DNA from: a virus
Taxonomy: Duplodnaviria > Caudoviricetes
Reading direction: 5' to 3' (one strand)
Length of the DNA: 64,000 bases
IMG/VR virus record: IMGVR_UViG_3300027286_000002
In this document: one piece after another, positions 1-64,000 of the stretch
How positions within the stretch are numbered: the stretch's first letter is position 1
Layout of the letters: each line of letters begins with the position of its first letter
Made by a program: the position numbers and the translations under genes
The notes under the pieces: generated by a model
Told to the model about the DNA's origin: nothing
Database searches by the model: none
The model's input: only the letters and a program-made list of their open reading frames with translations

Positions 1-1
1 T

Positions 2-2671
2 ATTGACCAAACTAAAATCAATCCTACTTCTTTACCATCAGGTCAAGATAATATTGAAATCTCTACACCTGAACATCTTAATATGCTTATCCTTGAAGCA
101 CATAATGCAGGTATTTTACAAATTGCACCTCAAGCATCTAGTGATTTAAATAAAGGTAATCCTCTATTTAATGGACCCTTCTTTGTTAGAAATCCTGCTA
201 GTACAGATGGTGAAGGTGAAATCATAGGTATTCTTGATGTTAAAGATGCTACAAGTCAATTAGGAACACAAGCTAGTATATCACCTAATAACTCTACTAA
301 TGCAGTCCAACCTAAAGATAATTCTATTAAAGGTAATGATTTGAGCCAAGATCAAATTGCTAGTAATGAACTTAATGTACAAAACCAATCTCTACCTGAT
401 GAAATACCTACTACATCTGTAGATATTGGACAACAACAATCTATTGCAGATAAGAAAGTCACTTTAAGTCAATTGGTAGATCTTGTTAAATCATATAGAT
501 CATCAAATACAACAGCTTTTGGTCAAGGCAGTAAAGCAAATATCCTTGCAAATTTAGCTACAAGAAAATCTACCTTTGGTGGTGCTGTCGCTGGACATTA
601 TAGATATTATAGTTGCTCTCATCCTGATGTTCAAATGCAAGGTGCAATTGAAATATCAGTAAAGAAAGGCAAAGTAGATTTTAAGCAACCACCTAGAATA
701 GAGGCTAATCCCAATCTTAAAAATGTAAATGTTGTAATGCCTGATCCTACTAATGCTAATACTGATGGTAATCTTATTGAATTTGTAGATGATCCTAATT
801 TTGTTAAGACAGGTATTCGTATCTTTAAGAACATTGGACAACCACAGGAAATTGTACCTACAAGTGAAATCAAAGGTCTTGCTTTTCAAAAGATAGATTT
901 AGAGATACCTACTACTGTTATTACAGAGCAAACTCAAGGCACACCTATGGGAAAAATGACAGGTATTTCTTATTCTCAAATTGCCAAAATTATCCGTGAT
1001 CAATTATTTAGTAATGGTAGACCTTTATTAAGAGAAAAGAAGATTGGTGCTAATGATCCACAAATCAATAAGAATATTTGCGAAGTTTTATTTGATAAAG
1101 ATAAAATAGATGATATAAATGAGGATATTTTCCAAGCATATGCAAATGGTTCTTTATGTGATGGTGATGGCAAATCTCTTGTAGGTGATTATATAGAAAT
1201 TAATGGTGAAGGTATCCAAAGGATTCTAGGTGTTGCGATTAGAGAATGGTCAAGAGATATTTATGATGCACCTGTATCACCTGATAAAATAGGTGTTGCA
1301 AATGCTCGTCTTGATCCTGCTAATCAAAGATGGTGTGCAACACCAAGTAAAACATATTTAGATATATATACAGGACGAGATTATCGTTATGATTGTCAAG
1401 TCGCATGGTGTGGTCTTTTTGCTCAATATTGCATTAAAGAAAGTGGTGCAATTAAACCTAGTGTTTATGATGGTGGATTTTTAGGTGGATGTGGTGGCAT
1501 TTTTAGTAAATGGGGAAATACTCCTAGATTTATCGATTACTATAAAAATAAAAATGCAGAAATCAAAGTAGGTGATATTGTTATCTTTAATGGTATTGAT
1601 AGTGAAACAGGTGCACCCACTAATAAATCTGCTGAACATGGTAAACATATTGCTCTTTGTGCTGAAATCCATCAAGATTATATTATCTGTGTAGATGGTA
1701 ATTCGTTTGGACTACATCCAGATGGTAAAGAAGGTACAGGTGTTGTTAAAACTAAACGAAAAAAAGATATTATTTGGTATCTTTATCGTTTCCTTCCTGA
1801 AGATTTTATTCCACCTGCTCAAACTCCAAAAGCTAATCCTAATGACAGTGTCTATAAAATTAAACTTAATAACATTGTTACTAACCTTATGGCTAAACTA
1901 GAAAAAAAACATTCTGTACTTACTGATCTTAAAAAAGCTAAAGAAAATCCACAAGCTGTCCAAAATGTCTTTAATACTCAAGGTGAAAATATTGATAAAC
2001 TTCAAAAAGATTTAAAAATCCTTTTAAGTCTTACAGGTGGTTTTAATCTCACTCCAAGTAATAGTCTTGCTAGTGGTGCAGGTGCTTATAATAATGATCC
2101 TACTGTTATGCCTGTTTTCCCTGTATCTGATGAATATGGTTATGAAGTATTTGGTAGTTATCCTTATGGCAGAGGATTGACTTTAAGAAAAAATGGATCT
2201 TTTGAAAAACTATTAAAGAAAGATAAAACATCTTCTGTAAATTTAGAGGACACTAAAGAAGATGTTGCAGGCAGTGAACTTGCTAATGTCACTATTCAAG
2301 AAGGTAGCAATACAATTAAAAATGCAGTCAATTCAGATGCGAATTTAAATAAAGAAATGTCTACAAATATTATTGATAGTGGTCTTGCTAACCAGCCTGT
2401 AAATCAAACTTCTGTTGATCAAGGTCTTATTATTGAATCCGTGCCAAAGAAACTTCAAGATATTACTCCAAACTTTGATCAAAAAGGTAATGTCTGTGAT
2501 TGTAGATCTTATGATAGAGATTTACAGCTTTTAGGTATAAGTCTTGATGGTGCATATAACTATGTCAATGTTGGTCAAGAACAACTTGTTAAGAAAATGG
2601 CTAACGATAACTTCTCTAAAGCTGAAGTTTGGCAATCTAACCAAAGCAAATTAATAGGTGGTGGCAAATGA
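2..2671 (+). CDS. CHAP-domain baseplate/tail-associated protein (5' truncated by window edge)
   Basis: Frame is open from position 2 (IDQTKINP...) into the track ORF at 83. CHAP catalytic motifs AWCGLFAQYC, IKVGDIVIF, HIALC..., VDGN. ATGA overlap with the spike gene. Confidence 0.7.
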   Translation: MDQTKINPTSLPSGQDNIEISTPEHLNMLILEAHNAGILQIAPQASSDLNKGNPLFNGPFFVRNPASTDGEGEIIGILDVKDATSQLGTQASISPNNSTNAVQPKDNSIKGNDLSQDQIASNELNVQNQSLPDEIPTTSVDIGQQQSIADKKVTLSQLVDLVKSYRSSNTTAFGQGSKANILANLATRKSTFGGAVAGHYRYYSCSHPDVQMQGAIEISVKKGKVDFKQPPRIEANPNLKNVNVVMPDPTNANTDGNLIEFVDDPNFVKTGIRIFKNIGQPQEIVPTSEIKGLAFQKIDLEIPTTVITEQTQGTPMGKMTGISYSQIAKIIRDQLFSNGRPLLREKKIGANDPQINKNICEVLFDKDKIDDINEDIFQAYANGSLCDGDGKSLVGDYIEINGEGIQRILGVAIREWSRDIYDAPVSPDKIGVANARLDPANQRWCATPSKTYLDIYTGRDYRYDCQVAWCGLFAQYCIKESGAIKPSVYDGGFLGGCGGIFSKWGNTPRFIDYYKNKNAEIKVGDIVIFNGIDSETGAPTNKSAEHGKHIALCAEIHQDYIICVDGNSFGLHPDGKEGTGVVKTKRKKDIIWYLYRFLPEDFIPPAQTPKANPNDSVYKIKLNNIVTNLMAKLEKKHSVLTDLKKAKENPQAVQNVFNTQGENIDKLQKDLKILLSLTGGFNLTPSNSLASGAGAYNNDPTVMPVFPVSDEYGYEVFGSYPYGRGLTLRKNGSFEKLLKKDKTSSVNLEDTKEDVAGSELANVTIQEGSNTIKNAVNSDANLNKEMSTNIIDSGLANQPVNQTSVDQGLIIESVPKKLQDITPNFDQKGNVCDCRSYDRDLQLLGISLDGAYNYVNVGQEQLVKKMANDNFSKAEVWQSNQSKLIGGGK

Positions 2672-4890
2672 GTAATACTACTCTCACTAATAATTTAAGA
2701 AATGAACTTGCTCCTAAATCATCTTCTCAAGGATGGTCTAAACTTTCTATCTCTCTCGCAAGCATTATTAAAGTTTATGCTGAAGAACTTAGATGTGATA
2801 TTAAAGTTGTGCAAGGTGAAAAAGATGAACCTATTTATTCAGGTGTTGAAATTATCCTGCCTGCTTTTGGTGCTAGACATTTCTTAGGTGCTATTCCTGA
2901 TATTAATGATCTTTGTATTGTAGGCTGGATGTCTGCTGATCAAGATGGGAAAAGAAAACCTGCTATTTTAGGTTGGTTTCCCAAATCACCTTTTCTAGGA
3001 CATGATTGGTTGCCTACTCAATCTACTACTACTGAAGAAGGTATGCTCAATACACCTAAAGATAGAATTGAACTTAAAGGTATTAGTCATCGTATTAGAA
3101 ATAAATTAAGACACTTTCAAGCTGGCAATATTGGTGCATCTTCATCTCAAGGCTCTGATCTTGTTTTAGATGAAAGTGTTTTATTATCTAATAGGCGAGC
3201 AAATGAAATTAGATTGAGAGATCAAGATCAAGCATTTGTTGTAAGATCCCAACAACAATTCCATACAATGAGTGGTGCTAGAATTTATGGTGGCATTGTT
3301 CAAAGAGATGCTAGAACTTTACCTAAAGAACTTATCTCTGATGGTAGTGATTGGTCTGATCCATATCAATTAGATGTAGATGGCAAACCTAAAAGAAATT
3401 TTAAAAATGATACTGTTTCACAGGATAACTATAAACCACACCATCTTTTTAGAAAAGAAAGTCTTAATGAAAAAAACAACTTTGAGAAAGATGATGGTTT
3501 CATCACTGTTGATCCATATAAATTCGTTTACAATGCTAACCTTGTTAATGAGTTTTTTGAAAATGAAAGTGAAACTAGAAGTCTTGTTTATGGTGGCAAA
3601 GCTATTCTTAGATTAAATACAGAAGGCAAAGCATCTTTTAATACTAACATGGCTACTGAATATCGTATCGAACTTAATCACTTAACTGATGGCACTTTAC
3701 CTGTATCTGAACAGACAGATGGTTTTGATTCTGATAGACTGCCTGATGTTAAAGAAAGCAAAGATAAATTACCTTTTGTTGAATTTGTTTTAGGTTCTGT
3801 AGTCGGTAATGAAGCATTTACTTTAACAGGTAAAGATTTATATGGTAAACCTTTATCACCTAAAATTGAATTTGGTGCAGGTTCTTCTCTTGTAGATGCT
3901 TCTACTTTAGATTTACAAGAACATTCTGCTACTTTATTAAAAGTACAACCTGTTGTTGGTGGTGATCCTGCATCTTTTATTTCTTTTACCAAAGGTGGTG
4001 CTTTAAGAGCATTTATAGGTAATGCTACTACTGAATATGGCATTAAGGCTAAAGTCAATAGTGGTGTTGGTCTATCTGCTCAAAAAGTAAATGTTCAAAC
4101 TACAGGTAATTTGGATATGAACTTAGGTGGACAGGTTTCTCTTAATGCTGGCAACAATGTAGATTTAAAATCCAATAAAGTTATTAATATTAATGCAGTC
4201 AATACGATCAATCTTAGCTCTAATGAAAGAATAAACTTATCTGCTCCTGTTGTAAATTTAGCTGATGCAGGTCAAGTTGTACTTAAATCTCAAAGTGCTT
4301 TAAATTTTGGTAGTGCTGAATCAATCAATATTTCAGCTAAAGGTAAAAATGAAACCATTATGGGTGGTTCAAGTACTACCATTAGTGGACCCAAAGACTT
4401 TAATATGTTAAGTGGACCGCCACGATCTACAAAGATTTTGGCATCACCTGCAACAGGTCAAGTCGCAGGTATTGTAGATGAAAAGGTTGTTGCTTTTGGT
4501 GATGAACTTAATACTTATTTGACTACTAGCAATATTACCGATCTCATTACATCAGGTACTAAAAATACTGTCATTGGTGCAGGTGCTTTAAATATGACTG
4601 TTGGAGCAAATGCTATTAATCTTACACCTGCAAGTGCAATAATAAATGCTACTGCAGGTGTAGCTACTGTGAATGCTTTAAGTGGTATTGCTACTCTCAA
4701 TGGTGTTGCTAGTGCAGTAGTTAATAGTGAAGTTGTTACTACCATTCGTGGTGGTGGTGCTTTAGTTTTATCTAGTAAAGGTACAAGTGTTGGTTTTATT
4801 ATGTGTGGATCAGATAGAGATACTGTCACAGGCTTGCCATATGTAGCATTAGGTTTAATTCCAAGAGGTCATGTTTTAGCTATTGGTTGA
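2668..4890 (+). CDS. Baseplate central spike, gp5/gpV/VgrG-like
   Basis: N-terminal OB-fold-like segment (GARHFLGAIPDINDLCIVGW). C-terminal repetitive V/I-x-I/L-x-A/S/N beta-helix sequence. Confidence 0.7.
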   Translation: MSNTTLTNNLRNELAPKSSSQGWSKLSISLASIIKVYAEELRCDIKVVQGEKDEPIYSGVEIILPAFGARHFLGAIPDINDLCIVGWMSADQDGKRKPAILGWFPKSPFLGHDWLPTQSTTTEEGMLNTPKDRIELKGISHRIRNKLRHFQAGNIGASSSQGSDLVLDESVLLSNRRANEIRLRDQDQAFVVRSQQQFHTMSGARIYGGIVQRDARTLPKELISDGSDWSDPYQLDVDGKPKRNFKNDTVSQDNYKPHHLFRKESLNEKNNFEKDDGFITVDPYKFVYNANLVNEFFENESETRSLVYGGKAILRLNTEGKASFNTNMATEYRIELNHLTDGTLPVSEQTDGFDSDRLPDVKESKDKLPFVEFVLGSVVGNEAFTLTGKDLYGKPLSPKIEFGAGSSLVDASTLDLQEHSATLLKVQPVVGGDPASFISFTKGGALRAFIGNATTEYGIKAKVNSGVGLSAQKVNVQTTGNLDMNLGGQVSLNAGNNVDLKSNKVININAVNTINLSSNERINLSAPVVNLADAGQVVLKSQSALNFGSAESINISAKGKNETIMGGSSTTISGPKDFNMLSGPPRSTKILASPATGQVAGIVDEKVVAFGDELNTYLTTSNITDLITSGTKNTVIGAGALNMTVGANAINLTPASAIINATAGVATVNALSGIATLNGVASAVVNSEVVTTIRGGGALVLSSKGTSVGFIMCGSDRDTVTGLPYVALGLIPRGHVLAIG

Positions 4891-4955
4891 TCTTAATAAT
4901 TTATTTATATCTTTGTGATTAACAAAAACCAATTCTTTTTTAAAGGACATAACAA

Positions 4956-5984
4956 ATGGTAATCAATGAAATCTATCGTATTGCAAAACAAACCAAAGGC
5001 AGTAGTGCTTTACAAAAGGCTTGTTTAAGAGCATTAACAGCTAAACCAAATATGAGAAGAAAAGCTAATGTTGGCAATATTGATGGTCAACTACAAGCAT
5101 TAACAGAACTTCCTGCAAATGAACAAAAAGAAGTCAAAGTAGGTGTTTTAAGTGAAATCGTAAATAAAGTTAAAGTCCAAATGCAATCTCATATAGATGC
5201 AGGTGCTTTAGATACCTTTAAAGATCTAATCAAAGAAACAGGTCTTGCGAATAAAATTCGTAGAGGTGAAAAGATTATTACTGCACCTTCAAATCCACTT
5301 GAAAAAAAGATTAGTGAAAAAGCTAAAAGTTTTGCAGATGTTTCAGATAGCATTGCTTTTCTAGGTCGTATTACTCAAGCAGAATCACCTGAAGAAATTG
5401 TTAAAGCACTTGATATTTCTATGGATGAATTTGAAGGATACCTTTCTGTACTTTTAGGTAAAAAAGTCACAGGTCTTATTGGTGGTGGTTGGAGAAAGTT
5501 TTACTCTGCTATTGCTGAAATTAAAGAAGTATATAAGTTATTTACTGTTGAACTTGCAATGACACTTTTAGAAGCTAGTGTTTTTAGTTTTGTAGTTATG
5601 GCTTTTGGTGGTGGTTCTTTTATGGATATTCTTCATAGTATCGGACATGGCATTAAAGAAGTTCTCTATATTGTCATCTTGTCTGTTTTATTATTGGATA
5701 TTAAAGATTCCGCCCAATTCATTCGCAAACAAGATATTTTAATTAAAGCTATTCCTATTGTGCTTTTTAATGATTTAATTCGTGCATTAAAATGGTCTTG
5801 GAATAAAATCTCTACTTTCTTTAGTAAAATCGTTTCTAATACTGTTGCTTTCTTTGATTCATGGTTTGGTGATGATGAAGAAGTTGAAACATCTAATCCC
5901 AAAGTTGCTGTCTTTAGAGAAACCTTAAGACTTGCATCTGTTAATCCTGTTTTCCATCAACGAGTTTTAGAACTTTTAGATTGA
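4956..5984 (+). CDS. Membrane-segment protein, paralog of 29018..30001, putative virion internal protein
   Basis: Shared blocks with 29018 (IAF...AESxEExxKA; N-terminal L-x-x-AC; C-terminal RE-x-x-x-LA). Two hydrophobic stretches. Confidence 0.6.
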   Translation: MVINEIYRIAKQTKGSSALQKACLRALTAKPNMRRKANVGNIDGQLQALTELPANEQKEVKVGVLSEIVNKVKVQMQSHIDAGALDTFKDLIKETGLANKIRRGEKIITAPSNPLEKKISEKAKSFADVSDSIAFLGRITQAESPEEIVKALDISMDEFEGYLSVLLGKKVTGLIGGGWRKFYSAIAEIKEVYKLFTVELAMTLLEASVFSFVVMAFGGGSFMDILHSIGHGIKEVLYIVILSVLLLDIKDSAQFIRKQDILIKAIPIVLFNDLIRALKWSWNKISTFFSKIVSNTVAFFDSWFGDDEEVETSNPKVAVFRETLRLASVNPVFHQRVLELLD

Positions 5985-6526
5985 ACTTTCTTTTTTCTTT
6001 GAATATTTAATTTCTTTTCTCTTTGCATTAAATCATAAGCATGAAACTTTTGTTTCGCATCTAATTTCATATTCCCTTCTATTGTAGCAAATCCACTGTC
6101 TTTATCTATTCGTCTTGATGTCAATCCTATTACCCCCGGCATCAATGCTTTCACTAGCTTTGGATCTATCATATTAATTGATATATCCCATACCATTGCT
6201 AAAACCATTGGTGAACATACCTTTAATGGTTTACCATCATATTCGCATGGCATCTTTTCTTTATATAAAGATGCACCTGATCCTGTCTGTAATTCCATAT
6301 CAAAGAAATACACTTCCTTTGGCTCAACATTCAAAAATGGAAAATTAAAATGCAAATGCAAATTCTTATCGCCAAACACAGGTCTAATTTCTGTGATGGT
6401 TTGCCAGCCATGTATCACTATTTGCAAGTCTTTTGATTCTACTAACCTGCTAATAAATTCTTGTTCTACTTCTGTAAGTGGAATATAGATATGCTTATTA
6501 TTGCCACCACCAAAGATATTACTCAT
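5957..6526 (-). CDS. Hypothetical protein
   Basis: Long ORF. Start moved to MSNIFGGG, preceded by GAAGGGA. Confidence 0.6.
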   Translation of the reverse strand: MSNIFGGGNNKHIYIPLTEVEQEFISRLVESKDLQIVIHGWQTITEIRPVFGDKNLHLHFNFPFLNVEPKEVYFFDMELQTGSGASLYKEKMPCEYDGKPLKVCSPMVLAMVWDISINMIDPKLVKALMPGVIGLTSRRIDKDSGFATIEGNMKLDAKQKFHAYDLMQREKKLNIQRKKKVQSKSSKTR

Positions 6527-6527
6527 T

Positions 6528-6764
6528 TTATTTAATCCCTTCAGGTTTCTCTTCAAAATCACAGGTTTCAGGTTCTGTATCACATTGGTTATTGCAATCA
6601 CATTTTGGCAATTCACATTTAAAAGGCGAATTTGAATACTTTACTTTTTCATCTTTTGTTAATGCACACCAATCAGCTTTTGATCTCACTTCTTTATGTT
6701 TGTCTTGTGCTGGTGATTTGAGTATCAAACTCACTAATAAAAGCAATCCTAATAAATATTTCAT
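6528..6764 (-). CDS. Small secreted Cys-rich protein
   Basis: Signal-peptide-like N-terminus MKYLLGLLLLVSLIL. Six Cys in the mature part. Confidence 0.55.
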   Translation of the reverse strand: MKYLLGLLLLVSLILKSPAQDKHKEVRSKADWCALTKDEKVKYSNSPFKCELPKCDCNNQCDTEPETCDFEEKPEGIK

Positions 6765-6837
6765 ATTTGACCTTTCTTAGGTGTATAATGTCTTTATATT
6801 ATACATACAATAAAAGAGATACAAAAAGGATTTTATT

Positions 6838-7026
6838 ATGGCTATGATGAAAACAGGCACACCTGCTACTCAAGTGAATACAGAAACTGTTCGTGGTTAT
6901 CAAGATGGTTTACAAGGCACATCTAATCCACCTTCTGATCCTGTGCAATTACAATTCTATAATCAAGGTTTTGATCTAGGTCAAAAAGTTAAGAATGGAC
7001 AGGCTCAAGCACCTATTTGGGCATAA
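6838..7026 (+). CDS. Small protein, Rmf/CrpP-fold-like
   Basis: RGYQDGLQG...FYNQGFDLG resembles RMF RGYQAGIAG...WLGGW. SD AAAGGA. Confidence 0.4.
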   Translation: MAMMKTGTPATQVNTETVRGYQDGLQGTSNPPSDPVQLQFYNQGFDLGQKVKNGQAQAPIWA

Positions 7027-7098
7027 GATCAATATTTCTTTTATTAAATCAATCTTAATAGAATAGAGAAAATCCACTTTCACAAAAGGACAAATAAA

Positions 7099-7485
7099 AT
7101 GATCCGTAGAAATCCTACTTCTTCTTTGAGAACTCGTTTAGCTTCTCAATATAAGAGAGCAAATCCTGCTCTCAAGCAAGAATATGCAAAAACAATCCAA
7201 ATTATTAAAAACCAAATGGGGAAACTTCTAAAAGATGGTGATCTTTTTTTACAAAAAAGATATCAACAACTTGAAGATCAAATGCCCTGGGACCAATTGT
7301 ATCATCTCCATGCAGAATTGACAGGCGAACAACTTGATCTTGAGGATATCAAGTATAATATTCTAACTCAATGGCAAGACTTAGCTTATAGTTTAACACC
7401 TTCACTTCCTGTGGAATCTACTAAGGACTTTGAAGAACTTATGTCATCTTTAGATCAACTTAAGAATGATGTAATTAAGAGATAA
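7099..7485 (+). CDS. Hypothetical protein with N-terminal RLAS/KRA motif
   Basis: SLRTRLASQYKRAN. SD AAAGGA. Confidence 0.65.
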   Translation: MIRRNPTSSLRTRLASQYKRANPALKQEYAKTIQIIKNQMGKLLKDGDLFLQKRYQQLEDQMPWDQLYHLHAELTGEQLDLEDIKYNILTQWQDLAYSLTPSLPVESTKDFEELMSSLDQLKNDVIKR

Positions 7486-7617
7486 ACCTTTGGCACAAAC
7501 TATCGAATCCTAAAATCTTTGCTTATTTTCATATAAAATTCTCTTTCTCAATACTTTATTTATATCATTCTTATTAAATGTAGTCGCCTCCTGCAATTAG
7601 GTGTTCCTTGTTCGTTC

Positions 7618-7646
7618 GCACGAAACGATCCTACAAAAATTCGTGC
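7618..7646. terminator. Inverted repeat between convergent genes, possible terminator
   Basis: GCACGAA-N15-TTCGTGC in a locally GC-richer intergenic patch. Confidence 0.3.
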
Positions 7647-7655
7647 ATCCTAATC

Positions 7656-8585
7656 TTAAAAAAGAGAATGCAATCCTTGATTTGGTGTAGCTATTGGCTT
7701 TTTAGGTTTAGAAATGGGTGTTCCAATTTTTCTTAATTTTAAATTTCCATTAAAAAAATCACATACTCTTTGTGTGGCAATATTAGAATACTTTTCATCT
7801 CTATCTATACTCATAGCTTTACGATTATTTTTAATGGATGCAATCAAAGTTGAGCCTACTCCACCAAAAGGATCAAGTATCCAATCATCTTCATCTGTAA
7901 ATGCCAAAACACACCTTTCTGCAATTTCTACAGGAAATTGACAAGGATGCTCTGTTTTTTCAGGATGTGCATTTTTCACATTAGGTACATCAAATATACC
8001 TTTTTCAAATTCGTTTTCTATTATTTCCCAAAAATCAGATGGATTTTTACCTAAAGGATTTCCACTAAGTTGTCCTTTTTTCGGTCCTTTAAAATGTTTT
8101 TTATCTGGATATAAAGAAGGTACTCTAATAGAGTCAAGATTGAAAGTATAGTCTTTAGTTTTTGTAAACCATAATAAAACTTCATACCTACCTGATAGCT
8201 TTTTTGTGCTATGTAAGCCATGCTCAAAATGCCATACTATACGATTTCTAAGCTGTAAACCTAGCTTCTTACAAATAGGATAAAAATAAAAATCTAAAGG
8301 AAACATTTCACCATTATTTACAAAAGTGCCTACCTGTAATACTAAACTGCCATTTGAATGTAGTATTCTAACTAATTCTACAAGTATATTTTCTTGCCAT
8401 TCTAAATAGACATCTAGTTTGGTTTGAGTTTCATATGACTTACCTATATTATAAGGTGGTGATGTCAAAATAAGTTTGAATTTCTCATTAGGCAAATTCT
8501 TAATCTCTTCTAAACTGTCTTTTGTAGCAATTACAATTGAACTGTCCTCTTCAAAACTATTAGATATTTCAAAATAAGATTTCAT
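7656..8585 (-). CDS. Beta-class amino (N4-C/N6-A) DNA methyltransferase, orphan
   Basis: Motif IV LTSPPY precedes motif I DPFGGVGST. HPCQFP block. No adjacent restriction endonuclease. Confidence 0.9.
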   Translation of the reverse strand: MKSYFEISNSFEEDSSIVIATKDSLEEIKNLPNEKFKLILTSPPYNIGKSYETQTKLDVYLEWQENILVELVRILHSNGSLVLQVGTFVNNGEMFPLDFYFYPICKKLGLQLRNRIVWHFEHGLHSTKKLSGRYEVLLWFTKTKDYTFNLDSIRVPSLYPDKKHFKGPKKGQLSGNPLGKNPSDFWEIIENEFEKGIFDVPNVKNAHPEKTEHPCQFPVEIAERCVLAFTDEDDWILDPFGGVGSTLIASIKNNRKAMSIDRDEKYSNIATQRVCDFFNGNLKLRKIGTPISKPKKPIATPNQGLHSLF

Positions 8586-8661
8586 TAACAATTTCCTTTT
8601 TTTGTTTACTGATACATATAATAAGTTTATGTATATTATACAAACTAAAGAAAGATACCCT

Positions 8662-9081
8662 ATGAAATACCTTGCCTGCTTTTTATTCTTTCCCTTATAT
8701 ACTTTTGCTCAAGAAGATAAAGACTACCTTTTATCACCTTTGATTTTTCAACATGAAAACCAACTTGCTAAAACTGCTGAAACCATTAAAGAATCTGCCA
8801 AAGTAGATCTCAGTAGCCTTGCCATATTACCTTTCTTAAATGATAATGTTAAGAAATTAGAAAAACTACTCGTTGAAAAAGATAACCTGCTTAGAGAAAA
8901 AGATGCTGAAATTTTAAGACTTATCCAAGTCAATAACCAAATTGCTATCGAAAAGAAAGAATGTGAAGTAGATTTTAAACACTGTAAAAATGGAAACTAC
9001 CTACAATTAGGTGTATCAGGTTTAGCTACTGTTGCTACTGTTGTCACCAGCTTTGTTTGTTATCCTTCTAATCCTAATTAA
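8662..9081 (+). CDS. Exported coiled-coil protein with C-terminal hydrophobic segment
   Basis: Signal peptide MKYLACFLFFPLYTFA, heptad-like middle, hydrophobic C-terminus. Confidence 0.55.
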   Translation: MKYLACFLFFPLYTFAQEDKDYLLSPLIFQHENQLAKTAETIKESAKVDLSSLAILPFLNDNVKKLEKLLVEKDNLLREKDAEILRLIQVNNQIAIEKKECEVDFKHCKNGNYLQLGVSGLATVATVVTSFVCYPSNPN

Positions 9082-10057
9082 AGATGTGTGCTTGACTTTC
9101 TGCATATGCTTGATTACTAATCTCTACCCACTTTGCTGTTAATTGCAATTCTCTAATATTCCTTGCTCCACTATAGCTTAATCCACTCTTAATATTAATT
9201 GCTATCTCATCTAATATATCTAACACTGATCCTTTGTAATTCACTTGATGACTTACACCTTCTACTGATCTTACATTTCCTCGCCATTGAGATTGTGCTT
9301 CTTTACTTGCCATACCTACATACTTCTTATATTTATTACCTTGTTCATCTGTATGTACTCTACCCGGGGCTTCATCTGTACCTGCTAAATATGAACCTAA
9401 CATGACAAAATCTGCACCACCTGCCAAACACTTTACCATATCACCTGTTGTCTTAATTCCACCATCTGCAATAATAGGTTTTTCATATGTAGATTTAGCA
9501 CAATCAAAAACACTAGCTAATGTAGGAATACCATGTCCTGTTTGAATACGAGTAGTACAAATAGAACCACCACCTATACCTACACGAACTGCATCTGCAC
9601 CATGATCTATTAAAAACTCATATCCATCTTGTGTAGCTACATTGCCAGCTATTACATAAATGTCTTTATGTCTTGCTTTCAATTCTTTTAATGTATCACC
9701 TACGATTTTAGTATGACCATGTGCAACATCTAAACAAAAGGTTGTGATGCCTGCATTAATAAACTTGTCTATACTGTCTAGTTCATTACAGCCAAAAGCA
9801 ACACAGGCTTTATTAGCATTAAAAGAAAGATGAGTACGATCAACAATACTATTATATCTATGAATGATACCAAGACCACCTTTAGATTGCATTGCGATTG
9901 CCATCTCTGTTTCTGTGACAGTAGTCATTGGTGATGAGATAATAGGTAAAGCATATTTCTGATTACCAAGAGATGAACTTAAATCAATTTCATCTCTTGA
10001 TGCGATACTAGAATATTGAGGTGAAATGAGATAGTCATTGAAAGTCTTTAATAGCAT
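9074..10057 (-). CDS. IMPDH/GMP reductase family enzyme (CBS-less; GMPR-like flap)
   Basis: ISSPMTTV, CLDVAHGH, IAGNVAT, catalytic loop RVGIGGGSICTTR, IIADGGI, GMAS..EG. SD AAGGAG before the corrected start. Confidence 0.9.
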   Translation of the reverse strand: MLLKTFNDYLISPQYSSIASRDEIDLSSSLGNQKYALPIISSPMTTVTETEMAIAMQSKGGLGIIHRYNSIVDRTHLSFNANKACVAFGCNELDSIDKFINAGITTFCLDVAHGHTKIVGDTLKELKARHKDIYVIAGNVATQDGYEFLIDHGADAVRVGIGGGSICTTRIQTGHGIPTLASVFDCAKSTYEKPIIADGGIKTTGDMVKCLAGGADFVMLGSYLAGTDEAPGRVHTDEQGNKYKKYVGMASKEAQSQWRGNVRSVEGVSHQVNYKGSVLDILDEIAINIKSGLSYSGARNIRELQLTAKWVEISNQAYAESQAHIFN

Positions 10058-10131
10058 TTGTAGATACTCCTTTTTAAACAAAGAAATTATACATTGAAAA
10101 CAGATAAGACAAAATAAAAATATTTTTAAGT

Positions 10132-10162
10132 GAACTTGCAATTATTCTTATTCCTAAGTGTT
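10132..10162 (+). promoter_or_regulatory. Conserved bipartite motif copy 1 (GAACTTGCAAT-N14-AGTGTT)
   Basis: Same motif and spacing at 11943, 45201(-) and 45615(-). Lies upstream of a small-gene cluster. Confidence 0.6.
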
Positions 10163-10204
10163 ATATCTACATCAGAACAGATAACACAGAAAGGACAAAG
10201 CAAA

Positions 10205-10591
10205 ATGCTTAACCAACTCTCAAACGAAAGCACAGTAAACATGAAAACAGAACTTGATTGCATGATTGGTGAAATCTTGATGACTTGTTTAGAAACAAAT
10301 AATGATATTTCTAATATTTTACATCTCAGCAATGGATATGAAAATTCAGAATTTGTTGAAGATTTACACAAGTCTTACCTTATTGGCAATAGGAAGTTTG
10401 ACCTTCAAACAACATTCAGATGTGAAACTCAATTGTGTACAGATGATGATGAAACATATATCCTATATGGATTTATTAAAGACCTTTCAACTGATATGGA
10501 ATTTTCTGAATTTCCACTTACCACAATTTCTGATTTTGCAGATCACTTCAAAAATGAACTTAACAAGTTTATACAAATGAACTTGAGATAA
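10205..10591 (+). CDS. Hypothetical protein
   Basis: Start MLNQLS after SD GAAAGGA. Confidence 0.6.
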   Translation: MLNQLSNESTVNMKTELDCMIGEILMTCLETNNDISNILHLSNGYENSEFVEDLHKSYLIGNRKFDLQTTFRCETQLCTDDDETYILYGFIKDLSTDMEFSEFPLTTISDFADHFKNELNKFIQMNLR

Positions 10592-10610
10592 AGAAAGGAC
10601 ATAGCAAAAG

Positions 10611-10808
10611 ATGCTTAGTCAAAACACCATTATTCAAATGTTCGATAAAGACATTTTAATCAGCGAAGAAACATTAGTTTCTTTTGTTGAAAAAAATCAA
10701 GATAATGAAGAAATGCTTGATGCAATACACCTTTTAAAACACTTCGGTGAAATCCAAATCACAACAGATGCAGGTGATCTTACTCTCACTCTTAAACTTA
10801 AAGATTAA
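10611..10808 (+). CDS. Hypothetical protein
   Basis: ORF with SD GAAAGGA, in a co-oriented cluster. Confidence 0.6.
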   Translation: MLSQNTIIQMFDKDILISEETLVSFVEKNQDNEEMLDAIHLLKHFGEIQITTDAGDLTLTLKLKD

Positions 10809-10811
10809 AAA

Positions 10812-11435
10812 ATGGAAAAGTACAACCTTAAATTCACTACCGATTTACAAGCGATTGCTGATGAAATCACATATCACAATGATGATAGCATTAGCCTTAT
10901 TACTGAAAAGGATATTGAAGTTTTCTTAAAGACTTTTGAAGGATCAGGCAAACTAACATTCTCTTATGGTATCTCTTATTTAAGATCAAGAATGACTAAT
11001 GACTATGAAAGTTTAAAATCACTTGTTGAACTTAGAAAAAAAGACATTGAAGAAAAACTAAAACAAAATGAAAGTATTCTGAAAATCACAGATGCTTTAA
11101 ATTCTGTTGGCACTATGCTGGATGAAACCACTATCAATTCATTTCCTTTAAGTGATTATCGTCAAAGTCTTGATGCTTTAATTGAGAAACTTGAAAAAGA
11201 TTATTGTATTTCTGTGGAAGATGATGATTTAACAAAGCCACTTACTGAAGCAGGCAAAGAGATGTTCGCTTTCTTAGATGCTTTAGAAAGTGAAATCAAA
11301 ACTGAAAGTGAAGATGAAATTTTAATGCCACCTAAAGAAGAGATTGCAGAACTTGTTAAGAAAATCTTTTTAGATTATGACTTGGCTACATATCTTATTT
11401 TTGAAGCTAGAAAATTTGAAAGAACTAGAAATTAA
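10812..11435 (+). CDS. Hypothetical protein
   Basis: Acidic 207-aa ORF, tightly packed. Confidence 0.65.
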   Translation: MEKYNLKFTTDLQAIADEITYHNDDSISLITEKDIEVFLKTFEGSGKLTFSYGISYLRSRMTNDYESLKSLVELRKKDIEEKLKQNESILKITDALNSVGTMLDETTINSFPLSDYRQSLDALIEKLEKDYCISVEDDDLTKPLTEAGKEMFAFLDALESEIKTESEDEILMPPKEEIAELVKKIFLDYDLATYLIFEARKFERTRN

Positions 11436-11450
11436 GAAAGGAAAACTTTT

Positions 11451-11933
11451 ATGGGTTTAGATAACTTTTGGCTCATTCCTAAACAAACTGAAGAAAATCT
11501 TGCAGTATTTTCTAAAGCACCACAAACTCAAGAATCACCTGAAAATGTTGATTTTGAAAATGTTTACTATCATGGCAAACATCCTATTAGTCTTGTAGGT
11601 GGTTTATTTACAAGTGATGGCAATGGATCATTTAGAGGTAAATATTACCTATCTATGTGTGATGCCATGCTAAAAGAAAATAGCTGGTTATATAACTTTC
11701 ATTTTAAATCTGAAATTGAAGATGCCTATAGCCAAATGAGTACATACCTTGATAAGTTCCTAAGTGAAGATGCTGAACAGCATTGGGAAGAATTTATTAA
11801 AGCAGGTAAACAAACTGTTGTAGACCATTATGGTTTTTTTGATGAATACACTATGGATGAAGCAATTGATTTTATCCGTATGTTTGAATATTACTCTACT
11901 GTTGAAAACATCTGTCTTAGTGCTTGGTATTAA
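11451..11933 (+). CDS. Hypothetical phage protein (MGLD...WY type)
   Basis: ORF with SD GAAAGGA. Confidence 0.65.
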   Translation: MGLDNFWLIPKQTEENLAVFSKAPQTQESPENVDFENVYYHGKHPISLVGGLFTSDGNGSFRGKYYLSMCDAMLKENSWLYNFHFKSEIEDAYSQMSTYLDKFLSEDAEQHWEEFIKAGKQTVVDHYGFFDEYTMDEAIDFIRMFEYYSTVENICLSAWY

Positions 11934-11942
11934 TTTTTTTCT

Positions 11943-11973
11943 GAACTTGCAATAAAAACTTATCTTTAGTGTT
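11943..11973 (+). promoter_or_regulatory. Conserved bipartite motif copy 2
   Basis: GAACTTGCAATAAAAACTTATCTTTAGTGTT. Confidence 0.6.
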
Positions 11974-12014
11974 TTACATATCATCCAAACAACAACCAAA
12001 GGATAAAATCCATT

Positions 12015-12350
12015 ATGGATAAAATCATTTCCCAAAAGCAAATTCTTGAATGCAAAATAAATGTTGTCTTAGATACAGCATTTAACAAAAACACTGACAT
12101 TCAAGAAATCAAGTACCTTAGTGGTGCAAATACTCATGACAAAACCTATCTCATTTTTAGAATGACAGGTACTCAAAAGATTGGCATTGAAATCCTACTC
12201 TGTGATGAATATGGAGAAGATTTCATTCTCTTTAAAATCATTAAGGGAAACCAAGAAGTCATTCAATATGAATACTTCTCTTTAGATGGAAATTCTACCA
12301 TTGAACACTTTATCCAACTCTTTCAAAATGAACTCAATAAAAGGATTTAA
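12015..12350 (+). CDS. Hypothetical protein
   Basis: ORF with SD AAAGGA, downstream of motif copy 2. Confidence 0.6.
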   Translation: MDKIISQKQILECKINVVLDTAFNKNTDIQEIKYLSGANTHDKTYLIFRMTGTQKIGIEILLCDEYGEDFILFKIIKGNQEVIQYEYFSLDGNSTIEHFIQLFQNELNKRI

Positions 12351-12355
12351 TAAAA

Positions 12356-12604
12356 ATGGATTTACATTTTATTACTGAAAACACTAGAACTGTCATCTAT
12401 AACACACCTAGACTTTCAGGTCTTGTTGCAGATTTATCTCTTGGCAAATATTCTTTAAGATATATCCTTGAAAAAGAAGATATGGATGCAGTCCTTGAAT
12501 GTCTTACTACAGATGAAAATGATCTTGAACTTAACTTTTTGATTGACACTCTTAAAACATATTCAAAATTTAATGGTGTTGCAATCCCTGATTACAACCA
12601 ATAA
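12356..12604 (+). CDS. Hypothetical protein
   Basis: ORF with SD AAAGGA. Confidence 0.55.
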   Translation: MDLHFITENTRTVIYNTPRLSGLVADLSLGKYSLRYILEKEDMDAVLECLTTDENDLELNFLIDTLKTYSKFNGVAIPDYNQ

Positions 12605-15600
12605 CTAATTTTTCCTAAAGTACATCCTTGTAAATAAAACTAAAATACCTAACATCATTATCAAATTAGTCGCTTGATCTACATTTTGACAACTGCCACC
12701 TTGAAACTTTGTCTTTTTCGTATTCCCTTTATCTTCATACATCACAGGCACTAAATCATAATCCACCAATCTCATATCTCTTATCATCTGATCTATATCT
12801 ATTTGCTTATTTACTGCCATATCACTCACTGACATATCGCTTACATTCATATCACCTGCATTCACTAAATTATTGCCATTTAATACTCTTATCCTAAATG
12901 ACTGTTCTGTTCGTCCACCATCATACATATAATGATCATCTGCACCTTGATAATCTAATGCTATTAAATTTACACTTGCTTCTGTTCCTGCTAAATTACT
13001 AGGCACTTGCCACTCTAATCTAAATAAATTATCATCTATTTGCTCTACTGTCATTTCTGTTGGCGATCCTGCACCTAACTTCATCTCTATTAAATCAAAT
13101 GCTCCTTGATCTTTTACTCGTATATCATATTTATATGTCCTGCCTGCATATGCTATCATATCAGGTACACTTATAAACACAGGTGCTACATTTGATACAT
13201 GAACTCTAATCTTATTGTAATATCCATAAGGTGAAATCATCTTTATTGTGTAGATACCATCATCTTCAAATAAATAAGACACTTCTTCACCTTGCTTATT
13301 TGCCTCGTTTTCTAATAACCATAAATAATCACTTGTCAGATCCGATTCAAGATTACAATTTTCTAAATTCACTTTCGGATTGTCTAATTCTTCTGCACTT
13401 AAAATCACACACCTGCCTTCTTCACTTTGCACATTATCTACTGTTAATAACCATGACTGCACATCAATCTGTTTAATAACTTCTGTTGTTGTATTTGACC
13501 ACTCATCATAAATCAAAATCTTCACAGGTAATAAGCCTGCTCTCTGTGCTTCATATGTTTTACTGCCATTCCAACTTCTCTCTCTTTCAAGTATGCCATC
13601 CATCTCAAAGTCTATCGTATATAACAAATCATCCACATCAGGATCATCTGCTAAAACATTTAAAGAAATCATACCATCATCTTGCCATACCTGTACTTCA
13701 TTTACTTCTGTTGGATGATTGACCACCTGCACTTCTTTTGTAAATACTTCAGATTGCTTATTAGATGTGAAACCTTTGACCTTTATTAAATATGGTGTTT
13801 CTTTCCAAGCATATTTATGTTCTAAATAAGAATTAACAGTACCATCATTCCAATCTACTTCATAGCTTTGAAAATAAGTATCACTAATAACTCTTAAACT
13901 CACTACACCACCTACACCTATTTCAACATCTACATCTGAAATCACAGGTACAGGTGTAGGCTCAATATTTAAAGACACTTCTGTTTCTACATTTGACCAA
14001 AGATCTTTTACTTTAAGATATATTGTATGTTGCTGATTCACATCCAAATTAAAAATCTCTAAGTTCGTTCTTTCTTCATAGTCTTGATCTGCATTTACTT
14101 TCCAATAATACTTAAAAGCATTCGTATCAGGATCACTCGCATTAGCCACTATTAAATAACTACCACCTGCTAGTAAATGTTTATTAATGTTTAAGATTGT
14201 AGGTGCATCCACTATTTGAATTTGTGTTGAGATTGTAGTGTTTAAACCACTTGTATCTTTAACTGTGATTAAAGCAAGATAAGGTTCTGTTTGATATGGC
14301 AAATCAAAATCTAGTTTAGTAAATACTTGATCATGTACTCTCACTTCATAAGATAACTCATCACCATTTGGATCAGTAGCATCTACTACTAACCAGCATT
14401 TACCTGCATATCCAATAAGACTTGTTACTGCATTTATCACAGGTGGCAAGTTTTCCATAAAGTTTAAAGTTTCTAAATTTTTTGTAGCTTGTGATCCTAT
14501 ACTATCTATCACTCGCACACTTGGACTAAAACTACCATAGGATGAATATGTATAAACAAAAATGCCTGTGTTATTTACCATAGATGTACTACCATCACCT
14601 GCATTAAATTCATATTGCAAACTGTCATTATCCATATCAGTAGCATTTACAAAGACAGTTACTAGATTTGTATTCCGTGTTATATCTACATCTAAAATGA
14701 CAGGTGCTTGATTTCCTGTATCTATAATTGTTGTGTATTCTGTTGCTAATCCTAAATTGTCTTTTACCATAATGCTTACAGGTGTTGTATCACTGCTCGC
14801 TTTAAAGGTATATGTATTAAGACTGCTATTTACTACTTCTAAATATGCACTGTCATTTATATCTATAGTATAGATTAAACTACTTGCTTTCTCAAATGAA
14901 TAAGGTTTACTAACTGTTTCACTAGCATCTGAACCATCAAAAGCATTTAAAGTAAAAATACCTGTACCTGTGCTTAATATATATGGTGTTATATATGGTG
15001 GTGTATCTATAACAATATTGTCATTAAAGGTTGCTGTGATAAATGGATCATAATCTGTAATCGTAGCTAAGGCTCTCACTTCTATTAAAGGATTTGGTTG
15101 TGCATAAACTTGAATCTCATAAAATCCATTTCCTTGTTTTTCTATTTGCACGGATGAAATGATAGGATTTAGATTTCTATGTTCAACTGAAATCTCTTGA
15201 ATGACAGGTGGAAGGTTTGGCACTTCGATATAAATGTTTTTTGTTGAAACAAGACCACCTGCATCTGTGGCTGTGATTTTAATCGTATCTACTCTAAATC
15301 CATCACCTATAGGAATATATTCATAAATGCCTGTGGAAATCTCATTTAAACTGCCTTGTCCTGATAAGACTTCTACTTGATAAGACACACTTAAAGATTC
15401 AGGATCAAATGATTGGTTAAGATTAATAAGATTATTAAGAACATCTTCTACAATGACAGGTGGCTGTGTATTTGGCAAGATATTAACAATTACAGATCCA
15501 AAGCTACATAAAGAGCAATCTGTTTTTTCTACACCATCAAGACAAGCATCTGTCCATTGACCATCATCACAAATTTTAAAAGGTATAGAAATCTTAGATA

Positions 15601-17710
15601 AGTTATTAGGTACTAGATAAGACGATTCGCTTGTAGTAAAAACTCCATCAAGGTTTGAATCAAATTCCACAGAAGAAATAAAATCTTTAGGATGGTTTGG
15701 ATAAGGATCTTGATTGCTATCTGCATCATAAGACAGGTTAGCATTTAAAGTGATGGTTTGACCTGTATATCCTGTAAAGGTTTGAGCAATAGCAATAGGT
15801 GCATGGTTATATTTACTGATGCTTATAGATACTGCATTTTCATCATCTACAATACGATTAAGATTATCAATCGTTCTTAAAATGACTTTTTGTTTAATGG
15901 TTTGTCCCCAACTGACATCATTTGTATATGTATATGTAAATTTTTCATTTAGATCATTAGTAGTAAAATCCCATACGATCTCATTACTGTCTATCTTACC
16001 ATTCGCATTAAGATCTTCTGTTAATAAATCATCTACAACATTCCATTTAAATTGCACAATGCTAACTTCAGGATCAAGTGCATAAGACCATGAATGATCA
16101 AAAGTGACAGGTGTGTTAGGTGATATTAATTGTGGTGTTGCTTTGGCATAAGGTTGAACTTCTAACCATGATTGAATGATTTGAGTAATAACAGATGTTT
16201 TTTCATTAGTAGAGAAAGAACCTGCCCATAGCCAATTACCTGTCCAAGTCCAAGTCGCATTAGCTTGTTGTTTAGATGCACCATTAGAATTTTTAGTGGC
16301 ATTTTTACCTGTGAGAAAGAAATCTGTATATTCATTAGACCAATGAGTACCATTAGGTAAATAAGTTATTTCTGGCGAAAAAGATCTAAGACCTTTTGTA
16401 GAAGCATAGATGTAGTAAAGACCCCAATGGCTGTTATCAGTAACATACCAAGATTGGATAGCATTAATAGAAGCATTAACTTGTGCATTTGTATTTAAAT
16501 CCTCGTTTTCTGTCCAGCCATAACCAACAAGAGTATTACCTGCTAGTTTGCCATTACCATTTCCATCATAATAACATATACCATTTGGACAATAAAGTGA
16601 CAGCCAATCTCTTTGTTTTGTTTTAAAACTTTCATAATCTACATTATTAAATTTTCTTTTAAGAATACGAATGGCTTCAGGTGCCCAACCATTTGTTGAG
16701 GCATCGTCTGTAACACCTGCCATATTACTGCAAGTGTAAAACCATGCACCATCAGATGTAGTACATTGTAAAAGACCATCTATAATGTCTTGACCAATAT
16801 TTTTAAGATCATTGCCAAAAATACCTTGTCTACCTACAGGTGAAATATAAGATGAGTTGCCAAAATTTGCCAAAGGCTCAGACCATGCTGTTGATTCATA
16901 GCTAGACCAAAACCAAGCACTTAAATTATTAGTCGCAACAAATTCCATTCCTTTACCTGCATTACCTAATGTATCTGTATCTGTAAATCCTATGTTCTTT
17001 AATTGCATTGTAGATAAAATAGAATGTAGTCCACATTGAGTAAAGTGTCTATAATATGGATCATTATCTCTATTAAGACCAAAGCCATGTCCTCTTCTTA
17101 AAAAAACATTTAATGCCATACCTGTGGAATATAAAGTTTGATTACCTGCTACATAACAAAGATGTTCATTATGTCCAAGTGAATCATTGCCTTTATGGAT
17201 AGCTTGTCTAAATAAATACCATAAGGCTATATCTACTGCTCTACTAGAATAAATTTGTCTTGTAAGATTTAGGTTGCCATCGTTCGCTGTGCAATTTGCA
17301 TTTAAAGGATCATTATAGTAATTATCACAGATACGATCTACATGAATAAGAACAGGCATAGTAGCTGTGGCAATTTCACTGCCACAAGTCACTTCTACTT
17401 TAGGATAAATATAAGTATTACCTAAAGCATTAGGATATTGATATGCTAAATGTAAAGGTGCAAAAAATGAATTACCAGCGATTGATGTACTTGTTTCACT
17501 AGCATCATTAAAATCACCATCACCATTTACATCCCAACGATAAGAATAAGAGTTACATCCTTCAGCAATAGCTTGTAAATGAGTAGGTAAACCATTTACT
17601 GCGATATGTGGAATATCAGGATTAGATTGCACATAAGGAATAGTAGATACTTTAAGTTGAGCGAATGCAACATAAGGTATCAAGAGAAAAAGAAAAAATG
17701 TTTTGTTCAT
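12605..17710 (-). CDS. Giant exported PKD/Ig-repeat surface protein with MYXO-CTERM-like sorting signal
   Basis: Signal peptide MNKTFFLFLLIPYVAFA. Aromatic helical N-terminal domain. Many PKD/Ig-like repeats (N-x-x-P-V-I, A-x-D-x-D-x-D-x-L-x-Y, WNDG, GDG). DM-x-V-S-DM linker. GGSC + TM helix + RMYFRKN C-terminus. Confidence 0.75.
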   Translation of the reverse strand: MNKTFFLFLLIPYVAFAQLKVSTIPYVQSNPDIPHIAVNGLPTHLQAIAEGCNSYSYRWDVNGDGDFNDASETSTSIAGNSFFAPLHLAYQYPNALGNTYIYPKVEVTCGSEIATATMPVLIHVDRICDNYYNDPLNANCTANDGNLNLTRQIYSSRAVDIALWYLFRQAIHKGNDSLGHNEHLCYVAGNQTLYSTGMALNVFLRRGHGFGLNRDNDPYYRHFTQCGLHSILSTMQLKNIGFTDTDTLGNAGKGMEFVATNNLSAWFWSSYESTAWSEPLANFGNSSYISPVGRQGIFGNDLKNIGQDIIDGLLQCTTSDGAWFYTCSNMAGVTDDASTNGWAPEAIRILKRKFNNVDYESFKTKQRDWLSLYCPNGICYYDGNGNGKLAGNTLVGYGWTENEDLNTNAQVNASINAIQSWYVTDNSHWGLYYIYASTKGLRSFSPEITYLPNGTHWSNEYTDFFLTGKNATKNSNGASKQQANATWTWTGNWLWAGSFSTNEKTSVITQIIQSWLEVQPYAKATPQLISPNTPVTFDHSWSYALDPEVSIVQFKWNVVDDLLTEDLNANGKIDSNEIVWDFTTNDLNEKFTYTYTNDVSWGQTIKQKVILRTIDNLNRIVDDENAVSISISKYNHAPIAIAQTFTGYTGQTITLNANLSYDADSNQDPYPNHPKDFISSVEFDSNLDGVFTTSESSYLVPNNLSKISIPFKICDDGQWTDACLDGVEKTDCSLCSFGSVIVNILPNTQPPVIVEDVLNNLINLNQSFDPESLSVSYQVEVLSGQGSLNEISTGIYEYIPIGDGFRVDTIKITATDAGGLVSTKNIYIEVPNLPPVIQEISVEHRNLNPIISSVQIEKQGNGFYEIQVYAQPNPLIEVRALATITDYDPFITATFNDNIVIDTPPYITPYILSTGTGIFTLNAFDGSDASETVSKPYSFEKASSLIYTIDINDSAYLEVVNSSLNTYTFKASSDTTPVSIMVKDNLGLATEYTTIIDTGNQAPVILDVDITRNTNLVTVFVNATDMDNDSLQYEFNAGDGSTSMVNNTGIFVYTYSSYGSFSPSVRVIDSIGSQATKNLETLNFMENLPPVINAVTSLIGYAGKCWLVVDATDPNGDELSYEVRVHDQVFTKLDFDLPYQTEPYLALITVKDTSGLNTTISTQIQIVDAPTILNINKHLLAGGSYLIVANASDPDTNAFKYYWKVNADQDYEERTNLEIFNLDVNQQHTIYLKVKDLWSNVETEVSLNIEPTPVPVISDVDVEIGVGGVVSLRVISDTYFQSYEVDWNDGTVNSYLEHKYAWKETPYLIKVKGFTSNKQSEVFTKEVQVVNHPTEVNEVQVWQDDGMISLNVLADDPDVDDLLYTIDFEMDGILERERSWNGSKTYEAQRAGLLPVKILIYDEWSNTTTEVIKQIDVQSWLLTVDNVQSEEGRCVILSAEELDNPKVNLENCNLESDLTSDYLWLLENEANKQGEEVSYLFEDDGIYTIKMISPYGYYNKIRVHVSNVAPVFISVPDMIAYAGRTYKYDIRVKDQGAFDLIEMKLGAGSPTEMTVEQIDDNLFRLEWQVPSNLAGTEASVNLIALDYQGADDHYMYDGGRTEQSFRIRVLNGNNLVNAGDMNVSDMSVSDMAVNKQIDIDQMIRDMRLVDYDLVPVMYEDKGNTKKTKFQGGSCQNVDQATNLIMMLGILVLFTRMYFRKN

Positions 17711-17811
17711 ATATGGATCTACCTTTGTTAAGTTTAACAAAGGTTTAAAAATTTAATAATCATTAAAAGAATAACCTAATAGTAAACTTATTTTTCACAA
17801 AGGATATAAAA

Positions 17812-18651
17812 ATGCCTGTTTCTTATGTTGATATTACAAGAGAAGAATTGGAAGAATGGTTAGATAGTTTGCCAAATAAATGGACAAAAGATCCACGAAT
17901 GGCAGGTATCTACTATATTCATTTATCAGATGTAGTAGCAGTTAAGCTATCATCTACACAAACTGCAAGCAGTGGATCTATGGGATATGCTGAAGGTTCA
18001 ATGAAGTTAAGTCTTGTGAGTTTAGTAACAAAGCAGTTATTAAATAAGAAAGATGCAGATCGTTCACATTTCAAAAGAACTTTAAATTGGAAAAAAACAT
18101 GGAAAGATGGTGTAGAGCATTGGTCTTCTGTGTATAACAATGCCAAAGGTTTTTATGACAGGATTGCAGAGATTGAAGATCGTGTAGAATATAAGAAAAA
18201 TCTGTTAGAAGATATTGAAAGTGTTTATGGTTGGGAAAAGAATACTTTCTTAACTAGTATGCACGAAAAAGTCACAAATAATAATATTTTGACTGTTGCT
18301 CAGGAAGATGCGATTGCTAAGTTTTTAAGAAACAAAGCAGAACCAAAGAAAACCTTTGAACCTAGACCATCATTTGAACCTAGACCATCATTTGAGCCAA
18401 GTAGACCTACTTATGAAAGACCTGTATCTACACCAAAGACATATACAGATGCTCCATCTGCTATTAAAGGTATTGTAATGACACCTGAACAAGAAAGAGC
18501 AATGGCAAGATTGGTAGCTTTAACAGAAGTAGCATCACCTGTGGATAAGACATATACTTTGATTATGATTAATAAAGCAAGACAAGGTATTAAACTGTCA
18601 AATGAAGAAAAACAAAAACTTTTAGGTCTTTTAAAAGATTACAACATTTAA
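17812..18651 (+). CDS. Hypothetical protein; C-terminal half paralogous to 46364..47071
   Basis: FLxS...LTxAQ and KAxxG...NxxExxx...KxY blocks shared with 46364. Confidence 0.65.
   Translation: MPVSYVDITREELEEWLDSLPNKWTKDPRMAGIYYIHLSDVVAVKLSSTQTASSGSMGYAEGSMKLSLVSLVTKQLLNKKDADRSHFKRTLNWKKTWKDGVEHWSSVYNNAKGFYDRIAEIEDRVEYKKNLLEDIESVYGWEKNTFLTSMHEKVTNNNILTVAQEDAIAKFLRNKAEPKKTFEPRPSFEPRPSFEPSRPTYERPVSTPKTYTDAPSAIKGIVMTPEQERAMARLVALTEVASPVDKTYTLIMINKARQGIKLSNEEKQKLLGLLKDYNI
18355..18399 (+). repeat. 18-bp tandem repeat x2.5 encoding (FEPRPS)n
   Basis: TTTGAACCTAGACCATCA twice plus TTTGAGCCA. Confidence 0.9.
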
Positions 18652-18672
18652 CATAAAAAAGGATGTTATAAA

Positions 18673-21600
18673 ATGGCAATTAAAAGAGCAAATGACGAAC
18701 AAGATGAAATCGTTGATAAAAAGACACTGCTAGATTTGAGCAGATTTCTTTTGATTTTAGATAGATGTGTAGAATTAGGTACAGAGATGCCTGCTGATTT
18801 ATTAGCAGAAGGTTTTGAACTATATCGTTTAAACATTAATGGCATCAATGAAATTGGTGGACTGTTTTTTGATGAGATTGTATCAACAGTACAAAAACTC
18901 AATCCACTTTACACTAAATATCGTTCAGCTAAAAAAACATACAGTTCTGAAAGTTTACAACTTAGAATAGGTTTAATTGAAAGCTGTTTTAGATATTTAA
19001 GTACAAACAGTGCAGAAATTCTCAAGTTTGGTGAAAATGATCCTTTAATGATCAATTACATTAAAGATATTAATCAAGGTGTGCTTGAAAAAAAGACCAA
19101 ACAAAGTTTGAAAAATTTGATCAATATTCCATCATTCTTATATTTAAAGACAAGTGCCAAATCACCTACATCTTGGATTAAGAAATTGATTGATGCTAAT
19201 ATTACCAATTCAAGTGAAGTGGAAAAATTAGATCAAATGATTGCGATCAAAGAAAGCTATATCAATATTGCTACTGAAATCAGAGAGTTTGATACAAAAG
19301 CTAGATCTTTAAATCCAAACACTAAAGAATATATTGATATTCAAGATGCAAGAAGAGAAAAACTTCAAGCACTCATCACTGAAATTTATGAAAATGAAGG
19401 TAAAGATGCTAAAAGTATTTTAAATTCTTTAACAAGCACCATTCACAGTACAGATACACATATCACTGAAACAGGTAAAAGATTAAATCTAACACCTGAA
19501 CAAGAACTTGCTATGACTGTAGAAGGTAAAGCAATCATCGCCGCAGGTGCAGGCTCAGGTAAAACTCGTGTTCTTGCAGGTCGTGTTGCATGGCTTATTA
19601 AAGAAAAAGGTGTACCTGCTAATAAAATCATGGCAACATCTTTTACTAGAAACTCTGCTATTGAATTAAAAGAAAGAATCCAAAAACCTGAATTTGCAGG
19701 TGAAGGTGCTATCTATGGTGATGGTTTTGGTACATCACATTCTATTGCATATAGAATTTTAATGAAGAATACCAAAGACAATAATAAAGTAGATCATGCT
19801 TTAGACGGCAAGTTAGTGGATATTGCTCTTAATCAAATTGAAATGTCACCTAATGTTCCTAAAAATCAAGTAGGCAAATTTTCTAATAAGCCTATGTTTG
19901 ATCAATATACAGAACAAGACATTAATAACTATATTCAGATCATCAATAACTTTATGGGATATGCTAACTATTTCATGAATGATCCAAATACAAATCCTCA
20001 AGAAAAACAAGTTTTAGCTAAAGATATTGCTCTCTTGAATGTCATTCAAAAAAATAAAATCTTGCCTTATGATCTAGATGCTAGTCAAAAAGAATATCTT
20101 AATAGCATGATCAATTCTGAAAGAGGCAAGAAAGTTTTTGGTAAATTACTTGCTCAAGATAAACTTGAGAATTTAGAAAGACTTCAAAAGTTTGGTAAAT
20201 CAAATAAAACATCTGCTAAAAACTTTGAAGATCTTGAAGCTGAAGCTGATAAAAGTGAAAAAGGTTTGCCAGCGAAAGACTCACCATATTTTAAAAATAC
20301 ACCTGCCAATATGTGGTTTAATTTAGGTTTAAATGGATCTGATATTGAAGTTCAAAAGAACATTTTAAAGAATAATAAATTGTTTCAAGAATTATATAGT
20401 TTAGAAAAAGATATGGAAAACTACACAGATAAAAGACAATCTGATTGGTTTCATAAAAAAGTATCTCAATTTTACAACAATGTAATGTCTGTAAAACAAG
20501 TTAAAGAAATGTTGCCACCTAACTTTCTTAATAATGCTTTAGTCGCAGTCTATGGTGCTTATTTATGGCTTAAAGAAAATGATACTACATTTAGAGGTTA
20601 TTGCAGTGGTGATGACCAACTTGTTAAGACCATTGGATTACTTGTAAAGAAACCTGCTCTTTTAGCATCTTTACAAAGACAATATTCTCATATCATGGTG
20701 GACGAAGCACAAGACTTAAATCAATCTCAACATATCTTCTTTGGTTTAATTGCAGGCACTATCAATCCTGCGAACTTAATGCAATATACAGATGATGAAA
20801 TGCAACTCGTTGTGAAAGATCAAAATAAACCTGATGTTAAATCTAAAGTTTATGGTCGCATGAGAGCAGAATCTTATGTTTTGATTGGTGATGATAAACA
20901 AGCGATTTATGAATTTAGAGGTGCTACACCTAAAGAATTTATTGGTAAATCTGATCTTCTTAATGGTGGTTTCCAAACTGCTATCATTCCTACCAATTTT
21001 AGAAGTGGTGGTGATATTGTAGATACTGCTAATAAACTCATCTCTTATAATGAACAAATTCCTATGACTTGTGTTTCTGTTCCAGCTAAAGGCACAGGTT
21101 CTATTTATTATGAAGTAACACCTGATACTACTTTTAATAGTGATGCTATTCGCTTAATAGAAGAAATTAAAACACATATTGAATTAGGTGGAAAAGCAGA
21201 AGATTATGGTGTTGCTACTAGATCTAAGAGAGAAGCATATCCTTTCTTATTGCAAGCATTAAAAGAAAAGATTCCTTTCCGATCACAAACCAATCCTTTA
21301 ATGAAAAGCAATTTTAAGAATGTATTCAAATGGCTAAATTTTATTAGTTTGCCTGATTCTGCTGTAGATGAACTTAATAACTATGTTTTAACTTTGCATA
21401 ACACAGGACCCACTTACTTTTTAGGTGAAAAGAACTTCAATGTTGTTGTTAGGGATTTATTGCAAAGTAAAAAGAATGTTAATCTCTTAACTGATCTTTC
21501 TGAGGATAATTTTCCTATCACTGAAACATCTGTTCGTAAAAATGTTGAAGTTTATCTTAGAACTCTTAAACAAGCTAGACGAATTACAGGTAGTCCTATA

Positions 21601-22242
21601 GATTGTTTTAATTCTTTATTGCTGTTAAAAGATCAAAAAAAGGTGATTGATAGAGCAACACAAAGAGAAAAACTTAGAGATTTCGCTGAAGCCTTTTTCC
21701 CAAAAACTAGATCAGATGGTGCAGAGGATGAGGAGGCTGAAGATACATCAGCAGATTTAGATATTATGAAATCTCTTATCAATTTTAGAGATAATCCAGC
21801 TATCACTACTTTAAGAGATGCGATGAAAGAAATTACTAAATATATTACTCAAGTCGCTGAAGCTAAAGAAAAGAATACAGGTATGCTTATTGACACCATG
21901 CACCAATGGAAAGGTTTGGAATGTAAAAACCTAACCACCATTTTCTCTAGTCAATTCCCAAGAGATAAAAAAGAAGAAATGACAGATAAAGAGCATGAAG
22001 CTGAAGTAGCATCTGAAAGACGATTAGCTTATGTTGCTCTTACTCGTGGTCAAGATTCTGTTAGAGTACTTGCTACTAATGTTAAGAGAACTTGGGATTC
22101 AGCTAATAAAACTTGGAAATATGTTACTGTTCCTGTATCAAGATTTATTGAAGAAGGCTGTATTCCACAAAAAGAATCTCAAGATAAGACATCTTCTCTT
22201 GATTTTTCAAATCTTATTCATGCTATGGTATTTGAAAAATAA
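18673..22242 (+). CDS. UvrD/Rep/PcrA-family SF1 helicase with large N-terminal extension and insertion
   Basis: AAGAGSGKT, VDEAQD, IGDDKQAIYEFRGA, TNFRS, TMHQWKGLE, ERRLAYVALTRG. Confidence 0.92.
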   Translation: MAIKRANDEQDEIVDKKTLLDLSRFLLILDRCVELGTEMPADLLAEGFELYRLNINGINEIGGLFFDEIVSTVQKLNPLYTKYRSAKKTYSSESLQLRIGLIESCFRYLSTNSAEILKFGENDPLMINYIKDINQGVLEKKTKQSLKNLINIPSFLYLKTSAKSPTSWIKKLIDANITNSSEVEKLDQMIAIKESYINIATEIREFDTKARSLNPNTKEYIDIQDARREKLQALITEIYENEGKDAKSILNSLTSTIHSTDTHITETGKRLNLTPEQELAMTVEGKAIIAAGAGSGKTRVLAGRVAWLIKEKGVPANKIMATSFTRNSAIELKERIQKPEFAGEGAIYGDGFGTSHSIAYRILMKNTKDNNKVDHALDGKLVDIALNQIEMSPNVPKNQVGKFSNKPMFDQYTEQDINNYIQIINNFMGYANYFMNDPNTNPQEKQVLAKDIALLNVIQKNKILPYDLDASQKEYLNSMINSERGKKVFGKLLAQDKLENLERLQKFGKSNKTSAKNFEDLEAEADKSEKGLPAKDSPYFKNTPANMWFNLGLNGSDIEVQKNILKNNKLFQELYSLEKDMENYTDKRQSDWFHKKVSQFYNNVMSVKQVKEMLPPNFLNNALVAVYGAYLWLKENDTTFRGYCSGDDQLVKTIGLLVKKPALLASLQRQYSHIMVDEAQDLNQSQHIFFGLIAGTINPANLMQYTDDEMQLVVKDQNKPDVKSKVYGRMRAESYVLIGDDKQAIYEFRGATPKEFIGKSDLLNGGFQTAIIPTNFRSGGDIVDTANKLISYNEQIPMTCVSVPAKGTGSIYYEVTPDTTFNSDAIRLIEEIKTHIELGGKAEDYGVATRSKREAYPFLLQALKEKIPFRSQTNPLMKSNFKNVFKWLNFISLPDSAVDELNNYVLTLHNTGPTYFLGEKNFNVVVRDLLQSKKNVNLLTDLSEDNFPITETSVRKNVEVYLRTLKQARRITGSPIDCFNSLLLLKDQKKVIDRATQREKLRDFAEAFFPKTRSDGAEDEEAEDTSADLDIMKSLINFRDNPAITTLRDAMKEITKYITQVAEAKEKNTGMLIDTMHQWKGLECKNLTTIFSSQFPRDKKEEMTDKEHEAEVASERRLAYVALTRGQDSVRVLATNVKRTWDSANKTWKYVTVPVSRFIEEGCIPQKESQDKTSSLDFSNLIHAMVFEK

Positions 22243-22313
22243 TTGCTTTTTTAAAAATTATCAGTATTCTATTTTTTTGTGATTGCTAGTATCCATTAGC
22301 TTTTCCGTCTGTA

Positions 22314-22346
22314 TGACATAGGCAGGTATCACAAAAAACTATGTCA
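22314..22346. other. Intergenic inverted repeat
   Basis: TGACATAG-N17-CTATGTCA downstream of the helicase. Confidence 0.3.
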
Positions 22347-22398
22347 CCTATCTAAATCTTTTGTTATAAGCATATCCAACTTAAACAAAGGATTTAAA

Positions 22399-22668
22399 AT
22401 GATTAATGAATTGCTTGAAATCATTTATGATAATATTGAACATTCAGATATTCTTGTATCTAATCTCAAAAATGAATCAGATGCTTTGGTCGTCTACCTT
22501 GCAGATGTAAATGAATTTTATGATAAGATTTTTATCACAGATATTAAAGACCAGCCTAATAAATATTCTATTCGTTTTGAATATCGATACAAACCTAGCA
22601 ACTCTTGGATCATTAACAAAGAAACTTTAGGTGCTTTTTTAAGAAAGCATACTACTTTAATGTGCTAA
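22399..22668 (+). CDS. Hypothetical protein
   Basis: ORF with SD AAAGGA. Confidence 0.55.
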   Translation: MINELLEIIYDNIEHSDILVSNLKNESDALVVYLADVNEFYDKIFITDIKDQPNKYSIRFEYRYKPSNSWIINKETLGAFLRKHTTLMC

Positions 22669-23165
22669 CATCCTTCTGTGCTTTCATCTGTTATACCTAA
22701 ACGAGTTTTTAAATACATAATATTTTCTTCATTTATTGTCTTAAGTATAGCTTTTCTTTCTTTATCTTCATTATTAGAATGAAATACTAGCTGTAAACAA
22801 TCAGGTGTATCTTTGCGATTAATAAACACCACTACATCTTCTCTATCTTTATATTTAGATTGTATTTCATTATATATAGACATGGCAAATTGCAAATCAT
22901 GTGGCAGAAAAACAATAACCTTTGAATGGTCTTCTTTATCTATCTTAAAAGAATTAAGATATTCCTTTTTAGAGAAACGATAAAAGAATTTAGACCTTTC
23001 TCTAAAAGTTAAATCATATACATTTAAACGATACCTGTCACCATATCGTTTTAAGATGTTTGTTTTATCCGTGCAGTATGTTAGAGCATTTAAAGCAAGT
23101 TCTTTATCTTCAAAGTAGATATACATTTTTATAATCCTTTTATATGCACAATCTCTATTAAACAA
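22665..23165 (-). CDS. Hypothetical protein
   Basis: 166-aa ORF. True start may be the internal MYIYF. Confidence 0.55.
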   Translation of the reverse strand: MFNRDCAYKRIIKMYIYFEDKELALNALTYCTDKTNILKRYGDRYRLNVYDLTFRERSKFFYRFSKKEYLNSFKIDKEDHSKVIVFLPHDLQFAMSIYNEIQSKYKDREDVVVFINRKDTPDCLQLVFHSNNEDKERKAILKTINEENIMYLKTRLGITDESTEGC

Positions 23166-23186
23166 AATACAAAGGACTTAGTAAAG

Positions 23187-23438
23187 ATGTTTAAACGATT
23201 TGCACGAAATCTTAAAGTAGATAATGCTATTCATGGTATTGATGAAATGCTGGATGAAATTATGGAAATCCAAATTGAATTTCAAGAAGATAGACAAAAT
23301 ATCCCTTCTTCTGAATTTCAATATGGTCTTGCTTTTCAACAATCTTTAGGCACTATTCCACAGGCACTTAAAGCTATTGCTGAAGCTGAAAAACAACTTA
23401 ACATTGCTAAAAACATTTTCTTAAAACAAACAAGGTAG
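23187..23438 (+). CDS. Hypothetical helical protein
   Basis: ORF with SD AAAGGA. Confidence 0.6.
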   Translation: MFKRFARNLKVDNAIHGIDEMLDEIMEIQIEFQEDRQNIPSSEFQYGLAFQQSLGTIPQALKAIAEAEKQLNIAKNIFLKQTR

Positions 23439-23446
23439 ATAAACAC

Positions 23447-24040
23447 ATGAGAAAATTAAGAATTTTAAAAGCTAAACTAGATCTTATTAAAAACAAGTTT
23501 ATGGATATTGACACTTCTGTTATCAAACAACATCCTGAAGATAAAGATGAGATTTGGAATATGTATGAGAAATCATACAAGTCTATTGGTATGCACTTAA
23601 ACCAAGACACTTTATTTAAATATGATGATTTTGTTTTAAAAGATATTGATGAAGATCCATATGCTGATTTATTTATTAGCATGACAGATACACCACATGG
23701 CAAAAAATTAGGTATTGCAGGCAATGATGGCAGTCCTGAAGCAATACAAGCTATTAAAGAAGCTATTGCTACTTATTTGCATAAACAAGGCTACTTTGCT
23801 GAACTTTCTTTAAAGACAGAATATATTGCTCAAAAGCATGGTGTTCCTTTTATTGACAATCAAGAAATTGTTGAGAAAGTTTTAGGTAAGCCTGTTGATT
23901 GGGAAGGTGATGGTTATTACTCAAGACAATTAGGTGAAATGGGAAATGTATCTAAAAGACTTTATGGATTTCCTAAAGGTGTTTCACCTGAACTCTTAAA
24001 AGATAGTCATAGATTTCAAGGTGCTATTAAAAGTCATTAA
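23447..24040 (+). CDS. Hypothetical phage protein, possibly GNAT-like fold
   Basis: 197-aa ORF (WNMYEKSY...GKKLGIAG...GYFAELS...DGYYSR). Fold guess is weak. Confidence 0.55.
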   Translation: MRKLRILKAKLDLIKNKFMDIDTSVIKQHPEDKDEIWNMYEKSYKSIGMHLNQDTLFKYDDFVLKDIDEDPYADLFISMTDTPHGKKLGIAGNDGSPEAIQAIKEAIATYLHKQGYFAELSLKTEYIAQKHGVPFIDNQEIVEKVLGKPVDWEGDGYYSRQLGEMGNVSKRLYGFPKGVSPELLKDSHRFQGAIKSH

Positions 24041-24097
24041 TACTTTTTTTATAGATATTTTTATTATGAAACCTACTCTCAAAAAAGGACTAACATT

Positions 24098-25471
24098 ATG
24101 TTAAACATGATTTCTTTTTTAAAAATGCTCATCAGCATTTTAACAAAAAAAACCAAAAACGAATGGAAATTTAAAATTCAAAATGGTGGTGTTATTTCAG
24201 GTGTACATACAATCTCAGGACTAGAACTTCTTTTAGAATTTAAAAGTAGACCTGTAGATATGGGAATGTCTGTTCTAGTGAATTTAATGATTACATCTAA
24301 TGATCCACAAGAAACCATAGAAGATACTAGAAATGAATACCTAATTACAGTGGACAATCAAATTCAAGATACTCTTGTTGTTGCTGATTGGATTATGGAA
24401 GGTCTAACATATGCAGAAAGAGCATGGTATCGTGGTTACTATCGTACTGCATCTACTCAAAAAACTTCTAATGATACTAGCAATCAAATCCTTGAACTAT
24501 TAGGTGGTAGAGATAATATCAAATCTTTCACTAATGGTGGTTCTGTTCAGATACTTTCAGGAAATAAAGGAATTATTTTCCCTAGACAACTTCCTTATGG
24601 TAAAGGCGATAAAATTTATTACATCCATGTCTTAGCAAATAACAATGGAAGTTATGATGTAAACTTTTTAGGTGCAGGTAAAACACCTAATGTTAAAAAG
24701 AGTTTAAAAGATGTGCCTGCAGAAAATCTTTTATTTGAGATTATGGAAAATGCTTATAGTGGTCGTACTGCTTCTACTCAAAAAACTTCTAATGAAATTG
24801 GCAATCAAATCCTTGAACTGTTAGGTGGAAATAGAACTTTAAAAATGATGGCAGGTGCAAAACAATTTGTTGGTATGCCTAATGGTGTTCAAATCCATAT
24901 TCCTAGAACAGGCAAAGGCATTGGTTTGATTATGATTACTCTTAATGGATCTGATAGCTATGATTTAAAGTTTTATAGTCCTTTCAGTTCAAAAACATTT
25001 GATCGTAAAGTCAAGAGTAGTGAAAATGATGTACCTGTAGAAAAATTGCTTTCTACTGTTGAATATCATACAGGTCTTTCTTTACGAGTACCTAAAATTG
25101 AACAAATACCAACTCCTCCAAATTGGAGTTTATTTGGTAGAAAAGCAGGCGAATTTGAAAATCCTGTAATTAATGGTGCTGATGATGTTATTAACCTTTT
25201 AGGTGGTGAAGAAAAAATTAAGTCTATGATGTATGGTTCTCATATTGCTAGATCTAATAAAGCTATGGGTGGTATTATTTTTTCAGTTCCTCTTGTTTTT
25301 GGTGTTGGTGTTGAACATATAGGTATCTTCTTAAATGATTTAGGTACATATAATATTGATTTCTATGGGAAAATGAAAAGTACTACACCTAATTTTAAAA
25401 AGAGATTGATCAATATACCTGCTGATAAAGTTAAAATGGCTATTGCAAAATATGCCAAACTTTATTTCTAA
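24098..25471 (+). CDS. Protein with three tandem copies of a ~105-aa domain separated by RTAS/RKAG linkers
   Basis: Each copy has I-x-x-LLGG...G-x-Y-D/N-x-x-F...(D/N)-V/I-P-x-(E/D). Two linkers read RTASTQKTSN. Confidence 0.75.
   Translation: MLNMISFLKMLISILTKKTKNEWKFKIQNGGVISGVHTISGLELLLEFKSRPVDMGMSVLVNLMITSNDPQETIEDTRNEYLITVDNQIQDTLVVADWIMEGLTYAERAWYRGYYRTASTQKTSNDTSNQILELLGGRDNIKSFTNGGSVQILSGNKGIIFPRQLPYGKGDKIYYIHVLANNNGSYDVNFLGAGKTPNVKKSLKDVPAENLLFEIMENAYSGRTASTQKTSNEIGNQILELLGGNRTLKMMAGAKQFVGMPNGVQIHIPRTGKGIGLIMITLNGSDSYDLKFYSPFSSKTFDRKVKSSENDVPVEKLLSTVEYHTGLSLRVPKIEQIPTPPNWSLFGRKAGEFENPVINGADDVINLLGGEEKIKSMMYGSHIARSNKAMGGIIFSVPLVFGVGVEHIGIFLNDLGTYNIDFYGKMKSTTPNFKKRLINIPADKVKMAIAKYAKLYF
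24443..24828 (+). repeat. 65-bp direct repeat pair (24443-24507, 24764-24828)
   Basis: CGTACTGC(A/T)TCTACTCAAAAAACTTCTAATGA...CAATCAAATCCTTGAACT.TTAGGTGG. Confidence 0.9.
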
Positions 25472-25474
25472 TCA

Positions 25475-25711
25475 TTATTTATCTAAATCCAAATCAAAAT
25501 CTTTATTCATAAACACAGGTGCATCTTCAAAATATGGCAAGGATCTTAATACATTGTATTCAAACCATTCCAATGCCTCTTCATAAGACCATTCATTAAT
25601 TCGCATGAATGTTTCCAATACTAACTCTGTGTCATAGACTGCACAATCTGCATCATATAAAACACCTACTACACATTTATCAAATTCATCTCTTGGATCT
25701 AGCAATTTCAT
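25475..25711 (-). CDS. Small conserved phage hypothetical protein
   Basis: VVG...AVYD...EEALEWFEYNV...P pattern. Start moved to MKLLD. Confidence 0.6.
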   Translation of the reverse strand: MKLLDPRDEFDKCVVGVLYDADCAVYDTELVLETFMRINEWSYEEALEWFEYNVLRSLPYFEDAPVFMNKDFDLDLDK

Positions 25712-25776
25712 TTTTTTCAAATCTTTTTTTTGTTTAATATGTTTATCTATTATATACAAGACAAAGGATATCTAAA

Positions 25777-26769
25777 ATGAAATATCTTGCTAAAGAACGA
25801 TCTGATGAAGAAAAAAAAGAAATCTATGATAAGTGGAAAAAACTTATCAATATGTCAGAAAAAGAATTAAAAGAATGGGGCGATAATCCAGATCACCTTG
25901 AAGCTTCTTTAAATAGAGAAGAGGCTAAAGATAATGGCAAAATCCAATCAGGTTATGATTCTTTTCATCGTATTAAAAGAAGAAAAGACAAACCTTTTGA
26001 AGATTGGACTGCTCAAGATTTTGATAATGCTAGTCAAGAGAATGGTTTTAATGGTCGTATGCTTGGTGGATCACCCGGGCAACCTGTAGGTTCAACAGGT
26101 AGAAGTAAATGGGAAATCTCTTTAAGAAATTGGGGACATGATCCATCTAAAGCTAGTAGTCCTGCATATAGCAAATGGAAAAAATGGAAAAAAGATAATG
26201 AAGAAGAGATTAAAAAATCCAAAGCTAAAAAAGAAGCATCTCTTATCATGCGAGCATATAAATTAAGTTATCTTTTTGATAACACAAGTAGTCTTAGAAC
26301 TGCCTGCATGAATTGTCTTATCTCATCTACACCACAGACAAAAACAGCTTTTAAAAATGAGTTAATAAAAGTAGCTAGTAGAAACCATGTGTTTAATGAA
26401 AGCATAGTGAATAATACCTTTGCTATGAGAAAAGCCACTACATTAAGCCAAATCAAAACAGGTTTAAATCCTAATATCGTAGCTAGTGATAAACAAATCA
26501 CAGGTGAATTTAATGGTAAAAATAAAGTAAATACCTTTCAAGTAGGTGAGTATCAAGTCAATGTTCTAGTCGATACCAATAACAATGTATTTACAAATTG
26601 TGATTGTGGATTTTGGAAATATCAAGGTGCTGAGTATCATGCAAAACAAGACGGATATTTATTAGGTGATCCACAAGGCACTGCTGATAAACCACAAGTC
26701 AAAGATCCAAAGGGAAACAATAAGCTATGTAAACACACATTAGCTGTTTTAGAAAGGATTATCAAATGA
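25777..26769 (+). CDS. DUF3140-like domain fused to a SWIM-type zinc finger
   Basis: N-terminal LINMSEKELKEW...WEISLRNWGHDP. C-terminal CDC...LCKH. Linker rich in K/R-x-A motifs. Confidence 0.7.
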   Translation: MKYLAKERSDEEKKEIYDKWKKLINMSEKELKEWGDNPDHLEASLNREEAKDNGKIQSGYDSFHRIKRRKDKPFEDWTAQDFDNASQENGFNGRMLGGSPGQPVGSTGRSKWEISLRNWGHDPSKASSPAYSKWKKWKKDNEEEIKKSKAKKEASLIMRAYKLSYLFDNTSSLRTACMNCLISSTPQTKTAFKNELIKVASRNHVFNESIVNNTFAMRKATTLSQIKTGLNPNIVASDKQITGEFNGKNKVNTFQVGEYQVNVLVDTNNNVFTNCDCGFWKYQGAEYHAKQDGYLLGDPQGTADKPQVKDPKGNNKLCKHTLAVLERIIK

Positions 26770-27638
26770 ATAAGCAAGGTTGTATTGTTGCTCTAGGTCA
26801 ATGGAATGATGATCGTGTTCTTTTTAAGAATAGAGATCGTAATTATAGAAATTGCATAACATTCCACCATGAATTAAGACATGGTGTAGAAGTCTTATAT
26901 TTTAAAGATGCTCTCACAGGATGGATAGAAGGTATGAATCAATATGGCATAGGTATTATTAATGCTACTCTTATGCCTTCAATAGATGAAAGTCGCTTGA
27001 AAGATTCAGCTAAAGGTGATGGTGAAATTATTCTTAAAGCACTAGAACAAAAAACTGTTGAAGATGCTATGGATATGATTTGTGGATATAAGAATGGACT
27101 ATATGGACATACAATTATATCTAATGCAGATAAGTCATATTCAGTAGAGCATTTTGAAGGTGAAGAACCTGTCTGTAAAGAAATTAATCCAAATGAAGAT
27201 GTTCATGTAAGAACAAATCATGGTATAGATATTCCTCATGCAGGTGTACAAAATGGTAATGGTAGAAAATCCACTATCACTAGAAGATTAAGAGCATTAA
27301 AAGCATTAAGAAATACTGAAAGTAAAGAAAGCATTATTGAGAATATCTATAAATACAGACCAAATGGTTTTGATGATCCACATAATATGGTTAGGAATCT
27401 ACCAAATGGTTTAAAGACAGGCTGTCAATATGTGATTGATCCACAAGAGAAAACATTTAATTTTTATACCTTACCATACAAGGTTAGGATTTTAGGATAT
27501 AAGTGTAATGTAGTGAAACCACGATTGAAATTAAATTTGTTTAGGATTTGTAAAGAAGATGGTCAAGGTAATTTTAAATTAGAACCATACAAAATACCAA
27601 AAGAAACCAATCCATTCTTAAAAGGTAAATGGAGATGA
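26766..27638 (+). CDS. Ntn-hydrolase (Cys nucleophile; C45/NRDE-like)
   Basis: Near-N-terminal CIV...LFKNRDR, EGMNQYGIGI, RTNHG. Confidence 0.7.
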   Translation: MNKQGCIVALGQWNDDRVLFKNRDRNYRNCITFHHELRHGVEVLYFKDALTGWIEGMNQYGIGIINATLMPSIDESRLKDSAKGDGEIILKALEQKTVEDAMDMICGYKNGLYGHTIISNADKSYSVEHFEGEEPVCKEINPNEDVHVRTNHGIDIPHAGVQNGNGRKSTITRRLRALKALRNTESKESIIENIYKYRPNGFDDPHNMVRNLPNGLKTGCQYVIDPQEKTFNFYTLPYKVRILGYKCNVVKPRLKLNLFRICKEDGQGNFKLEPYKIPKETNPFLKGKWR

Positions 27639-28060
27639 TATATTTTGCTTATGGTAGTAATACCAATCCTAAAGTTATGTTATCAAGAATACCGAATGCA
27701 CAATTTTATGGTAGGTATAGTCTAAAAGATTGGGAATTAAGATTTGCAGGACATTCTAGAAACCATCGTCAAAATGGTGTTTTAGATATTAAACCAAATC
27801 CTAATTCTACAGTACATGGTATTTTATGGCAGATACCTGATGATAGCATCTCTTCTTTAGATCATGAAGAAGGATGTAAATACCATCACTTTTCTTTTTT
27901 ATTAAACACAGGTGAAAAAGCATTTAGCTACACAATGGTAAGAGATGCTATGAAAAATAAACCACATTTAGAATATGTGGATATCGTATTAAATGGATAT
28001 AAGTTATTTGGTTTGCCAAAACAAGATGTTATGCTTGCCTACTACAAATCCCTTGTATAA
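27635..28060 (+). CDS. Gamma-glutamylcyclotransferase (GGCT/AIG2-like)
   Basis: YFAYGSN, VHGILW, LDHEEG. ATGA coupling to the Ntn gene. Confidence 0.88.
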   Translation: MIYFAYGSNTNPKVMLSRIPNAQFYGRYSLKDWELRFAGHSRNHRQNGVLDIKPNPNSTVHGILWQIPDDSISSLDHEEGCKYHHFSFLLNTGEKAFSYTMVRDAMKNKPHLEYVDIVLNGYKLFGLPKQDVMLAYYKSLV

Positions 28061-28086
28061 TTAAAATAAAACAAAGGAATATTAAA

Positions 28087-28479
28087 ATGCCTTCTTACAG
28101 CTATATCTGCAAAGAATGTGAACATGAATTTAATGTCACTAAAAAAATCTCTGAATACAATAAACCTGAAGCTTGTCCTGAATGTTCTGCGAATGACTGT
28201 ACAAGACAAATCACTATGCCACAAGTCATGTTTAAAGGTGATAGCTGGATAGATAAGAATAATCGTATCAGTAAACAGATGTCAGATAAAAATAAGAAAC
28301 TTGCTGTTAGAGAAAATGAAATGAAGAGAGATGCACCTAGTGTTAAGCTAGTACCTAATGTAAATGGTGAAAGAGTAGATTCTTGGTCGGATGCTCAAAA
28401 ACTTGCCAAAGATTTAGGCAAGAATACAGAAAGCTATAGTGAACTTGTTAAGAAAGAAGATACCTTAAAGAAAAGTTAA
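28087..28479 (+). CDS. FmdB-family zinc-ribbon protein
   Basis: MPSYSYICKEC...CPEC...FKGDSW. Confidence 0.85.
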   Translation: MPSYSYICKECEHEFNVTKKISEYNKPEACPECSANDCTRQITMPQVMFKGDSWIDKNNRISKQMSDKNKKLAVRENEMKRDAPSVKLVPNVNGERVDSWSDAQKLAKDLGKNTESYSELVKKEDTLKKS

Positions 28480-28537
28480 TAATGTTTTAATATAAGATAT
28501 ATTATGTATATAACCTCTTTTCAAAGGATTAAAGCAA

Positions 28538-28948
28538 ATGGCAAAGTTATCTACTCTTAAAAATAGATTAAAGAAAGCGAATGAAATGCTTTCACATACC
28601 ATGTTTGATGAATATGATTTTAATCAAGATCAAATGATTGGTCGTGATGAATGGGAAGGCAATGATGATATGTTTTCTTTATTAGATAGCAATAAAGATG
28701 AATATCTTGATTCAGATGAAATTTCTCAAGGTGTTGGTCAATCTTTTTCTCGTTATGCGAAAGATGAAGAATATTTAACACCACAAGAAATTGCAGATAT
28801 TATGGGTGGTACTTTAGTGTCTGTTAAGCCTGCTAAAACTGCTCGTACTAAAAAAGCAGAAAGTGAAAGATATTTAACACCACAAGAGATCGCTGATATT
28901 ATGGGTGGTAAACTTGTATCTGTTAAGACTGCTCGTAAAAGATTTTAA
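28538..28948 (+). CDS. EF-hand pair protein with duplicated C-terminal motif
   Basis: Two 12-residue loops, DFNQDQMIGRDE and DSNKDEYLDSDE. YLTPQEIADIMGGxLVSVK occurs twice. Confidence 0.7.
   Translation: MAKLSTLKNRLKKANEMLSHTMFDEYDFNQDQMIGRDEWEGNDDMFSLLDSNKDEYLDSDEISQGVGQSFSRYAKDEEYLTPQEIADIMGGTLVSVKPAKTARTKKAESERYLTPQEIADIMGGKLVSVKTARKRF
28772..28927 (+). repeat. 57-bp direct repeat pair (28772-28828, 28871-28927)
   Basis: TATTTAACACCACAAGA...GATATTATGGGTGGTA...TCTGTTAAG. Confidence 0.9.
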
Positions 28949-29017
28949 TATTAAATTTATATTTTAATCCTTGTTTGTTATAAAAAACATTCACTTAAAA
29001 AACAAGGATGGTCAAAA

Positions 29018-30001
29018 ATGAATCGCTCTCAAACGATTGCTACTTTATATAAGTTATCTTTCCAAACACCTAAAGGTCATTCTTTAAGACAGGCTTGTCT
29101 TATTGCTATGGGTAAAGTTCGTGTTGCTAGTGATGCCAAAGTTGAAACTATTGTTGAAGATTTAGCTGATGCACCTAAAGATGTTCAGAATGAAGCTAAA
29201 TTAAATCTAGTTGCTGAAGCTATGGTTTCTACTGTAGAAGAACATGAAAAGAAACTTGCACCTAAAGGTCTAAATAAAATCAAAGCATGGATTAAAAAAC
29301 ATAGTGTTACTATTCAAAATATCCAAAATAAAAACTTTGCTGTAGTATCTGCTCCTGTTGATGCAGTTTCTATTGCTTTTGAGGTTATTGATCTTAATCT
29401 CAATAAAACAAAAAGTGGTGGCGATATTTCAGGTACTATTGCTTTTATTGCATCTGTTCTTTCTGCTGAAAGTGCTGAAGATCTTTTAAAAGCTGAAAGT
29501 AAAGAATGGGAAAAATTTAAACCTTATCTACCTACTTTCTTAGGTTTAGGTGCAGTCGCTGTTGAAGAAAATTGGATCAGTATCCAAAAATATGCTTTGA
29601 AATATGGATATGAAGCTCTTCATGCTGTTGAAATGTGGTTGCATGGTGCATCTTGGTTAAAAGTAGCAGGTGCTGTTGCAGGATCTTTTGCAGTCATTTT
29701 GACTCTTTGTCTTTTGTTCGGATCACATAATGTTTATATGCTCTTGAAAAAAGCCGCCGCTTTGGTATTTGGTCTACCTATGGCTGTTATTAATGATGTC
29801 CTTAGTGCTGTCAAATGGGGATATAATAAAGTTAAAGGTATCTTTGATGATGCAGGTGCTAAACTTAAAGCATGGTGGGATGAAGAAGAAGAAACTGTTG
29901 TTAAGAAAACTGCCAATCGTCTTGTTATCCGTGAATTTAAAAAACTCGCTATGCAAGATGAAAAATTCTATCGTTTAGCCTCTCAAACATTTGCTCTTTA
30001 A
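29018..30001 (+). CDS. Membrane-segment protein, paralog of 4956..5984
   Basis: See 4956. Contains KVRVAS, KKTAN and RLAS motifs. Confidence 0.6.
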   Translation: MNRSQTIATLYKLSFQTPKGHSLRQACLIAMGKVRVASDAKVETIVEDLADAPKDVQNEAKLNLVAEAMVSTVEEHEKKLAPKGLNKIKAWIKKHSVTIQNIQNKNFAVVSAPVDAVSIAFEVIDLNLNKTKSGGDISGTIAFIASVLSAESAEDLLKAESKEWEKFKPYLPTFLGLGAVAVEENWISIQKYALKYGYEALHAVEMWLHGASWLKVAGAVAGSFAVILTLCLLFGSHNVYMLLKKAAALVFGLPMAVINDVLSAVKWGYNKVKGIFDDAGAKLKAWWDEEEETVVKKTANRLVIREFKKLAMQDEKFYRLASQTFAL

Positions 30002-30057
30002 TATTCTTTTAATTAAATCCTGTCTTTTATAATATTATCAATAAAGGATTTAATTTT

Positions 30058-30774
30058 ATGTCAAGAGGAAGATTAGCACCTAGTCTTAATGCTAGATCTA
30101 AAGGTCTAGTAGATATGTCTTTAAAAAATGATTTACTTAGAGCAATGGATCAAATTGAAGTAGCTGGTGCTAGTAATGTCACTACTGCCTATAATAATCC
30201 CAAATCTATGTTTACTGTTAAAGTTGGATCTTCTTTCCGATCTATCACTATTAAAACTACTAAAACTTTAGCTGATGAAAATAATAGAGATTTAACAAGA
30301 TGGATTTTTGATCCAAATGACTATGCAGATACACTACCTGTTAATCCATTAGACACTAAACTTCCATCGGATACTGATGTTCTTTATATCCGTGTTCGTG
30401 GAAAATATAGACATAACCAACAATGGTCTGATTATGGACCCATCATTTGTGTTCCACCATTTGATTTCTTTACTACTGCTCATCCTGTCTTTACCTTTAC
30501 AGGTACTGCACCTGCTTTAGCTGATGAACCTGATGTAATGGATTTTGGTACAATGAATATTCATTTACCTTATTTCTCACATACCATTAGTGTTTTGAAT
30601 TTAGATGATACAGATTCAAGTTATGTTGCTTTTCACCCGGGCATGAATCCTACCATCATTAGACCTTATGGTGAAATTGGTTTAACAGGTGGTGGAGCAC
30701 CCGAACTGTTTATTGCAGGTGCAGGTGATGAAATTAGATTTACTGTTAGAATGGTTTTAGTAAATCATTCTTAA
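30058..30774 (+). CDS. Putative virion structural protein
   Basis: Beta-rich ORF next to the paralog pair. Function inferred from context only. Confidence 0.5.
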   Translation: MSRGRLAPSLNARSKGLVDMSLKNDLLRAMDQIEVAGASNVTTAYNNPKSMFTVKVGSSFRSITIKTTKTLADENNRDLTRWIFDPNDYADTLPVNPLDTKLPSDTDVLYIRVRGKYRHNQQWSDYGPIICVPPFDFFTTAHPVFTFTGTAPALADEPDVMDFGTMNIHLPYFSHTISVLNLDDTDSSYVAFHPGMNPTIIRPYGEIGLTGGGAPELFIAGAGDEIRFTVRMVLVNHS

Positions 30775-30830
30775 TAAACATTTAATAATTATTCTTTAAT
30801 AAGAAAGATTATACAAAAGGAGATACCGAA

Positions 30831-31511
30831 ATGCCTTATGTGCTACCAAGAAGAACTGACTTGCAAGATGGTGCAATTCAAATCAAAGATTTGTTTTTCA
30901 ATAAATCTCAATATAAACCTGCTACTGAACCTTATCCACAGGGTCCTCTTTATGTTCGTGCATCTGATTTAAACATGAAAGGTCATACTGCACCTATCAT
31001 TGTATCTAATGGTGATGAAAGATCATTTCTTAGAGATACTCATGGCTTACTCGCTTATGTTCTCGTTTATGTAGATAATGATGCTACTGCTTTGACAAAA
31101 GCACAAGCTATTGCTGTTGTTGAAGCTATTCAACAAGAAGTTATTGATGGCAATGCTCTTGATGATATTGAAGCTATTGTTGAAAATATCAATGGTGATT
31201 ACACTTTCAATGGCAGTACAGAAGATGTTCTTCGTATTTTAGCAGGTGATAAGTTTGAATTTAATGCAGGTGTTAAATTCCAAGATGACAATGGTGATTA
31301 TGTTGTACCTATGGGTGTAGGTAGTTTTTCTACACCTAATGATAGAAAACTTATCAATGGCGATACTACTTGGGAAACTAGCCTTTCTGAAGGTGAACTT
31401 TACCAATATTCTACTAATGTGAAAACCTATGCAGGTAAAACACAATTAGATTCAGCTGATAATGAAATCCCTTTAATCATCGTTTACCAAAACGATGGAA
31501 CTTTAGCTTAA
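30831..31511 (+). CDS. Putative virion protein, paralog of 31539
   Basis: RTD...I-x-DL..N-x-SQY-x-P...P-x-PQGP-x-Y shared N-terminus. IxxYxNxGT shared C-terminus. Confidence 0.6.
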   Translation: MPYVLPRRTDLQDGAIQIKDLFFNKSQYKPATEPYPQGPLYVRASDLNMKGHTAPIIVSNGDERSFLRDTHGLLAYVLVYVDNDATALTKAQAIAVVEAIQQEVIDGNALDDIEAIVENINGDYTFNGSTEDVLRILAGDKFEFNAGVKFQDDNGDYVVPMGVGSFSTPNDRKLINGDTTWETSLSEGELYQYSTNVKTYAGKTQLDSADNEIPLIIVYQNDGTLA

Positions 31512-31538
31512 TCCTTTAATGGATATGGAGTAAAAATT

Positions 31539-32237
31539 ATGTTTATTACTTTGAAAAGAACTGACATTCCTAATGGAACTTTGCTAATCCGTGACTTGTG
31601 GCCCAACCAATCACAATATAATCCTGTGATTGATCCTCTTCCACAGGGTCCTTTCTATCTTAGCAATCCTTCTAATAACACTGTTGCTACTAAATCTAAT
31701 GGTGATCAAAGAACTATTAGTAAAACCACTACAGGTTTAAGTGCTTATCTTATTGCTACTATTGAAGGTGATGTTGTTGCACCTGATAATTTAGCTATGA
31801 CTGCCACTGAAGCTAATAACTCTGCTAATGCTATTATTGCTCGTATGCAAGCTGGTAATGGTCTTACTGTTGCTGAAGTGAATGTTATTCTCAAAGCACA
31901 AATTGCAGGTGCTGAAAATAGAGGTATTGGCGAAGGCAATTCTACAGGTAGATTAGTAGATATTCTTGCTATCCTTGCAGGTGCTACCTTTACTTTGCCT
32001 GCAGGTCATGAAGTTCAAGACAATACTCAAAACTTTGTAGGTATTCCTGCTAATGATATTGATAGCTTTTTCTCAGGCGATAAATACCAAAGAATTTTGA
32101 CAAGTGATTTGGCTGTTTCTTCTGCTGAAGGTGCTTTGTCTGTTATGCTTTCTGATGCTTTCACTTACAAAGGTGTTCAATCACAAGCTGTTGTTATTTA
32201 TAATAATAATGGTACTGTGTATGATCCACAAGCCTAA
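31539..32237 (+). CDS. Putative virion protein, paralog of 30831
   Basis: As above. Confidence 0.6.
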   Translation: MFITLKRTDIPNGTLLIRDLWPNQSQYNPVIDPLPQGPFYLSNPSNNTVATKSNGDQRTISKTTTGLSAYLIATIEGDVVAPDNLAMTATEANNSANAIIARMQAGNGLTVAEVNVILKAQIAGAENRGIGEGNSTGRLVDILAILAGATFTLPAGHEVQDNTQNFVGIPANDIDSFFSGDKYQRILTSDLAVSSAEGALSVMLSDAFTYKGVQSQAVVIYNNNGTVYDPQA

Positions 32238-32270
32238 TATTTAAAGAATAAGTTATAAAGGAAATAACTG

Positions 32271-32480
32271 ATGAAATTAAATTTAGAGGATAAGAAAGTT
32301 ATCCAAGCATTCTTTAATAAGAAACAGTTTGAATCTAGATGTTTTACTACAGATGGATTCAAATTAAATGCCACATGGGGCGAACAGGTTGCCGAATGGT
32401 TAGATAATCAAATTGTCTATAACACAGAAAGCAAAAAAACTAAACAAATCTTAGATCAAGTGAAAAGCCTTTTAAAATGA
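32271..32480 (+). CDS. Hypothetical protein
   Basis: ORF with SD AAAGGA. Confidence 0.55.
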   Translation: MKLNLEDKKVIQAFFNKKQFESRCFTTDGFKLNATWGEQVAEWLDNQIVYNTESKKTKQILDQVKSLLK

Positions 32481-32713
32481 CTTATAGAACTTCTGATTTG
32501 TACTTTGCATCTTTTCTTAAAGCTAAAGGTGTTATTCTACAATCCACTGAAAAAGATGATTTTAAAATCTCTTTTCTTTTTCAAGACAATGGTTCTATTA
32601 AAGATCTTAAAAAAGAATATTTTAACAGGCAAGCTACTATCACTGCTTTGGATTTTGTTGATGAAATTAGATCTATGAAGTCATTAACATATATGTCTAA
32701 AAAGGAATCTTAA
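32477..32713 (+). CDS. Small phage protein, DUF5659-like
   Basis: YRTSDLYFASFLKAKG pattern, recalled from memory. Confidence 0.5.
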   Translation: MTYRTSDLYFASFLKAKGVILQSTEKDDFKISFLFQDNGSIKDLKKEYFNRQATITALDFVDEIRSMKSLTYMSKKES

Positions 32714-32714
32714 C

Positions 32715-33044
32715 ATGGCTATTTATCCAAATGATGTATATGCACATAATGTTTTTTTCACATCACCTGAAGGTATTCCTATTGTCATTGCAGATGCTAT
32801 CTACACTCTTTATCGTTTTAATGATGATAACACAATAGAGAAACTTATCACTAATCAAGCGATGGATTTACTTGATGAAGATGAACCATCTAGCTGGACA
32901 GCCTTTATTACCATTCCTAGTGATACAGCAGGTCAAACTCTATATATTAAAGTAGAAGGTACTAACCTTGATGATGAACGAATTGTAAAAGAAACTACTA
33001 TCAATATAGATGCTATTAAAGGTATGCGAATTAGTTTTGTTTAA
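32715..33044 (+). CDS. Single Ig-like domain protein
   Basis: Beta-sandwich pattern similar to 34613 and to the N-terminus of 39111. Confidence 0.45.
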   Translation: MAIYPNDVYAHNVFFTSPEGIPIVIADAIYTLYRFNDDNTIEKLITNQAMDLLDEDEPSSWTAFITIPSDTAGQTLYIKVEGTNLDDERIVKETTINIDAIKGMRISFV

Positions 33045-33072
33045 TTGTGCATAGCACATAAGAGTTTTACAG

Positions 33073-33912
33073 ATGTTTGAAAATGCAAGAGAACTAGACC
33101 AATTTTATACAAATTTAGAGTGTGCTAAAAACTTTTTCAATATCATCCAAAGTAAATTAGATTTAGTTTCATTTGATTACATTATTGAGCCAAGTGTTGG
33201 GAATGGTGCTTTTTATCACCTATTTGACCATACAAAAAGAATCGCAATTGATATAGATCCTAAAATTGATGGTGCAATCAAAATGGATTTCTTAAAATGG
33301 AATTGTTTACTAAAAGGCAATATCATCACAATTGGAAATCCACCTTTTGGTAAAAATTCAAATCTAGCAGTAGATTTTTTCAATCACTCAGCAACATTTA
33401 GTAATGTGATAGCATTCATATTGCCTAAAACTTTTAGAAAAAACTCTTTTGTTAAGAAGCTAGATAAAAACTTTCATCTTATATATGATGAAGATGTACC
33501 AAAAAATAGCTTTATATTCAATAACAAATCTTATGATGTTTCTTGTTGCTTTCAGATATGGCAAAGACAAATAAACCAAAGACAAAATACCAAAGGATTA
33601 GATGTTTCAAAAGCAAATAGTTATTTTGATTTTGTTGAGCCAAAAGATTGTGATTTTATAGTGCAAAGAGTTGGTGTAAAGGCAGGTCAAATTATCATAG
33701 ATCAAAAAGACAAGTACACAACAAAAAACTTTTTCTATATCAAATCTAAGCATGAAACAACATTAAGCATATTTCAAAATATAGATTTTAATAAAGTAAA
33801 ACACAATACAGTAGGCTATCCTAGTGTCAGTAAAAAAGAATTAGTAGAACTGTTTTTGCAAGAACTAGATTTACTAGGCTTTTTTGAATTTCTTCCAAAA
33901 AAGTTTAAATAG
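33073..33912 (+). CDS. Amino (likely N6-adenine) DNA methyltransferase
   Basis: DQFYT, motif I IEPSVGNGAF, motif IV IGNPPFG, IAFILP. Confidence 0.85.
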   Translation: MFENARELDQFYTNLECAKNFFNIIQSKLDLVSFDYIIEPSVGNGAFYHLFDHTKRIAIDIDPKIDGAIKMDFLKWNCLLKGNIITIGNPPFGKNSNLAVDFFNHSATFSNVIAFILPKTFRKNSFVKKLDKNFHLIYDEDVPKNSFIFNNKSYDVSCCFQIWQRQINQRQNTKGLDVSKANSYFDFVEPKDCDFIVQRVGVKAGQIIIDQKDKYTTKNFFYIKSKHETTLSIFQNIDFNKVKHNTVGYPSVSKKELVELFLQELDLLGFFEFLPKKFK

Positions 33913-33966
33913 CTTGGTAATATGATTTGCACAATTAAGTGCAATCCACACAAGAGAGTAAAAACT

Positions 33967-34416
33967 ATGGGTTCTATTATTAGAAGAGGTTCTCGCAAGA
34001 AAAGAAAAAGTCCACCACCTTATGAAGTTTTCAAACGAGTTCCCTTATTGCAAAAGATTCTTTCTAAATACCTTGACGAAGAACAAATCAAAGAATTTGA
34101 AGAATTTTCTCATGTCAAATCTAAAGAATTGTTAGATAAAACACTAACAGGTAAATTTAAGTTTTCTTACACAGAATTTCAAGATGGCTCATTCCGTCTT
34201 AAAATCTCTGCAAGTAAAAAATCAGGACTCATCAGAAATGATTCCATATGCACAGAATCATTTATTGATAAGCAAACTTTAGTTTTTGATACCTGTTCTG
34301 TTGATAATCCTTTAAATTTTAATAAAGCTATTGCAAAGCATTTAAAGAAAGATATTAAGGCTTTCTTTAAAACTTTTAAACAATCTTATATTCCTCCTTG
34401 TTGTGAAGAAGATTAA
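33967..34416 (+). CDS. Hypothetical protein
   Basis: ORF. Start taken at MGSIIRRG. Confidence 0.55.
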   Translation: MGSIIRRGSRKKRKSPPPYEVFKRVPLLQKILSKYLDEEQIKEFEEFSHVKSKELLDKTLTGKFKFSYTEFQDGSFRLKISASKKSGLIRNDSICTESFIDKQTLVFDTCSVDNPLNFNKAIAKHLKKDIKAFFKTFKQSYIPPCCEED

Positions 34417-34417
34417 T

Positions 34418-34567
34418 ATGTTATTCACACAAGCTGTTAAAGATTTGATGGATAAGAAAGCGATCAATAAAGAAGGTCTTACTAAAGATGAACTTGCTTT
34501 ATTATGGGATATAGGTTTTGCTCTTGGATACATTAAAGAAAGCAAAGAAGAATTTCTTTCTAAATGA
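34418..34567 (+). CDS. Small hypothetical protein (49 aa, below the track cut-off)
   Basis: MLFTQAVKDLMDKKAINKEGLTKDELALLWDIGFALGYIKESKEEFLSK fills the gap between co-oriented genes. Confidence 0.45.
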   Translation: MLFTQAVKDLMDKKAINKEGLTKDELALLWDIGFALGYIKESKEEFLSK

Positions 34568-34612
34568 TTTATTTTGATCTGCATATATAGAATCAATAAA
34601 AGAGAGCATATA

Positions 34613-34915
34613 ATGGCAGTCATATTTAAACAAAGCGATACACCTACAAAATTTGATTTAAGAATATATATCAGAGATGATAGAGATAGGTTATTTGATC
34701 CATATCGAATTACTTATGCTTTTTATGACATGAAGAAAAATAGAGTAGGTATGGCAGAAAGAACACCTATTAAAGAAAGCACAGGATATTACTTTGTAGG
34801 TGAAAAATTGAATACAGGATTTTTAAGAGGTGGATATTATGTAGAATGGTCTATCCAAAGAGATTCTACTGCACCAATAGAAATAGCAAGACAGGAATTT
34901 GCTATTGTAGGCTAA
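34613..34915 (+). CDS. Ig-like domain protein, paralog of the N-terminal domain of 39111
   Basis: MAVIFKQS...DL-x-I...ITYA...R-x-P...G-x-Y...G-x-Y...W-x-I...QEF aligns with MSVAFKRS...QEF. Confidence 0.7.
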   Translation: MAVIFKQSDTPTKFDLRIYIRDDRDRLFDPYRITYAFYDMKKNRVGMAERTPIKESTGYYFVGEKLNTGFLRGGYYVEWSIQRDSTAPIEIARQEFAIVG

Positions 34916-35568
34916 TAATCATTTGGATCTGGATCAATTACATAAATTACTTCCATATTTACCAAAAAATCCATAGTGTTTAAACTCCAACTCACATCTT
35001 TTACTGCAATACTATAAGAATCTAAATATTGATGAACATCAACATCATCAGTATCAATACCAACAAGAAAATCTAAAGAAATACCCGCATCTTTCATTAA
35101 AAACTCTTCAACAACCTTTTCATCATAGTGAATGTTTGAACTTTTAATTCCTTGCTTTACAAACATTGCTACTGCATTTAAATATGATCCTGCTTTAAGA
35201 TCTTTTAATACCTCTTTAGCAAGAATCTTATGTGCAAAAAATTGAGGTTCTTCTGAATTGAGATGATCTGCTAATACTTTAGCTACAGATTCAAGTGCCA
35301 CTTGAATAGATAAAGATACTCGTATCTCATGTGAATAAATATCTTCTTCTTGTTTTAAAACTTTAACTTGATACTCACCATCAGCTGATTGAATGATGCC
35401 ATGAAAAACATTTGTAAGACCATCTACAATCGCACCAGATACTTGATCTTTTGCTTGGTTAGATAATTCTTTCAAATTGAACATAACACTTGGGAATGCA
35501 AGTAGTGATCCATTACCTGCTTGCTTTTGCATATAGATAGATGCAATTTTTTTACTTAAATATTTCAT
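34912..35568 (-). CDS. Tandem-duplicated hypothetical protein, copy 1
   Basis: Long near-identical DNA stretches shared with 35694..36419. N-terminus KKIASIYMQKQAG. Confidence 0.75.
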   Translation of the reverse strand: MKYLSKKIASIYMQKQAGNGSLLAFPSVMFNLKELSNQAKDQVSGAIVDGLTNVFHGIIQSADGEYQVKVLKQEEDIYSHEIRVSLSIQVALESVAKVLADHLNSEEPQFFAHKILAKEVLKDLKAGSYLNAVAMFVKQGIKSSNIHYDEKVVEEFLMKDAGISLDFLVGIDTDDVDVHQYLDSYSIAVKDVSWSLNTMDFLVNMEVIYVIDPDPNDY

Positions 35569-35642
35569 TTTTAATCTTCACTTTCGTTGTCGGATTAAGG
35601 AATCTTTTATCAATCACGATTTTATTAATAAACTATAAAAGA

Positions 35643-35696
35643 ATGATACCCTACCACCTTCACCTATACCTATTATGATGCTTTAGTTGTAGGCTA
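35643..35696 (+). pseudogene. Frameshifted relic of the 5' end of the thermonuclease gene
   Basis: TACCCTACCACCTTCACCT-ATACCTATTATGATG vs TACCTTGCCACCATCACCTTATACATATTATGCTG at ~36521. Joined to TTGTAGGCTAATAATCATT, also found at ~34905. Confidence 0.6.
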
Positions 35697-36419
35697 ATAA
35701 TCATTCAAATACTGATTACCATCAAGTATAAAACCTACTTCCATAGCTACCAAAAAGTCCATAGTATTTAAACTCCAACTCACATCTTTTACTGCAACAC
35801 TAGAGTACTCTAAATATTGACTACCTTCCATACTATTCATGCCAAGAAAATCTAAATCAAGATTTTCAATCCAACTTAAAAACTCTTCTACATGATCTGT
35901 AGCATAGCGAATGTTTGAACTTTTAATTTCTTGCTTTACAAACATTGCTACTGCATTTAAATATGATCCTGCTTTAAGATCTTTTAATACCTCTTTAGTA
36001 AGAATCTTATGTGCAAAAAATTGATGTACTTCTGAATTGAGATGTTTTGCCAATTCTTCAGCTACAAATTCAAGTTCTACTTGAATAGATAAAGATAATT
36101 TTTTTCCATTTGCACCATAAATCTCATGTGCTTCAAAACCTGTATCACTGTAATACTTACCTTGATTTCTCATCGGAATATCACCTTCAAGTGTTTCTTG
36201 TTTTAAAACTTTAACTTCATACTCACCACCACTTGCTTGAATGATGCCATGAAAAATATTTGCAAGACCATCTACAATCGCATCAGATACTTGATCTTTT
36301 GCTTGGTTAGATAATTCTTTCAAATTGAACATAACACTTGGGAATGCAAGTAGTGATCCACTGCCTGCTTGTTTTTGCATCATATATACAGATGCAATCT
36401 TTTTACTTAAATTTCTCAT
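35694..36419 (-). CDS. Tandem-duplicated hypothetical protein, copy 2 (with loop insertion)
   Basis: Paralog of 34912 with an extra TLEGDIPMRNQGKYYSDTGFEA... segment. Confidence 0.75.
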   Translation of the reverse strand: MRNLSKKIASVYMMQKQAGSGSLLAFPSVMFNLKELSNQAKDQVSDAIVDGLANIFHGIIQASGGEYEVKVLKQETLEGDIPMRNQGKYYSDTGFEAHEIYGANGKKLSLSIQVELEFVAEELAKHLNSEVHQFFAHKILTKEVLKDLKAGSYLNAVAMFVKQEIKSSNIRYATDHVEEFLSWIENLDLDFLGMNSMEGSQYLEYSSVAVKDVSWSLNTMDFLVAMEVGFILDGNQYLNDY

Positions 36420-36503
36420 TTTGAAAACCTTTCGTTTCTTTCATTCTTTAATAACATATTTATAAATACTTTATTGCATGAACATAAAAAAGGACAAAAG
36501 AAA

Positions 36504-36935
36504 ATGGCTAAAAAGAAAGCTACCTTGCCACCATCACCTTATACATATTATGCTGATGTTTTAGAAGTATATGATGGTGATACTCTTACTGTTATTATCG
36601 ATCTAGGTTTTAGTTTAACCATTAAAACTAAAGTTCGTCTTATGGGTATTGACACTGCTGAAATGAAATCAGAAGATCCTGAAGTTAAGAAATTAGCTGT
36701 GGCATCAAGAGATTTTATCCGTGAACAAGTACTTGATAAAAAAGTGTTATTAAAAAGCCACAAGCCTGATAAATATGGTCGTGCTTTAGCTGATGTATGG
36801 TCTTTAAATGATGATTGGACACCAGCACCTAAGACACTTAGTGAAATGATGATTGAAAAAGGTTTTGCCAAATCCTATGATGGTGGCACTAAAGATCAAT
36901 TTACTGTGGAAGATACGAAAGGACTTGAAAAATGA
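36504..36935 (+). CDS. Thermonuclease (SNase) family nuclease
   Basis: VYDGDTL, VRLMGIDTAE, DKYGRALA, GFA. Confidence 0.92.
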   Translation: MAKKKATLPPSPYTYYADVLEVYDGDTLTVIIDLGFSLTIKTKVRLMGIDTAEMKSEDPEVKKLAVASRDFIREQVLDKKVLLKSHKPDKYGRALADVWSLNDDWTPAPKTLSEMMIEKGFAKSYDGGTKDQFTVEDTKGLEK

Positions 36936-37249
36936 ATAGACCATCTGCTCTTAGAGTAGCATCACAATATTTAAAAGCTACTACATTTTATAAGAAACGA
37001 TTTAGTATGGATGAACTTGCTATGGCTTTAGCAGGTTACGATGATGATATTAAAAGACAATATCGTTTACAATTAATCAATGATGCTATCTTTGAGAAAA
37101 ATCGTAAAGATCCTATTTTGACTTTTGCTCAAAATGGTTTTTCTAATCCTGCTAATGGTGAACCACCTGAAGAAATTAAAAAACAAATTCGTCATGCTTT
37201 ATATAAAGCTGGTTTTGATAAAAAATTAGTTTCCGATTGGTTTAAATAA
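36932..37249 (+). CDS. Hypothetical protein with N-terminal RVASQY motif
   Basis: ALRVASQYLKA. ATGA coupling to the nuclease gene. Confidence 0.6.
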   Translation: MNRPSALRVASQYLKATTFYKKRFSMDELAMALAGYDDDIKRQYRLQLINDAIFEKNRKDPILTFAQNGFSNPANGEPPEEIKKQIRHALYKAGFDKKLVSDWFK

Positions 37250-37261
37250 TCTTTCAAAGAA

Positions 37262-37771
37262 ATGGAAAACATTATGTCACATCGTATTGCTCAACTTAAA
37301 CATAGACTCGCTCGTCTTGAAAAAAAAACTTTTTTCGATTTCTTTAAAGAAGAACAAGATATTTTCCAAGAAGAAATCGAAAAAAGTATACCTTCTCTTA
37401 AACTTATGTATGAAGGACAAAGAAGAGGAAATACTCTCAAATATGAGTTAGTACTAAAAAATAACCATCCTCTAGCACTATATCCTACACATAAATGGTC
37501 TCTTCTTATTGACCTTTTTCCTGATAATGAAGAAGATACAATCCAAATGTCTATTCTTGTAAGTCCTTATGAATGGAATGCTCGTAAAGATATGCTACTT
37601 AACTTATCCAAAAAACTATACCTTTGGGATGAAACTACTTCTGATGATCGTGCAAGTATTAAAGCAAGTATTAAAGATTTTATATCTTTCTTAAAAAACA
37701 ATCATCCAAAAATGGTAGAAATGGGTCTCAATACAGGTACTATTCCTGCAGATGAAAGTAAATTAAACTAA
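37262..37771 (+). CDS. Hypothetical protein with N-terminal RIA/RLA motif
   Basis: HRIAQLKHRLARLEKK. Confidence 0.6.
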   Translation: MENIMSHRIAQLKHRLARLEKKTFFDFFKEEQDIFQEEIEKSIPSLKLMYEGQRRGNTLKYELVLKNNHPLALYPTHKWSLLIDLFPDNEEDTIQMSILVSPYEWNARKDMLLNLSKKLYLWDETTSDDRASIKASIKDFISFLKNNHPKMVEMGLNTGTIPADESKLN

Positions 37772-37822
37772 ACCTTTATCGCTAGTACCTCCACTACCTT
37801 ATTATATACTGTCATCCTATAT

Positions 37823-39028
37823 TTAGATACAAACCCAAAATAGTTTACAGCCTACAGGATCACCTGATCCATTTGTTGCTTTAAGTCTAGCTTTGAAATT
37901 CACACCCGGGTTAATCTCATAAGTAACAGGTGGTGTATTAATATCTACTGATGATGGTGCAAACACATTCAGAATTATTAGATTTGTTCCAATTATAAAA
38001 GCACCTGCTACTGTAAAAGTGATTTCACCATTATTTAAACCATCAGGTATAGTAAAGTCTTGTGATCCATAATAATGAACACCTACAGTACCATCACCAT
38101 TAAACACACCTAAAAGACCATTAAAGATATAATTATCTAAAGTAACATTTGCACCTTTAATAATAACTTTACCATCACTTGCACCACCTCCACCTGTTGC
38201 TGGATCTAAAGTAATATTTCCACTTGTCCTGCCTGCCCCAATACCTGCTCCTGATGTGATATTTACATCACCACCATTTGAAGAACCTATAAAATTACCT
38301 ACACCACCACCTGTGATATTAATATGACCACCTGTTGCCACAACATTATCAATTACAAGACCACCTGTTAAATTTACATTCCCACCTTCTTTATTCCCAC
38401 TCCATACGGGACCACCTGTAATCTCTACATTACCACCATCATCAGTATCACTATCACCACCTATAATAGATACTTTACCTGCTGTGCCTGTACTTCCTCT
38501 ATTACCATAAATATATACACCACCACCATTTACTTCACCTTCACCTGCACGGATTTCTACACCACCACCATTACCATTAAGAGATGCACCTGCATTTAAT
38601 TCCAAAGCACCACCTACTTGACCTGCACCATTTGAAGTACCTGCTTTAATTAAAATGTCAGTACCTGTAAAATCTAAAGCACCTTGAGGATCATAAGGAC
38701 CCGAAATCTCATATAGACCATTTTGGAAAGTGACATCTAAATGATTTGAAATACCATCTTCATCAGTTGAGGTATAATTTAAATCACCATGCTCAAAAAA
38801 GGTTTGAATTAAACCTTGATCAATAAATGATCTGATTGCACCTGATTCATAGCTATATTGTACTTGTTCTGTAAACAATATTGTTACTGCACCATTTTTA
38901 GGTATATATTGATATGGCTTACGATTATTTACTCTACCATTCTGATCTTTACCATCATGAATGTCATTTAAATATATAGATGAGTTTGAGCCAACATTGA
39001 TTACTTTAAGAGATAGGCTATTTGCCAT
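37823..39028 (-). CDS. Gly-rich repeat protein, putative fibre/decoration protein
   Basis: Repeated GG-x-V-x-I-x-(G/T/S)-G units. Confidence 0.55.
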   Translation of the reverse strand: MANSLSLKVINVGSNSSIYLNDIHDGKDQNGRVNNRKPYQYIPKNGAVTILFTEQVQYSYESGAIRSFIDQGLIQTFFEHGDLNYTSTDEDGISNHLDVTFQNGLYEISGPYDPQGALDFTGTDILIKAGTSNGAGQVGGALELNAGASLNGNGGGVEIRAGEGEVNGGGVYIYGNRGSTGTAGKVSIIGGDSDTDDGGNVEITGGPVWSGNKEGGNVNLTGGLVIDNVVATGGHINITGGGVGNFIGSSNGGDVNITSGAGIGAGRTSGNITLDPATGGGGASDGKVIIKGANVTLDNYIFNGLLGVFNGDGTVGVHYYGSQDFTIPDGLNNGEITFTVAGAFIIGTNLIILNVFAPSSVDINTPPVTYEINPGVNFKARLKATNGSGDPVGCKLFWVCI

Positions 39029-39110
39029 GATTTCAAATCCTTTGAAAAAATACTTATTTTATATTTAGACTCTTTAATAAATTGAAAATCACAAACAAGG
39101 TACTGATAAA

Positions 39111-40463
39111 ATGAGTGTCGCATTTAAACGAAGTCAAACACTTACTCGTGGTGATCTTGATATATTCTTAACTAATGCTAGTGGAAATGTTGCCAATGCC
39201 TCGTCTATTACTTATGCTATCTTTTTTGTAGATAATATGGTTGATGTTCTTATTGGTGATCCTGCTCGCATACCTGAAAATCCAGCTGTTGGTGAATACT
39301 ATGCCTCTCTTAGAATACCAGCTACTGCATCTTATGGTACATATAGAATAAAATGGACGATTAAAGAACTTGTTAATAGTCCTGAACAAACTGTCATTCA
39401 AGAATTTGGTGTTGTCAGTGAAACTACAATAGTAGGAAATTCATTTTCTACTAATGAAAGAATAATGGTAGATAAACTAAGATTGCTACTCCGTGATCAG
39501 TGTATTGGTGGTGAAGAGAAAATCTTATTAGATGTCAATGGTGAAAAAGTAATTATTACTTTAGAAGAACTTTATGATCTAATAGATAAAGAAAATGATA
39601 GTATTATCAAAGAATCTTTTAAAGAAGGTACTTTGAAAATCCAATCTATGGATAAAGAAGGCAATTTGTCTTGGCAAAAGATTGAGAAAGCACATAAAAA
39701 TGAAACATCATGGGAATCTATCTATTCTATTGAAACTGAATTAGGTAGTATGATTCTCACAGGTGGTCATAGAGTATATACAGATATTGATTATGCTGTT
39801 GAAGTAGAAGATTTAAAAGAAGGTGATTCTGTTTATTCTCTACAAGGCAAAGTTAAGATATTAGCTATCTCTCAAATAGATAATAGAGAGCATATGTATG
39901 ATCTCACAGTAGAAAATAATCACAATCTCTTTTTATTTGATAGTAAAATACTTGTCCATAACTGTCCTGATAAATTTTATCATTTTAGACCACCTGAAGC
40001 TGAAGCTAATGTTGGTCAATATAATAGAGTATTTGGTCAAGTATGGGAAGATGTAGAGTTATTAGAATATATTGAAAGAGCATTAGATTGGTGGAATATG
40101 ATGCCACCTGAAACTGATGGTGCATATAAAAATATTGATGTTCTTTGTAATCAGAAACCTGCATGGCGAACTGCAATCTTTCAAGGTGCTATTCAGTTTG
40201 CGGCGATGGCATTACAAGCGAATTGGATTGTAGATGAATTTGATTATTCCATAGGTGGCATTTCATTAAATATTGATAAATCCTCTAAATATGAAGGTTT
40301 AAGATCCGCCGCTGAAAGTCAATGGCAAACTGCTACTGAAATGAAAGCTAGAACTACCAAAATCATTCGTGGTTTACAACAACCTAAATATGGTGTTGGT
40401 ATCAGATCAGCTTTTGGTCCCCATGTTGGTCGTGGTGTCCTCTCTCCACGAAACTTTTTATAA
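39111..40463 (+). CDS. Putative head-tail adaptor/neck protein interrupted by a mini-intein
   Basis: Ig-like N-terminal domain. LRLLLRD / W-x-D-x-ELL-x-YI..AL..WN..PP-x-T / DEFDYSIGGISL-x-ID pattern of head-completion proteins (inference). Confidence 0.65.
   Translation: MSVAFKRSQTLTRGDLDIFLTNASGNVANASSITYAIFFVDNMVDVLIGDPARIPENPAVGEYYASLRIPATASYGTYRIKWTIKELVNSPEQTVIQEFGVVSETTIVGNSFSTNERIMVDKLRLLLRDQCIGGEEKILLDVNGEKVIITLEELYDLIDKENDSIIKESFKEGTLKIQSMDKEGNLSWQKIEKAHKNETSWESIYSIETELGSMILTGGHRVYTDIDYAVEVEDLKEGDSVYSLQGKVKILAISQIDNREHMYDLTVENNHNLFLFDSKILVHNCPDKFYHFRPPEAEANVGQYNRVFGQVWEDVELLEYIERALDWWNMMPPETDGAYKNIDVLCNQKPAWRTAIFQGAIQFAAMALQANWIVDEFDYSIGGISLNIDKSSKYEGLRSAAESQWQTATEMKARTTKIIRGLQQPKYGVGIRSAFGPHVGRGVLSPRNFL
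39501..39962 (+). mobile_element. Mini-intein (154 aa, no homing endonuclease)
   Basis: Block A CIGGEEKI, block B LTGGHRV (TxxH), block F MYDLTVENNHN, block G LVHN followed by Cys+1. Confidence 0.93.
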
Positions 40464-40480
40464 TAAAGATAGAATAGAAA

Positions 40481-40795
40481 ATGACAGAAAAACAAAACGA
40501 ACAAATGAGAAAATGGATCAGTTGGGCAATGAAAGGCTTATCTGCTAGTGTATTGCCCCTTATCTATTGGCTTAATGAAATAAGTGTTGATAATGCAGTG
40601 CTTGAAAACCAAGTAATCAACATACAGAACAAAATAAATCAGATAGAATATCAAGTCTATGAAGTCAAAAAAGATGTTGTTAATGATAAAGTTATGGATG
40701 CTCGTACAGAACAAGCATTAAAAGATATTGAGAAAGACATTAACAGCATCGAAAAAAACTTGAATGAGATCCAAAAGATCTTAATTGAAAAGTGA
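40481..40795 (+). CDS. TM plus coiled-coil protein, holin/XhlA-like
   Basis: N-terminal hydrophobic helix followed by heptad repeats. Confidence 0.45.
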   Translation: MTEKQNEQMRKWISWAMKGLSASVLPLIYWLNEISVDNAVLENQVINIQNKINQIEYQVYEVKKDVVNDKVMDARTEQALKDIEKDINSIEKNLNEIQKILIEK

Positions 40796-40805
40796 GTTTT
40801 AAAAA

Positions 40806-41102
40806 ATGAAAGTTTATGCTTTAGCTATTCTGTTTACTTCTGTTTTCTTTCTTATATCGGGTACAGATGATTTCTTTAAACACAAAAAATTAGAAATGAC
40901 TACCATCCGTGCAAAAGAAATAAAGATGGTCGAAATACCTCCACCATCACCTTTAGTTATTAAAGAAGATATAAAATTTAATGATCTTAAAAAGAAAACA
41001 GATTGTATAAATAATAAGTCTAAAGACATCTTACTTAAACTTAAACTTAAAAAGGCAGTTCAAAATGCAAAGCACTACAAAACAGATCGGGACACTCTCT
41101 GA
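40806..41102 (+). CDS. N-anchored membrane protein
   Basis: MKVYALAILFTSVFFLISG, then a basic soluble domain. Confidence 0.5.
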   Translation: MKVYALAILFTSVFFLISGTDDFFKHKKLEMTTIRAKEIKMVEIPPPSPLVIKEDIKFNDLKKKTDCINNKSKDILLKLKLKKAVQNAKHYKTDRDTL

Positions 41103-41328
41103 ACAACAAATCCAAAAGTTTGCAGAATTAAAGCAAACTGCTATCCAGCTTGTTAATCAGTTAGGCTCTCTTGAACTTAAAAAACATAACATCATTGAAA
41201 CTCTCAATAAGAATGAGAATGAAGCTCAAAACCTTTTAAGCCAAATTAAATTTAAATTTGATTTGAAAGAAGATCAAGTTTTCCAAATCTTAGATGATGG
41301 CAAGGTAATTGTTAAGGTTGAAGAATAA
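41065..41328 (+). CDS. Small coiled-coil protein
   Basis: Gln/Leu heptad pattern. Confidence 0.55.
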   Translation: MQSTTKQIGTLSEQQIQKFAELKQTAIQLVNQLGSLELKKHNIIETLNKNENEAQNLLSQIKFKFDLKEDQVFQILDDGKVIVKVEE

Positions 41329-42001
41329 TCTCAAAGGTATAATAATCTGTATTGTTATCTTCTATCCATCTTAAATGATTTAATCCTGTTGCTTTCTCAA
41401 AGCTATCTATATACCTTTCATCTACACGAACACGAATTTGATCTTTATCCATAAATGACAATAAATCTGTATTCCACTGTGCAGGCTGTAAATCATCATT
41501 GCTCTTATCTATATAAGCATGATGCTCTTTTAAACACTTAAACAAAGTATTCTTATCACAATTTACTACCTGCTCAAATGGTCTTTCATAAAGCATTGTT
41601 GGTCTTACATCTTTAAGATATGCCATGATATGATCATAAGCAATTGGATAATCTTTCTTTTTTAAAACCTTATAGAATTTCTGAATAAAGTCTTTTTGCA
41701 TACTGCTCAATAGCAATTCTTTTGCCATATCTATCCTTTCATATTTAAATGCACAAGCTGTAAAGAAAAGTATTTCCCTTTGGCTTATGGTTTCTAATGA
41801 TAATATCTGTTCTCTTGTTAAAGCATCCGTAGGATAAAACACATAAGTAGTCGCTTTCTGTGTTCTAAAGAAATCTACCTGTGTATTTGCCATATCTAAT
41901 GAAAATGCAAAGTAATCTGATTTCATAGGTGGCAACTTTTCACTAGCTGGTATAATATGTACTAGATACATACTTTTATATGTGATTAGCTTTTTGATCA
42001 T
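41312..42001 (-). CDS. Hypothetical protein
   Basis: 229-aa ORF. Confidence 0.6.
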   Translation of the reverse strand: MIKKLITYKSMYLVHIIPASEKLPPMKSDYFAFSLDMANTQVDFFRTQKATTYVFYPTDALTREQILSLETISQREILFFTACAFKYERIDMAKELLLSSMQKDFIQKFYKVLKKKDYPIAYDHIMAYLKDVRPTMLYERPFEQVVNCDKNTLFKCLKEHHAYIDKSNDDLQPAQWNTDLLSFMDKDQIRVRVDERYIDSFEKATGLNHLRWIEDNNTDYYTFEIILQP

Positions 42002-42089
42002 ATCTTTTCCTTGTTTATTTATCTTATCTTATATTTTATTTATATCTTTTTTCCTTGATATGAAACACTTAAACGAAAAGGTAAACATT

Positions 42090-42530
42090 ATGTCTTTACA
42101 TGATTTAAAAACACGATTGGCATCTGTACAAAGAATTGCTTTAATCAAAACTCAAGTTGGCGATATTGTGAGTTTTACTGATGACCCTAAACTTTGGTAC
42201 TTTAATCTTTTTATTAAAAGTTTAGTCAAAAGACTTATTCAAAAGAAAATTGCAGATCATCTTATTTATGTAGATGATAAAAAAAACCATATCTTAACTG
42301 TAAAGAACCTTGCACATGAAGATGGTGATCCTCAATTAGTTATTGAATTTGTGCATTCTAAAAAAGGCAAACTTTGGGAAACTGCTCTTAAATATAGAAC
42401 AAGAGGTACAGAAAAGAATATCAAAGGTGAAATTACTATTAAAGATCAAGAAAAGTTAAATGATGAATCTGTAGATGAAATCTCTAAACTTGTTAAAGAA
42501 TTTGTTAAGCTAGAACCACTAAAAGATTAA
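42090..42530 (+). CDS. Hypothetical protein with N-terminal RLAS motif
   Basis: Start moved to MSLHDLKTRLASVQRIA. Confidence 0.6.
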   Translation: MSLHDLKTRLASVQRIALIKTQVGDIVSFTDDPKLWYFNLFIKSLVKRLIQKKIADHLIYVDDKKNHILTVKNLAHEDGDPQLVIEFVHSKKGKLWETALKYRTRGTEKNIKGEITIKDQEKLNDESVDEISKLVKEFVKLEPLKD

Positions 42531-43592
42531 TTAAAGGATTGCAATACATCCACGATTTTCACCATAAGTATATCCTATCTTCTTAACACCTGTGTAATTT
42601 TGAATCCTTTTTAATAAACTTACTAATGGTTCTACACTACCATTCCACAATTCTTTAATTTCCCAAAAATCTTCTGCTGTTCTAATCTTTAAAACACCTA
42701 CCTGCACAGGTATATCTGTCTTTGTAATAATAAGTGTATCTACACCATTTACTTGTATTGCCTCTTTTAATAAATCTAAATCCAACCAACCTATCTTTCT
42801 AGGTCTACCTGTTGTTGCTCCATATTCTTTACCTACAGATCTATATTTCTCCGATAACTCTTCATCTAGTTCTTCAAACTCACCTGTACCTACTTTGGTT
42901 TCATAGATTTTAGCTACACCTATTACTTCATCTATTTGTTTATGACTTAAACGAGTAGAATAAAAGACTGCACCAATGGTTGTGCATGATGAAGTAACAT
43001 TGGGATATTCTTCACCCCATACATCTAGTCGATAACCTTGACAGCCTTCTAATAAAAGATCCATTGTAGATAAATGGTCTTGTAGAAACTTTTCTGCATC
43101 ACCTATATAATCTTTTAAAAGAACTGCATCTTCTGTGTAATCAAAAGATTGAAGCCAAGCATTAATATTCATGGCATCTCTTGCATAAAAATCTCTTAAA
43201 GCGGGACCAATACCTTTTGCAGTCGTACCTAACTTCGATTGGTATTTGGCTTTATCCTCTGCAATATGCCATGACATGACTACAGGACAATAAGGCGAAA
43301 TAATAAGAGATCCTTTCTGAACATTAAATTGTTTGATCTCTTCTACAAGCTGAATAGGATCTACCACTGTTGCTCTTGTAATAACATTAATAGCATTTGG
43401 ATTTAGAACACCACTAGGTAATAGATGCACTACAGACTTATTACCTTTTTCATCATAAATAGTATGTCCTGCATTTGCACCACCTTGAAAACGAACAACA
43501 ACAGGTTTATCTGCTTTAAAGCACAGATCATCTACAATCCTGCCTTTACCTTCATCACCATTTTGTAAACCTAGAATAACTTTGACTGCCAT
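42531..43592 (-). CDS. purA: Adenylosuccinate synthetase (compact form)
   Basis: GDEGKG, RFQGGANAGHT, HLLPSG, GTT.KGIGP, EGCQG..LD, YPNVTSS, EYGATTGRPR.IGWLD, TKTD. Confidence 0.93.
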   Translation of the reverse strand: MAVKVILGLQNGDEGKGRIVDDLCFKADKPVVVRFQGGANAGHTIYDEKGNKSVVHLLPSGVLNPNAINVITRATVVDPIQLVEEIKQFNVQKGSLIISPYCPVVMSWHIAEDKAKYQSKLGTTAKGIGPALRDFYARDAMNINAWLQSFDYTEDAVLLKDYIGDAEKFLQDHLSTMDLLLEGCQGYRLDVWGEEYPNVTSSCTTIGAVFYSTRLSHKQIDEVIGVAKIYETKVGTGEFEELDEELSEKYRSVGKEYGATTGRPRKIGWLDLDLLKEAIQVNGVDTLIITKTDIPVQVGVLKIRTAEDFWEIKELWNGSVEPLVSLLKRIQNYTGVKKIGYTYGENRGCIAIL

Positions 43593-43662
43593 CTTTTTAA
43601 CCTTTTCTTTTGTAGGTAGAGAATATATTAATACTATACATAAATCATCAAAGAGTTTTGTA

Positions 43663-43671
43663 TGCTATAAT
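43663..43671 (+). promoter_or_regulatory. Extended -10 element (TGnTATAAT)
   Basis: TGCTATAAT about 40 nt upstream of 43710. No good -35. Confidence 0.35.
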
Positions 43672-43709
43672 AAGGTAACTCAACCTTCATCATGTAAAAG
43701 AGAAAAAGT

Positions 43710-43955
43710 ATGATTTTACTCACATTGTTAAATTTAGTCCTTCTTATATACTTTACACCTGCTGTGACAAAAGACTTAATGGAACAGCAAGATCCACCTG
43801 TATCAAAAAGATATAGACAAGTTACAGTATATATTTGGTATGCTTTAGTACCTACTCTTACTTATGCTTTTCAAGATTACTCGGCAATCCTCACTGCCAC
43901 CATTTTTTGGTTTTGGTTGCAAGCCATTTCATATCCTACAAAGGATAATCCATGA
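43710..43955 (+). CDS. Small multi-TM membrane protein
   Basis: Three hydrophobic segments. Confidence 0.55.
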   Translation: MILLTLLNLVLLIYFTPAVTKDLMEQQDPPVSKRYRQVTVYIWYALVPTLTYAFQDYSAILTATIFWFWLQAISYPTKDNP

Positions 43956-44461
43956 TTCAAGTTATTAAACCTGATAGTGAAGATCAAAAAGCAATCTTTC
44001 CAAACAGAACTATCTTTTTAGCTGGCAGTATTGAAATGGGATCTGCTGTAGATTGGCAAAGAGAAGTTGAAGAAGTCTTTGACAAAGAAATCTTTAAGAC
44101 AGATGGCTGTACTGTTTATAATCCTAGACGAATTAATTGGGATAGTTCATGGAAGCAATCTATTGAAAATGAACAGTTCAAATATCAAGTCGAATGGGAA
44201 TTAAATAAGCTGTATGAATGTGGTCTTATTCTTATGTATTTAGATGAGAATACCAAATCACCTATCAGCCTGCTAGAATTAGGTTTATATGCACAAGACA
44301 CTAAATTACTTGTGATCTGTGGTGAAAACTTTTGGCGAAGAGGAAATGTAGAAGTCACTTGTGATTTTTATGAAGTACCTTTACTTATACACAATCCAAG
44401 AGAAAAGAGTTTAAGCACACTCTTAATTGAGAAATCTAATAAAATTCTGCTTGGTATTTAA
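43952..44461 (+). CDS. Nucleoside 2-deoxyribosyltransferase-like protein
   Basis: IFLAGSI, W-Q, VYNPRR, QVEWEL, SPISLLELGL. Confidence 0.85.
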   Translation: MIQVIKPDSEDQKAIFPNRTIFLAGSIEMGSAVDWQREVEEVFDKEIFKTDGCTVYNPRRINWDSSWKQSIENEQFKYQVEWELNKLYECGLILMYLDENTKSPISLLELGLYAQDTKLLVICGENFWRRGNVEVTCDFYEVPLLIHNPREKSLSTLLIEKSNKILLGI

Positions 44462-44810
44462 TCACAAGTTCTTTTAATTTTTCCCATGTGAAATCATGAT
44501 TTTCAATATCCTTATAATCTAAATAAGAATCTTCATCTTCTTTATAGGATGATGCCAAACAAGACACTTGCATTGTATTCTTATCAAGATCACATAAAAT
44601 ACATACCTGCTTAGGCATACCTTCCACTACAAGGTCTTGACCAAAGTTTATGTGGATGCCAAAGACAGGTAAGTCATTATATAGACTTGAATCTTCTAAC
44701 ATAACATTTGTATATCCCAAATCTTCAACAAAACAATGCAAATAAATTTGTAGTTCTTCTTGTGAAGTGGTGGTTGGTAAATCAAATAAGAATCTAAACT
44801 GCTCTTGCAT
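44436..44810 (-). CDS. Hypothetical protein
   Basis: ORF in the minus-strand small-gene cluster. Confidence 0.55.
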   Translation of the reverse strand: MQEQFRFLFDLPTTTSQEELQIYLHCFVEDLGYTNVMLEDSSLYNDLPVFGIHINFGQDLVVEGMPKQVCILCDLDKNTMQVSCLASSYKEDEDSYLDYKDIENHDFTWEKLKELVIKYQAEFY

Positions 44811-44815
44811 TTTTA

Positions 44816-44947
44816 TTATTTCCCTTCTTCTGTTTGGTTTTCTTCTTCTGCAATTTCATCTAAAATTGCTCTTTTTTCTTCTTCTGTAAGACAATCATTT
44901 GATGAGTAAAACTCTTCACAAGTCATGGTGCATAAAAAATCATCCAT
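44816..44947 (-). CDS. Small acidic hypothetical protein
   Basis: Start moved to MDDFL, after SD AAAGGT. Confidence 0.45.
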   Translation of the reverse strand: MDDFLCTMTCEEFYSSNDCLTEEEKRAILDEIAEEENQTEEGK

Positions 44948-44948
44948 T

Positions 44949-45140
44949 TTATCTATTACCTTTCTTTTCATAAAGTGCTGAGATAGTTCTGTCATCCCAA
45001 GCATTTGCAAACTTGGTTTGTGGTTTAATACCTAAAGTCAAAAGATCAGTATCTTTGAAAGACAATGCTCTTTTATTTGCTGTGGTTTTTGGTGTTTTGA
45101 AGATTTTGCCAACAGGCACATTTCTTACTGTTCTTGACAT
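44949..45140 (-). CDS. Small basic hypothetical protein
   Basis: MSRT.R...PKT...AWDD. SD GAAAGGA. Confidence 0.6.
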   Translation of the reverse strand: MSRTVRNVPVGKIFKTPKTTANKRALSFKDTDLLTLGIKPQTKFANAWDDRTISALYEKKGNR

Positions 45141-45170
45141 TTTGTCATTTCCTTTCTTTGGTAATAGATA

Positions 45171-45201
45171 AACACTTATCTTTAAAGTTTATTGCAAGTT
45201 C
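45171..45201 (-). promoter_or_regulatory. Conserved bipartite motif copy 3
   Basis: GAACTTGCAATAAACTTTAAAGATAAGTGTT on the minus strand. Confidence 0.6.
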
Positions 45202-45204
45202 GCA

Positions 45205-45543
45205 TTAAAAATCTTCATCTTCTGCTTCAGATAATTCTTTGTAATACTCATCTTCCATTCTACGAAACTCAATCCTTTCTGCTATGAGTAAGGAAATCCT
45301 TTCAATTAAGGATTTGAGATTGTAGTGATGAACCTCAAAAATCATTTCTTCATCGTATCCGATATCATAATGAAATCTGCTTTCAGATACACTTGCATAC
45401 TCACTTGTGATAAACAATGAAAATGCCATGTTGTTCTTTTCTACTGTTGCATAGACTTCATCATCTACACTGCTATTAATGGTGGTGGTGATTTGGTGTG
45501 TTGCAAGAACATCTGCTACAATTTTAACGATTGAGTTAATCAT
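45205..45543 (-). CDS. Hypothetical protein
   Basis: ORF with SD AAAGGAG. Confidence 0.6.
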   Translation of the reverse strand: MINSIVKIVADVLATHQITTTINSSVDDEVYATVEKNNMAFSLFITSEYASVSESRFHYDIGYDEEMIFEVHHYNLKSLIERISLLIAERIEFRRMEDEYYKELSEAEDEDF

Positions 45544-45584
45544 TTTTTTACTCCTTTGATGAGTTGGTTTATTGATACTATCTA

Positions 45585-45615
45585 AACACTTTGCATAAGA
45601 TATTATTGCAAGTTC
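45585..45615 (-). promoter_or_regulatory. Conserved bipartite motif copy 4
   Basis: GAACTTGCAATAATATCTTATGCAAAGTGTT on the minus strand. Confidence 0.6.
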
Positions 45616-45671
45616 ACTTAATCTTTTATTAAAAATTTTATTGTATCCCTTACTTTGAAAGTTGAGTTCCT

Positions 45672-46361
45672 ATGAAAATTTTAGGTATCAGTACCACTAC
45701 ACATTCACCTGTACCTGAACATCCTGAACCATCTGCATCTTTTACTACATTAGAAACTTTAATTAAGATTTTAGATCAGTATGGACATGATACTCAAATT
45801 CTTGATGCTAATAAACTTCATATCATTAAAAACCTGTCTTGCTATTCCACAGATAAAAAGAATTGTGGATCTCTTGATGCTGGCAAATATAGATGTTGGG
45901 CAACTCATCTTTCTCATGAAAATCCTGATGAGTATGGTGGCAAAGACGAAATGACTTATATTTATGATGGTATTGAATGGGCTGATGTTATTCTTATCTC
46001 TACTTCTGTTAGATGGATGAGTCATAGTGCTTTACTACAAACTATTATTGAAAGACTTAATGTGATTGAAAATAGGCATAGTGTTTATGAAGAACCTAAT
46101 CTTGTTGCGAATAAAAAAGTAGGTTTTATTGTCATTGGACAGCATTATCAATCTCAACAGGTATCTAGTCATTTAATAGAAGTGTTTAGTCAATTAGGAT
46201 TTATTACAGATAGTAGAGATGGATCATTTACTTGGCAAAGAACTGTTAATAGAAATTTAGAACAGGATGGAAGTAATCGTCCACATATTATAAGTTATCT
46301 TGCCACTGCTGAAGGTACAGACCAACTTAATAACTTTATCAATTGGATTGAAAGGTTTTAA
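45672..46361 (+). CDS. NAD(P)H-dependent FMN reductase / flavodoxin-fold protein
   Basis: MKILGIS, D-x-M..IY..I..AD.I...T.V.W, L...IERL, KKVGFIVIG. Confidence 0.82.
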   Translation: MKILGISTTTHSPVPEHPEPSASFTTLETLIKILDQYGHDTQILDANKLHIIKNLSCYSTDKKNCGSLDAGKYRCWATHLSHENPDEYGGKDEMTYIYDGIEWADVILISTSVRWMSHSALLQTIIERLNVIENRHSVYEEPNLVANKKVGFIVIGQHYQSQQVSSHLIEVFSQLGFITDSRDGSFTWQRTVNRNLEQDGSNRPHIISYLATAEGTDQLNNFINWIERF

Positions 46362-46363
46362 AA

Positions 46364-47071
46364 ATGAAAGCATTAAATTTAAGTCTATCTGAAATCAGAT
46401 CTTTTTTAGAAAAGAAATATGGTAAAACAGCTTTAAAAAAAGGTGTTTATTTTGATATGGATATGTATTGGGAAAGATATAATATTGAAATACCTTTAAA
46501 TGAAGATAGGATCATTATAGTCGAAATCATAGGTATAGATGAAAATAATTTACAAAACTTTAAAGGCTGGAAAGATAGTCTAGCAACAAAAGTTCAAGAT
46601 CAAGATAAAGAAGGACTTCATTTAGCATTAAGTAAAGAAGTAGATCTTTCTACAAATTGGAAAGACAATTTACTTAAAGCTATCAATGCAGTTCAATCTG
46701 AAGTTGCTTTAAAATCTAAAGAGAAAGTAAATGCAGATAAGTTATTAAAAGATCTTAGATCTACACCTATGTTTAACTTTGATCCTTTTTTAAAATCTTT
46801 AGAAAAGTATTTACTTGCACATGATACTTTAACACCTGCTCAACAGCAGGCATTTAATAAAGTTAAATGGCGATATACACCTCGAATTGCTTTAAACAAA
46901 AAACAAATTGATTTTCTTAAAGCAATGAATACTTTACCTACAAATGAAATGGATACAAATGAAATTGAAACCATTTCTAAAATGTATGCAAAGGCTTGTG
47001 CAGGCACTACTTGGAATGATAATGAAAGAAATGAAGTTGCCTTTATTATGAAAAAGTATATTGCATTATGA
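46364..47071 (+). CDS. Hypothetical protein; C-terminal half paralogous to 17812
   Basis: PFLKSL...LTPAQQQA and KACAGTTWNDNERNEV...KKY. Confidence 0.65.
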   Translation: MKALNLSLSEIRSFLEKKYGKTALKKGVYFDMDMYWERYNIEIPLNEDRIIIVEIIGIDENNLQNFKGWKDSLATKVQDQDKEGLHLALSKEVDLSTNWKDNLLKAINAVQSEVALKSKEKVNADKLLKDLRSTPMFNFDPFLKSLEKYLLAHDTLTPAQQQAFNKVKWRYTPRIALNKKQIDFLKAMNTLPTNEMDTNEIETISKMYAKACAGTTWNDNERNEVAFIMKKYIAL

Positions 47072-47322
47072 TTTATGATTTTTTAGAAGAGATAGGTTTT
47101 ATCCCTGTGTCTTATTGCATTATATATAGGAAAGACAATATTGAGATCATCTTTAATAATGAAATCAATATTGATGTTTACATAGATGAGATACATACCA
47201 AATATAAGATTAGAAATAACAATGAAGTAGAAAAGATACAGAATGGTGTTCTACTTGAAGTCTTGCCTAATATCTATGATGAACTTAAACATATTTATGA
47301 TACACATATTGTGCATAAATAA
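47068..47322 (+). CDS. Hypothetical protein
   Basis: ATGA coupling. Confidence 0.5.
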   Translation: MIYDFLEEIGFIPVSYCIIYRKDNIEIIFNNEINIDVYIDEIHTKYKIRNNNEVEKIQNGVLLEVLPNIYDELKHIYDTHIVHK

Positions 47323-47412
47323 AGACAGGCACTAAGACATAAGGATTTTCAGAAAAGAATATAAGTGTAATACCTATTAAGATTAGGCATAAGATCATAT
47401 GTAGATAGATAT

Positions 47413-47568
47413 TCATTTTGTATAGCAATTCTTATATGGTCTACAACTAGCTTTCTCACTAAATCCCATTTCATCACAGGATTTAGACATACAATGTTTT
47501 TTATCCCATTTTCTAGGCATATCGAATTTGACTTTAGCTAGTCTTATTTTTAAATTCTCTATATTCAT
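47413..47568 (-). CDS. Small Cys-rich protein
   Basis: MNIENLKIRLAK...KWDKKHC...C..MGFSEKASC...C. The longer track ORF runs through tRNA-Glu. Confidence 0.55.
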   Translation of the reverse strand: MNIENLKIRLAKVKFDMPRKWDKKHCMSKSCDEMGFSEKASCRPYKNCYTK

Positions 47569-47573
47569 TTTAA

Positions 47574-47647
47574 TGCTCCTAACGAGATTTGAACTCGTGT
47601 TACTGCCTTGAAAGGGCAATGTCCTTACCTGACTAGACGATAGGAAC
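47574..47647 (-). tRNA. tRNA-Glu(TTC)
   Basis: Cloverleaf: acceptor GTTCCTA/TAGGAGC, anticodon arm TTGCC-CTTTCAA-GGCAG, T arm ACGAG-TTCAAAT-CTCGT. CCA not encoded. Confidence 0.93.
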
Positions 47648-47772
47648 TTATCTTTAAGTGCATATAGGTTTTTAATCCACATCCACTTAAAAACTTTTCA
47701 ACCAAACCCTAATAGATAACCTACAGGATTATGTTTGTTATACTCATTTCTTTTTCATCATGCAATATAAAA

Positions 47773-47916
47773 TTACATAATGTTTTCAATTTCTTTTTTC
47801 TCTACACGATTTAAAGGTTTTGGACTGCTTTTAGTATAGATCGCAACTAATAAACTTAAAACAATAATTGTAATTGCTGTGTAATTTGCTAGCTTTGAGA
47901 TTTGTGTGTTTGTCAT
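47773..47916 (-). CDS. Small single-TM protein (47 aa)
   Basis: MTNTQISKLANYTAITIIVLSLLVAIYTKS... with SD AAAGGA. Confidence 0.5.
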   Translation of the reverse strand: MTNTQISKLANYTAITIIVLSLLVAIYTKSSPKPLNRVEKKEIENIM

Positions 47917-47991
47917 TTTTTATGATCCTTTGGATTTGATTGGAAGGTATCTTTATTTATGACATAGTATTTTTAGTTATGCAAATATAAA

Positions 47992-48064
47992 TGGGTCGTT
48001 TGGGACTCGAACCCAAAACCTGAAGATTAAAAGTCTTATGATCTACCTATTGATCTAACGACCC
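47992..48064 (-). tRNA. tRNA-Lys(TTT)
   Basis: Acceptor GGGTCGT/ACGACCC, D stem GATC/GATC, anticodon loop CTTTTAA, T arm TTGGG-TTCGAGT-CCCAA. U27-C43 mismatch. CCA not encoded. Confidence 0.93.
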
Positions 48065-48127
48065 ATAGTCATAATGAATGGTCTTATGACTTGCGAAAAA
48101 ACTTAAAGCTATATCTCACTACCTAAA

Positions 48128-48194
48128 AGAAAATGTGAGATTTGAACTCACATCACCTATATTGGCATTTTTACAATTTAAAATAATCTTCCCT
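48128..48194 (-). pseudogene. tRNA-like relic lacking a complete anticodon arm
   Basis: Perfect T arm GTGAG-TTCAAAT-CTCAC, D-like stem ATTTT/AAAAT, wobbly acceptor stem. Only ~10 nt where the 17-nt anticodon arm should be. Confidence 0.5.
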
Positions 48195-48313
48195 TAAATT
48201 GTAAGACATAGCTTTTTCAGTATTTCTATTTTCATTATACATATCCATTTTATTTTTTTCATTTTATTTTTTCATCTTATTTTAGAAAACATTTACATAA
48301 AGGATTTTCACCT

Positions 48314-48805
48314 ATGGACAACAGAGAACTCATGGCAATTAGAATTGCTAGTATTTATTTAGAAAGCAAAGACAAAGACAAAGGCTTACCTAAAAAATAC
48401 TTGTCAGGTCTTAAAGGTAAAGATAGAAAAAAAAGAGTAAATGAAATCGACAAAAGAAAAAATGAAACTGATCCAAAGAAAAAGTTTAAACCTTTCAAAT
48501 CAGATAAAGGTGAATCCACTTCCAAAAGCCAATACTCTAAAACAGACATAGCTAAAAAGATCAGAGAAAAAATTGAAGGTCAAGGCAAAGATGCTTTCAT
48601 TGAAGCATCATCTAAAGTATCAGGTGTATCTAAATCTATTTTAAGTGAAGTTTATGCAAGAGGTGCGGCGGCATGGGCAACAGGACATAGACCGGGTGCT
48701 ACTCAACAGCAATGGTCTATTGCTCGTGTTTATAGTTTCTTATCAGGTGGCAAAACTCAATCCACTGCTGACAAAGATCTAGCTGAAAAAGCTGGACTAT
48801 TGTAA
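48314..48805 (+). CDS. DUF5824-like protein
   Basis: KKYLSGL...VYARGAAAWATGHRPGATQQQW..ARVYSF..GGKT..ADKDL. N-terminal AIRIASIYL. Confidence 0.7.
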   Translation: MDNRELMAIRIASIYLESKDKDKGLPKKYLSGLKGKDRKKRVNEIDKRKNETDPKKKFKPFKSDKGESTSKSQYSKTDIAKKIREKIEGQGKDAFIEASSKVSGVSKSILSEVYARGAAAWATGHRPGATQQQWSIARVYSFLSGGKTQSTADKDLAEKAGLL

Positions 48806-49597
48806 TTCTTTAAAGATTTGTAAATTCCATTTACATTTAACACAAACTCCACACATATTCTTATATGGTGGCTTTTGCTTATTATAATGTGCTTTAAAAA
48901 ACATCTCTCTCATATAACAAGATGCTGTGTATTCAAATAATCCCTTTTCTAATAAAACTTTCACTTTCTCTTTTCTAGGTACTGTTATATGACTAAACTT
49001 TAAAGCACCTACTTCTTTTCTTAAAACATCTTCAAATAAATGATATGCTTTAGGTGTATCTGAATACATTGTTATACTGCCATCATCTATATGATCATTA
49101 ATACAAATCACTGTACCTATCTTATGCTCTCTTATTAAATCTACCAATAACAATAAAGCATATTGATTTTTCACTACACTTTCTTTATCTATCTTATCTG
49201 ACAGATATTGATCTTTATGTAGTAGCCTTAACTCACTTGGATGATCAATCACTGTCAAATTGAGATTTAGCTTTTCTTTTAAAACATTCACTGCCTTTAA
49301 TTCTTTAGATGAGATAGCTGGATTAAGCATCTTTATAAACACAGGATAAACTTCATATCCTAATTTAATATGTTCTAATAAAGACCATGTGCTATCTACA
49401 CCACTTGAAAATAAGACCACTGCTTTCTTTTCATCTAAATCCTCAATAGGTTCTTTATAAATACTTTCTTCATCTATATATGAGATATTAACACCATGAT
49501 ATTCTGCTAAACCATCTGCATATGCTTTAAGAGAATAAGGCACTGTGTGTTCAGATTTTAAAGGTGTAAATAACTTATAGAACTCTTTTGCATTCAT
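48797..49597 (-). CDS. Divergent QueC-like PP-loop enzyme
   Basis: AVVLFSSGVDS PP-loop. TASCY...CGVCVKC Zn site. Confidence 0.78.
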   Translation of the reverse strand: MNAKEFYKLFTPLKSEHTVPYSLKAYADGLAEYHGVNISYIDEESIYKEPIEDLDEKKAVVLFSSGVDSTWSLLEHIKLGYEVYPVFIKMLNPAISSKELKAVNVLKEKLNLNLTVIDHPSELRLLHKDQYLSDKIDKESVVKNQYALLLLVDLIREHKIGTVICINDHIDDGSITMYSDTPKAYHLFEDVLRKEVGALKFSHITVPRKEKVKVLLEKGLFEYTASCYMREMFFKAHYNKQKPPYKNMCGVCVKCKWNLQIFKELQ

Positions 49598-50730
49598 GTG
49601 AGTTTCCTTTGTTTTAATTTGTTTAGTAAATCTGCATCCGTGTACAAGTCAAAAACTAAATGGATTCTTGTTTTGCCATTATTCACTACTCTATGTGGTT
49701 TTCTAGTATCTAAATACCAAAGTTCACCTTCTTTAAATTTAAAGACCTCTTTACCTGTCATGCCATATACTTCAAACCAACAATCATCATGTGTATCTAT
49801 TGGTATATGAAATCTTGGTACTTCACCTATGCCTATGCCACATTCACTATCTACTAAATCAGTATGTTGTTCAATAACTTTACCTGCATCTAGTTTCATT
49901 ATCCGAACACGATCTACTTTAGCTGTCTTTGATACCTGCTTAATAATCTCTTTCACTTCAGGAAATAAATCATAAACACTTGTATCTTGAATATGGAAAT
50001 CTTGACCTTTATGTTTTTCATGCCATTTGTCATTCATCTCTAAAGGTTTAATAATAAAGTTTGGATCAGCACTATATCCTCTTAATGATATAGCAGACCA
50101 ACCACCATCTGCATTATAATTTGAATAGTGATTGGCAAAGTTCAGTTGAGATACCTTTTCTTTTAATGCTGTTATATCATAATGGAAATCAGTAAATTTA
50201 AAAGCACAGGCTATTTCATGTGGATCAGTATATAGGCAAATAGGCTCTTGATCAAATAATGAAAAAGATGGTTTCTTTTCTAGGTAATAGACACCAAAGC
50301 AATCACCAAAAGAATTAATCTTGCTACCTATTCGTGTAAATCCTAATTGTGTAATAGGTGTGAGATCACCATCATCCAGCCATAAGAGCCAAAGGTTTTC
50401 TGTTAAGCTATTAAGATAAGATATAAAGACAGGTAAATCTCTAATTTGAACATAGCTTAATTCTATATCATTCGCTTGTTTTACTGCAAGTATATGATTT
50501 TTAGAAGAATAAACTTTGATTTTGGATGGTTTATTTGATTGGGAAACAAGTACATCATAAGCATCAGTTAAGATGAGTTCACCTGTAGAAAGATATTCTG
50601 CAATATTATTCTTTTTCATTTGCATGAAAGGTGAAATGATTTTCTCATTAAGAGTATCATATCTAGCTTGCAAGGATTTTAGGTATTCTAAATCATATCC
50701 TTTTTGCCATTCTTTAAGATCTTCGGACAT
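49594..50730 (-). CDS. Fusion of an N-terminal (GNAT-like?) domain and an Asp/Asn beta-hydroxylase-type 2OG-Fe(II) oxygenase
   Basis: RVRIMKL, HTD (HxD), RFHIPI, GELWYLD..KPH.V.N, RIHLVFD. Confidence 0.8.
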   Translation of the reverse strand: MSEDLKEWQKGYDLEYLKSLQARYDTLNEKIISPFMQMKKNNIAEYLSTGELILTDAYDVLVSQSNKPSKIKVYSSKNHILAVKQANDIELSYVQIRDLPVFISYLNSLTENLWLLWLDDGDLTPITQLGFTRIGSKINSFGDCFGVYYLEKKPSFSLFDQEPICLYTDPHEIACAFKFTDFHYDITALKEKVSQLNFANHYSNYNADGGWSAISLRGYSADPNFIIKPLEMNDKWHEKHKGQDFHIQDTSVYDLFPEVKEIIKQVSKTAKVDRVRIMKLDAGKVIEQHTDLVDSECGIGIGEVPRFHIPIDTHDDCWFEVYGMTGKEVFKFKEGELWYLDTRKPHRVVNNGKTRIHLVFDLYTDADLLNKLKQRKLT

Positions 50731-50809
50731 TTTACGATCTCCTTTATTTATTTATTCTTATATTGTTTGTATTATTCTTTACAAAATCCCAAAGAAAGGT
50801 TTTTAAAAA

Positions 50810-51613
50810 ATGGATTTAAGAGATAATTTTAAGAGTAGGTGTCCTGTCAGATATAATTCTGATGGTACACATTGGTATTGCAAAAGACAACTTAGTGAAA
50901 AGCAAGAGATTGAGAATAAGACTTGTAATTATTCCAGATGTCCGGGCAGAGAATTAACAGAAGAAGAAGAAACTGCTCGCTTACTTGAAATTGAATCTAA
51001 GATGAAAGATACCAAGAAAGAGGTTACTAAAGATCCTATGGATGCACTTATTAGAAGAATGAAAAGAGAACTCGAACGAATTGAGGCTGAAGAACATAAC
51101 TTTAAGAAGTGTGATATTAAAGTAAACGATAAGAATAAATGGTTTTGTAAAAAGAATATGGATAGTGCTTTATCTATGGATGAGAAAGAATGTTATCGTG
51201 ATGGTTGTCCCGGTCGTAAAGCAACCTATGAAGAAGAAAAAGAAGAGAGTATTAGAAAAGAAAAAGTTCAGAAAGAACTGACTGCATTACAAAAGAAAAC
51301 TAAGAAACCTATTGTTAATAAGCAACCACCTGTGGTTATTGAAGATTTACCTAAGCCTATTGTTATAGTAGAAGAACCTATTGTAATAGTAGAAGAGCAG
51401 GTAGTAATAGTAGAGCAGGCTTCACCTTTAGAAAATCCTATTGTAGAACCTGTATTAAAGAAGTGTGAATGGCATATCTGTCCAAACTACTTTGAAGCTG
51501 GTGGTAAAAAAGAAAAGTTTTGTTGCGAACGATGTAGACGAAAAGATAATAGATTAAAATCAAGACGAAGGTGTGCTTTAAGAAAGAAAGAGATCTCTGC
51601 CAAAGGATTGTAG
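50810..51613 (+). CDS. Cys-rich protein with a duplicated C..W-x-C..C..CPGR module and a C-terminal Zn finger
   Basis: Two CPGR-ending modules. CEWHIC...FCCERC. Confidence 0.65.
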   Translation: MDLRDNFKSRCPVRYNSDGTHWYCKRQLSEKQEIENKTCNYSRCPGRELTEEEETARLLEIESKMKDTKKEVTKDPMDALIRRMKRELERIEAEEHNFKKCDIKVNDKNKWFCKKNMDSALSMDEKECYRDGCPGRKATYEEEKEESIRKEKVQKELTALQKKTKKPIVNKQPPVVIEDLPKPIVIVEEPIVIVEEQVVIVEQASPLENPIVEPVLKKCEWHICPNYFEAGGKKEKFCCERCRRKDNRLKSRRRCALRKKEISAKGL

Positions 51614-52546
51614 TTTTTTAGTCATTCTTTCTAAATACAATCTCAACCTTCTTTCAGGCATATCTATTGCTTTTGACCATGCAGAAACACTTGGATATTT
51701 TTGATAAAGTTTATCTAAATATAATTGATTGTAAAACTCATACTCATCAGGGAATTTAACTTTTAAACATTCAAGTACTTTTTGATTTAATTGTTTTTCT
51801 CTAATCGTCAAATCAAAATCTTCTTCTTGATGTTCATTAAACATATCTAAAACTTGACCTTCATCATTTTTTACTTGTCTTGCTACTACAGGTGCTTCAA
51901 ACACAGGTTCAATACCTAAATTTCTTTTTGCTAATTGTGCTTGTGTTCTTGAACCTTCTTTTTCTCTTGAAAGTGCATCTTTACCTTGTTTATGTCCAAA
52001 ACGAACTAACCATTGTGTAAAGTGATACCATACTGCACCTACTTTAATATTGTTTTCTTTTTCTAATTCAGATCGCAAATGGTCTATTTCTACCATCCAT
52101 ACCATAAAATCTCTTACTCGATCTACTTGATCGCATAATGGGATTTTATAATAAGTTGCTGTTCTTAAATTTTTGATCAGTTCAGTTTCAATTTTTTCAA
52201 ACCTATTAAATGCAGGATGAAAAATCCATTGTTCTGTCAAATTCACTTCTTGTACTTTTTTAGTGTATCTAGGTTTTTCAGATACTACTTCTTTAGTAGT
52301 CAATTCTTTAGTAATGATTACTTCTTTATCATCGGATTGAATTTCTTGTGATTGAATTTCTTGTGATAGTTTTTCATTCAAGTTTGCTTTTCTTTGTTCA
52401 ATCATTGAATAAAATTCATCATCATCACTTACTTGACTTTGTTCAATTTGAACAGTTTCTTTTTCATCATTATAAATTTCATCATCAAGTAAATTAAGAT
52501 CAAAACAGTTTAAATCGGATAAAATAAGATTTCTTAGAGATAGCAT
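51578..52546 (-). CDS. Hypothetical protein, possibly sigma-70-like
   Basis: Acidic N-terminus. C-terminal HTH-like SVSAWSKAIDMPERRLRLYLERM. Weak assignment. Confidence 0.45.
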   Translation of the reverse strand: MLSLRNLILSDLNCFDLNLLDDEIYNDEKETVQIEQSQVSDDDEFYSMIEQRKANLNEKLSQEIQSQEIQSDDKEVIITKELTTKEVVSEKPRYTKKVQEVNLTEQWIFHPAFNRFEKIETELIKNLRTATYYKIPLCDQVDRVRDFMVWMVEIDHLRSELEKENNIKVGAVWYHFTQWLVRFGHKQGKDALSREKEGSRTQAQLAKRNLGIEPVFEAPVVARQVKNDEGQVLDMFNEHQEEDFDLTIREKQLNQKVLECLKVKFPDEYEFYNQLYLDKLYQKYPSVSAWSKAIDMPERRLRLYLERMTKKLQSFGRDLFLS

Positions 52547-52697
52547 TGTATTACTCCGTAAGGGTTATGTTTTTGTAGATAGGCAATAATGACAAGTTTT
52601 TTGTTTCAAAGGTCGTGCCTAATTTCTTTCAATAGTTTATCTATTTTCTATCAGTTTGTCAATACCAAATCGCTTTTTAATGAAAGGTTTTTTAAAA

Positions 52698-54035
52698 ATG
52701 AGTTTAATCAAAAAAGCACATAGTTTGCTCCTACAAGCAAGAAATGAAACAAATCCTAGAAAAGCAATGCTTTTAAAAAAAGCATCTGCTACTACATATA
52801 ATGAAATGATTGCTTTTGCTTATATTTATGGTGTCATTACTCAAGATGATGATATTGATAATGTTACTCAAGCTATGGCAACAGGTGGTGATAATTTTGA
52901 AAATGGCATCATTAAGCTAATCTCTAAAACACAAGGTATTAGTTTTAGAAATATCTCTGTAGCTAGAAAACTTGCCACTGAATTTTTTAATGCTAGTCAA
53001 TTGGGAAACCAAAGATTTTATGAAAAGATGATCAAAGATTTTACCTATACTTTAAAAAGTGTAGATAAAGCTGAAGATGCTGTCCATAATATCCTAGCAG
53101 GTTTCAATCCTGTTACTCAAACTGCTTATCAAAAAGTAGAAGCTAAAAATGCTTTTGCTCATGCTGGAAAAGAACATAGTGTTTTACCTGCTCTTTTCCA
53201 AAAGACTGTAGAAGAACTTAAAGTTAATTCTTTAACTTCTATACCTAATAAATATCAAGATTGTGTAAACAGTATTCTTTCCACCATCACTCTTTATAAT
53301 AACAGACTAAAATTTAATAGTCGTGGCAAAGGTCTTACTCAAACTGAGAACTTTTCTGCTTTAACTAAAAATGATGATGAAACATCTACTCCTTTTGAGA
53401 ATAAACTTAAAGATAAAGATCTAAATCCTGAACAAATTGCTGGATCTATGATTACTGAAAATACTTTAGATCGTCTTATTGAACTTTTCAAATTAGGTTA
53501 TGGTTGGAAATCTATCAGAACTCCTGCTAAACAAAGAAGAGCAATTTCTCATATTCTTTTCTCTATGAAATTAGCTTATAGCAATCTTTCATCTTTAATC
53601 AGTACCAAAGACGATATGAAACTATATAGCCAATTAGCTTATCCTGCACAGAAACTTTTTGAAGAAGGTCGTGTTATTAGAGATACTAAATTAGCTGATA
53701 GTCTTGAAAACCTTAGCATTGCTGTTAATCAAGCTGATGCTCTTGATGAATTTTCAGAATTTATTGTTGCTGTCATTAATCTTTATGAATCCATTAATCC
53801 TACCGATGACATTACTGAATCTGTTGGTGAAAAAGCATGGGATAAAGCATTTTCTTCTTTCTTTCAAGAAATTGGTCAAGATATTGAAGCTATTAGTTCT
53901 GAAACTCCTCTTTTAATTCCTTCTGCACATAGTCTTATTGATAATATCGCACCTATTTTCAAACAAGGTTCTCAAAAGAAAGCATCTCTTAAATCAAGAG
54001 TAGCCTCTTTACTTAGACGATATAATCAAATCTAA
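52698..54035 (+). CDS. Helical protein with K/R-x-A motifs at both ends
   Basis: MSLIKKAHS...; ...QKKASLKSRVASLLRRYNQI. Confidence 0.65.
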   Translation: MSLIKKAHSLLLQARNETNPRKAMLLKKASATTYNEMIAFAYIYGVITQDDDIDNVTQAMATGGDNFENGIIKLISKTQGISFRNISVARKLATEFFNASQLGNQRFYEKMIKDFTYTLKSVDKAEDAVHNILAGFNPVTQTAYQKVEAKNAFAHAGKEHSVLPALFQKTVEELKVNSLTSIPNKYQDCVNSILSTITLYNNRLKFNSRGKGLTQTENFSALTKNDDETSTPFENKLKDKDLNPEQIAGSMITENTLDRLIELFKLGYGWKSIRTPAKQRRAISHILFSMKLAYSNLSSLISTKDDMKLYSQLAYPAQKLFEEGRVIRDTKLADSLENLSIAVNQADALDEFSEFIVAVINLYESINPTDDITESVGEKAWDKAFSSFFQEIGQDIEAISSETPLLIPSAHSLIDNIAPIFKQGSQKKASLKSRVASLLRRYNQI

Positions 54036-54830
54036 TGGTGCATTAGATAATCCCAATAAGATTATCTGATCTAACTTTGATAACCTTTTCATTCGCTTAT
54101 AATACTTATTAATCTTTCCCATATCACCTATTATTGAATGTGCATACTTTATAGCTTTCGCAGGACATGGTTTACTTGTATTGCCATAATTGTAATGACA
54201 TAATAACTGCACCATGTTCTTCTTATATATATTAGCATATGTCTGTATTGCTATTATGCCTGCTTTCTCTAAATCACATTCCACATACTCACAATTTTCT
54301 GTATCACAGTAAATCTCTTGACACTGTTCATCATAATAGTGATTGGTCTTTAACTTCTTTTTCTTTTTACAAGTTCTTTGGATATTCGGAATAAATAAAA
54401 CATCTGTTTTACTTTGCCAATCATCTCTACCTGTCTGTAGCTTGCACCACCATTTAGGTATTACCTGCATGATACCTAAACTTGGACTACCTTTTATTTC
54501 TTCCTTATCCAATCTTGCAATTTTATTTGCCTGTGTATGTTTAGATATTGATGGTTTAGATATTTTACCTATGCCACCTACGATTTTACGAGCAAACTTA
54601 CTTTCATGTTTTGCTACTGCTATGGCTAATATAGGATCTACATTTTCCCTTAATGCTAAATTACCTATCTCAACACAAGCACGGATTCGATCTCTTTTAG
54701 CATCCTGTATATCCAAACTTATCTCTACTAAAGAATTATTATAAACACTAGGATAAGTTTTTTCTATACTCATACCATTAACAAGCATCACACAAGTTAA
54801 GATGATCTCATTTATGGTATTATATATCAT
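54009..54830 (-). CDS. SLT-family lytic transglycosylase
   Basis: AVAKHES (catalytic Glu), GIMQV, HYNYG. Hydrophobic N-terminus. Confidence 0.8.
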   Translation of the reverse strand: MIYNTINEIILTCVMLVNGMSIEKTYPSVYNNSLVEISLDIQDAKRDRIRACVEIGNLALRENVDPILAIAVAKHESKFARKIVGGIGKISKPSISKHTQANKIARLDKEEIKGSPSLGIMQVIPKWWCKLQTGRDDWQSKTDVLFIPNIQRTCKKKKKLKTNHYYDEQCQEIYCDTENCEYVECDLEKAGIIAIQTYANIYKKNMVQLLCHYNYGNTSKPCPAKAIKYAHSIIGDMGKINKYYKRMKRLSKLDQIILLGLSNAPLDLIISSK

Positions 54831-54857
54831 TTCCTTGCACCTTCAACATTTATCCTC

Positions 54858-55958
54858 CTATGAGAATAATGGTTCTACTTTGAGTGCTGTCCTTTCTGCA
54901 TTTAGCTTTTCTAAAATATGAAAAAGCACAAGTTGATGGAAAGGTCGCACTGACTTCATTGTAAAGTTTTTAAATTCATACTGATTGATTTTAGTCTTGT
55001 TCGCTTGGTCTAAAACAAGATCTTCAAAATCTTTCGTGTACACTATTCCTTTCTTTGAACAGTACTCTTGTACCATTTCTCTAAATGATACATCTTCATT
55101 ATACATTGTCAAGACTACATCTCTATATACGATTTCACAAAAGCCTTTGCTTACATCTAAAGCATCCACTGATGTGAAACCTTTATCTTTCGTTGTAGCT
55201 GTCTTTGACACATACTCACTACCTATATTATACTTAATCAATAAATTATTGACTTCATCACTTAACTCAGTAATGACTTCTTTAGGTAGCATCCAATTTT
55301 CAACTGCACCATTTCTTGTAATCGCACACTTGACATTCATCCATTCTTGGATGGTCATCATTTTTTGATCCTGTGGTGTGTACTCCTTTAATAAATACTT
55401 TCTTAAAGTTTCTAATAAAGCTACTACACAACCATTGCTCTTTTCAAAGACCTGTCTTGTGCTTGGTGAAATTGTTGTGATTGTAGATTGTGATGTACGA
55501 TCATAACCTTTACCTAATAAGGTAGCTGAAATTGTGCCTGATGCTCCTCGCATTCTGCTGTTAGCTGAAGACCAATCTACACCTAAACACATTAGAAAAT
55601 CTTCAATTTCTAATCCTTGTGGATAGCTTGGATTTTCATAAACACTGACAAACTTTTCAATATCAAAAGTAATGCCAAATCTTTCTTTTACTAATTGCCA
55701 TAAATCTGTAGAAACTGTTTTTTCTACAACAACAGAAACTTGTGGTACAATTTCATCTTTTTTATCAGATGATCCATTTAAATTGTTGAAAAGTGATTTC
55801 AAATCATTTAAGTTAAAACCTAATTCGGATGCCTCCAAAAGATAACTTAAGATTTGGTCTGCTTTTTCAATGCCATGTGTGGCAATGATACCTTGATATG
55901 AATCAAAACCTAGAACTTTTAATTGTCTGGCTTTCTGAATGAATTGGATCATGTCCAT
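54858..55958 (-). CDS. Hypothetical protein
   Basis: 366-aa ORF. Confidence 0.65.
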   Translation of the reverse strand: MDMIQFIQKARQLKVLGFDSYQGIIATHGIEKADQILSYLLEASELGFNLNDLKSLFNNLNGSSDKKDEIVPQVSVVVEKTVSTDLWQLVKERFGITFDIEKFVSVYENPSYPQGLEIEDFLMCLGVDWSSANSRMRGASGTISATLLGKGYDRTSQSTITTISPSTRQVFEKSNGCVVALLETLRKYLLKEYTPQDQKMMTIQEWMNVKCAITRNGAVENWMLPKEVITELSDEVNNLLIKYNIGSEYVSKTATTKDKGFTSVDALDVSKGFCEIVYRDVVLTMYNEDVSFREMVQEYCSKKGIVYTKDFEDLVLDQANKTKINQYEFKNFTMKSVRPFHQLVLFHILEKLNAERTALKVEPLFS

Positions 55959-56004
55959 TTTCTCTTAATCCTTTTTTTATACGATAAAGAAAGTAGGTGC
56001 TACT

Positions 56005-56760
56005 TTGTTAGAAGAGCAATATACTTATATGAAATTAAATCATGGTGGACACAAAGTTGTAAAAAAAGATGATAAATTTATCATCGATTCTCTTGAACTC
56101 ACTGCCAAAGAATTTAAAAAGAAATTTGGCAAAATCCCTGAACTCTATTTTGAAGTTAAATTGCCTGTCTATCTCAAAGGTCTTTCCTCTATCTTTGATA
56201 TCATTAAAACTAAACCTGTTATTGAAGAAGATATTAAACCTAAACGAAAATTAGGTGTAGATGTTGATGCTAAAGCAAACGATATTAAATCTATCTTCTA
56301 TAAACACTTTGCCAAAATGTGTATCCAATCTAAATATGATCCTGAAGAAATGCTACAGGAAATCTATTTAGGTATTCTACATCGCAATAAAGGTAACTGT
56401 CCTTTTGATCCTGCTAAATCTTCTTTATCTACATATATTGTTATGGTTAGCAGATGTATTCTCTTTAATATCTTCAATAAAGAAAATAAGACAAGAGCAA
56501 GGATTTTTGATCCCAAAGAAAAAGATGATTTGTTTAGACTTATTAAAGATAACCATGACTTTGACACTAAATTCCTAATAGAAGAAGCTAGAAATCTTTG
56601 TAAAACTGAAGATATGAAAAATGTTTTTGATCAAATGTTGCTTGGATATAATATAAGCCAAATCTCTAGCAACCTTAAAATCGAAAACAGGAAAGTCAGT
56701 GAAATGACTTCCAAAATTAAGAAAACTATTTCACCTTTGTTTAACAAGGATATTGATTAA
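56005..56760 (+). CDS. ECF-like sigma-70 family factor
   Basis: Region 2-like DPEEMLQEIYL...FDPAKSSLSTYI. Region 4-like GYNISQISSNL....V. Confidence 0.72.
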   Translation: MLEEQYTYMKLNHGGHKVVKKDDKFIIDSLELTAKEFKKKFGKIPELYFEVKLPVYLKGLSSIFDIIKTKPVIEEDIKPKRKLGVDVDAKANDIKSIFYKHFAKMCIQSKYDPEEMLQEIYLGILHRNKGNCPFDPAKSSLSTYIVMVSRCILFNIFNKENKTRARIFDPKEKDDLFRLIKDNHDFDTKFLIEEARNLCKTEDMKNVFDQMLLGYNISQISSNLKIENRKVSEMTSKIKKTISPLFNKDID

Positions 56761-56763
56761 GAT

Positions 56764-57366
56764 ATGCTTACCTTCTTTTACTCCACTATTAATGCAGGCA
56801 AAACTGCTAATCTTATTTTATCTGCCCATGCCTGCTCTCAAAGAAATATTAAATACTTGATCTTTGTACCTGCTGTTGCATCAGGTAGAGATGGTTTTAA
56901 TAAAGTCAGTTCAAGAATTGGCATACATCAAGATGCCATCTCTATTGATGAAAATGATAACCTTTATGAAATGGTATCTACACAGATCATTACAAAAAAT
57001 ATAGATAGCAATCCTTTACAGATTGTCTTTGTAGATGAATCTCAATTTCTCACTGCTAAACAAGTAGCACAGCTCACTCAAATCTGTGATATATATAATG
57101 TGCAAGTTCATGCTTATGGTTTAAGAACTGATTTTAAAGGCGAACCTTTTGAAGCAAGTAAATATCTTTTAGCTTGGTCGGATCATATTAGAGAAGTTGA
57201 AACATGGGCAGAAAATAGCAACACTGCTGAAAAAGCATTGATGAATATTAAACTAGATGAACACGGTAAACGAATTACTAATGGTGATTCCGTGTCTGTT
57301 GGTTTTGCATATAAAGCTGTTTCTAGATCTGAATTTAATATCTATAAACATTGGAATAAGAAATAA
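56764..57366 (+). CDS. tdk: Thymidine kinase (type II)
   Basis: YSTINAGKT, VDESQFL, YGLRTDF.GEPF..S..LLA. Confidence 0.92.
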   Translation: MLTFFYSTINAGKTANLILSAHACSQRNIKYLIFVPAVASGRDGFNKVSSRIGIHQDAISIDENDNLYEMVSTQIITKNIDSNPLQIVFVDESQFLTAKQVAQLTQICDIYNVQVHAYGLRTDFKGEPFEASKYLLAWSDHIREVETWAENSNTAEKALMNIKLDEHGKRITNGDSVSVGFAYKAVSRSEFNIYKHWNKK

Positions 57367-57412
57367 TACTTTTATTTTGTATTCTCTTATATATAGAAAG
57401 GGAATACATAAA

Positions 57413-57736
57413 ATGGCTGTCTATAATAATAAAAGCAAAGGCATGAATTTTTGGATTAGACCAACAGGACAAAACACTTTAAAAGGTGTTGAGGATAATG
57501 AATTTAATCCACCTGTTTTACCTGCTACTCTTATTCAAGAATTACTCAGCGATTATCCTGATGCTCGTAAAGGTTTCTTAGAACTTTTACCTACCATGTT
57601 GCCTGAAGAACAAGAAAGACTACAAGCTATTGTAGATGATTGTCCTAATGTCATGAAAGACAAACCTAATCACCAGCAACTTGAAGATAACTTTCAATCC
57701 AAATTAAACAAACCTGTGATTAGATTTCCAAAATGA
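57413..57736 (+). CDS. Hypothetical protein
   Basis: Start moved to MAVYNNK, after GAAAGGGA. Confidence 0.6.
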   Translation: MAVYNNKSKGMNFWIRPTGQNTLKGVEDNEFNPPVLPATLIQELLSDYPDARKGFLELLPTMLPEEQERLQAIVDDCPNVMKDKPNHQQLEDNFQSKLNKPVIRFPK

Positions 57737-58014
57737 TTAAAATTGATAAGATGCCACTACAATCTAAAAAGTTTATCGCATACCTTATTAGTGAGATAGG
57801 CTGGAAGATTACTTTATTTTACTTGCTATGGAAAATTCAAGGTCAAATTGATCCATCTGATCTCACTCTTTTAATTACCATTGTCTTAACAAGTGGTTTT
57901 ATTCAGATAGGTTATATACTTGGTCAAACTGCTTTAGATAAATATGTACAAATGTCTTTAAGAGATGATGACGATGATGACGATGATGATGATAAGAAAC
58001 CTACTGCAAAATAG
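57733..58014 (+). CDS. Two-TM protein with poly-Asp tail, holin-like
   Basis: Two hydrophobic helices. Run of about 10 Asp at 57964-57993. Confidence 0.5.
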   Translation: MIKIDKMPLQSKKFIAYLISEIGWKITLFYLLWKIQGQIDPSDLTLLITIVLTSGFIQIGYILGQTALDKYVQMSLRDDDDDDDDDDKKPTAK

Positions 58015-58543
58015 GTGATACACCTAAATCATAATGAACTAAACTTTTAAAGAATGGTGACATCATAGCATTTTCTAAAATCTCATCTTCTGTTCTTTTA
58101 ATAACAAGTCCATCATCTGTCTTTTCAATATTGCCTAAAAACACTTTGGCAAAATTATCTACTGTCACAAATAAAACTACAACACCATTTCCGTGCTTTA
58201 CTTCTTTGGTATCTAAATCCCTTCTTGTATATCCTGTTTCACAGACTACCATATATCCAATAGGTTTTCTATAATCCACGATATTACGAATGATGCCACT
58301 CCAATCTTTCTTTGAATACTTTAAATATGTCATTTGACCATCTTCAAAATCTAAGAAATATGGTAGATCAGGTGATAAAGTGTTAATATCATCTTCATCT
58401 TCAGGTGTTAAAGTTACCAAAAATGCAGGCATAGGATTTTCAGCAGACCACTCTGCACTCTTATCCCAATTGTTTAAGAAACTCTCTGCTAATCCCATTG
58501 TCCAATCAATCGTTTGATCTACAAAATTATCTTTATCACTCAT
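58001..58543 (-). CDS. Hypothetical protein
   Basis: 180-aa ORF with SD AAGGA. Confidence 0.6.
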   Translation of the reverse strand: MSDKDNFVDQTIDWTMGLAESFLNNWDKSAEWSAENPMPAFLVTLTPEDEDDINTLSPDLPYFLDFEDGQMTYLKYSKKDWSGIIRNIVDYRKPIGYMVVCETGYTRRDLDTKEVKHGNGVVVLFVTVDNFAKVFLGNIEKTDDGLVIKRTEDEILENAMMSPFFKSLVHYDLGVSPILQ

Positions 58544-58595
58544 TTTAGTTAAATCCTTGTTTAAAGAGATGTGAAAGGTATTATGTCTTATAATA

Positions 58596-59753
58596 TTAAA
58601 ATAAAGTATTCATAGGTTCTACTTGAATTTTATTTTTTACTTTACCTTTGCTCCATACAAACATAGGCTCATAAATTACATCTTCACTTGTTGTATGTTC
58701 GCCCGGTCTTGACTGCATACCATATCCAATCACACCTTCATATGTATATCCCAACTTTAAAGCATGATCTAACATCTGTTTACAAAATGGTGTTTTAGAT
58801 ACATCATTAATATTTAAAATAAGACGACCACCATCTTGCAACCAATCATATGACTTTGCCATGACTTTAAATAAAAATCCATTAAGCCATCTTTCTACAC
58901 TGCTACCATATCTTTTCCACGACTGTGTTGATTCTTCTGAATATCTTTCACGATCAAAATAAGGTGGTGATGTAAAAACCATATCAAATTGATTTGGTTC
59001 TAACTCAACATCTTCAGCTGGCTGGCAAAGAAATTTTGTTTTCTTATTATGTCTATAATAATTATTAATACCTGCATAATGTGGATGCAAAGCTGTATTT
59101 GGATCAATGCCTGTATATGAATCAATATTAGATGCCAAAGCACCTACAAGTCTATCTCCCCATCCCATAGACAGATCAAGTACATTTTTACAATCAAACA
59201 TCTCATAAATAGCTTTTGCACACATAGGTGAAAATTGACTTGCTACATATCCACTTGAATTTGAGATTGTTGCTCTTAATGTCTTTGGTGATACATTCTC
59301 ACATACATTATAAAGAAACCTAAATACAGATGTTCTTTTTTCCCATGAGTTAATAGGTGATAAACCACGATCTTTAGCTTCACATTTCATTCTTTCCACC
59401 TGTGTGAAATTATCTGAACATGATCTGCCTACAAGGTTTGGCAACAAACCTAAATACCTACCATCATAAGTGAAATCAAAGGCAGGTATTTCTAGTCTAT
59501 GACTTGACCATTTGGCATAAGAGATGATGCCATAATGATGTGTATTTTTTAGCTTTGAGAACTCATCTTTTAGACCAAGTTCTGTGTATTCCTTATATGG
59601 AAAAGGAATATTATGTTTCACAATTAAAGAATGAATGTAGTTTTGCACATCATGTCTTTGATGGTGTTTTTTGATCAAATCCCAATATTGCTGGTTGATA
59701 GATAGTTTACCATCTTTAAGGAAAATATCTTCTCTTAAATAGTTTTCTTCCAT
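58596..59753 (-). CDS. Amino DNA methyltransferase (phage type)
   Basis: VLDLSMGWGDRL (motif I), GIDPN, FDMVFTSPPYF (motif IV). Confidence 0.85.
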   Translation of the reverse strand: MEENYLREDIFLKDGKLSINQQYWDLIKKHHQRHDVQNYIHSLIVKHNIPFPYKEYTELGLKDEFSKLKNTHHYGIISYAKWSSHRLEIPAFDFTYDGRYLGLLPNLVGRSCSDNFTQVERMKCEAKDRGLSPINSWEKRTSVFRFLYNVCENVSPKTLRATISNSSGYVASQFSPMCAKAIYEMFDCKNVLDLSMGWGDRLVGALASNIDSYTGIDPNTALHPHYAGINNYYRHNKKTKFLCQPAEDVELEPNQFDMVFTSPPYFDRERYSEESTQSWKRYGSSVERWLNGFLFKVMAKSYDWLQDGGRLILNINDVSKTPFCKQMLDHALKLGYTYEGVIGYGMQSRPGEHTTSEDVIYEPMFVWSKGKVKNKIQVEPMNTLF

Positions 59754-59794
59754 TTTATTCCTTTGGTTTAAAGAGTATCGTATCTTATATTATA

Positions 59795-59989
59795 TTAATA
59801 TCCGTCTTTAAACCAACCTGCTCCTTTTAATGAAAAGCTACTTGGCAATAAAATCTTTTCTAACTCACCATCACATTCTATTTTTGGTTCTACTTCTTTA
59901 CATACCTTTGGCTGTGGTGTTGAGATTGTGCTTAATCTTACTGTCACTTCTCTTTCGCATTTTTTACATTTATAGCTATACATTGGCAT
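59795..59989 (-). CDS. FmdB-family zinc-ribbon protein
   Basis: MPMYSYKCKKC...C...C...SSFSLKGAGWF. Confidence 0.85.
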   Translation of the reverse strand: MPMYSYKCKKCEREVTVRLSTISTPQPKVCKEVEPKIECDGELEKILLPSSFSLKGAGWFKDGY

Positions 59990-60170
59990 TTTTCTTTTTA
60001 CTCATTTCTTTGATGTAGTCATCAAGTTGTCTTAGTATTCTTCTTAAAGGATCAACATCACCATTGTCTAATCTACTGACTTTAGATTGTACAAATCGTA
60101 TCTGATTTCTAATCTCATCTAAATTCTTTTGTATTATCTTTAAATCTCTATTATTTTTTTCTTCTTCCAT
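59976..60170 (-). CDS. Small coiled-coil protein
   Basis: Heptad pattern. Confidence 0.5.
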   Translation of the reverse strand: MEEEKNNRDLKIIQKNLDEIRNQIRFVQSKVSRLDNGDVDPLRRILRQLDDYIKEMSKKKNANV

Positions 60171-60182
60171 AAAGGCACTCTC

Positions 60183-60671
60183 ATGTTTGTTATTGATTAT
60201 GAACAGATTTTACAACAAGTTAGAAAACAAAGTTTTGAATATTTTACTAGAACTGCCAAAGAGATGCTAGTTTTTTGGTTTGAAGATGCCTGTAAAGATG
60301 ATCTTTTTGATTTTCCTGTAGTTTACATCTCTCTTACCTTTAAAGGTTTTAATTATGAAGAAGGCAGTCTTATCTTTACTTCAGATCCACCTGAACTTAT
60401 AAATGAGAAAGGTATCTTAGATGATAGTACATATCATATTATTCAAAATAAAATAGAAAGCAATTTAAGTACATTAAGCTATGTTTACTGTTATCAAGCA
60501 AATGGTGTTTTGCATATTCATTATGAAGATCTCAATGGTTTAATAGATTTTAAATTAAATTTTAAAGTTAATGATGATCATACTGTTAGTTTCTTTGAAG
60601 AACATACAGATGAAAATCCCATTAGGTTTAAACTGCTCGCAAACTTCTTTAAAGATGATAAACTACAATGA
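60183..60671 (+). CDS. Hypothetical protein
   Basis: 162-aa ORF. Confidence 0.6.
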   Translation: MFVIDYEQILQQVRKQSFEYFTRTAKEMLVFWFEDACKDDLFDFPVVYISLTFKGFNYEEGSLIFTSDPPELINEKGILDDSTYHIIQNKIESNLSTLSYVYCYQANGVLHIHYEDLNGLIDFKLNFKVNDDHTVSFFEEHTDENPIRFKLLANFFKDDKLQ

Positions 60672-60958
60672 TTGACTTTACATATTTTGACCATAAAGGA
60701 TCTTTAGATGAGTATGATGTATTACTCACTGTTCTGGCTTATTTTGATATTTATCTAGCTAAACAAGTAGCAAGACTTTTATTTATTGAAGAAGATGAAC
60801 TTGTAGGCATATTGAAATACCATACTGACCATAAAGATATAAAACAATTTATTGACTATGCAGAGAAGAATAAAGATAAGTTCTTTTCGGAATATTTAGA
60901 TTACTTAGGTAATGATTTTATCAATAAAGATGATATTATTAAAATAATCGGTGTTTAG
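60668..60958 (+). CDS. Hypothetical protein
   Basis: ATGA coupling. Confidence 0.55.
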   Translation: MIDFTYFDHKGSLDEYDVLLTVLAYFDIYLAKQVARLLFIEEDELVGILKYHTDHKDIKQFIDYAEKNKDKFFSEYLDYLGNDFINKDDIIKIIGV

Positions 60959-61874
60959 CTTTTTTCTTAATAACAGGTTTGCCATAAAATCCTGACAGCC
61001 ATAAGGTTTTTAAAAACCTTTCTTTTTGTTTATCATCTAAACGATTAGGTGTTAAAAACCATAATCTAAAAGTTTCTGCAAAATCTTCATTTGCATTATA
61101 ATGCAATTTACTTGGCAATCCCAAATCTACTTGAAAATCTAATTCTTCAAGAAATCTTTCCACTTTCCCACTCTCAAATTCAGCTCGATTAAATAAATCT
61201 AAAATTTCTTCAGGATACTCATCAAAACTGACATCACGATTTTCAGGATTTAAAAAGAACTCTTCAATATCAGTAGACAAAAAACCATCCCATGTAAATG
61301 GTTTCCTTTGACTAAGATGTTCAAAAAAAGCATCATCATCCATTTCATTTTCATTTAGGTAAAATGAAAATAAGAGAAATAGTTTAATATGATCTGCTAG
61401 ATTTTTAAATCTAATTTTAGAAATATCACCATCTACAGTAAAAAGTTCTTTGATTACTTTCATAATGAAAGGTCTATTATTTTTGAGAGCATTAAAATTA
61501 TATTCTAACCATGGGGTTTGCCAAAACTTTAATGCCTCAATATGCAGGTTTTCTTGTAAAGCATGACCTATTTCATGAATCAAGGTATTATAGTAAATAG
61601 GATACTCATTCTGAAAAACATCTGTTTTAGACGATTGGTCTATGATATACATTGTTTTTCTACTAGGTACATAAATACCTAACTCTGTACTATAATCTAT
61701 ACTTGGACTATATGGACGAAGAGCAATCCTTTGCAATACTTTTTTTAAATCCCTTACTCCTCTCATTTTTACTTTTATTAAAACATCTTCTACAATGTTT
61801 AATAACTTATTTTCGGATTCAGGATTTTCTAAAGTAGACTCTACTTTAAAACCATTGATTTGAAAGTTCTTCAT
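60939..61874 (-). CDS. Zincin-like metallopeptidase
   Basis: LIHEIGHAL (HExxH) and downstream NEDFAETF. Confidence 0.75.
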   Translation of the reverse strand: MKNFQINGFKVESTLENPESENKLLNIVEDVLIKVKMRGVRDLKKVLQRIALRPYSPSIDYSTELGIYVPSRKTMYIIDQSSKTDVFQNEYPIYYNTLIHEIGHALQENLHIEALKFWQTPWLEYNFNALKNNRPFIMKVIKELFTVDGDISKIRFKNLADHIKLFLLFSFYLNENEMDDDAFFEHLSQRKPFTWDGFLSTDIEEFFLNPENRDVSFDEYPEEILDLFNRAEFESGKVERFLEELDFQVDLGLPSKLHYNANEDFAETFRLWFLTPNRLDDKQKERFLKTLWLSGFYGKPVIKKKAKHRLF

Positions 61875-61887
61875 TTTTTACAGACCT

Positions 61888-63180
61888 TTAAAAGTATCTT
61901 CTTTGAAATCTTGCCTGATTGGCTAACCTTGCTCGATTGGATAATCTTGCTCGATTGGCTACTTTGGTAGCATAACTGTATGGATTATTACTATCATCAT
62001 TAATATCAGTTACATTCTCAAAAAGATCTTTGTTTGGTGATGTACTATCGACTACTTTTTGTAATTCTTCTGAAGCATCATCAGTATCTTTCAATTCCCT
62101 TTGATGAGTATTCATTCGATATGCTTCATCTTGTTTAGGAATAATAATCTGTGCAATTTCATGTGGATTATCTTCATCAAATGGTTTTCTTGCTACACCT
62201 AAACTATCTGTACAAGCATTTAAACATGGCAATAAAGTCTTGATTGGTAAATCCATCCATACAACAGGCATCTTAATAGATGTATCACCACCACCTTTAT
62301 TGCTTTTTAGCCATTCTGAAATACCTTTAGCATTTTCATCTTGTACTAAATTCAATAAGGTTGGTTCATCTGGATTTGATGATAATGTTGTCATGCTTTC
62401 TGTTGAAAAAGCATTAACCAATCCAATCGCTGCCCATCTGTGATGTCCATCAATAATATAACCTTCTTTTGATACAATAGTTACATTATCAGGATCAAAT
62501 GTTGCCAATCCTTTGAATTTACCTAATAAGTAATTTTGTGCCATACCAAAGGATTTAGCAAAATTAATTTCTGATTGTGTTGGTTTCAATGAACCTGCTT
62601 TTACAGCTACTTGCTTTACAGCTACAGGCATTGGTTTATCTGCTGATCTTTGATGATATTTAGTCACACCATCATATCCTATTTCCATATCTGCAATACC
62701 TAGTTTTTTAGCTTGTACTGCATTTAAACTTGTGATCTCAATAAGTTTGCCTTGCAATTCTTTCTTAATTGATGGAATTGATGGAATTTCAGCATATCTT
62801 GCTCGATAAGCATCTTTTGGTGGATTTTGCCAATCAATAAGACCATTCTTTAAATTCTTTGTCACTACCTGTAAATTTTTACCTTCTAATACAGGCATTT
62901 CCATTCTAGGAATAGCTTTTCTTCCTGCACATAATGCAGGATCTGCACTACAAAAATCTACTTTCAATTTCGCACTTTTTGTAATCAATCCATTTGTAGA
63001 ATTTGATAACTGATTTGGATATAAAGCATATGCTAATACCAATGATCTTAATCCCATTCTATCATCATCTTGCAACTTGATATTATTTGCTCTTAATACC
63101 ATCTTTGCTGTTCTTAAAATACTACGACCTTCTGTAGATTGTAGATATGCTTTAATTTGTCTTGCTTCTCTTGTTAGCAT
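61888..63180 (-). CDS. ParB/Srx-like domain protein
   Basis: LKPTQSEI...IVSKEGYIIDGHHRWAA. Start moved to MLTREA, after GAAAGGA. Confidence 0.72.
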   Translation of the reverse strand: MLTREARQIKAYLQSTEGRSILRTAKMVLRANNIKLQDDDRMGLRSLVLAYALYPNQLSNSTNGLITKSAKLKVDFCSADPALCAGRKAIPRMEMPVLEGKNLQVVTKNLKNGLIDWQNPPKDAYRARYAEIPSIPSIKKELQGKLIEITSLNAVQAKKLGIADMEIGYDGVTKYHQRSADKPMPVAVKQVAVKAGSLKPTQSEINFAKSFGMAQNYLLGKFKGLATFDPDNVTIVSKEGYIIDGHHRWAAIGLVNAFSTESMTTLSSNPDEPTLLNLVQDENAKGISEWLKSNKGGGDTSIKMPVVWMDLPIKTLLPCLNACTDSLGVARKPFDEDNPHEIAQIIIPKQDEAYRMNTHQRELKDTDDASEELQKVVDSTSPNKDLFENVTDINDDSNNPYSYATKVANRARLSNRARLANQARFQRRYF

Positions 63181-63236
63181 TTTGGACTGTCCTTTCTTTA
63201 TAAAAAGTTTCATCTATCATTTAAATTATAAATGAT

Positions 63237-63998
63237 TTATCTAAATCTTTGTCTTAATAAATAAAGATTGGTTTCATGTGCATTCGCTGTTGCCATAATG
63301 AAATCATCCATACCTAATGACATTTGATCTTCTAGTTCATCATAAACTACTTCAAATAAATCTTGTAGAAATTCTTCTACACATAATGCTCTATGTAATG
63401 GATCTGTTGATGCTTCACTAATAGCTTTTACTTGCATTGTCATTTCTTCCATCTGTGCATTTAAATCTACTGCTTCTGCTCCAAATTCAGCTACAATCTT
63501 TTCTGCCAAAGCATCAATTTCTTCAGGTAAGCTATTATATAACTTATCCATCAATAAATGATCTCCATAATATGGCATACCTTTGACTTGCCAATGGCTT
63601 GTCCAATGACTTAAATGTGCTGATCTTAATCCTGCTAATAACATTAACAGCATTTGTAACTTATTCGCTTGCATACAGGCTCTCCTTGTTTTTAATCTCT
63701 GATATTTCTCAGGATGTTTTCTTCTTTGTTTCTGATACATCTTTAGTTTAACTTTATTTTTTCTTTGATATTGTCTTACATTTCGCTTTATCTTAAAACG
63801 ATTTTTCTGATAATACCTTTTAGCATCTCTTCTTTCCTGTCCTCTTTGCTTATGTTGTCTTTCCTGCCTTCTAGGTGGTCTCCATTCTATACCAGCCTCT
63901 TTTTCTTCATAGGCTGTCATCGTTCTTCTTTGATTCAACATTGTACCTTGATCTATATATGGATGTCCATATTGATCACCCGGCACTCCTGTTGTTCT
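63237..63998 (-). CDS. Basic N-terminal region fused to a Dps/ferritin-like domain (5' truncated by window edge)
   Basis: Frame is open to the window edge. HW-x-x-HWQVKG..YYGDH...D.LAEK Dps-like signature. R/K/Q-rich upstream segment. Confidence 0.7.
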   Translation of the reverse strand, partial: RTTGVPGDQYGHPYIDQGTMLNQRRTMTAYEEKEAGIEWRPPRRQERQHKQRGQERRDAKRYYQKNRFKIKRNVRQYQRKNKVKLKMYQKQRRKHPEKYQRLKTRRACMQANKLQMLLMLLAGLRSAHLSHWTSHWQVKGMPYYGDHLLMDKLYNSLPEEIDALAEKIVAEFGAEAVDLNAQMEEMTMQVKAISEASTDPLHRALCVEEFLQDLFEVVYDELEDQMSLGMDDFIMATANAHETNLYLLRQRFR

Positions 63999-64000
63999 CG

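What the first reader, a model, noticed from the sequence alone, without database searches (positions are those of the whole stretch)
4956..63180. Shared terminal/linker motif on ~18 unrelated proteins: candidate capsid-packaging and maturation tag for a large injected proteome
Seen in sequence: a short motif (L-x-x-R/K-[ILV]-A-S-x-Y and/or K/R-[TQK]-A) recurs at termini or domain junctions of otherwise unrelated ORFs. Examples: 7099 LRTRLASQYKRAN; 24098 RTASTQKTSN x2 and RKAG; 25777 KKEAS..LRTAC..IKVAS; 28538 RLKKAN, KTARTKKA; 29018 RVAS, KKTAN; 34912/35694 KKIAS(I/V)YM(M)QKQAG; 36932 LRVASQYLKA; 37262 RIAQLKHRLA; 42090 LKTRLASVQRIA; 47568 IRLAK; 48314 IRIASIYL; 52698 IKKAH, KKASLKSRVAS; 60939 KKKAK; 63180 LRTAK, TKVAN; helicase KRAN, KTSA x2. 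I did not see it at the termini of purA, tdk, the MTases or the GMPR-like enzyme. Established analogy: T4 internal proteins carry a capsid-targeting propeptide removed by gp21, and phiKZ gp175 cleaves many head proteins at a tripeptide. Inference: a different K/R-x-A code marks proteins packaged and co-injected, including a helicase, ParB-like, zincin, DUF5824-like, EF-hand and SWIM proteins.
Basis: partly seen in the sequence, partly recalled or inferred. Interest (0 to 1): 0.82.

Follow-up and report, generated by a model that had tools for sequence, protein, structure and literature searches.

The report
Capsid cargo tag in jumbo phage
Many unrelated proteins of this uncultured jumbo phage and its relatives carry the same short end-tag, which matches the likely cutting sites of the phage's head-maturation protease, so it most likely loads them into the capsid and is then trimmed off, letting the packaged protein set be predicted from sequence.

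Summary
The core observation holds. [RK]-[ILV]-A-S occurs 17 times in the window plus 10 kb (2.6 expected), mostly within 30 residues of a protein end. The reversed motif and single-position variants are at background, and synonymous codons are mixed. About 10 unrelated families in the window carry it. The loose K/R-[TQK]-A half is Lys-rich background, and a few listed examples fail (zincin KKKAK, helicase KTSA).

The head genes lie just past the window end. The prohead protease has conserved R[VI]AS and K-x-AS sites in predicted-disordered linkers flanking its catalytic domain. The scaffold has 16 sites (1.6 expected), including one about 24 residues from its C-terminus.

Four related complete genomes (31-47% GC) show the same enrichment. 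They also carry a sharp N-terminal leader, such as MRRSAS-EVIRNLEMRIARLE-RQAS, on 9 and 17 unrelated families in the two genomes counted. Tunturi_5 is negative and phage G has a short form.

Best reading (about 0.6): a capsid-targeting and cleavage tag that works like the T4 capsid-targeting sequence but uses a herpesvirus-like Ala|Ser code. Packaging, the cut position and injection are inferred, not shown. Other first readers noted this motif in neighbouring windows of the same genome. T4-type (L/I-x-E) leaders were found on other DNA earlier in the scan.

The parts
4956..5984 (+). 342-aa protein with hydrophobic segments, paralogue of 29018. C-terminal tag ...TLRLAS... (nt 5928-5939); N-terminal YRIAK and RRKAN.
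   Evidence: The G1 orthologue keeps LKLAK at the same place at 48% overall identity.
7099..7485 (+). 128-aa ORFan. N-terminal tag SSLRTRLASQYKRAN (nt 7126-7164) with two sites.
   Evidence: Basic leader (+6) on an acidic body.
24098..25471 (+). 457-aa protein made of three tandem ~105-aa domains. They are joined by linkers GRTASTQKTSN (nt 24443-24454 and 24764-24775) and GRKAG (nt 25139-25150), giving a polyprotein-like layout.
   Evidence: phrog_9437 (98-aa profile) matches one unit. The G1 orthologue is a single 96-aa domain that starts just after the linker position. A G2 homologue carries the full leader.
25777..26769 (+). 330-aa SWIM zinc-finger protein with internal KKEAS and IKVAS sites (nt 26368-26379). 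Membership of the tagged set is uncertain.
   Evidence: Pfam SWIM. The sites are conserved in G1 but are interior.
28538..28948 (+). 136-aa EF-hand protein. N-terminal tag LSTLKNRLKKAN (nt 28556-28582).
   Evidence: Pfam EF-hand 2e-7. The G1 orthologue has LSSLKRRLKKAS.
29018..30001 (+). 327-aa paralogue of 4956. Sites RVAS (nt 29120-29131), KKTAN (nt 29906-29917) and C-terminal YRLAS (nt 29972-29983).
   Evidence: G1 keeps RLAN, KKTAN and YRLAN.
34912..35568 (-). 218-aa ORFan. N-terminal tag LSKKIASIYMQKQAG (nt 35518-35559).
   Evidence: The G1 orthologue has LNQKIAKLYMQ at 49% overall identity.
35694..36419 (-). 241-aa paralogue of 34912. N-terminal tag LSKKIASVYMMQKQAG (nt 36366-36410).
36932..37249 (+). 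105-aa ORFan. N-terminal tag PSALRVASQYLK (nt 36950-36976).
37262..37771 (+). 169-aa ORFan. Canonical helix leader HRIAQLKHRLARLEKK (nt 37283-37327).
   Evidence: It matches a leader HMM built only from G4 and G1 leaders, E 8e-4. Regex hit.
42090..42530 (+). ~146-aa ORFan (likely start at 42090). N-terminal tag LHDLKTRLASVQRIAL (nt 42105-42140).
   Evidence: The start is inferred from the in-frame Met.
48314..48805 (+). 163-aa DUF5824 protein. A 25-aa N-terminal extension carries MAIRIASIYL (nt 48335-48361).
   Evidence: The Pfam DUF5824 domain starts at residue 26 (6e-25). The tag is kept in G1.
52656..54035 (+). 459-aa ORFan. C-terminal tag KKASLKSRVASLLRRY (nt 53976-54023), plus LLKKAS at residue 41.
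   Evidence: Leader HMM E 0.012. The tail is nearly identical in G1 although overall identity is 43%.
61888..63213 (-). 441-aa protein with a ParB-like DGHHR motif, two genes downstream of the head module. C-terminal tag ATKVANRARLSNRARLANQARF (nt 61891-61965).
   Evidence: The G1 orthologue ends in ...SAKLAKLYQR.... phrog_2859 7e-10.
83..2671 (+). 862-aa CHAP-domain protein with LVKKMAN 21 aa from its C-terminus (nt 2594-2605).
   Evidence: The site is identical in G1, where overall identity is 80%.
18673..22242 (+). 1189-aa UvrD-type helicase. N-terminal MAIKRAN (nt 18682-18693) is a weak candidate only.
   Evidence: Pfam UvrD. G1 has SRKIAM at the equivalent place and G4 has nothing similar.
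60939..61874 (-). 311-aa HExxH zincin-like protein. Its C-terminal KKKAK is not supported as a tag.
   Evidence: The basic tail is absent from the G1 orthologue.
63237..64000 (-). 3' part of a 356-aa gene at the start of the head module, which continues beyond the window. L001 position = 10001 + (63213 - window position). In order (L001 coordinates): a 122-aa protein ending RRIASKYMSKK, MCP 4874-5755, scaffold 1900-3984, prohead protease 391-1887.

Best explanation
The motif is the recognition and cleavage site of the phage's own prohead (head-maturation) protease. It reads [RK]-x-A-[S/N, sometimes K/G] and is most likely cut between Ala and the following small residue, as in herpesvirus assemblins. 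Placed within about 10-40 residues of an N- or C-terminus, often next to or inside a short amphipathic helix (L-x-x-R-[ILV]-A-x-L; in relatives M-R-R-S-A-S | E-V-I-R-x-L-E-x-R-I-A-R-L-E | R-Q-A-S), it forms a removable address tag. The helix would dock the tagged protein to a component of the assembling prohead. The protease would then cut the tag off inside the shell, as in the T4 capsid-targeting-sequence/gp21 system.

SHOWN: the motif's specificity, its terminal position and its conservation across genomes; its clustering in the scaffold and at the borders of the protease domain; the protease's identity.

INFERRED: that the protease cuts there and at which bond; that tagged proteins are packaged; what the helix binds; that the cargo is injected.
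For: (1) MOTIF STATISTICS. Enrichment is 2-6 fold, with strong terminal bias in the window and in four related complete genomes of 31-47% GC. Reversed and substituted controls are flat.

(2) PROTEASE. The protease (phrog_18299 2e-14) best matches VZV protease (Z 7.9), PRV protease (Z 7.7) and T4 gp21 (Z 7.2) over residues 47-265. In 30 orthologues WDxxR[VI]AS at residue 25 is invariant. A [RK]xAS site is present in most orthologues within the 30 residues shown after the catalytic domain, though its position shifts. Both sites lie in segments with pLDDT below 50.

(3) DISTANT RELATIVES. The post-domain site is kept in phage G gp19 (EKVAS, LKIAS) and Tunturi_5 gp331 (HVAS, KKVAS).

(4) SCAFFOLD. 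It has 16 [RK]xA[SN] sites against 1.6 expected (0 of 2000 shuffles reach this) and only 1 reversed. Sites are conserved in position between W, G1 and G4 while the flanks diverge. One site (SRTAS/SREAS) lies about 24 aa from the conserved C-terminal tail, like the herpesvirus M-site.

(5) PROTEASE TAIL. The C-terminal tail L[VI]R[LF][AS]KL[LI]S[LF] fits the leader-helix pattern. In HK97 the protease C-terminus is the encapsidation signal (established knowledge).

(6) UNRELATED BODIES. The leader sits on 17 (G4) and 9 (G1) unrelated families. Of 82 leader proteins only 4 have any Pfam domain (JmjC/cupin, pentapeptide repeat, DUF4258, HAAS).

(7) MODULARITY. One ~100-aa domain occurs untagged in G1, with the full leader in G2, and as three copies joined by RTAS linkers in the window.

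(8) CONTROLS. Tunturi_5, which has the same MCP and protease family, shows no proteome-wide enrichment, so the test is not trivially positive.
Against: - No proteomic or biochemical data exist for this phage, so cleavage and packaging are not observed.
- The MCP's KLAS is part of a family-wide structural motif and is KLAAS in G4, so it is not evidence.
- YRLAS in the protease C-domain lies inside a confident helix and may be structural.
- The window's own tags are more degenerate than those of relatives. Only 2 window proteins match the G4/G1 leader HMM.
- Identity around the tags between W and G1 is no higher than overall identity; only the +hA core persists.
- The binding partner of the helix is unknown.
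- A site upstream of the helix (MRRSAS|...) is not obviously needed for a simple propeptide model.
Confidence: 0.6

Rival explanations
1. The tag is a docking peptide for some other shared hub, or a generic coiled-coil oligomerisation element. Candidates would be a chaperone, a replication or transcription factory, or a tail or baseplate assembly factor. On this reading [RK]xAS is simply the first half of a helical heptad ([RK]-[ILV]-A-x-L-E-x), not a cleavage site.
For: In G1 the leader reads as two heptads, KLASLE-A-RIAKLE. YRLAS in the protease C-domain lies inside a predicted helix. The one binding test gave no answer.
Against: Many sites lie in clearly non-helical or disordered contexts, for example SSKKASITPRP, WDRIRVASGN and QKVASQSKS. 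They cluster in the scaffold and at protease domain borders. They also occur as inter-domain linkers.
Confidence: 0.15
2. The sites are cut or recognised by a different protease. One option is a host enzyme, as with Prp, which trims L27 and the phage 80alpha capsid and scaffold proteins at FFA|S. Another is a degradation tag for Clp- or Lon-type proteases that times the removal of early proteins.
For: The motif is short, terminal and basic, and superficially resembles ClpX N- and C-motifs and the Prp site (established knowledge). Phage G encodes ClpP and ClpX.
Against: A conserved site lies directly after the phage protease's own catalytic domain in all relatives, including phage G and Tunturi_5, which is typical of autoprocessing. 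Site density in the scaffold is extreme. The motif lacks the Phe-Phe of Prp sites. The tag is conserved across genomes of 31-47% GC, which probably infect different hosts.
Confidence: 0.08
3. The leader is a recognition sequence for a modifying enzyme, in the manner of RiPP leaders or radical-SAM systems, rather than a sorting signal. An earlier case in this scan turned out this way.
For: The precedent is e1-127136. The leader has invariant L, R, A, L and E positions, as expected for enzyme recognition.
Against: No enzyme gene was seen consistently beside tagged genes, which are scattered over the genomes, although this was not searched for systematically. The link to scaffold and protease is not explained.
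Confidence: 0.05
4. The pattern is a chance or compositional artefact of a Lys-rich, low-GC proteome.
For: Termini are basic in all the phages examined, including the negative control. The loose K/R-x-A pattern is near background.
Against: z scores are 7-12 overall and up to 54 for the N-terminal helix. Reversed and substituted controls are flat. The signal holds in genomes of 31-47% GC and is absent in Tunturi_5.
Confidence: 0.02

Closest known systems
Phage T4 capsid-targeting sequence (CTS) of internal proteins IPI/II/III and Alt, removed by prohead protease gp21 (Mullaney and Black 1996; from knowledge). The same kind of T4-type leader was found on other genomes in this scan.
   Same: A short leader of about 10-25 residues sits on unrelated proteins. 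It ends in the head protease's cleavage motif, and the same motif is dense in the scaffold. The leader is basic or amphipathic on an otherwise acidic body.
   Different: The motif is [RK]-x-A-[S/N], not L/I-x-E. The head module is phage G-like (small HK97-type MCP, phrog_2522), not T4-like. Tags occur at C-termini and as inter-domain linkers as well as at N-termini. The full leader is a two-heptad helix bracketed by two sites. It is used on dozens of families.
Herpesvirus assemblin (UL26/UL80) R-site and M-site cleavage, consensus (V/L/I)-x-A|S (from knowledge).
   Same: The protease fold matches (VZV and PRV proteases are the best matches, Z 7.7-7.9). Ala-Ser lies at the core of the site. One site lies directly after the catalytic domain (R-site-like). 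One lies about 24 residues from the scaffold C-terminus, before the conserved tail (M-site-like).
   Different: P3 is basic and P2 hydrophobic here, against P3 hydrophobic in herpesviruses. Protease and scaffold are separate genes, not nested. The code is extended to many cargo proteins. The scissile bond has not been determined.
phiKZ gp175 / SPN3US gp245 processing of many head and ejection proteins (PMC10052503).
   Same: A jumbo phage whose prohead protease trims N-terminal propeptides from many head proteins at a short motif, with multiple motifs inside propeptides. A Ser preference at P1' is reported for gp245.
   Different: The phiKZ-type motif is S/A/G-x-E with Glu at P1. Substrates there were established by mass spectrometry. 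No shared helix leader is described.
HK97 maturation protease C-terminal encapsidation signal, and cargo-loading peptides of encapsulins (from knowledge).
   Same: A short terminal peptide suffices to load a protein into an HK97-fold shell. Here the protease's conserved C-terminal tail fits the same helix pattern as the cargo leaders.
   Different: The sequences are unrelated. Binding to the shell or scaffold is not shown here.

Membership tests
T4-type CTS / gp21 propeptide system | A short shared leader on otherwise unrelated proteins. | tested here: met
   About 10 families in the window; 17 (G4) and 9 (G1) families carry the helix leader.
T4-type CTS / gp21 propeptide system | The leader ends in the L/I-x-E cleavage motif. 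| tested here: not met
   The motif is [RK]-x-A-[S/N]. [RK].AE and [RK].AD are at or below expectation.
T4-type CTS / gp21 propeptide system | The same motif is dense in the scaffold or core protein and present in the protease itself. | tested here: met
   The scaffold has 16 sites against 1.6 expected. The protease has sites at residues 25 and 267.
T4-type CTS / gp21 propeptide system | Tagged proteins are found in the capsid and the leader is removed. | not testable with these tools
   No virion proteomics exist for this clade. The phage G proteomics paper gives no termini and its supplement is not held.
Prohead protease of the herpesvirus-assemblin / T4 gp21 fold | Sequence or profile match to head maturation proteases, and location in the head module. 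| tested here: met
   phrog_18299 2e-14. tblastn hits to annotated maturation proteases of Tunturi_5, E3 and BcepSauron. Gene order is portal, protease, scaffold, a 225-aa protein, MCP.
Prohead protease of the herpesvirus-assemblin / T4 gp21 fold | Assemblin-like fold. | tested here: inconclusive
   Foldseek's best hit is T4 gp21 at E 0.05. VIA gives VZV 7.9, PRV 7.7 and gp21 7.2, which is consistent but in the middling range. Model pLDDT is 60-85 in the domain.
Prohead protease of the herpesvirus-assemblin / T4 gp21 fold | Catalytic His/Ser residues. | tested here: inconclusive
   Invariant H58, H130, S181 and H207 in 22 orthologues are candidates. They were not mapped onto a solved active site.
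Herpesvirus-type (V/L/I)-x-A|S maturation sites | Ala-Ser at the scissile position. | tested here: inconclusive
   Ala is fixed by the search pattern; replacing it with Gly or Ser removes the enrichment. The next residue is S, less often N, and becomes K or G in some G1 orthologues. The bond cut is not determined.
Herpesvirus-type (V/L/I)-x-A|S maturation sites | Hydrophobic P3. | tested here: not met
   The position three residues before Ser is R or K, and the hydrophobic residue is one position later.
Herpesvirus-type (V/L/I)-x-A|S maturation sites | An R-site after the protease domain and an M-site about 25 aa from the scaffold C-terminus. | tested here: met
   QKVAS at 267, with equivalents in most of the 30 orthologues listed. 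SRTAS lies 24 aa from the scaffold end and is conserved in G1 and G4; Tunturi_5 has TKVAS about 18 aa from the end.
Prp / ribosomal protein L27-type host cleavage motif | A hydrophobic Phe-Phe (or similar) pair before A|S, in an L27-like N-terminal context. | tested here: not met
   P3 is basic and there is no aromatic pair. Sites also occur at C-termini and in linkers.

The most novel reading that the evidence does not exclude
A cosmopolitan clade of aquatic jumbo phages would use a herpesvirus-like Ala|Ser maturation code plus an excisable two-heptad helix to load 25-40 mostly ORFan protein families into the capsid. That is at least 10% of its gene families. The best 80 of 572 IMG/VR hits have MCPs 90-100% identical to this one. 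The tag would give a sequence-readable list of packaged, probably injected, effectors. On this reading the near-frozen MCP (94% identical where the protease is 51%) would be constrained as the common docking hub.
Probability: 0.35. Interest if true: 0.78.

Novelty: new variant of a known kind. Interest (0 to 1): 0.66.

Why it matters
If the reading is right, the cargo proteome of a very widespread group of uncultured jumbo phages can be read from sequence. Those proteins are mostly ORFans. Among the few with a known domain are a pentapeptide-repeat protein and a JmjC/cupin protein in relatives, and EF-hand, ParB-like and DUF5824 proteins in the window. Such proteins are prime candidates for first-minute host-takeover and anti-defence functions.

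It would also extend the protease and scaffold parallels between tailed phages and herpesviruses from fold to site architecture: Ala-Ser core, R-like site and M-like site.

It offers a compact leader of about 25 residues that could be tested as a protein-packaging tag. The cultivable relative phage G carries a short form (M-K-R-L-x-K-x-A-[S/N]), so the cleavage code is directly testable.

Tried and rejected
- Megablast of the helicase gene against phage records found no match.
- An exact-word search of IMG/VR for the window found none.
- No whole genome is held for this window. The region beyond the window end was reached through the look-up of encoding contigs instead.
- Pfam and PHROGs on the tagged window proteins show no family covering the tag itself.
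- A DNA-level motif was rejected because synonymous codons are mixed.
- A leader HMM built from G4 and G1 finds only 37262 (E 8e-4) and the 52656 C-terminus (E 0.012) in the window. The other window tags are a shorter or degenerate form.
- I tested whether the tags are more conserved than the protein bodies between W and G1. They are not: 52% against 52.5% for pairs under 70% identity. Only the +hA core persists.
- Complex prediction of the MCP with residues 1-45 of the 37262 protein gave no answer (score 0.02, controls not run). This is evidence neither for nor against binding.
- Foldseek of the full-length protease model against PDB gave nothing at E <= 0.001.
- The phage G capsid paper (PMC7316594) is not held, and the supplement of the phage G proteomics paper is not held. 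A check of the phage G short-leader proteins against virion proteomics was therefore not possible.
- The MCP KLAS was rejected as evidence of MCP cleavage.

Full report
SETTING. The window is 31% GC, densely coding on both strands, and carries two tRNAs. It has no close nucleotide relative among deposited phages, and no whole genome is held for it. Notes from other first readers place it in a genome of about 250 kb. They report the same kind of motif in neighbouring windows and put the MCP, scaffold and protease a few kb beyond my window's end. An exact-protein look-up of the 441-aa gene at 61888-63213 returned an ENA contig (L001). It overlaps the window perfectly (787 of 787 bases) and extends it by 10 kb.

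THE OBSERVATION IN THE WINDOW. In 83 non-overlapping ORFs (20,158 aa), [RK][ILV]AS occurs 11 times against about 2 expected from composition. Five hits are in the first 30 residues and three in the last 30. A further hit (42090) becomes N-terminal once the likely start is used.

With the extension the count is 17 against 2.6 in composition-preserving shuffles (z 9). N-terminal hits are 7 against 0.3 and C-terminal hits 4 against 0.3. The reversed motif is at background. Changing any one position removes the enrichment: acidic for basic, Gly or Ser for Ala, and Thr, Asp, Glu or Leu for Ser.

A scan of all reduced-alphabet 4-mers, comparing terminal with interior windows, puts '+hAS' second of 477 patterns in the window (odds 7.6, p 6e-5). 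It is fourth in relative G1 (p 5e-9). General basic patterns are terminal in every phage tested, including the negative control.

Ser, Arg and Ala at the motif use mixed synonymous codons, so selection acts on the protein.

After collapsing two paralogue pairs, about 10 independent families in the window carry a terminal motif.

The loose K/R-x-A or K/R-[TQK]-A pattern alone is close to background. Some listed examples fail or are weak: the zincin tail, helicase KTSA, 25777 LRTAC and the small ORF beside tRNA-Glu.

THE HEAD MODULE. Just past the window end, on the minus strand, lie these genes in order:
- a portal-like gene;
- a 498-aa protein matching 'head maturation protease' (phrog_18299, 2e-14);
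- a 694-aa very acidic coiled-coil protein (the scaffold, by position and composition);
- a 225-aa protein;
- a 293-aa MCP (phrog_2522, 6e-51);
- a LAGLIDADG endonuclease gene;
- a 328-aa and a 104-aa protein;
- a 122-aa protein ending RRIASKYMSKK;
- a 356-aa basic/ferritin-like protein;
- the tagged 441-aa protein of the window.

By tblastn the MCP and protease are related to Tunturiibacter phage Tunturi_5 (48% and 41% identity), to Bacillus phage G (38% and 34%), and more distantly to cluster C mycobacteriophages.

THE PROTEASE. In 30 orthologues from IMG/VR contigs the N-terminal WDxxR[VI]AS (residue 25) is invariant. A [RK]xAS site is present in most orthologues within the 30 residues shown after the end of the catalytic domain, but its exact position shifts. 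The C-terminal tail L[VI]R[LF][AS]KL[LI]S[LF] is conserved.

An AlphaFold2 model built on 22 orthologues gives three regions:
- a folded domain at residues 35-250 (pLDDT 60-85);
- disordered segments at 1-33 and 252-307 that contain the two sites;
- a confident helical C-terminal domain at 380-498.

Foldseek's best hit is T4 gp21 (E 0.05). VIA-align ranks VZV protease (Z 7.9), pseudorabies protease (Z 7.7) and T4 gp21 (Z 7.2) first over residues 47-265. These Z values are middling, but they agree with the profile match.

The post-domain site is also present in phage G gp19 (EKVAS, LKIAS) and Tunturi_5 gp331 (HVAS, KKVAS).

THE SCAFFOLD. It carries 16 [RK]xA[SN] sites against 1.6 expected, a count reached by none of 2000 shuffles, and only one reversed motif. 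In the W/G1/G4 alignment the sites are kept in position while the flanks diverge. Examples are ERKAS/ERKAA, GRKAS/GKFAS, PRLAS/ARLAS, KKAS, and SRTAS/SREAS about 24 residues before the conserved C-terminal tail. Tunturi_5's scaffold-position protein has TKVAS about 18 residues from its end.

A site directly after the protease domain, plus a site about 25 residues from the scaffold C-terminus, with Ala-Ser at the core, is the layout of herpesvirus R- and M-sites (established knowledge). The difference is that the residue three before Ser is basic here and hydrophobic there.

RELATIVES AND THE SECOND ELEMENT. The MCP retrieves 572 IMG/VR loci, of which the best 80 are 90-100% identical. I fetched four near-complete or complete relatives: G1 (316 kb, about 78% nucleotide identity to the window), G4 (312 kb), G2 (290 kb) and G3 (376 kb). 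Their GC ranges from 31% to 47%.

All four show the same [RK]xAS enrichment:

| Genome | Observed | Expected | z |
|---|---|---|---|
| G1 | 114 | 43 | 11.4 |
| G4 | 127 | 57 | 9.1 |
| G2 | 122 | 48.5 | 10.5 |
| G3 | 147 | 59 | 11.6 |

They also reveal a sharper element, L-x-x-R-[ILV]-A-x-[LIVM], which is almost exclusively N-terminal:

| Genome | Hits | In first 40 aa | Expected in total |
|---|---|---|---|
| G4 | 27 | 25 | 1.2 |
| G3 | 33 | 28 | 1.6 |
| G2 | 20 | 15 | 1.3 |
| G1 | 15 | 11 | 0.9 |
| Window (with extension) | 5 | 1 | 0.2 |

The reversed pattern is at background except a slight excess in G2 (4 vs 1.7).

The full leader in G3 and G2 reads M-R-R-[ST]-A-S, then E-V-[IL]-R-x-L-E-x-R-[IV]-A-R-L-E, then [RK]-x-A-S. 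That is a two-heptad helix bracketed by two sites. It sits on 17 unrelated families in G4 and 9 in G1.

Of 82 leader proteins, only four have any Pfam domain: JmjC/cupin, pentapeptide repeat, DUF4258 and HAAS.

In the window the canonical form is on 37262 (HMM E 8e-4) and at the C-terminus of 52656 (E 0.012). The other window tags are shorter forms such as LRVASQYL, KKIASIYM, IRIASIYL, LRTRLASQY and LKTRLASV.

The protease's own C-terminal tail fits the helix pattern. In HK97 the protease C-terminus is the encapsidation signal (established knowledge).

CONTROLS FROM THE SAME MCP/PROTEASE FAMILY. Tunturi_5 shows no proteome-wide enrichment ([RK]xAS 70 vs 59; helix 2 vs 2.1). Phage G shows a weak one (77 vs 56; N-terminal 20 vs 9.4). 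Several phage G proteins, including paralogue sets, begin M-[KS]-R-L-x-K-x-A-[S/N].

The cleavage code therefore looks ancestral to this head lineage. Its spread over dozens of proteins, and the helix leader, are features of the aquatic clade.

MODULARITY. The 457-aa protein at 24098 consists of three ~105-aa domains joined by GRTASTQKTSN and GRKAG linkers. The same domain is a free-standing 96-aa protein in G1 that begins just after the linker position. In G2 it carries the full leader. The DUF5824 protein's Pfam domain starts at residue 26, after the tag. W-G1 orthologues keep the +hA core while the next residue toggles between S, N, K and G.

INTERPRETATION. The most economical reading is a capsid-targeting and maturation tag: a docking helix plus protease sites. 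It is functionally like the T4 CTS/gp21 system and phiKZ/SPN3US propeptides (PMC10052503), but it uses a different code and sits in a different head lineage.

The motif's reality, placement and conservation, its concentration in scaffold and protease linkers, and the protease's identity are shown. Everything about cleavage, packaging, the receptor and injection is inferred.

One binding test (MCP with the 37262 leader) gave no answer and counts neither way.

Rivals:
- a hub-docking or coiled-coil peptide unrelated to the capsid;
- a site for another protease or a degron;
- a leader for a modifying enzyme, a caution from an earlier case in this scan;
- chance, which the strict motif excludes.

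NOVELTY. The principle is known. The scan has already reported T4-type L/I-x-E leaders on other genomes, and other first readers flagged this motif in neighbouring windows of this genome. I found no paper describing this code or leader in the held library.

It is a new variant of a known kind. It combines a herpesvirus-like Ala-Ser site architecture in a phage G-like head module, a two-part excisable leader, use at both termini and in polyprotein-like linkers, and use on at least a tenth of gene families in a very widespread uncultured clade.

Noticed in passing
L001:4874-5755 (MCP, about 4.2-5.1 kb beyond the window end) and loci L006-L085: The MCP is extraordinarily conserved. The best 80 of 572 IMG/VR hits are 90-100% identical. 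It is 94% identical between the window phage (31% GC) and G4, where the protease is 51%, the scaffold about 49% (partial alignment) and the portal about 47% identical.
   Followed up: partly
L001:5905-6855 (beyond the window end, between the MCP and the next head gene): A free-standing LAGLIDADG homing-endonuclease gene (Pfam LAGLIDADG_2) lies immediately downstream of the MCP gene. G4 has different genes at that position.
   Followed up: no
window 63237-64000 (-), continuing in L001:8907-9977: A 356-aa protein has an extremely basic, low-complexity N-terminal half (runs of R, K and Q) and a Dps/ferritin-like C-terminal domain (phrog_3636 'DNA binding protein' 3e-13; DUF5856 weak). It may be a DNA-condensing internal head protein. 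Phage G's ferritin-like DNA-binding protein was detected in virion proteomics.
   Followed up: partly
L001:1900-3984 (scaffold), compared with the G1 and G4 scaffolds: The scaffolds of W, G1 and G4 share Met/Asp-rich repeats (DMMAD, DDSMDD). W and G1 also have 3-4 units of an acidic helix (AEQLAEEVE) followed by a basic KKAN-[AL]-[RK]-L-[RK]-Q stretch that resembles the cargo tags. This could be where the tags dock, but it is untested.
   Followed up: no
window 4956-5984 and 29018-30001: These two paralogues have long hydrophobic, membrane-like segments in the C-terminal half and tag sites near both ends. They are candidate membrane-active ejection proteins.
   Followed up: no
window 12605-17740 (-): A 1711-aa protein has PKD, Ig and cadherin-like domains and a hydrophobic N-terminus (Pfam PKD_4 3e-10). 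It is a large surface or adhesin-like protein with no terminal tag.
   Followed up: no
Bacillus phage G (NC_023719.1), e.g. 28218-28733 (gp38), 255911, 482110, 167993, 435497, 178671, 163172: Several phage G proteins begin with M-[KS]-R-L-x-K-x-A-[S/N], a short form of the tag, in a cultivable phage with published virion proteomics.
   Followed up: partly
window 30058-32237 (+): Four consecutive genes of 226-238 aa; 30831 and 31539 are paralogues of each other and the run has counterparts in G4 (G4 197400-200300). Their function was not examined.
   Followed up: no
G4 176745-178130: My greedy ORF caller missed the G4 protease gene because neighbouring ORFs overlap it. Counts from that caller are therefore slightly conservative, and N-terminal positions depend on the chosen start codons.
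   Followed up: yes

What the first reader, a model, noticed from the sequence alone, without database searches (positions are those of the whole stretch)
12605..17710. Phage-encoded 1.7-kaa cell-surface protein with a MYXO-CTERM-like sorting signal
Seen in sequence: Sec-type signal peptide, an aromatic helical N-terminal domain (possibly an alpha/alpha toroid), more than ten PKD/Ig-like repeats, a DM-x-V-S-DM low-complexity stalk, then GGSC (12689-12700), a TM helix and a basic tail. Established: G-G-x-C + TM + basic tail is the MYXO-CTERM signal of myxobacterial surface proteins such as the kin-recognition receptor TraA. Inference: the host is Myxococcota-like, and the phage displays its own giant adhesin on the infected cell through the host sorting pathway. 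Possible roles are superinfection exclusion, receptor masking or promoting cell-cell contact for spread. It is the largest gene in the window and is inserted antisense between plus-strand clusters.
Basis: partly seen in the sequence, partly recalled or inferred. Interest (0 to 1): 0.8.

Follow-up and report, generated by a model that had tools for sequence, protein, structure and literature searches.

The report
Jumbo phage carries myxobacterial surface receptor
A freshwater giant phage has captured a 1,701-residue cell-surface receptor, complete with its membrane-sorting tail, from one order of myxobacteria; in those bacteria the gene is paired with an outer-membrane partner in the manner of the TraA/TraB kin-recognition system, which points to the phage's likely host and suggests the phage changes how infected cells stick to their neighbours.

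Summary
Window 12605-17710 (-) encodes a 1,701-aa protein. It has a signal peptide, an Ig-like sandwich plus (alpha/alpha)6-toroid head, about 12 PKD/Ig-like domains, a disordered D/M-rich stalk, and F-Q-G-G-S-C + TM helix + basic tail.

NCBI's MYXO-CTERM HMM does not score the tail. That miss is not decisive:
- The HMM also misses 6 of 6 tails in the myxosortase-positive Myxococcota MAGs holding the nearest cellular homologs.
- It passes on the aligned tails of high-GC orthologs.
- A profile built only from phage tails finds other C-terminal tails in those MAGs.

Among the genomes searched, the family occurs in only one GTDB order of Myxococcota. There the gene lies next to, or is fused with, a TraB-like barrel/OmpA gene, so it is a TraA/TraB-like module with a new head. 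Eleven low-GC phage copies form one clade nested in that family. A 316-kb CheckV-complete relative also keeps a TraB-like partner with an eroded wall-binding domain, and has no myxosortase. dN/dS is 0.20.

Best reading: a host-derived receptor displayed through the host Sec/myxosortase/T2SS route. The host link and the role in infection remain inferred. First readers of this scan noted the same protein, without follow-up, on two other windows from a different genome.

The parts
12605..17710 (-). Complete CDS of the 1,701-aa receptor (stop codon 12605-12607)
   Evidence: ORF list and translation. The start matches homolog gene calls. dN/dS is 0.20 against L058.
17660..17710 (-). Sec-type signal peptide, residues 1-17, with predicted cleavage after A-F-A
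   Evidence: One of only two hydrophobic segments. All homologs have an N-terminal hydrophobic leader. No dedicated signal-peptide predictor was available.
17342..17656 (-). N-terminal Ig-like beta-sandwich of the head (residues 19-123)
   Evidence: AlphaFold2 model m4b84f52316f8, strands at model residues 2-105.
16163..17272 (-). (alpha/alpha)6 toroid of the head (residues 147-516), the most conserved part of the protein
   Evidence: Twelve helices in the model. VIA-align Z 19.1 to 1gsz and Z 19.0 to 8zg0. Identity is 51-54% to 72%-GC orthologs and 70-90% among close phages.
12881..15901 (-). About 12 PKD/Ig-like beta-sandwich domains (residues 604-1610)
   Evidence: All-beta model me2adf7ce5d3c. 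Pfam PKD_4 and PKD above cut-off at residues 1000-1078.
12902..13420 (-). Conserved membrane-proximal module (residues 1431-1603), a candidate docking site for the TraB-like partner
   Evidence: The second cluster of invariant columns in the 19-sequence alignment. The docking role is inferred by analogy with TraA/TraB (PMC12045341). The complex prediction gave no verdict.
12707..12871 (-). Disordered D/M-rich low-complexity stalk (residues 1614-1668)
   Evidence: pLDDT 26-31. dN/dS is relaxed to 0.66. Homologs have stalks of different composition at the same place.
12689..12706 (-). Sorting signature F-Q-G-G-S-C (residues 1669-1674); GGSC is at 12689-12700
   Evidence: G and C are invariant and F nearly invariant across homologs. 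It aligns with the G-S-S-C-x-C-D motif of orthologs that pass TIGR03901.
12629..12673 (-). C-terminal transmembrane helix (residues 1680-1694), with no charged residue and no proline
   Evidence: Hydropathy. Helix in the model.
12608..12628 (-). Cytoplasmic basic tail R-M-Y-F-R-K-N (residues 1695-1701)
   Evidence: Translation. Homologs end in K/R-rich or RRRR tails.

Best explanation
What it is. The gene is a host-derived cell-surface receptor. An ancestor of a clade of freshwater jumbo phages captured it once from one order of Myxococcota. In that order it is the TraA-like half of a two-gene TraA/TraB-like module: a surface receptor ending in a MYXO-CTERM tail, plus an outer-membrane beta-barrel/TSP3/OmpA partner.

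Shown here:
- the protein architecture;
- orthology of the tail to genuine MYXO-CTERM tails;
- restriction of the family, in the genomes searched, to one order whose tested members encode myxosortase;
- tight linkage, or outright fusion, with a TraB-like gene;
- one monophyletic phage clade nested inside the cellular family;
- a phage-encoded TraB-like partner in a complete relative;
- no phage-encoded myxosortase in that complete relative, this window or the held parts of the related phage contigs;
- purifying selection.

Inferred mechanism:
1. During infection the protein is exported by host Sec and held in the inner membrane by its C-terminal helix.
2. It is lipidated on Cys1674 and cut by the host myxosortase.
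3. The host type II secretion system moves it to the cell surface.
4. There it stands on a stalk of about 12 Ig-like domains and presents the sandwich-plus-toroid head.
5. Its membrane-proximal module docks on a TraB-like barrel, either the phage's own or the host's.

Because the phage partner has lost the peptidoglycan-binding motifs, the pair most likely works as a contact or adhesion device on infected cells, not as a full outer-membrane-exchange machine. The host is most likely a member of the donor order.
For: Architecture.

Tail:
- G and C are invariant.
- Orthologous tails pass TIGR03901.
- The phage-only tail profile finds 17 and 8 matches in G001 and G002, against 3 and 0 in two high-GC genomes of the same order.
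- The matches I checked are real C-terminal tails of unrelated ORFs with the same G-C-Q, spacer, TM, basic layout.

Myxosortase: the core model NF040914 scores 140 and 137 bits (cut-off 100) in G001 and G002. None of 14 control genomes passes the cut-off.

Distribution:
- All named carriers are Myxococcota.
- 29 of the 31 genomes of G001's order have a match at E <= 0.001, and about 20 have a full-length head.
- In a 301-genome sample of the phylum, only 11 genomes hit, all from that order.
- Only 23 cluster representatives out of 1.84 billion reach E <= 1e-30.

Phylogeny: the phage clade has 100/99 support. It sits inside a 100/100 clade with the G001 and G002 copies. The partner tree is congruent with this.

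Partner:
- NF033763 TraB is the best hit by far, at E 3e-71, 2e-58 and 1e-34.
- A partner gene is adjacent, divergent or fused in 15 loci.
- The phage partner P0022 in CheckV-complete G317 scores E 1e-106.
- Its relatives diverge in step with the receptor.
- Its OmpA motifs are eroded.
- TraB lacking its OmpA domain still gives adhesion but no outer-membrane exchange (PMC12045341).

Other:
- No myxosortase in G317, this window or the held parts of the related phage loci.
- dN/dS 0.20.
- Viral status: IMG/VR UViGs of 316 kb and 85 kb.
- The neighbours are replication and nucleotide-metabolism genes, not structural genes.
Against: - TIGR03901 does not score the phage tail. The basic tail has only R, R and K, not an Arg cluster.
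- Phage GC is 32%, against 44-75% in the donor order.
- There is no direct host link. A DNA search of window 1-40000 against all 31 genomes of the order matched only the gene itself, with no spacer-like hits.
- No partner gene lies in this window, and the rest of this phage's genome was not available.
- The complex prediction gave no verdict.
- Expression evidence is limited to four short RNA-library contigs, which could be DNA carry-over.
- The ligand of the head is unknown.
Confidence: 0.6

Rival explanations
1. The sorting route is the same, but the head is an enzyme, not a recognition domain. The (alpha/alpha)6 toroid cuts or modifies a surface glycan such as exopolysaccharide or the phage receptor. 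The protein would then be a surface-tethered receptor-destroying or matrix-clearing enzyme that prevents superinfection or virion trapping.
For: The toroid matches GH76 mannanases, cellobiose 2-epimerases and other glycan-active (alpha/alpha)6 enzymes at Z 13-16. More than 140 invariant columns in the head include many His, Asp, Glu, Arg and Trp residues. The head is far more conserved than TraA's variable domain would lead one to expect.
Against: The top fold matches are terpene cyclases and C3d/TED binding domains, so there is no assignment to a specific enzyme family. Pfam, NCBIfam and the PDB sequence search give no hit on the head. Obligate pairing or fusion with a TraB-like protein fits a receptor complex better.
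Confidence: 0.2
2. The host is not a myxobacterium and has no myxosortase. The gene is an old capture. Its tail now works only as a plain C-terminal membrane anchor that holds an exported protein at the inner membrane, facing the periplasm.
For: TIGR03901 is negative. There is a 12-40 point GC gap to every carrier genome. No spacer or other DNA link was found. The gene is fully ameliorated, with GC3 of 0.18, so the transfer is old.
Against: The G and C of the signature stay invariant through 11 diverged phage copies, while the surrounding stalk evolves freely. The phage tails resemble the lineage-specific tails of G001 and G002 more than those of high-GC relatives. The phages also retain the outer-membrane partner, which makes sense only if the receptor reaches the outer membrane.
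Confidence: 0.13
3. The protein is a virion component, a fibre or decoration protein rich in Ig-like domains, as in many large phages.
For: Ig-like and PKD domains are common on phage fibres and capsid decorations (established knowledge, not tested here). An archaeal virus tail protein (7xdi) appears among the toroid matches at Z 14.
Against: A cleavable signal peptide and a C-terminal TM anchor are conserved under purifying selection. Orthologs are chromosomal surface proteins of bacteria. The gene sits among helicase, methylase and nucleotide-metabolism genes, not in a structural module. There is no PHROG or phage-database match.
Confidence: 0.05

Closest known systems
TraA/TraB outer-membrane-exchange receptor pair of Myxococcus xanthus (PMC3325183, PMC12045341)
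   Same: The layout is the same: signal peptide, recognition head, rigid stalk, a second membrane-proximal module and a MYXO-CTERM tail. The gene is paired with a partner made of signal peptide, OM beta-barrel, TSP3 repeats and an OmpA domain. The partners here have TraB (NF033763) as their best NCBIfam hit, covering the barrel as well as the OmpA end.
   Different: The head is an Ig sandwich plus an (alpha/alpha)6 toroid, not PA14. The stalk is about 12 PKD/Ig domains, not Cys-rich TIGR04201 repeats. The head is conserved, not polymorphic. The partner scores 119-240 bits against a TraB cut-off of 700. The phage versions are unlinked, and the partner's peptidoglycan-binding motifs are eroded. 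Nothing shows that this family mediates membrane exchange.
MXAN_5598-type fusion: large adhesin, internal MYXO-CTERM, then OM barrel and OmpA (PMC11980579 discussion)
   Same: Three cellular members of this family (L006, L009, L038) have exactly this single-ORF layout. The tail runs in frame into the partner's signal peptide.
   Different: The phage gene is the unfused form. Sequence relatedness to MXAN_5598 was not tested.
MYXO-CTERM / myxosortase (MrtX, MrtC, MrtP) substrates (TIGR03901; 10.1101/2023.06.07.544157; PMC11980579)
   Same: Both have a tripartite tail at the extreme C-terminus with an invariant Cys, a TM helix free of charged residues and proline, a basic end and an N-terminal signal peptide. 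The orthologs' tails pass the model.
   Different: The phage tail and the tails of the mid-GC donor lineage fall below the model. They have a single Cys followed by Q/D/E, a Lys/Arg mix instead of an Arg run, and AT-rich codon usage. The gene is encoded by a virus that has no sorting enzyme of its own.
Thioester (TED) domain of alpha2-macroglobulin and complement C3, and class II terpene cyclases (fold level only)
   Same: They share the (alpha/alpha)6 toroid. As in A2M and C3, the toroid is combined with Ig-like (MG-type) sandwiches. Foldseek E is about 1e-7 to A2ML1, C3 and C5, and Z is 19 to squalene cyclase.
   Different: No conserved C-x-E-Q thioester motif is present (by inspection of the alignment consensus). 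The domain order differs. No sequence-level hit was found. There is no evidence of catalysis.
Mobile-element-borne social and surface determinants of myxobacteria (sitAI toxins on Mx-alpha prophages; traAB allele swapping, presumably by transduction; PMC10047993)
   Same: Mobile elements carry or move genes that change how myxobacterial cells interact with their neighbours.
   Different: The known cases are toxin cargo on temperate prophages, or transduction of host alleles. Here a jumbo phage lineage stably encodes its own diverged receptor and partner. I found no paper describing this.

Membership tests
MYXO-CTERM sorting domain (TIGR03901.2) | HMM score at or above the curated cut-off of 20 bits | tested here: not met
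   No hit at E <= 10 on the whole protein or on the last 40, 52 or 72 residues. The model also misses 6 of 6 tails from the myxosortase-positive MAGs G001 and G002 and the tails of P0014, P0017 and P0018.
MYXO-CTERM sorting domain (TIGR03901.2) | Tripartite tail at the extreme C-terminus: a signature with an invariant Cys, a TM helix without charged residues or proline, and a basic cytoplasmic cluster | tested here: met
   The tail reads F-Q-G-G-S-C, a 5-residue spacer, a 15-residue uncharged proline-free helix, then R-M-Y-F-R-K-N at the end of the protein. The Cys is invariant in 19 of 19 sequences. The basic cluster is weak: three basic residues, not Arg-rich.
MYXO-CTERM sorting domain (TIGR03901.2) | N-terminal signal peptide on the same protein | tested here: met
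   A hydrophobic leader at residues 3-21 with an A-F-A motif. It is conserved in all homologs.
MYXO-CTERM sorting domain (TIGR03901.2) | Homology of the tail to accepted MYXO-CTERM domains | tested here: met
   Full-length orthologs P0011, P0012 and P0019 score 29.8, 27.3 and 21.3 bits at the aligned position.
MYXO-CTERM sorting domain (TIGR03901.2) | Occurs in a genome that has a myxosortase and several proteins with the same tail | tested here: inconclusive
   The host is unknown. The donor-lineage MAGs G001 and G002 have a myxosortase core and many similar tails. The phage itself has no myxosortase and only this one tailed protein.
MYXO-CTERM sorting domain (TIGR03901.2) | Cys-dependent cleavage by myxosortase and T2SS-dependent surface display | not testable with these tools
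   This needs expression in a myxobacterium, or in E. coli with a co-expressed myxosortase, as done in PMC11980579.
TraA (outer-membrane-exchange receptor) | PA14-like variable domain as the head | tested here: not met
   No PA14 hit in Pfam. The head folds as an Ig sandwich plus an (alpha/alpha)6 toroid.
TraA (outer-membrane-exchange receptor) | Cys-rich tandem repeat stalk (TIGR04201) | tested here: not met
   No NCBIfam hit. The stalk is made of PKD/Ig-like sandwiches.
TraA (outer-membrane-exchange receptor) | Operon partner of the TraB type (OM barrel, TSP3, OmpA) | tested here: met
   This holds for the family and for a complete phage relative. NF033763 is the best hit of the partners. 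A partner gene is linked or fused in 15 loci. Phage partner P0022 is in G317. A partner was not found in this window.
TraB (NF033763, curated cut-off 700 bits), applied to the partner proteins | Score above the curated cut-off | tested here: not met
   The scores are 240, 198 and 119 bits. The partners are TraB-like homologs, not TraB equivalogs.
PKD domain (PF18911 / PF00801) | Pfam gathering score | tested here: met
   PKD_4 scores 40.3 bits against 27, and PKD scores 29 bits against 23.5.
Alpha2-macroglobulin / thioester-containing proteins | C-x-E-Q thioester motif at the start of the toroid, and the MG-domain order | tested here: not met
   The resemblance is at fold level only. No conserved CxEQ is present in the alignment consensus. 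No Pfam A2M or TED hit was found.

The most novel reading that the evidence does not exclude
A clade of jumbo phages equips infected myxobacterial cells with a complete, phage-specific TraAB-like contact apparatus: its own receptor plus its own barrel partner, stripped of wall anchoring. Infected cells would then selectively adhere to other cells, or transiently share outer membrane with them. That would be a virus-encoded cell-cell recognition system, used to spread, to pool resources among infected cells, or to cut infected cells off from the host's own kin network.
Probability: 0.2. Interest if true: 0.9.

Novelty: new variant of a known kind. Interest (0 to 1): 0.68.

Why it matters
- It gives a concrete, testable host prediction for an uncultured clade of freshwater jumbo phages whose DNA turns up in riverine and lake metagenomes from about 19 studies. 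The predicted host is one order of Myxococcota.
- It appears to be the first case of a virus encoding a substrate of the myxosortase (MYXO-CTERM) surface-sorting pathway together with a TraB-like outer-membrane partner. I found no paper describing this.
- It defines an uncharacterised TraA/TraB-like module with a new toroid head in Myxococcota.
- It shows that the standard MYXO-CTERM model is blind to a mid-GC lineage that does possess a myxosortase.
- If the pair mediates cell contact, phages would be manipulating bacterial social recognition, which links phage biology to the evolution of kin discrimination.

Tried and rejected
- Complex prediction of the phage membrane-proximal module (A5) with the barrel and TSP3 part of the L040 partner (A6) scored 0.01. 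This is no verdict, and counts neither for nor against binding.
- A direct host link through DNA or spacer matches failed. Window 1-40000 against the 31 genomes of the donor order matched only the head-coding part of the gene itself. Bases 40001-64000 and the rest of the phage genome were not searched, because no whole genome is held.
- NCBIfam on the whole protein gave no family. The PDB profile search of the head returned only a chance hit.
- tblastn against 50,697 phage records found no match.
- A single-protein scan of genome contigs found nothing. The scan using the alignment worked.
- PHROGs on the neighbouring genes was almost empty.
- The promoter and terminator scan stayed below the shuffled expectation and was uninformative.
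- PF03237 terminase, intended as a positive control in G317, gave no hit. The viral status of G317 therefore rests on the IMG/VR and CheckV classification.
- A thioester or A2M reading was rejected because there is no conserved CxEQ. A class II terpene cyclase reading was not pursued: it is a fold-level match only, and the protein is extracellular.
- I looked for other MYXO-CTERM-like tails in the window and in G317/G318 and found none.
- For RNA evidence, three metatranscriptomes gave only four in-gene contigs of 150-260 nt at 93-98% identity. DNA carry-over and the bias in how the runs were chosen prevent any conclusion.
- The ESM Atlas gave only unnamed or PKD clusters as leads.
Full report
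**The gene**

The ORF at 12605..17740 (-) is the largest in the window. Homolog gene calls begin at the Met encoded at 17710, which gives a 1,701-aa product. The gene lies antisense between plus-strand ORFs. Its GC (0.328; GC3 0.18) matches the window (0.314), so it is fully ameliorated.

**Architecture**

- The protein has only two hydrophobic segments: an N-terminal signal peptide and a C-terminal helix.
- AlphaFold2 on an 18-sequence alignment (pLDDT 75.5, pTM 0.81) folds residues 19-565 into an Ig-like sandwich followed by a 12-helix toroid.
- A Foldseek-independent search gives Z 19.1 to squalene cyclase, 19.0 to drimenyl diphosphate synthase, about 16 to GH76 and 13.5 to C3d.
- Foldseek ranks alpha2-macroglobulin, C3 and C5 first. 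The best AFDB clusters (TM 0.63-0.66) are other "PKD domain-containing" proteins with the same two-domain head.
- No CxEQ thioester motif is conserved.
- The rest of the protein is all-beta, about 12 sandwich domains, with Pfam PKD hits above cut-off. It ends in a disordered D/M-rich stalk and a terminal helix.
- GGSC lies exactly at 12689-12700.

**The tail**

I do not regard this as decisive, for five reasons:

- The model's author describes it as short and lineage-dependent, needing species-specific rebuilding (10.1101/2023.06.07.544157).
- The tails of full-length orthologs P0011, P0012 and P0019 pass at 29.8, 27.3 and 21.3 bits, at the aligned position.
- MAGs G001 and G002 hold the nearest cellular relatives and encode a myxosortase core above cut-off (140 and 137 bits against 100; no control genome passes). 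Yet 6 of 6 of their tails fail the model.
- A profile built from the 11 phage tails alone finds 17 and 8 matches in G001 and G002, against 3 and 0 in two high-GC genomes of the same order. The matches I checked are true C-terminal tails of unrelated ORFs with the same layout: G-C-Q/D/E, polar spacer, TM helix, basic end.
- The G and C of the signature are invariant in all 19 aligned homologs, while the adjacent stalk evolves almost neutrally.

**Who carries the family**

- The head is rare. Among 1.84 billion cluster representatives, only 23 reach E <= 1e-30.
- Every named genome that carries it is Myxococcota.
- All of these genomes fall in one GTDB order of 31 species. About 20 of them hold a full head, and the best is G001 at 56% identity.
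- In a 301-genome sample of the phylum, only 11 genomes hit, all from that order.
- Low-GC copies (P0001-P0009, P0013, P0016) sit on phage-like contigs: a 300-kb contig with PolA, Hc1 and methylases; contigs with UvrD helicases in the same divergent arrangement as in this window; and two IMG/VR viral genomes, one of 316 kb rated 100% complete by CheckV.
- In an ML tree of the head, the 11 low-GC copies form one clade (100/99). That clade nests within a 100/100 clade containing the G001 and G002 copies. Compositional bias is a caveat.
- This phage's DNA is near-identical in riverine, lake and freshwater metagenomes from about 19 studies.

**The partner**

- In cellular loci the receptor is followed by a gene with an OmpA domain.
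- The best NCBIfam hit of that gene, by a wide margin, is the outer-membrane-exchange protein TraB (E 3e-71, 2e-58, 1e-34). The match extends over the barrel part, but it stays far below the curated cut-off of 700 bits.
- A partner gene lies downstream, upstream, divergent or fused in 15 loci.
- In L006, L009 and L038 the MYXO-CTERM tail runs in frame into the partner's signal peptide. This is the architecture described for MXAN_5598 and likened by its authors to TraA plus TraB (PMC11980579).
- The deep phage-like contig L040 has an orthologous partner two genes from the receptor.
- The complete phage G317, whose receptor is 81% identical to this one, has a partner (P0022) about 144 kb away from the receptor. 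It scores E 1e-106 to the partner profile.
- Relatives of P0022 at 81, 80, 67 and 65% identity mirror the receptor's divergence steps.
- The partner tree is congruent with the receptor tree.
- The phage partners have lost the GHTD and NRRV peptidoglycan-binding motifs. L040 is intermediate.
- No partner and no myxosortase lie in this window. G317 has no myxosortase either.

**Selection and expression**

Against the 94%-identical ortholog, dN/dS is 0.20 overall: 0.18 in the head, 0.20 in the Ig region, 0.21 in the tail and 0.66 in the stalk. Expression evidence is weak. Four short RNA-library contigs lie inside the gene.

**Mechanism**

Established for M. xanthus:
- MYXO-CTERM proteins are exported by Sec.
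- They are presumed to be lipidated on the invariant Cys.
- They are cut by the myxosortase MrtX in a Cys-dependent way.
- The type II secretion system then moves them to the cell surface (PMC11980579).
- TraA docks 1:1 on the TraB barrel. TraB without its OmpA domain still supports adhesion and foci, but not membrane exchange (PMC12045341).

By inference, the phage receptor uses the host's sorting machinery and pairs with a TraB-like barrel. Together they would form a contact or adhesion device on infected cells. The ligand of the head, and the benefit to the phage, are unknown. An enzymatic, glycan-directed head is the main alternative.

**Comparison and novelty**

The protein works like TraA but is not a member of that family, because neither the PA14 head nor the Cys-rich repeats are present. 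The tail is a lineage variant of MYXO-CTERM that the curated model does not reach.

I found no paper on phage-encoded MYXO-CTERM or TraAB-like genes. Known precedents are toxin cargo on prophages and traAB allele swapping, presumably by transduction (PMC10047993).

First readers of this scan flagged the same protein on two other windows from another genome, and flagged the eroded OmpA partner on two windows from another genome. None of these notes had been followed up.

Noticed in passing
window 42531-43592 (-): This 353-aa ORF hits phrog_1211, '2-aminooxy adenylosuccinate synthetase' (PurZ-type), at E 3.7e-73. With the GMP-reductase-like IMPDH-family gene at 9074-10141, it hints at modified purine (2-aminoadenine) metabolism or purine rerouting.
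   Followed up: no
L009:5935-13992, L006:5914-13968, L038:5947-13980: In three Myxococcota loci the receptor and the TraB-like partner are one ORF. The internal MYXO-CTERM tail runs in frame, with no stop, into the partner's signal peptide. MXAN_5598 has the same architecture (PMC11980579).
   Followed up: partly
L071:514-1941 (G317, about 88.2-89.7 kb): This is a phage-encoded TraB-like partner (P0022, 476 aa). Its OmpA domain has lost the GHTD and NRRV motifs. It lies about 144 kb from the receptor gene in a CheckV-complete 316-kb phage genome.
   Followed up: yes
L046, L047, L049, L050, L055, L057 (genomes G001 and G002): TIGR03901 misses 6 of 6 C-terminal sorting tails in two MAGs that encode a myxosortase core above cut-off. 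The curated model is blind to this mid-GC lineage.
   Followed up: yes
L005:2900-17589 and L040:1-17016: The two deep-branching phage-like contigs carry arrays of FGE-sulfatase-domain paralogs flanking the receptor gene, about 9 in L005 and 7 in L040. They also carry Hc1 histone-like, sigma-70, KilA-N and VapE-like genes.
   Followed up: no
window 47574-48065 (-): Two tRNA genes: Glu (TTC) and Lys (TTT).
   Followed up: no
window 18673-22242 (+) and L041:1731-9852: A large UvrD-type helicase sits divergently next to the receptor gene in this phage. It is duplicated in the relative L041.
   Followed up: no

Follow-up and report, generated by a model that had tools for sequence, protein, structure and literature searches.

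A QueC-family ATPase coupled to a two-domain 2OG oxygenase in phages: candidate enzymes of a DNA-modification pathway

Introduction

What use would a phage have for a QueC-like ATPase whose gene is translationally coupled to that of an Fe(II)/2OG oxygenase? QueC paralogs are known outside queuosine synthesis: Cap9 of type IV CBASS and QatC of QatABCD conjugate a ligand to the N-terminus of a partner protein. Phages, for their part, carry DNA hypermodifications, the Mom system among them, which decide what defences, restriction and CRISPR among them, a phage can withstand and which have been a source of useful enzymes. The two genes considered here, named qc and ox, lie in a 64-kb stretch of DNA (the window) whose source is an uncultured giant phage with a large genome. 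An initial annotation of the window proposed that they modify a nucleobase or a protein by a route that is not canonical preQ0 synthesis. We found no description of the qc/ox gene combination in the literature searched. Our own reading, to which we give a probability of about one half, is that qc and ox are consecutive enzymes of one phage pathway within a DNA-modification gene set.

Layout of the gene pair

Both ORFs are present as initially annotated, and the ATGA in which the stop codon of ox (TGA) overlaps the start codon of qc could be read directly from the sequence (Table 1). The overlap is also kept in L015, a metagenome contig of 92–97% identity. Each gene is preceded by a purine-rich stretch, the one upstream of qc being AAGGAAA. 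A 79-bp intergenic region separates ox from a divergent gene at 50810, and a consensus scan of this region for a promoter gave no score above those of shuffled sequences. The other neighbours of qc in the window are a DUF5824 gene and tRNA genes.

Table 1. Features of the gene pair in the window, the candidate methyltransferase partner, and the single-ORF fusions in other phages.
Feature	Position	Strand	Length or residues	Remark
ox, two-domain Fe(II)/2OG oxygenase	49594..50730	-	378 aa	
ox N-terminal alpha/beta domain	~50206-50730	-	~aa 1-175	
ox Asp/Arg-hydroxylase-type double-stranded beta-helix		-	~aa 176-378	
ATGA stop/start overlap, ox to qc	49594..49597	-		read directly; translational coupling
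qc, QueC-family PP-loop ATPase	48797..49597	-	266 aa	
Shine-Dalgarno-like AAAGGAG	50739..50745	-		8 nt 5' of ox ATG
F1, SPPY N6/N4-type DNA methyltransferase-like	58596..59753	-	385 aa	candidate partner, 7.9 kb from ox
qc::ox single ORF	L022/23/25/39/40		687 aa	
qc::ox single ORF	L026		675 aa	
qc::ox single ORF	L027		689 aa	

The QueC-family enzyme

Several lines of comparison place qc in the QueC family. Residues 58–121 match the Pfam model of QueC (PF06508; E 3e-7, score 30.5 against a cut-off of 22), over profile positions 1–62 only, and residues 55–257 match phrog_1550, annotated as ‘QueC-like’. With hhalign, the QueC/Cap9-like profile is matched at a probability of 99% (E 7e-18), and the best single sequence match is Cap9 (E 6e-5). 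The AF2 model (pLDDT 93.6) superposes on Cap9 (9nto_B; Z 16.3, rmsd 2.8, 175 aligned residues) and on QueC (3bl5, Z 15.9; 2pg3, Z 15.0), with about 186 aligned residues and 19–20% identity to QueC; the match to QatC (Z 12.9, 219 aligned) spans model residues 1–266. In blastn and tblastn searches of 50,697 INPHARED phages, and in a single-sequence scan of IMG/VR, qc had zero matches.

The catalytic features named in the initial annotation proved to be well conserved. Among close homologs there is no variation at S64, G66, D68 and S69 of the PP-loop SSGVDS, which align with the QueC/Cap9 profile, nor at C227, C249, C252 and C255, a Cys plus CxxCxxC arrangement predicted to form a zinc site; among 56 relatives these cysteines are invariant or nearly so. 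The N-terminal extension of about 55 residues is also real, being an alpha/beta element that is conserved in the family and confidently folded. It had further been noted that VVKNQ and YSDT stand in place of the QueC motifs. The letters do differ, but K143-N144 and Y178-x-D180 align in hhalign with the RN and YPD/FPD motifs of QueC; as K-N and Y-x-D are retained, the motifs have not been replaced wholesale. Nor do the differences show that the substrate is a new one, since Y178 and D180 are the counterparts of the Tyr/Asp pair by which QueC and Cap9 bind the deazaguanine (Y129/D131 in BsQueC, Y115/D117 in Cap9; bioRxiv 10.1101/2025.11.03.686418). QatC is without these residues. In the qc family the aromatic residue at 178 varies (Y/F/W) and D180 is invariant.

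Thus far qc resembles QueC in its fold, its SxGxDS loop, its cysteines and its R/K-N and Y-x-D motifs. It differs from QueC in the extra N-terminal subdomain, in a score of 16.7 bits against the QueC equivalog TIGR00364, for which the cut-off is 150.3, and in its genetic context, where a 2OG oxygenase and DNA methyltransferases are its coupled or fused partners and folE, queD, queE and dpdA are missing. The absence of these genes from the window, already stated in the initial annotation, was confirmed by Pfam scans, which found no TGT, PTPS/QueD, QueE or GTP-cyclohydrolase (FolE) domain in the 67 window ORFs of at least 95 aa. TGT and PTPS (QueD) are likewise absent from four related phage records, namely a 107-kb record with qc::ox, a 71-kb record with qc, a 143-kb record with ox and a complete 178-kb record with ox, and no que or dpd gene stands beside qc in about 20 loci. 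Together with the low equivalog score, these searches uphold the view that the pair does not carry out canonical preQ0 synthesis.

The comparison with Cap9 and QatC cuts both ways. In all three the QueC core is repurposed outside queuosine synthesis, and the alignment with QatC covers the N-terminal extension of qc. Unlike Cap9 and QatC, however, qc is phage-encoded and does not lie in a defence operon: there is no CD-NTase, Cap10, QatA, QatB or QatD, and PADLOC found no QatC match for qc, only a generic QueC N-terminal one. It is partnered by an oxygenase and by DNA methyltransferases, and it retains the Tyr/Asp pair that QatC lacks.

The two-domain oxygenase

The gene upstream had been described as an oxygenase fusion. 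It does combine an extra N-terminal domain with an Asp-hydroxylase-type domain, but the combination is neither ad hoc nor novel: it is the conserved architecture of a family with about 500 protein clusters and 270 IMG/VR contigs. Residues 185–363 match Asp_Arg_Hydrox (PF05118; E 4e-15, 56.3 bits against a cut-off of 22.6), and an alignment of 45 homologs shows no change at H289-x-D291...H346 or R355. In a structure search with the AF2 model (pLDDT 92.9), the L-Pro cis-4-hydroxylase 4p7x (Z 15.5), a Pro-3-hydroxylase (Z 15.3), AspH (Z 14.9) and the nucleoside-antibiotic hydroxylase 7v4p (Z 14.9) were found, residues ~170–378 matching the double-stranded beta-helix (DSBH) of 4p7x, 1e5r, AspH and 7v4p at Z 14.7–15.5. 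There is also a weak NCBIfam match to ‘nonproteinogenic amino acid hydroxylase’. With the group of Asp/Asn beta-hydroxylases and free-proline hydroxylases (PF05118; 4P7X, 1E5R, 5APA, 7V4P), ox therefore has in common the DSBH, the HxD...H motif, the 2OG-binding Arg and a Z of about 15; it differs from them in the conserved 175-aa N-terminal domain, the lack of TPR and the restriction to phages. As the PP-loop, zinc cysteines, K-N and Y-x-D of qc and the HxD...H and Arg of ox are all in place, both enzymes look active as far as their sequences tell.

The N-terminal domain has a predicted helix/strand order like that of GNATs in the full-length model, for which fold searches are dominated by the DSBH. 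Among the Atlas clusters that have a name, viral GNATs come closest to it, at a score of only 0.81 that makes them a lead at most, and no Gly-rich acetyl-CoA motif (Q/RxxGxG/A) is conserved in the homolog alignment. The domain is acidic (pI 4.9), as is ox as a whole (pI 5.8), and qc is neutral; such values are more in keeping with an enzyme that acts on a small molecule than with one that binds DNA directly.

Outside IMG/VR, a search of 185,579 species genomes turned up the ox family on 8 MAG contigs, of which at least 4 have a T4-like phage block around ox; the family is essentially phage-restricted. Among the 50,697 INPHARED phages, blastn and tblastn with ox matched only the C-terminal domain of a protein of the Mycobacterium phage LilMcDreamy. 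This protein, gp4, is nevertheless a full-length structural homolog (TM 0.74–0.76; HMM E 4e-55), and it is encoded in an operon of the order ParB-like, ‘queuine tRNA-ribosyltransferase’ (DpdA-like), gp3 and gp4. We considered gp3 as a possible QueC-like protein and rejected it (hhalign probability 0.1%); it had no match in the sets analysed.

Fusion and co-occurrence of the two enzymes

A further tie between the two enzymes comes from other phages. In three sequence-distinct marine phage contigs, a QueC-like domain is followed by a full ox in a single ORF. These fusions are 39% and 45% identical to the window genes, stem from independent assemblies, and have the domains in the reverse of the gene order of the window. 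Because a marine phage lineage makes both as one protein of 675–689 aa, qc and ox are very likely steps of one pathway. The functional coupling first read from the ATGA overlap is strengthened by these fusions and weakened by the neighbourhoods of the homologs: qc is found in only 2 of 86 ox loci, yet the fusions exist. Many QueC-like loci are without ox, and the complete 178-kb phage record with ox has no qc. The refuting observation named in the initial annotation, that homologs of the two genes do not co-occur, is thus half borne out. A word-index search for longer, fused homologs returned none, which is weak evidence given the limit of the index.

Association with DNA methyltransferases

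The window also encodes F1 (Table 1), which matches PF01555 and Methyltransf_25 in Pfam, has the motifs VLDxSxGWGDR and FTSPPYF, and has viral N6_N4 methyltransferases as its nearest Atlas clusters (score 0.99). Its linkage to qc and ox inside the source phage is weak, L015 having unrelated sequence where the window has F1. In other phages, relatives of F1 flank both qc and ox and are even fused to QueC-like domains. In three proteins the QueC-like part is N-terminal and the part resembling the F1 methyltransferase is C-terminal (P0141, P0144 and P0145), and in three more the order is reversed (P0184, P0232 and P0238), P0232 consisting of ParB_N, N6_N4_Mtase and a QueC-like domain. No cryptic ox domain was detected in these fusions with the ox HMM. 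A QueC-like domain is also fused to PALP, a PLP enzyme, in P0284. Another protein of 403 aa (P0148), with an extra region N-terminal to its QueC-like domain, had no match among the 50,697 INPHARED phages.

In 10 distinct related loci, qc lies 0–2.1 kb from one to four N6/N4-type methyltransferase genes, often together with a gene for a P-loop+GNAT fusion. These loci lie inside replication modules, with DNA polymerase A and helicases of the DnaB-like and SNF2 types encoded nearby, and GNAT and weak FemAB/LPG_synthase_C-like genes are further neighbours. As for ox, all 33 of its loci of at least 15 kb contain an F1-like gene. Most of them come from a single T4-like clade that has the block ox-PALP-SLOG-F1 and in which ox follows peptide deformylase, so much of the co-occurrence reflects synteny within one clade and is non-independent; the divergent L124 has another order, F1-PALP-ox.

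A match of F1 to CmoB is weak (E 5e-4) and confined to the motif I region, and we do not count it in favour of a use of carboxy-SAM. A PurA-like gene was considered as PurZ of a Z-genome and rejected as such, scoring 199 bits to PurA against 55–60 to PurZ.

A proposed pathway

Since they are fused to each other in other phages and stand among methyltransferase genes, qc and ox probably make or finish a DNA mark that has not been described. From the gene structure, folds, intact motifs, fusions and neighbourhoods above, we infer a reaction, a substrate and a DNA target. With ATP, qc would adenylate a carboxyl group, borne either by a heterocycle resembling guanine or 7-deazaguanine or by a side chain of amino-acid type, and would then convert it to an amide or join it to an amine; to our knowledge, every characterised member of the QueC/Cap9/nitrile-synthetase clade uses carboxyl adenylation followed by amide or amine chemistry. 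The same molecule would be hydroxylated by ox; the enzymes nearest to ox in structure are hydroxylases of free amino acids, of Asp/Asn side chains or of a nucleoside-antibiotic intermediate. The product could be a tailored DNA-base modification, or its precursor or cofactor, installed on phage DNA by co-encoded base-flipping enzymes: in aquatic phages the SPPY N6/N4-type methyltransferase-like proteins, in a mycobacteriophage possibly a DpdA-like transglycosylase. The likely purpose would be escape from host restriction. Of the two targets first suggested, nucleobase or protein, the methyltransferase fusions and islands favour the former, in DNA. Counting against a DNA mark are the rarity of qc at ox loci, the distance of F1 in the window and its absence from that position in L015, a relative of 92–96% identity, and the fact that relatives of both enzymes (Cap9 and QatC, AspH and prolyl hydroxylases) act on proteins as well. 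So does the fact that the F1 paralogs, whose N-terminal region is fairly conserved, lack the hypervariable target-recognition domains.

A more specific version is possible, and we offer it tentatively. In it, the SPPY N6/N4 ‘methyltransferase’ paralogs would add an amino-acid-like or carboxyl group, or a methyl that is elaborated later, to adenine N6 or cytosine N4, the QueC-derived ATPase would amidate or ligate the carboxylate, and the AspH-type oxygenase would hydroxylate it. Depending on the lineage, the alternatives would be PALP, P-loop-GNAT or FemAB-like enzymes, and the whole would make up a widespread, hitherto unknown family of phage DNA hypermodifications. The logic of SAM-dependent transfer, PP-loop amidation and 2OG hydroxylation resembles, by analogy only, that of diphthamide and wybutosine: Dph6 is the PP-loop enzyme that amidates an acp-derived carboxylate in diphthamide, and TYW5 hydroxylates the acp side chain of wybutosine with 2OG. 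The targets there are a protein His or tRNA.

In known phage hypermodification pathways, too, the enzyme that acts on DNA is clustered with others that tailor the mark (PLP enzymes, oxygenases, acyl or amino-acid transferases), inside replication modules and presumably against restriction; examples are the thymidines derived from 5-hmdU (PMC8989533), TET-based modification of 5mC (PMC8256090) and the 7-deazaguanines (PMC6884629). In the present case the genetic link of tailoring to base-modifying enzymes consists of the QueC-like::N6/N4 methyltransferase fusions, the 10 loci and the DpdA-like neighbour in LilMcDreamy. The parts are different, however: an SPPY amino-methyltransferase-like protein, a QueC-like ATPase, an AspH-type oxygenase, and PALP or P-loop-GNAT, with no 5-hmdU kinase, aGPT-Pplase or TET/JBP, and no DpdA in the window.

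Alternative explanations

The most serious of the alternatives, though an unlikely one, is a host-dependent 7-deazaguanine route. Here qc would act on host-made 7-carboxy-7-deazaguanine (CDG) to give ADG or preQ0, or would ligate it to an amine; insertion of the base into DNA would fall to a DpdA-type transglycosylase from another part of the large genome, and ox would decorate it. The structural matches of qc, best for Cap9 and QueC, and its retention of the Y178/D180 pair lost in QatC suit this idea, as does the DpdA-like gene two genes from the ox homolog of LilMcDreamy, and some phages do use host preQ0 precursors (PMC6884629). It is at odds with the equivalog score and with the failure to find TGT, QueD, QueE or FolE in the window, or TGT/PTPS in the four related records; moreover, qc is linked or fused to amino-methyltransferases and in about 20 loci never stands beside que or dpd genes. 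Hutinet et al. regarded singleton phage QueC-like proteins as probably an unrelated subgroup, and in the mycobacteriophage Orion, which has DpdA only, they detected no 7-deazaguanine.

We also think it improbable that the pair modifies proteins, with qc joining a carboxylated ligand to a protein amine and ox hydroxylating a residue of translation factors, phage proteins or host defence proteins. The fusion partners are DNA methyltransferase and ParB domains, the partner N-terminus is not free in the fusions, and the genes sit in replication and methyltransferase islands; the CBASS and Qat partner proteins are missing and PADLOC sees only a generic QueC N-terminus. Speaking for proteins are Cap9 as the best match of qc in both sequence and structure, the superposition of its extension on part of that of QatC, and the presence of AspH, PHD2 and the EF-Tu prolyl hydroxylase among the relatives of ox. 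The peptide deformylase gene before ox in the T4-like clade, the GNAT and weak FemAB/LPG_synthase_C-like neighbours, and the acidic-to-neutral pI of the two enzymes point the same way.

Less probable still is an auxiliary small-molecule pathway, for example to a hydroxylated amino-acid amide, that has nothing to do with nucleic-acid marks and has methyltransferases next to it by chance. Fusions of QueC-like domains to DNA methyltransferases in both orders are hard to explain in this way, and the near confinement of the family to phages and the location in replication modules also speak against it, even though free-amino-acid hydroxylases are the top structural relatives of the acidic ox, the weak NCBIfam match is to an amino acid hydroxylase, and a PLP enzyme (PALP) serves as neighbour and fusion partner. 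Distant PP-loop relatives sit in long operons (L034/L035), and one distant relative weakly matches WbuX, a sugar amidotransferase.

Finally, modification of the phage tRNA-Lys(UUU) and tRNA-Glu(UUC), which are encoded 0.7–1.2 kb from the pair and belong to the class whose U34 is thiolated by PP-loop enzymes (MnmA and TtuA are among the weaker structural matches of qc), is largely refuted and very improbable, because the linkage is not conserved: 11 of 12 related loci have no tRNA gene, the exception being the near-identical L015, which keeps tRNA-Lys; the fold of qc is also nearer to QueC/Cap9 (Z 15–16) than to thiolases (Z 11 or less), and the partners are DNA-type methyltransferases.

Significance

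The conserved oxygenase family and the fusions of QueC-like domains to ox, methyltransferases and PALP are new here. A QueC paralog and an AspH-type oxygenase come from families that have not yet been linked to DNA marks, and the module they would form is supported by three kinds of domain fusion. Contigs of uncultured aquatic phages encode the oxygenase in their hundreds, and its full-length structural homolog is present in a cultured mycobacteriophage. Clonable gene sets are at hand, for example the marine cluster L022, positions 4361–14297, with gp1–gp4 of LilMcDreamy as the cultured entry point. The module may help to explain two things left open by Hutinet et al. 2019, the phage proteins termed ‘singleton QueC-like’ and the mycobacteriophages with DpdA only. 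If the more specific version of the pathway is true, QueC-family enzymes would gain a third role besides queuosine synthesis and the deazaguanylation of proteins.

A coupled gene pair

The genes for a two-domain Fe(II)/2OG oxygenase (ox) and a QueC-family PP-loop enzyme (qc) lie in a window of 31% GC. Their description in the initial annotation as an ATGA-coupled pair was confirmed: both reading frames are present, the stop codon of ox (TGA) shares bases with the start codon of qc (ATG), and AAAGGAG and AAGGAAA lie upstream of ox and qc, respectively. Its neighbors are a divergent gene at 50810 on one side and, on the other, a DUF5824 gene in convergent orientation that shares 9 nt with the end of qc; ox and qc therefore form a two-gene unit. 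A scan for consensus promoters and terminators added nothing.

The surroundings of the pair hold nucleotide-metabolism genes, namely the deoxyribosyltransferase-like, flavodoxin-like and thymidine kinase genes. The adenylosuccinate synthetase matches cellular PurA best, at 199 bits, and phage PurZ at only 55-60 bits.

Features of the window and of related loci (window positions unless a locus is named)
Feature	Location	Strand	Remarks
ox	49594..50730	-	378 aa
qc	48797..49597	-	266 aa
tRNA-Glu(UUC)	47574-47647	-	just downstream of pair (tRNAs 0.7-1.2 kb away)
tRNA-Lys(UUU)	47991-48065	-	as above
Shortened adenylosuccinate synthetase	42531-43592	-	353 aa; purine branch point
IMP dehydrogenase/GMP reductase-type protein	9074-10141	-	355 aa; no apparent CBS insert
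Nucleoside 2-deoxyribosyltransferase-like	43952-44461	+	PF15891, E 5e-32
FMN-reductase/flavodoxin-like protein	45672-46361	+	
Thymidine kinase	56764-57366	+	
Classical N6_N4 DNA methylase	7656-8591	-	24%-identical counterpart at L002 5587-6390
P-loop NTPase (N-terminal) + GNAT acetyltransferase fusion	L002 7602-8783; L022 13170-14297		~375-393 aa; inside methyltransferase islands
Paralogous 311/347-aa proteins	L022 8013-9981; L028 5015-5962		often near qc; directly upstream of the qc-ox fusion or qc
LilMcDreamy leftmost operon	L126 (NC_051582.1) 1-3759		ParB-like, DpdA-like 'queuine tRNA-ribosyltransferase', gp3, gp4 (ox homolog)

The QueC-like enzyme

A word-indexed search returned only 5 relatives of qc. 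Searching 1.8 billion representatives with a profile gave 321, 11 of them with E < 1e-30. The PP-loop (S64, G66, D68, S69) and four cysteines (C227, C249, C252, C255) noted earlier in qc are conserved across its close family, as are the N-terminal extension of about 55 residues, E139, K143 and D180; Q145 and Y146 are nearly invariant. The AF2 model (pLDDT 93.6) matches Cap9 best (Z 16.3), followed by B. subtilis QueC (15.9), QueC 2pg3 (15.0) and QatC (12.9, in an alignment that takes in the extension), with generic PP-loop ATPases well under these scores at Z <= 11.6. A PADLOC match covers the generic N-terminal part only. The reading of VVKNQ and YSDT as departures from the QueC motifs stands in that the residues differ, but in profile-profile alignment with QueC/Cap9-like sequences (probability 99%, E 7e-18) VKNQ falls on the RN motif and YSD on YPD, with Tyr and Asp kept. 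According to a 2025 preprint, it is these two residues that hold the deazaguanine in BsQueC and in Cap9, and QatC has others in their place (bioRxiv 10.1101/2025.11.03.686418); qc, unlike QatC, retains them. We place qc in a subfamily of its own within the QueC clade and do not regard it as a QueC ortholog.

The oxygenase

Pfam places Asp_Arg_Hydrox on residues 185-363 of ox (E 4e-15), and in the AF2 model (pLDDT 92.9) the C-terminal half is a double-stranded beta-helix, closest to L-proline cis-4-hydroxylase (Z 15.5), proline 3-hydroxylase (15.3), AspH (14.9) and the nucleoside-antibiotic hydroxylase 7v4p (14.9, 25% identity). Among 45 aligned homologs H289, D291, H346 and R355 are invariant, and so are K6, W8, Q9, G11, P34 and F35 of the N-terminal domain. 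In the N-terminal 175 residues the modeled helices and strands follow each other as in GNAT proteins, with a weak Atlas lead only (0.81) and no conserved acetyl-CoA motif in the same alignment. The two-part architecture proposed earlier is thus real, but it is no one-off fusion: about 500 protein clusters align to ox over the full length at ~40% identity. Relatives are encoded on 270 IMG/VR stretches; prokaryotes, sampled as one genome for each of 185,579 species, gave only 8 loci, all on MAG contigs, at least 4 of which have a T4-like phage block around ox.

Are the two enzymes partners?

The initial annotation had proposed a two-gene pathway, and the homologs bear on it in two ways. Co-occurrence alone is poor support: ox is absent from IMG/VR contigs carrying qc at 40% identity, qc is absent from those carrying ox, a complete 178-kb genome included, and only 2 of 86 ox loci have qc. 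A metagenome scan, on the other hand, found qc (39% identity) and the entire ox (45%) joined in a single reading frame of 675-689 aa in a marine lineage, represented by three contigs that differ in sequence and were assembled independently, with the domains in the reverse of the window gene order. Fusion in one lineage and translational coupling in another, with the order swapped, is strong evidence that qc and ox act in a shared pathway.

Fusions, islands and neighbors

QueC-like domains are also joined to F1, an SPPY amino-methyltransferase-like family (motif I VLDxSxGWGDR, motif IV FTSPPYF) that, among named Atlas clusters, lies nearest to viral N6_N4 methyltransferases (0.99). Three such fusions (P0141, P0144, P0145) belong to qc's own subfamily; three in reverse order (P0184, P0232, P0238) and a fusion to a PALP-family PLP enzyme (P0284) belong to a more distant one. 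P0232 additionally has a ParB domain at its N terminus together with PF01555, an arrangement that is classic for phage DNA methylases. One to four genes for N6/N4-type methyltransferases occur at 0-2.1 kb from qc in 10 distinct loci, the exception being L021, with none within 3.4 kb. Frequent companions are DNA polymerase A, DnaB-like and SNF2 helicases and the P-loop/GNAT fusion, a pairing we take to resemble the ATP-dependent N4-cytidine acetyltransferase TmcA. The 311/347-aa paralogs (34% identical to each other) have a weak LPG_synthase_C/FemAB-like match (E 1e-3), and in several loci the gene after qc, or after the P-loop/GNAT gene, encodes a conserved protein of 120 aa.

The sole F1 gene of the window is 7.9 kb from the pair. 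In L015, a 92-96%-identical relative, its position holds unrelated sequence (L015 1-2216 against window 57370-59753), which marks a variable region adjoining thymidine kinase. The classical methylase, apparently the PF01555 match at E 4e-48, has its counterpart inside marine-phage methyltransferase/QueC-like islands. More distant PP-loop relatives (371-386 aa) are found as a pair of paralogs (L034 3916-8720; L035 6145-10998) in long same-strand operons of 370-400-aa genes. Given a weak WbuX match in another distant relative, these could be clusters for amidotransfer to sugars or polysaccharides; their function is probably not that of the phage module.

The company of ox is similar. L003 has three F1 paralogs immediately upstream of it, and a T4-like block (UvsW, gp47, gp46, peptide deformylase, ox, a PALP-type PLP enzyme, a YAcAr/SLOG protein and a 524-aa F1) is conserved in a large uncultured clade (L005 3839-13909; L008 3831-18246; about 65 further IMG/VR loci), of which INPHARED yielded no cultured member. 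The divergent L124 has the altered order F1-PALP-ox. All 33 ox loci that span 15 kb or more contain an F1-like gene, much of this being single-clade synteny. Mycobacterium phage LilMcDreamy encodes a full-length structural homolog (BFVD, TM 0.74-0.76; ox HMM E 4e-55), the two-domain gp4, next to the 293-aa gp3; no que biosynthesis gene is annotated at 9-58 kb. Such phages have DpdA but no preQ0 pathway; in Orion, the one phage tested, no 7-deazaguanine among those assayed was present (PMC6884629). With F1 neighbors in the T4-like clade and a DpdA-like one in LilMcDreamy, ox accompanies, across unrelated phage groups, enzymes that flip bases out of DNA to alter them.

A proposed pathway

Three lines, the fusions, the neighborhoods and the company of ox, point to DNA-base modification. 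Protein modification, a less likely rival, also has real support, as qc resembles Cap9 and QatC, ox resembles AspH and prolyl hydroxylases, and a peptide deformylase adjoins ox in the T4-like clade. A link to the nearby tRNA genes fares worse, with 11 of 12 related loci scanned free of tRNA genes and only the near-identical L015 keeping tRNA-Lys. Canonical preQ0 synthesis, already disfavored in the initial annotation, and a dpd system look unlikely from the window and related records: the 67 window ORFs contain no TGT, QueD, QueE or FolE domain, TGT and PTPS are absent from four related phage records, and qc scores 16.7 bits against a QueC equivalog cut-off of 150.3.

In characterized members of the clade ATP activates a carboxylate. 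QueC and nitrile synthetases then use ammonia to make an amide, which they convert further to the nitrile; Cap9 makes its amide with an amine of a protein. For DNA-base modification, the structural clade of qc suggests that it would likewise activate a carboxylate and form an amide. Its substrate may be a guanine-like carboxylated base, because Tyr/Asp are retained, or a group resembling an amino acid, through its carboxylate, because ox resembles amino-acid hydroxylases and there are PALP, GNAT and FemAB-like partners. The molecule that qc acts on would also be hydroxylated by ox. The tailoring may take place on a free precursor or cofactor, as the acidity of ox (pI 5.8) hints, rather than on DNA, with transfer by methyltransferase-like or DpdA-like enzymes; several F1 paralogs beside one set of tailoring enzymes would fit tailoring either before or after transfer.

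No account of these genes in combination appeared in the literature searched; Hutinet et al. (2019) went no further than to mention 'singleton QueC-like' proteins of phages as probably unrelated to queuosine (PMC6884629). The module would be a phage nucleic-acid modification module with a new enzyme set, and LilMcDreamy offers a cultured system in which the ox family could be studied.
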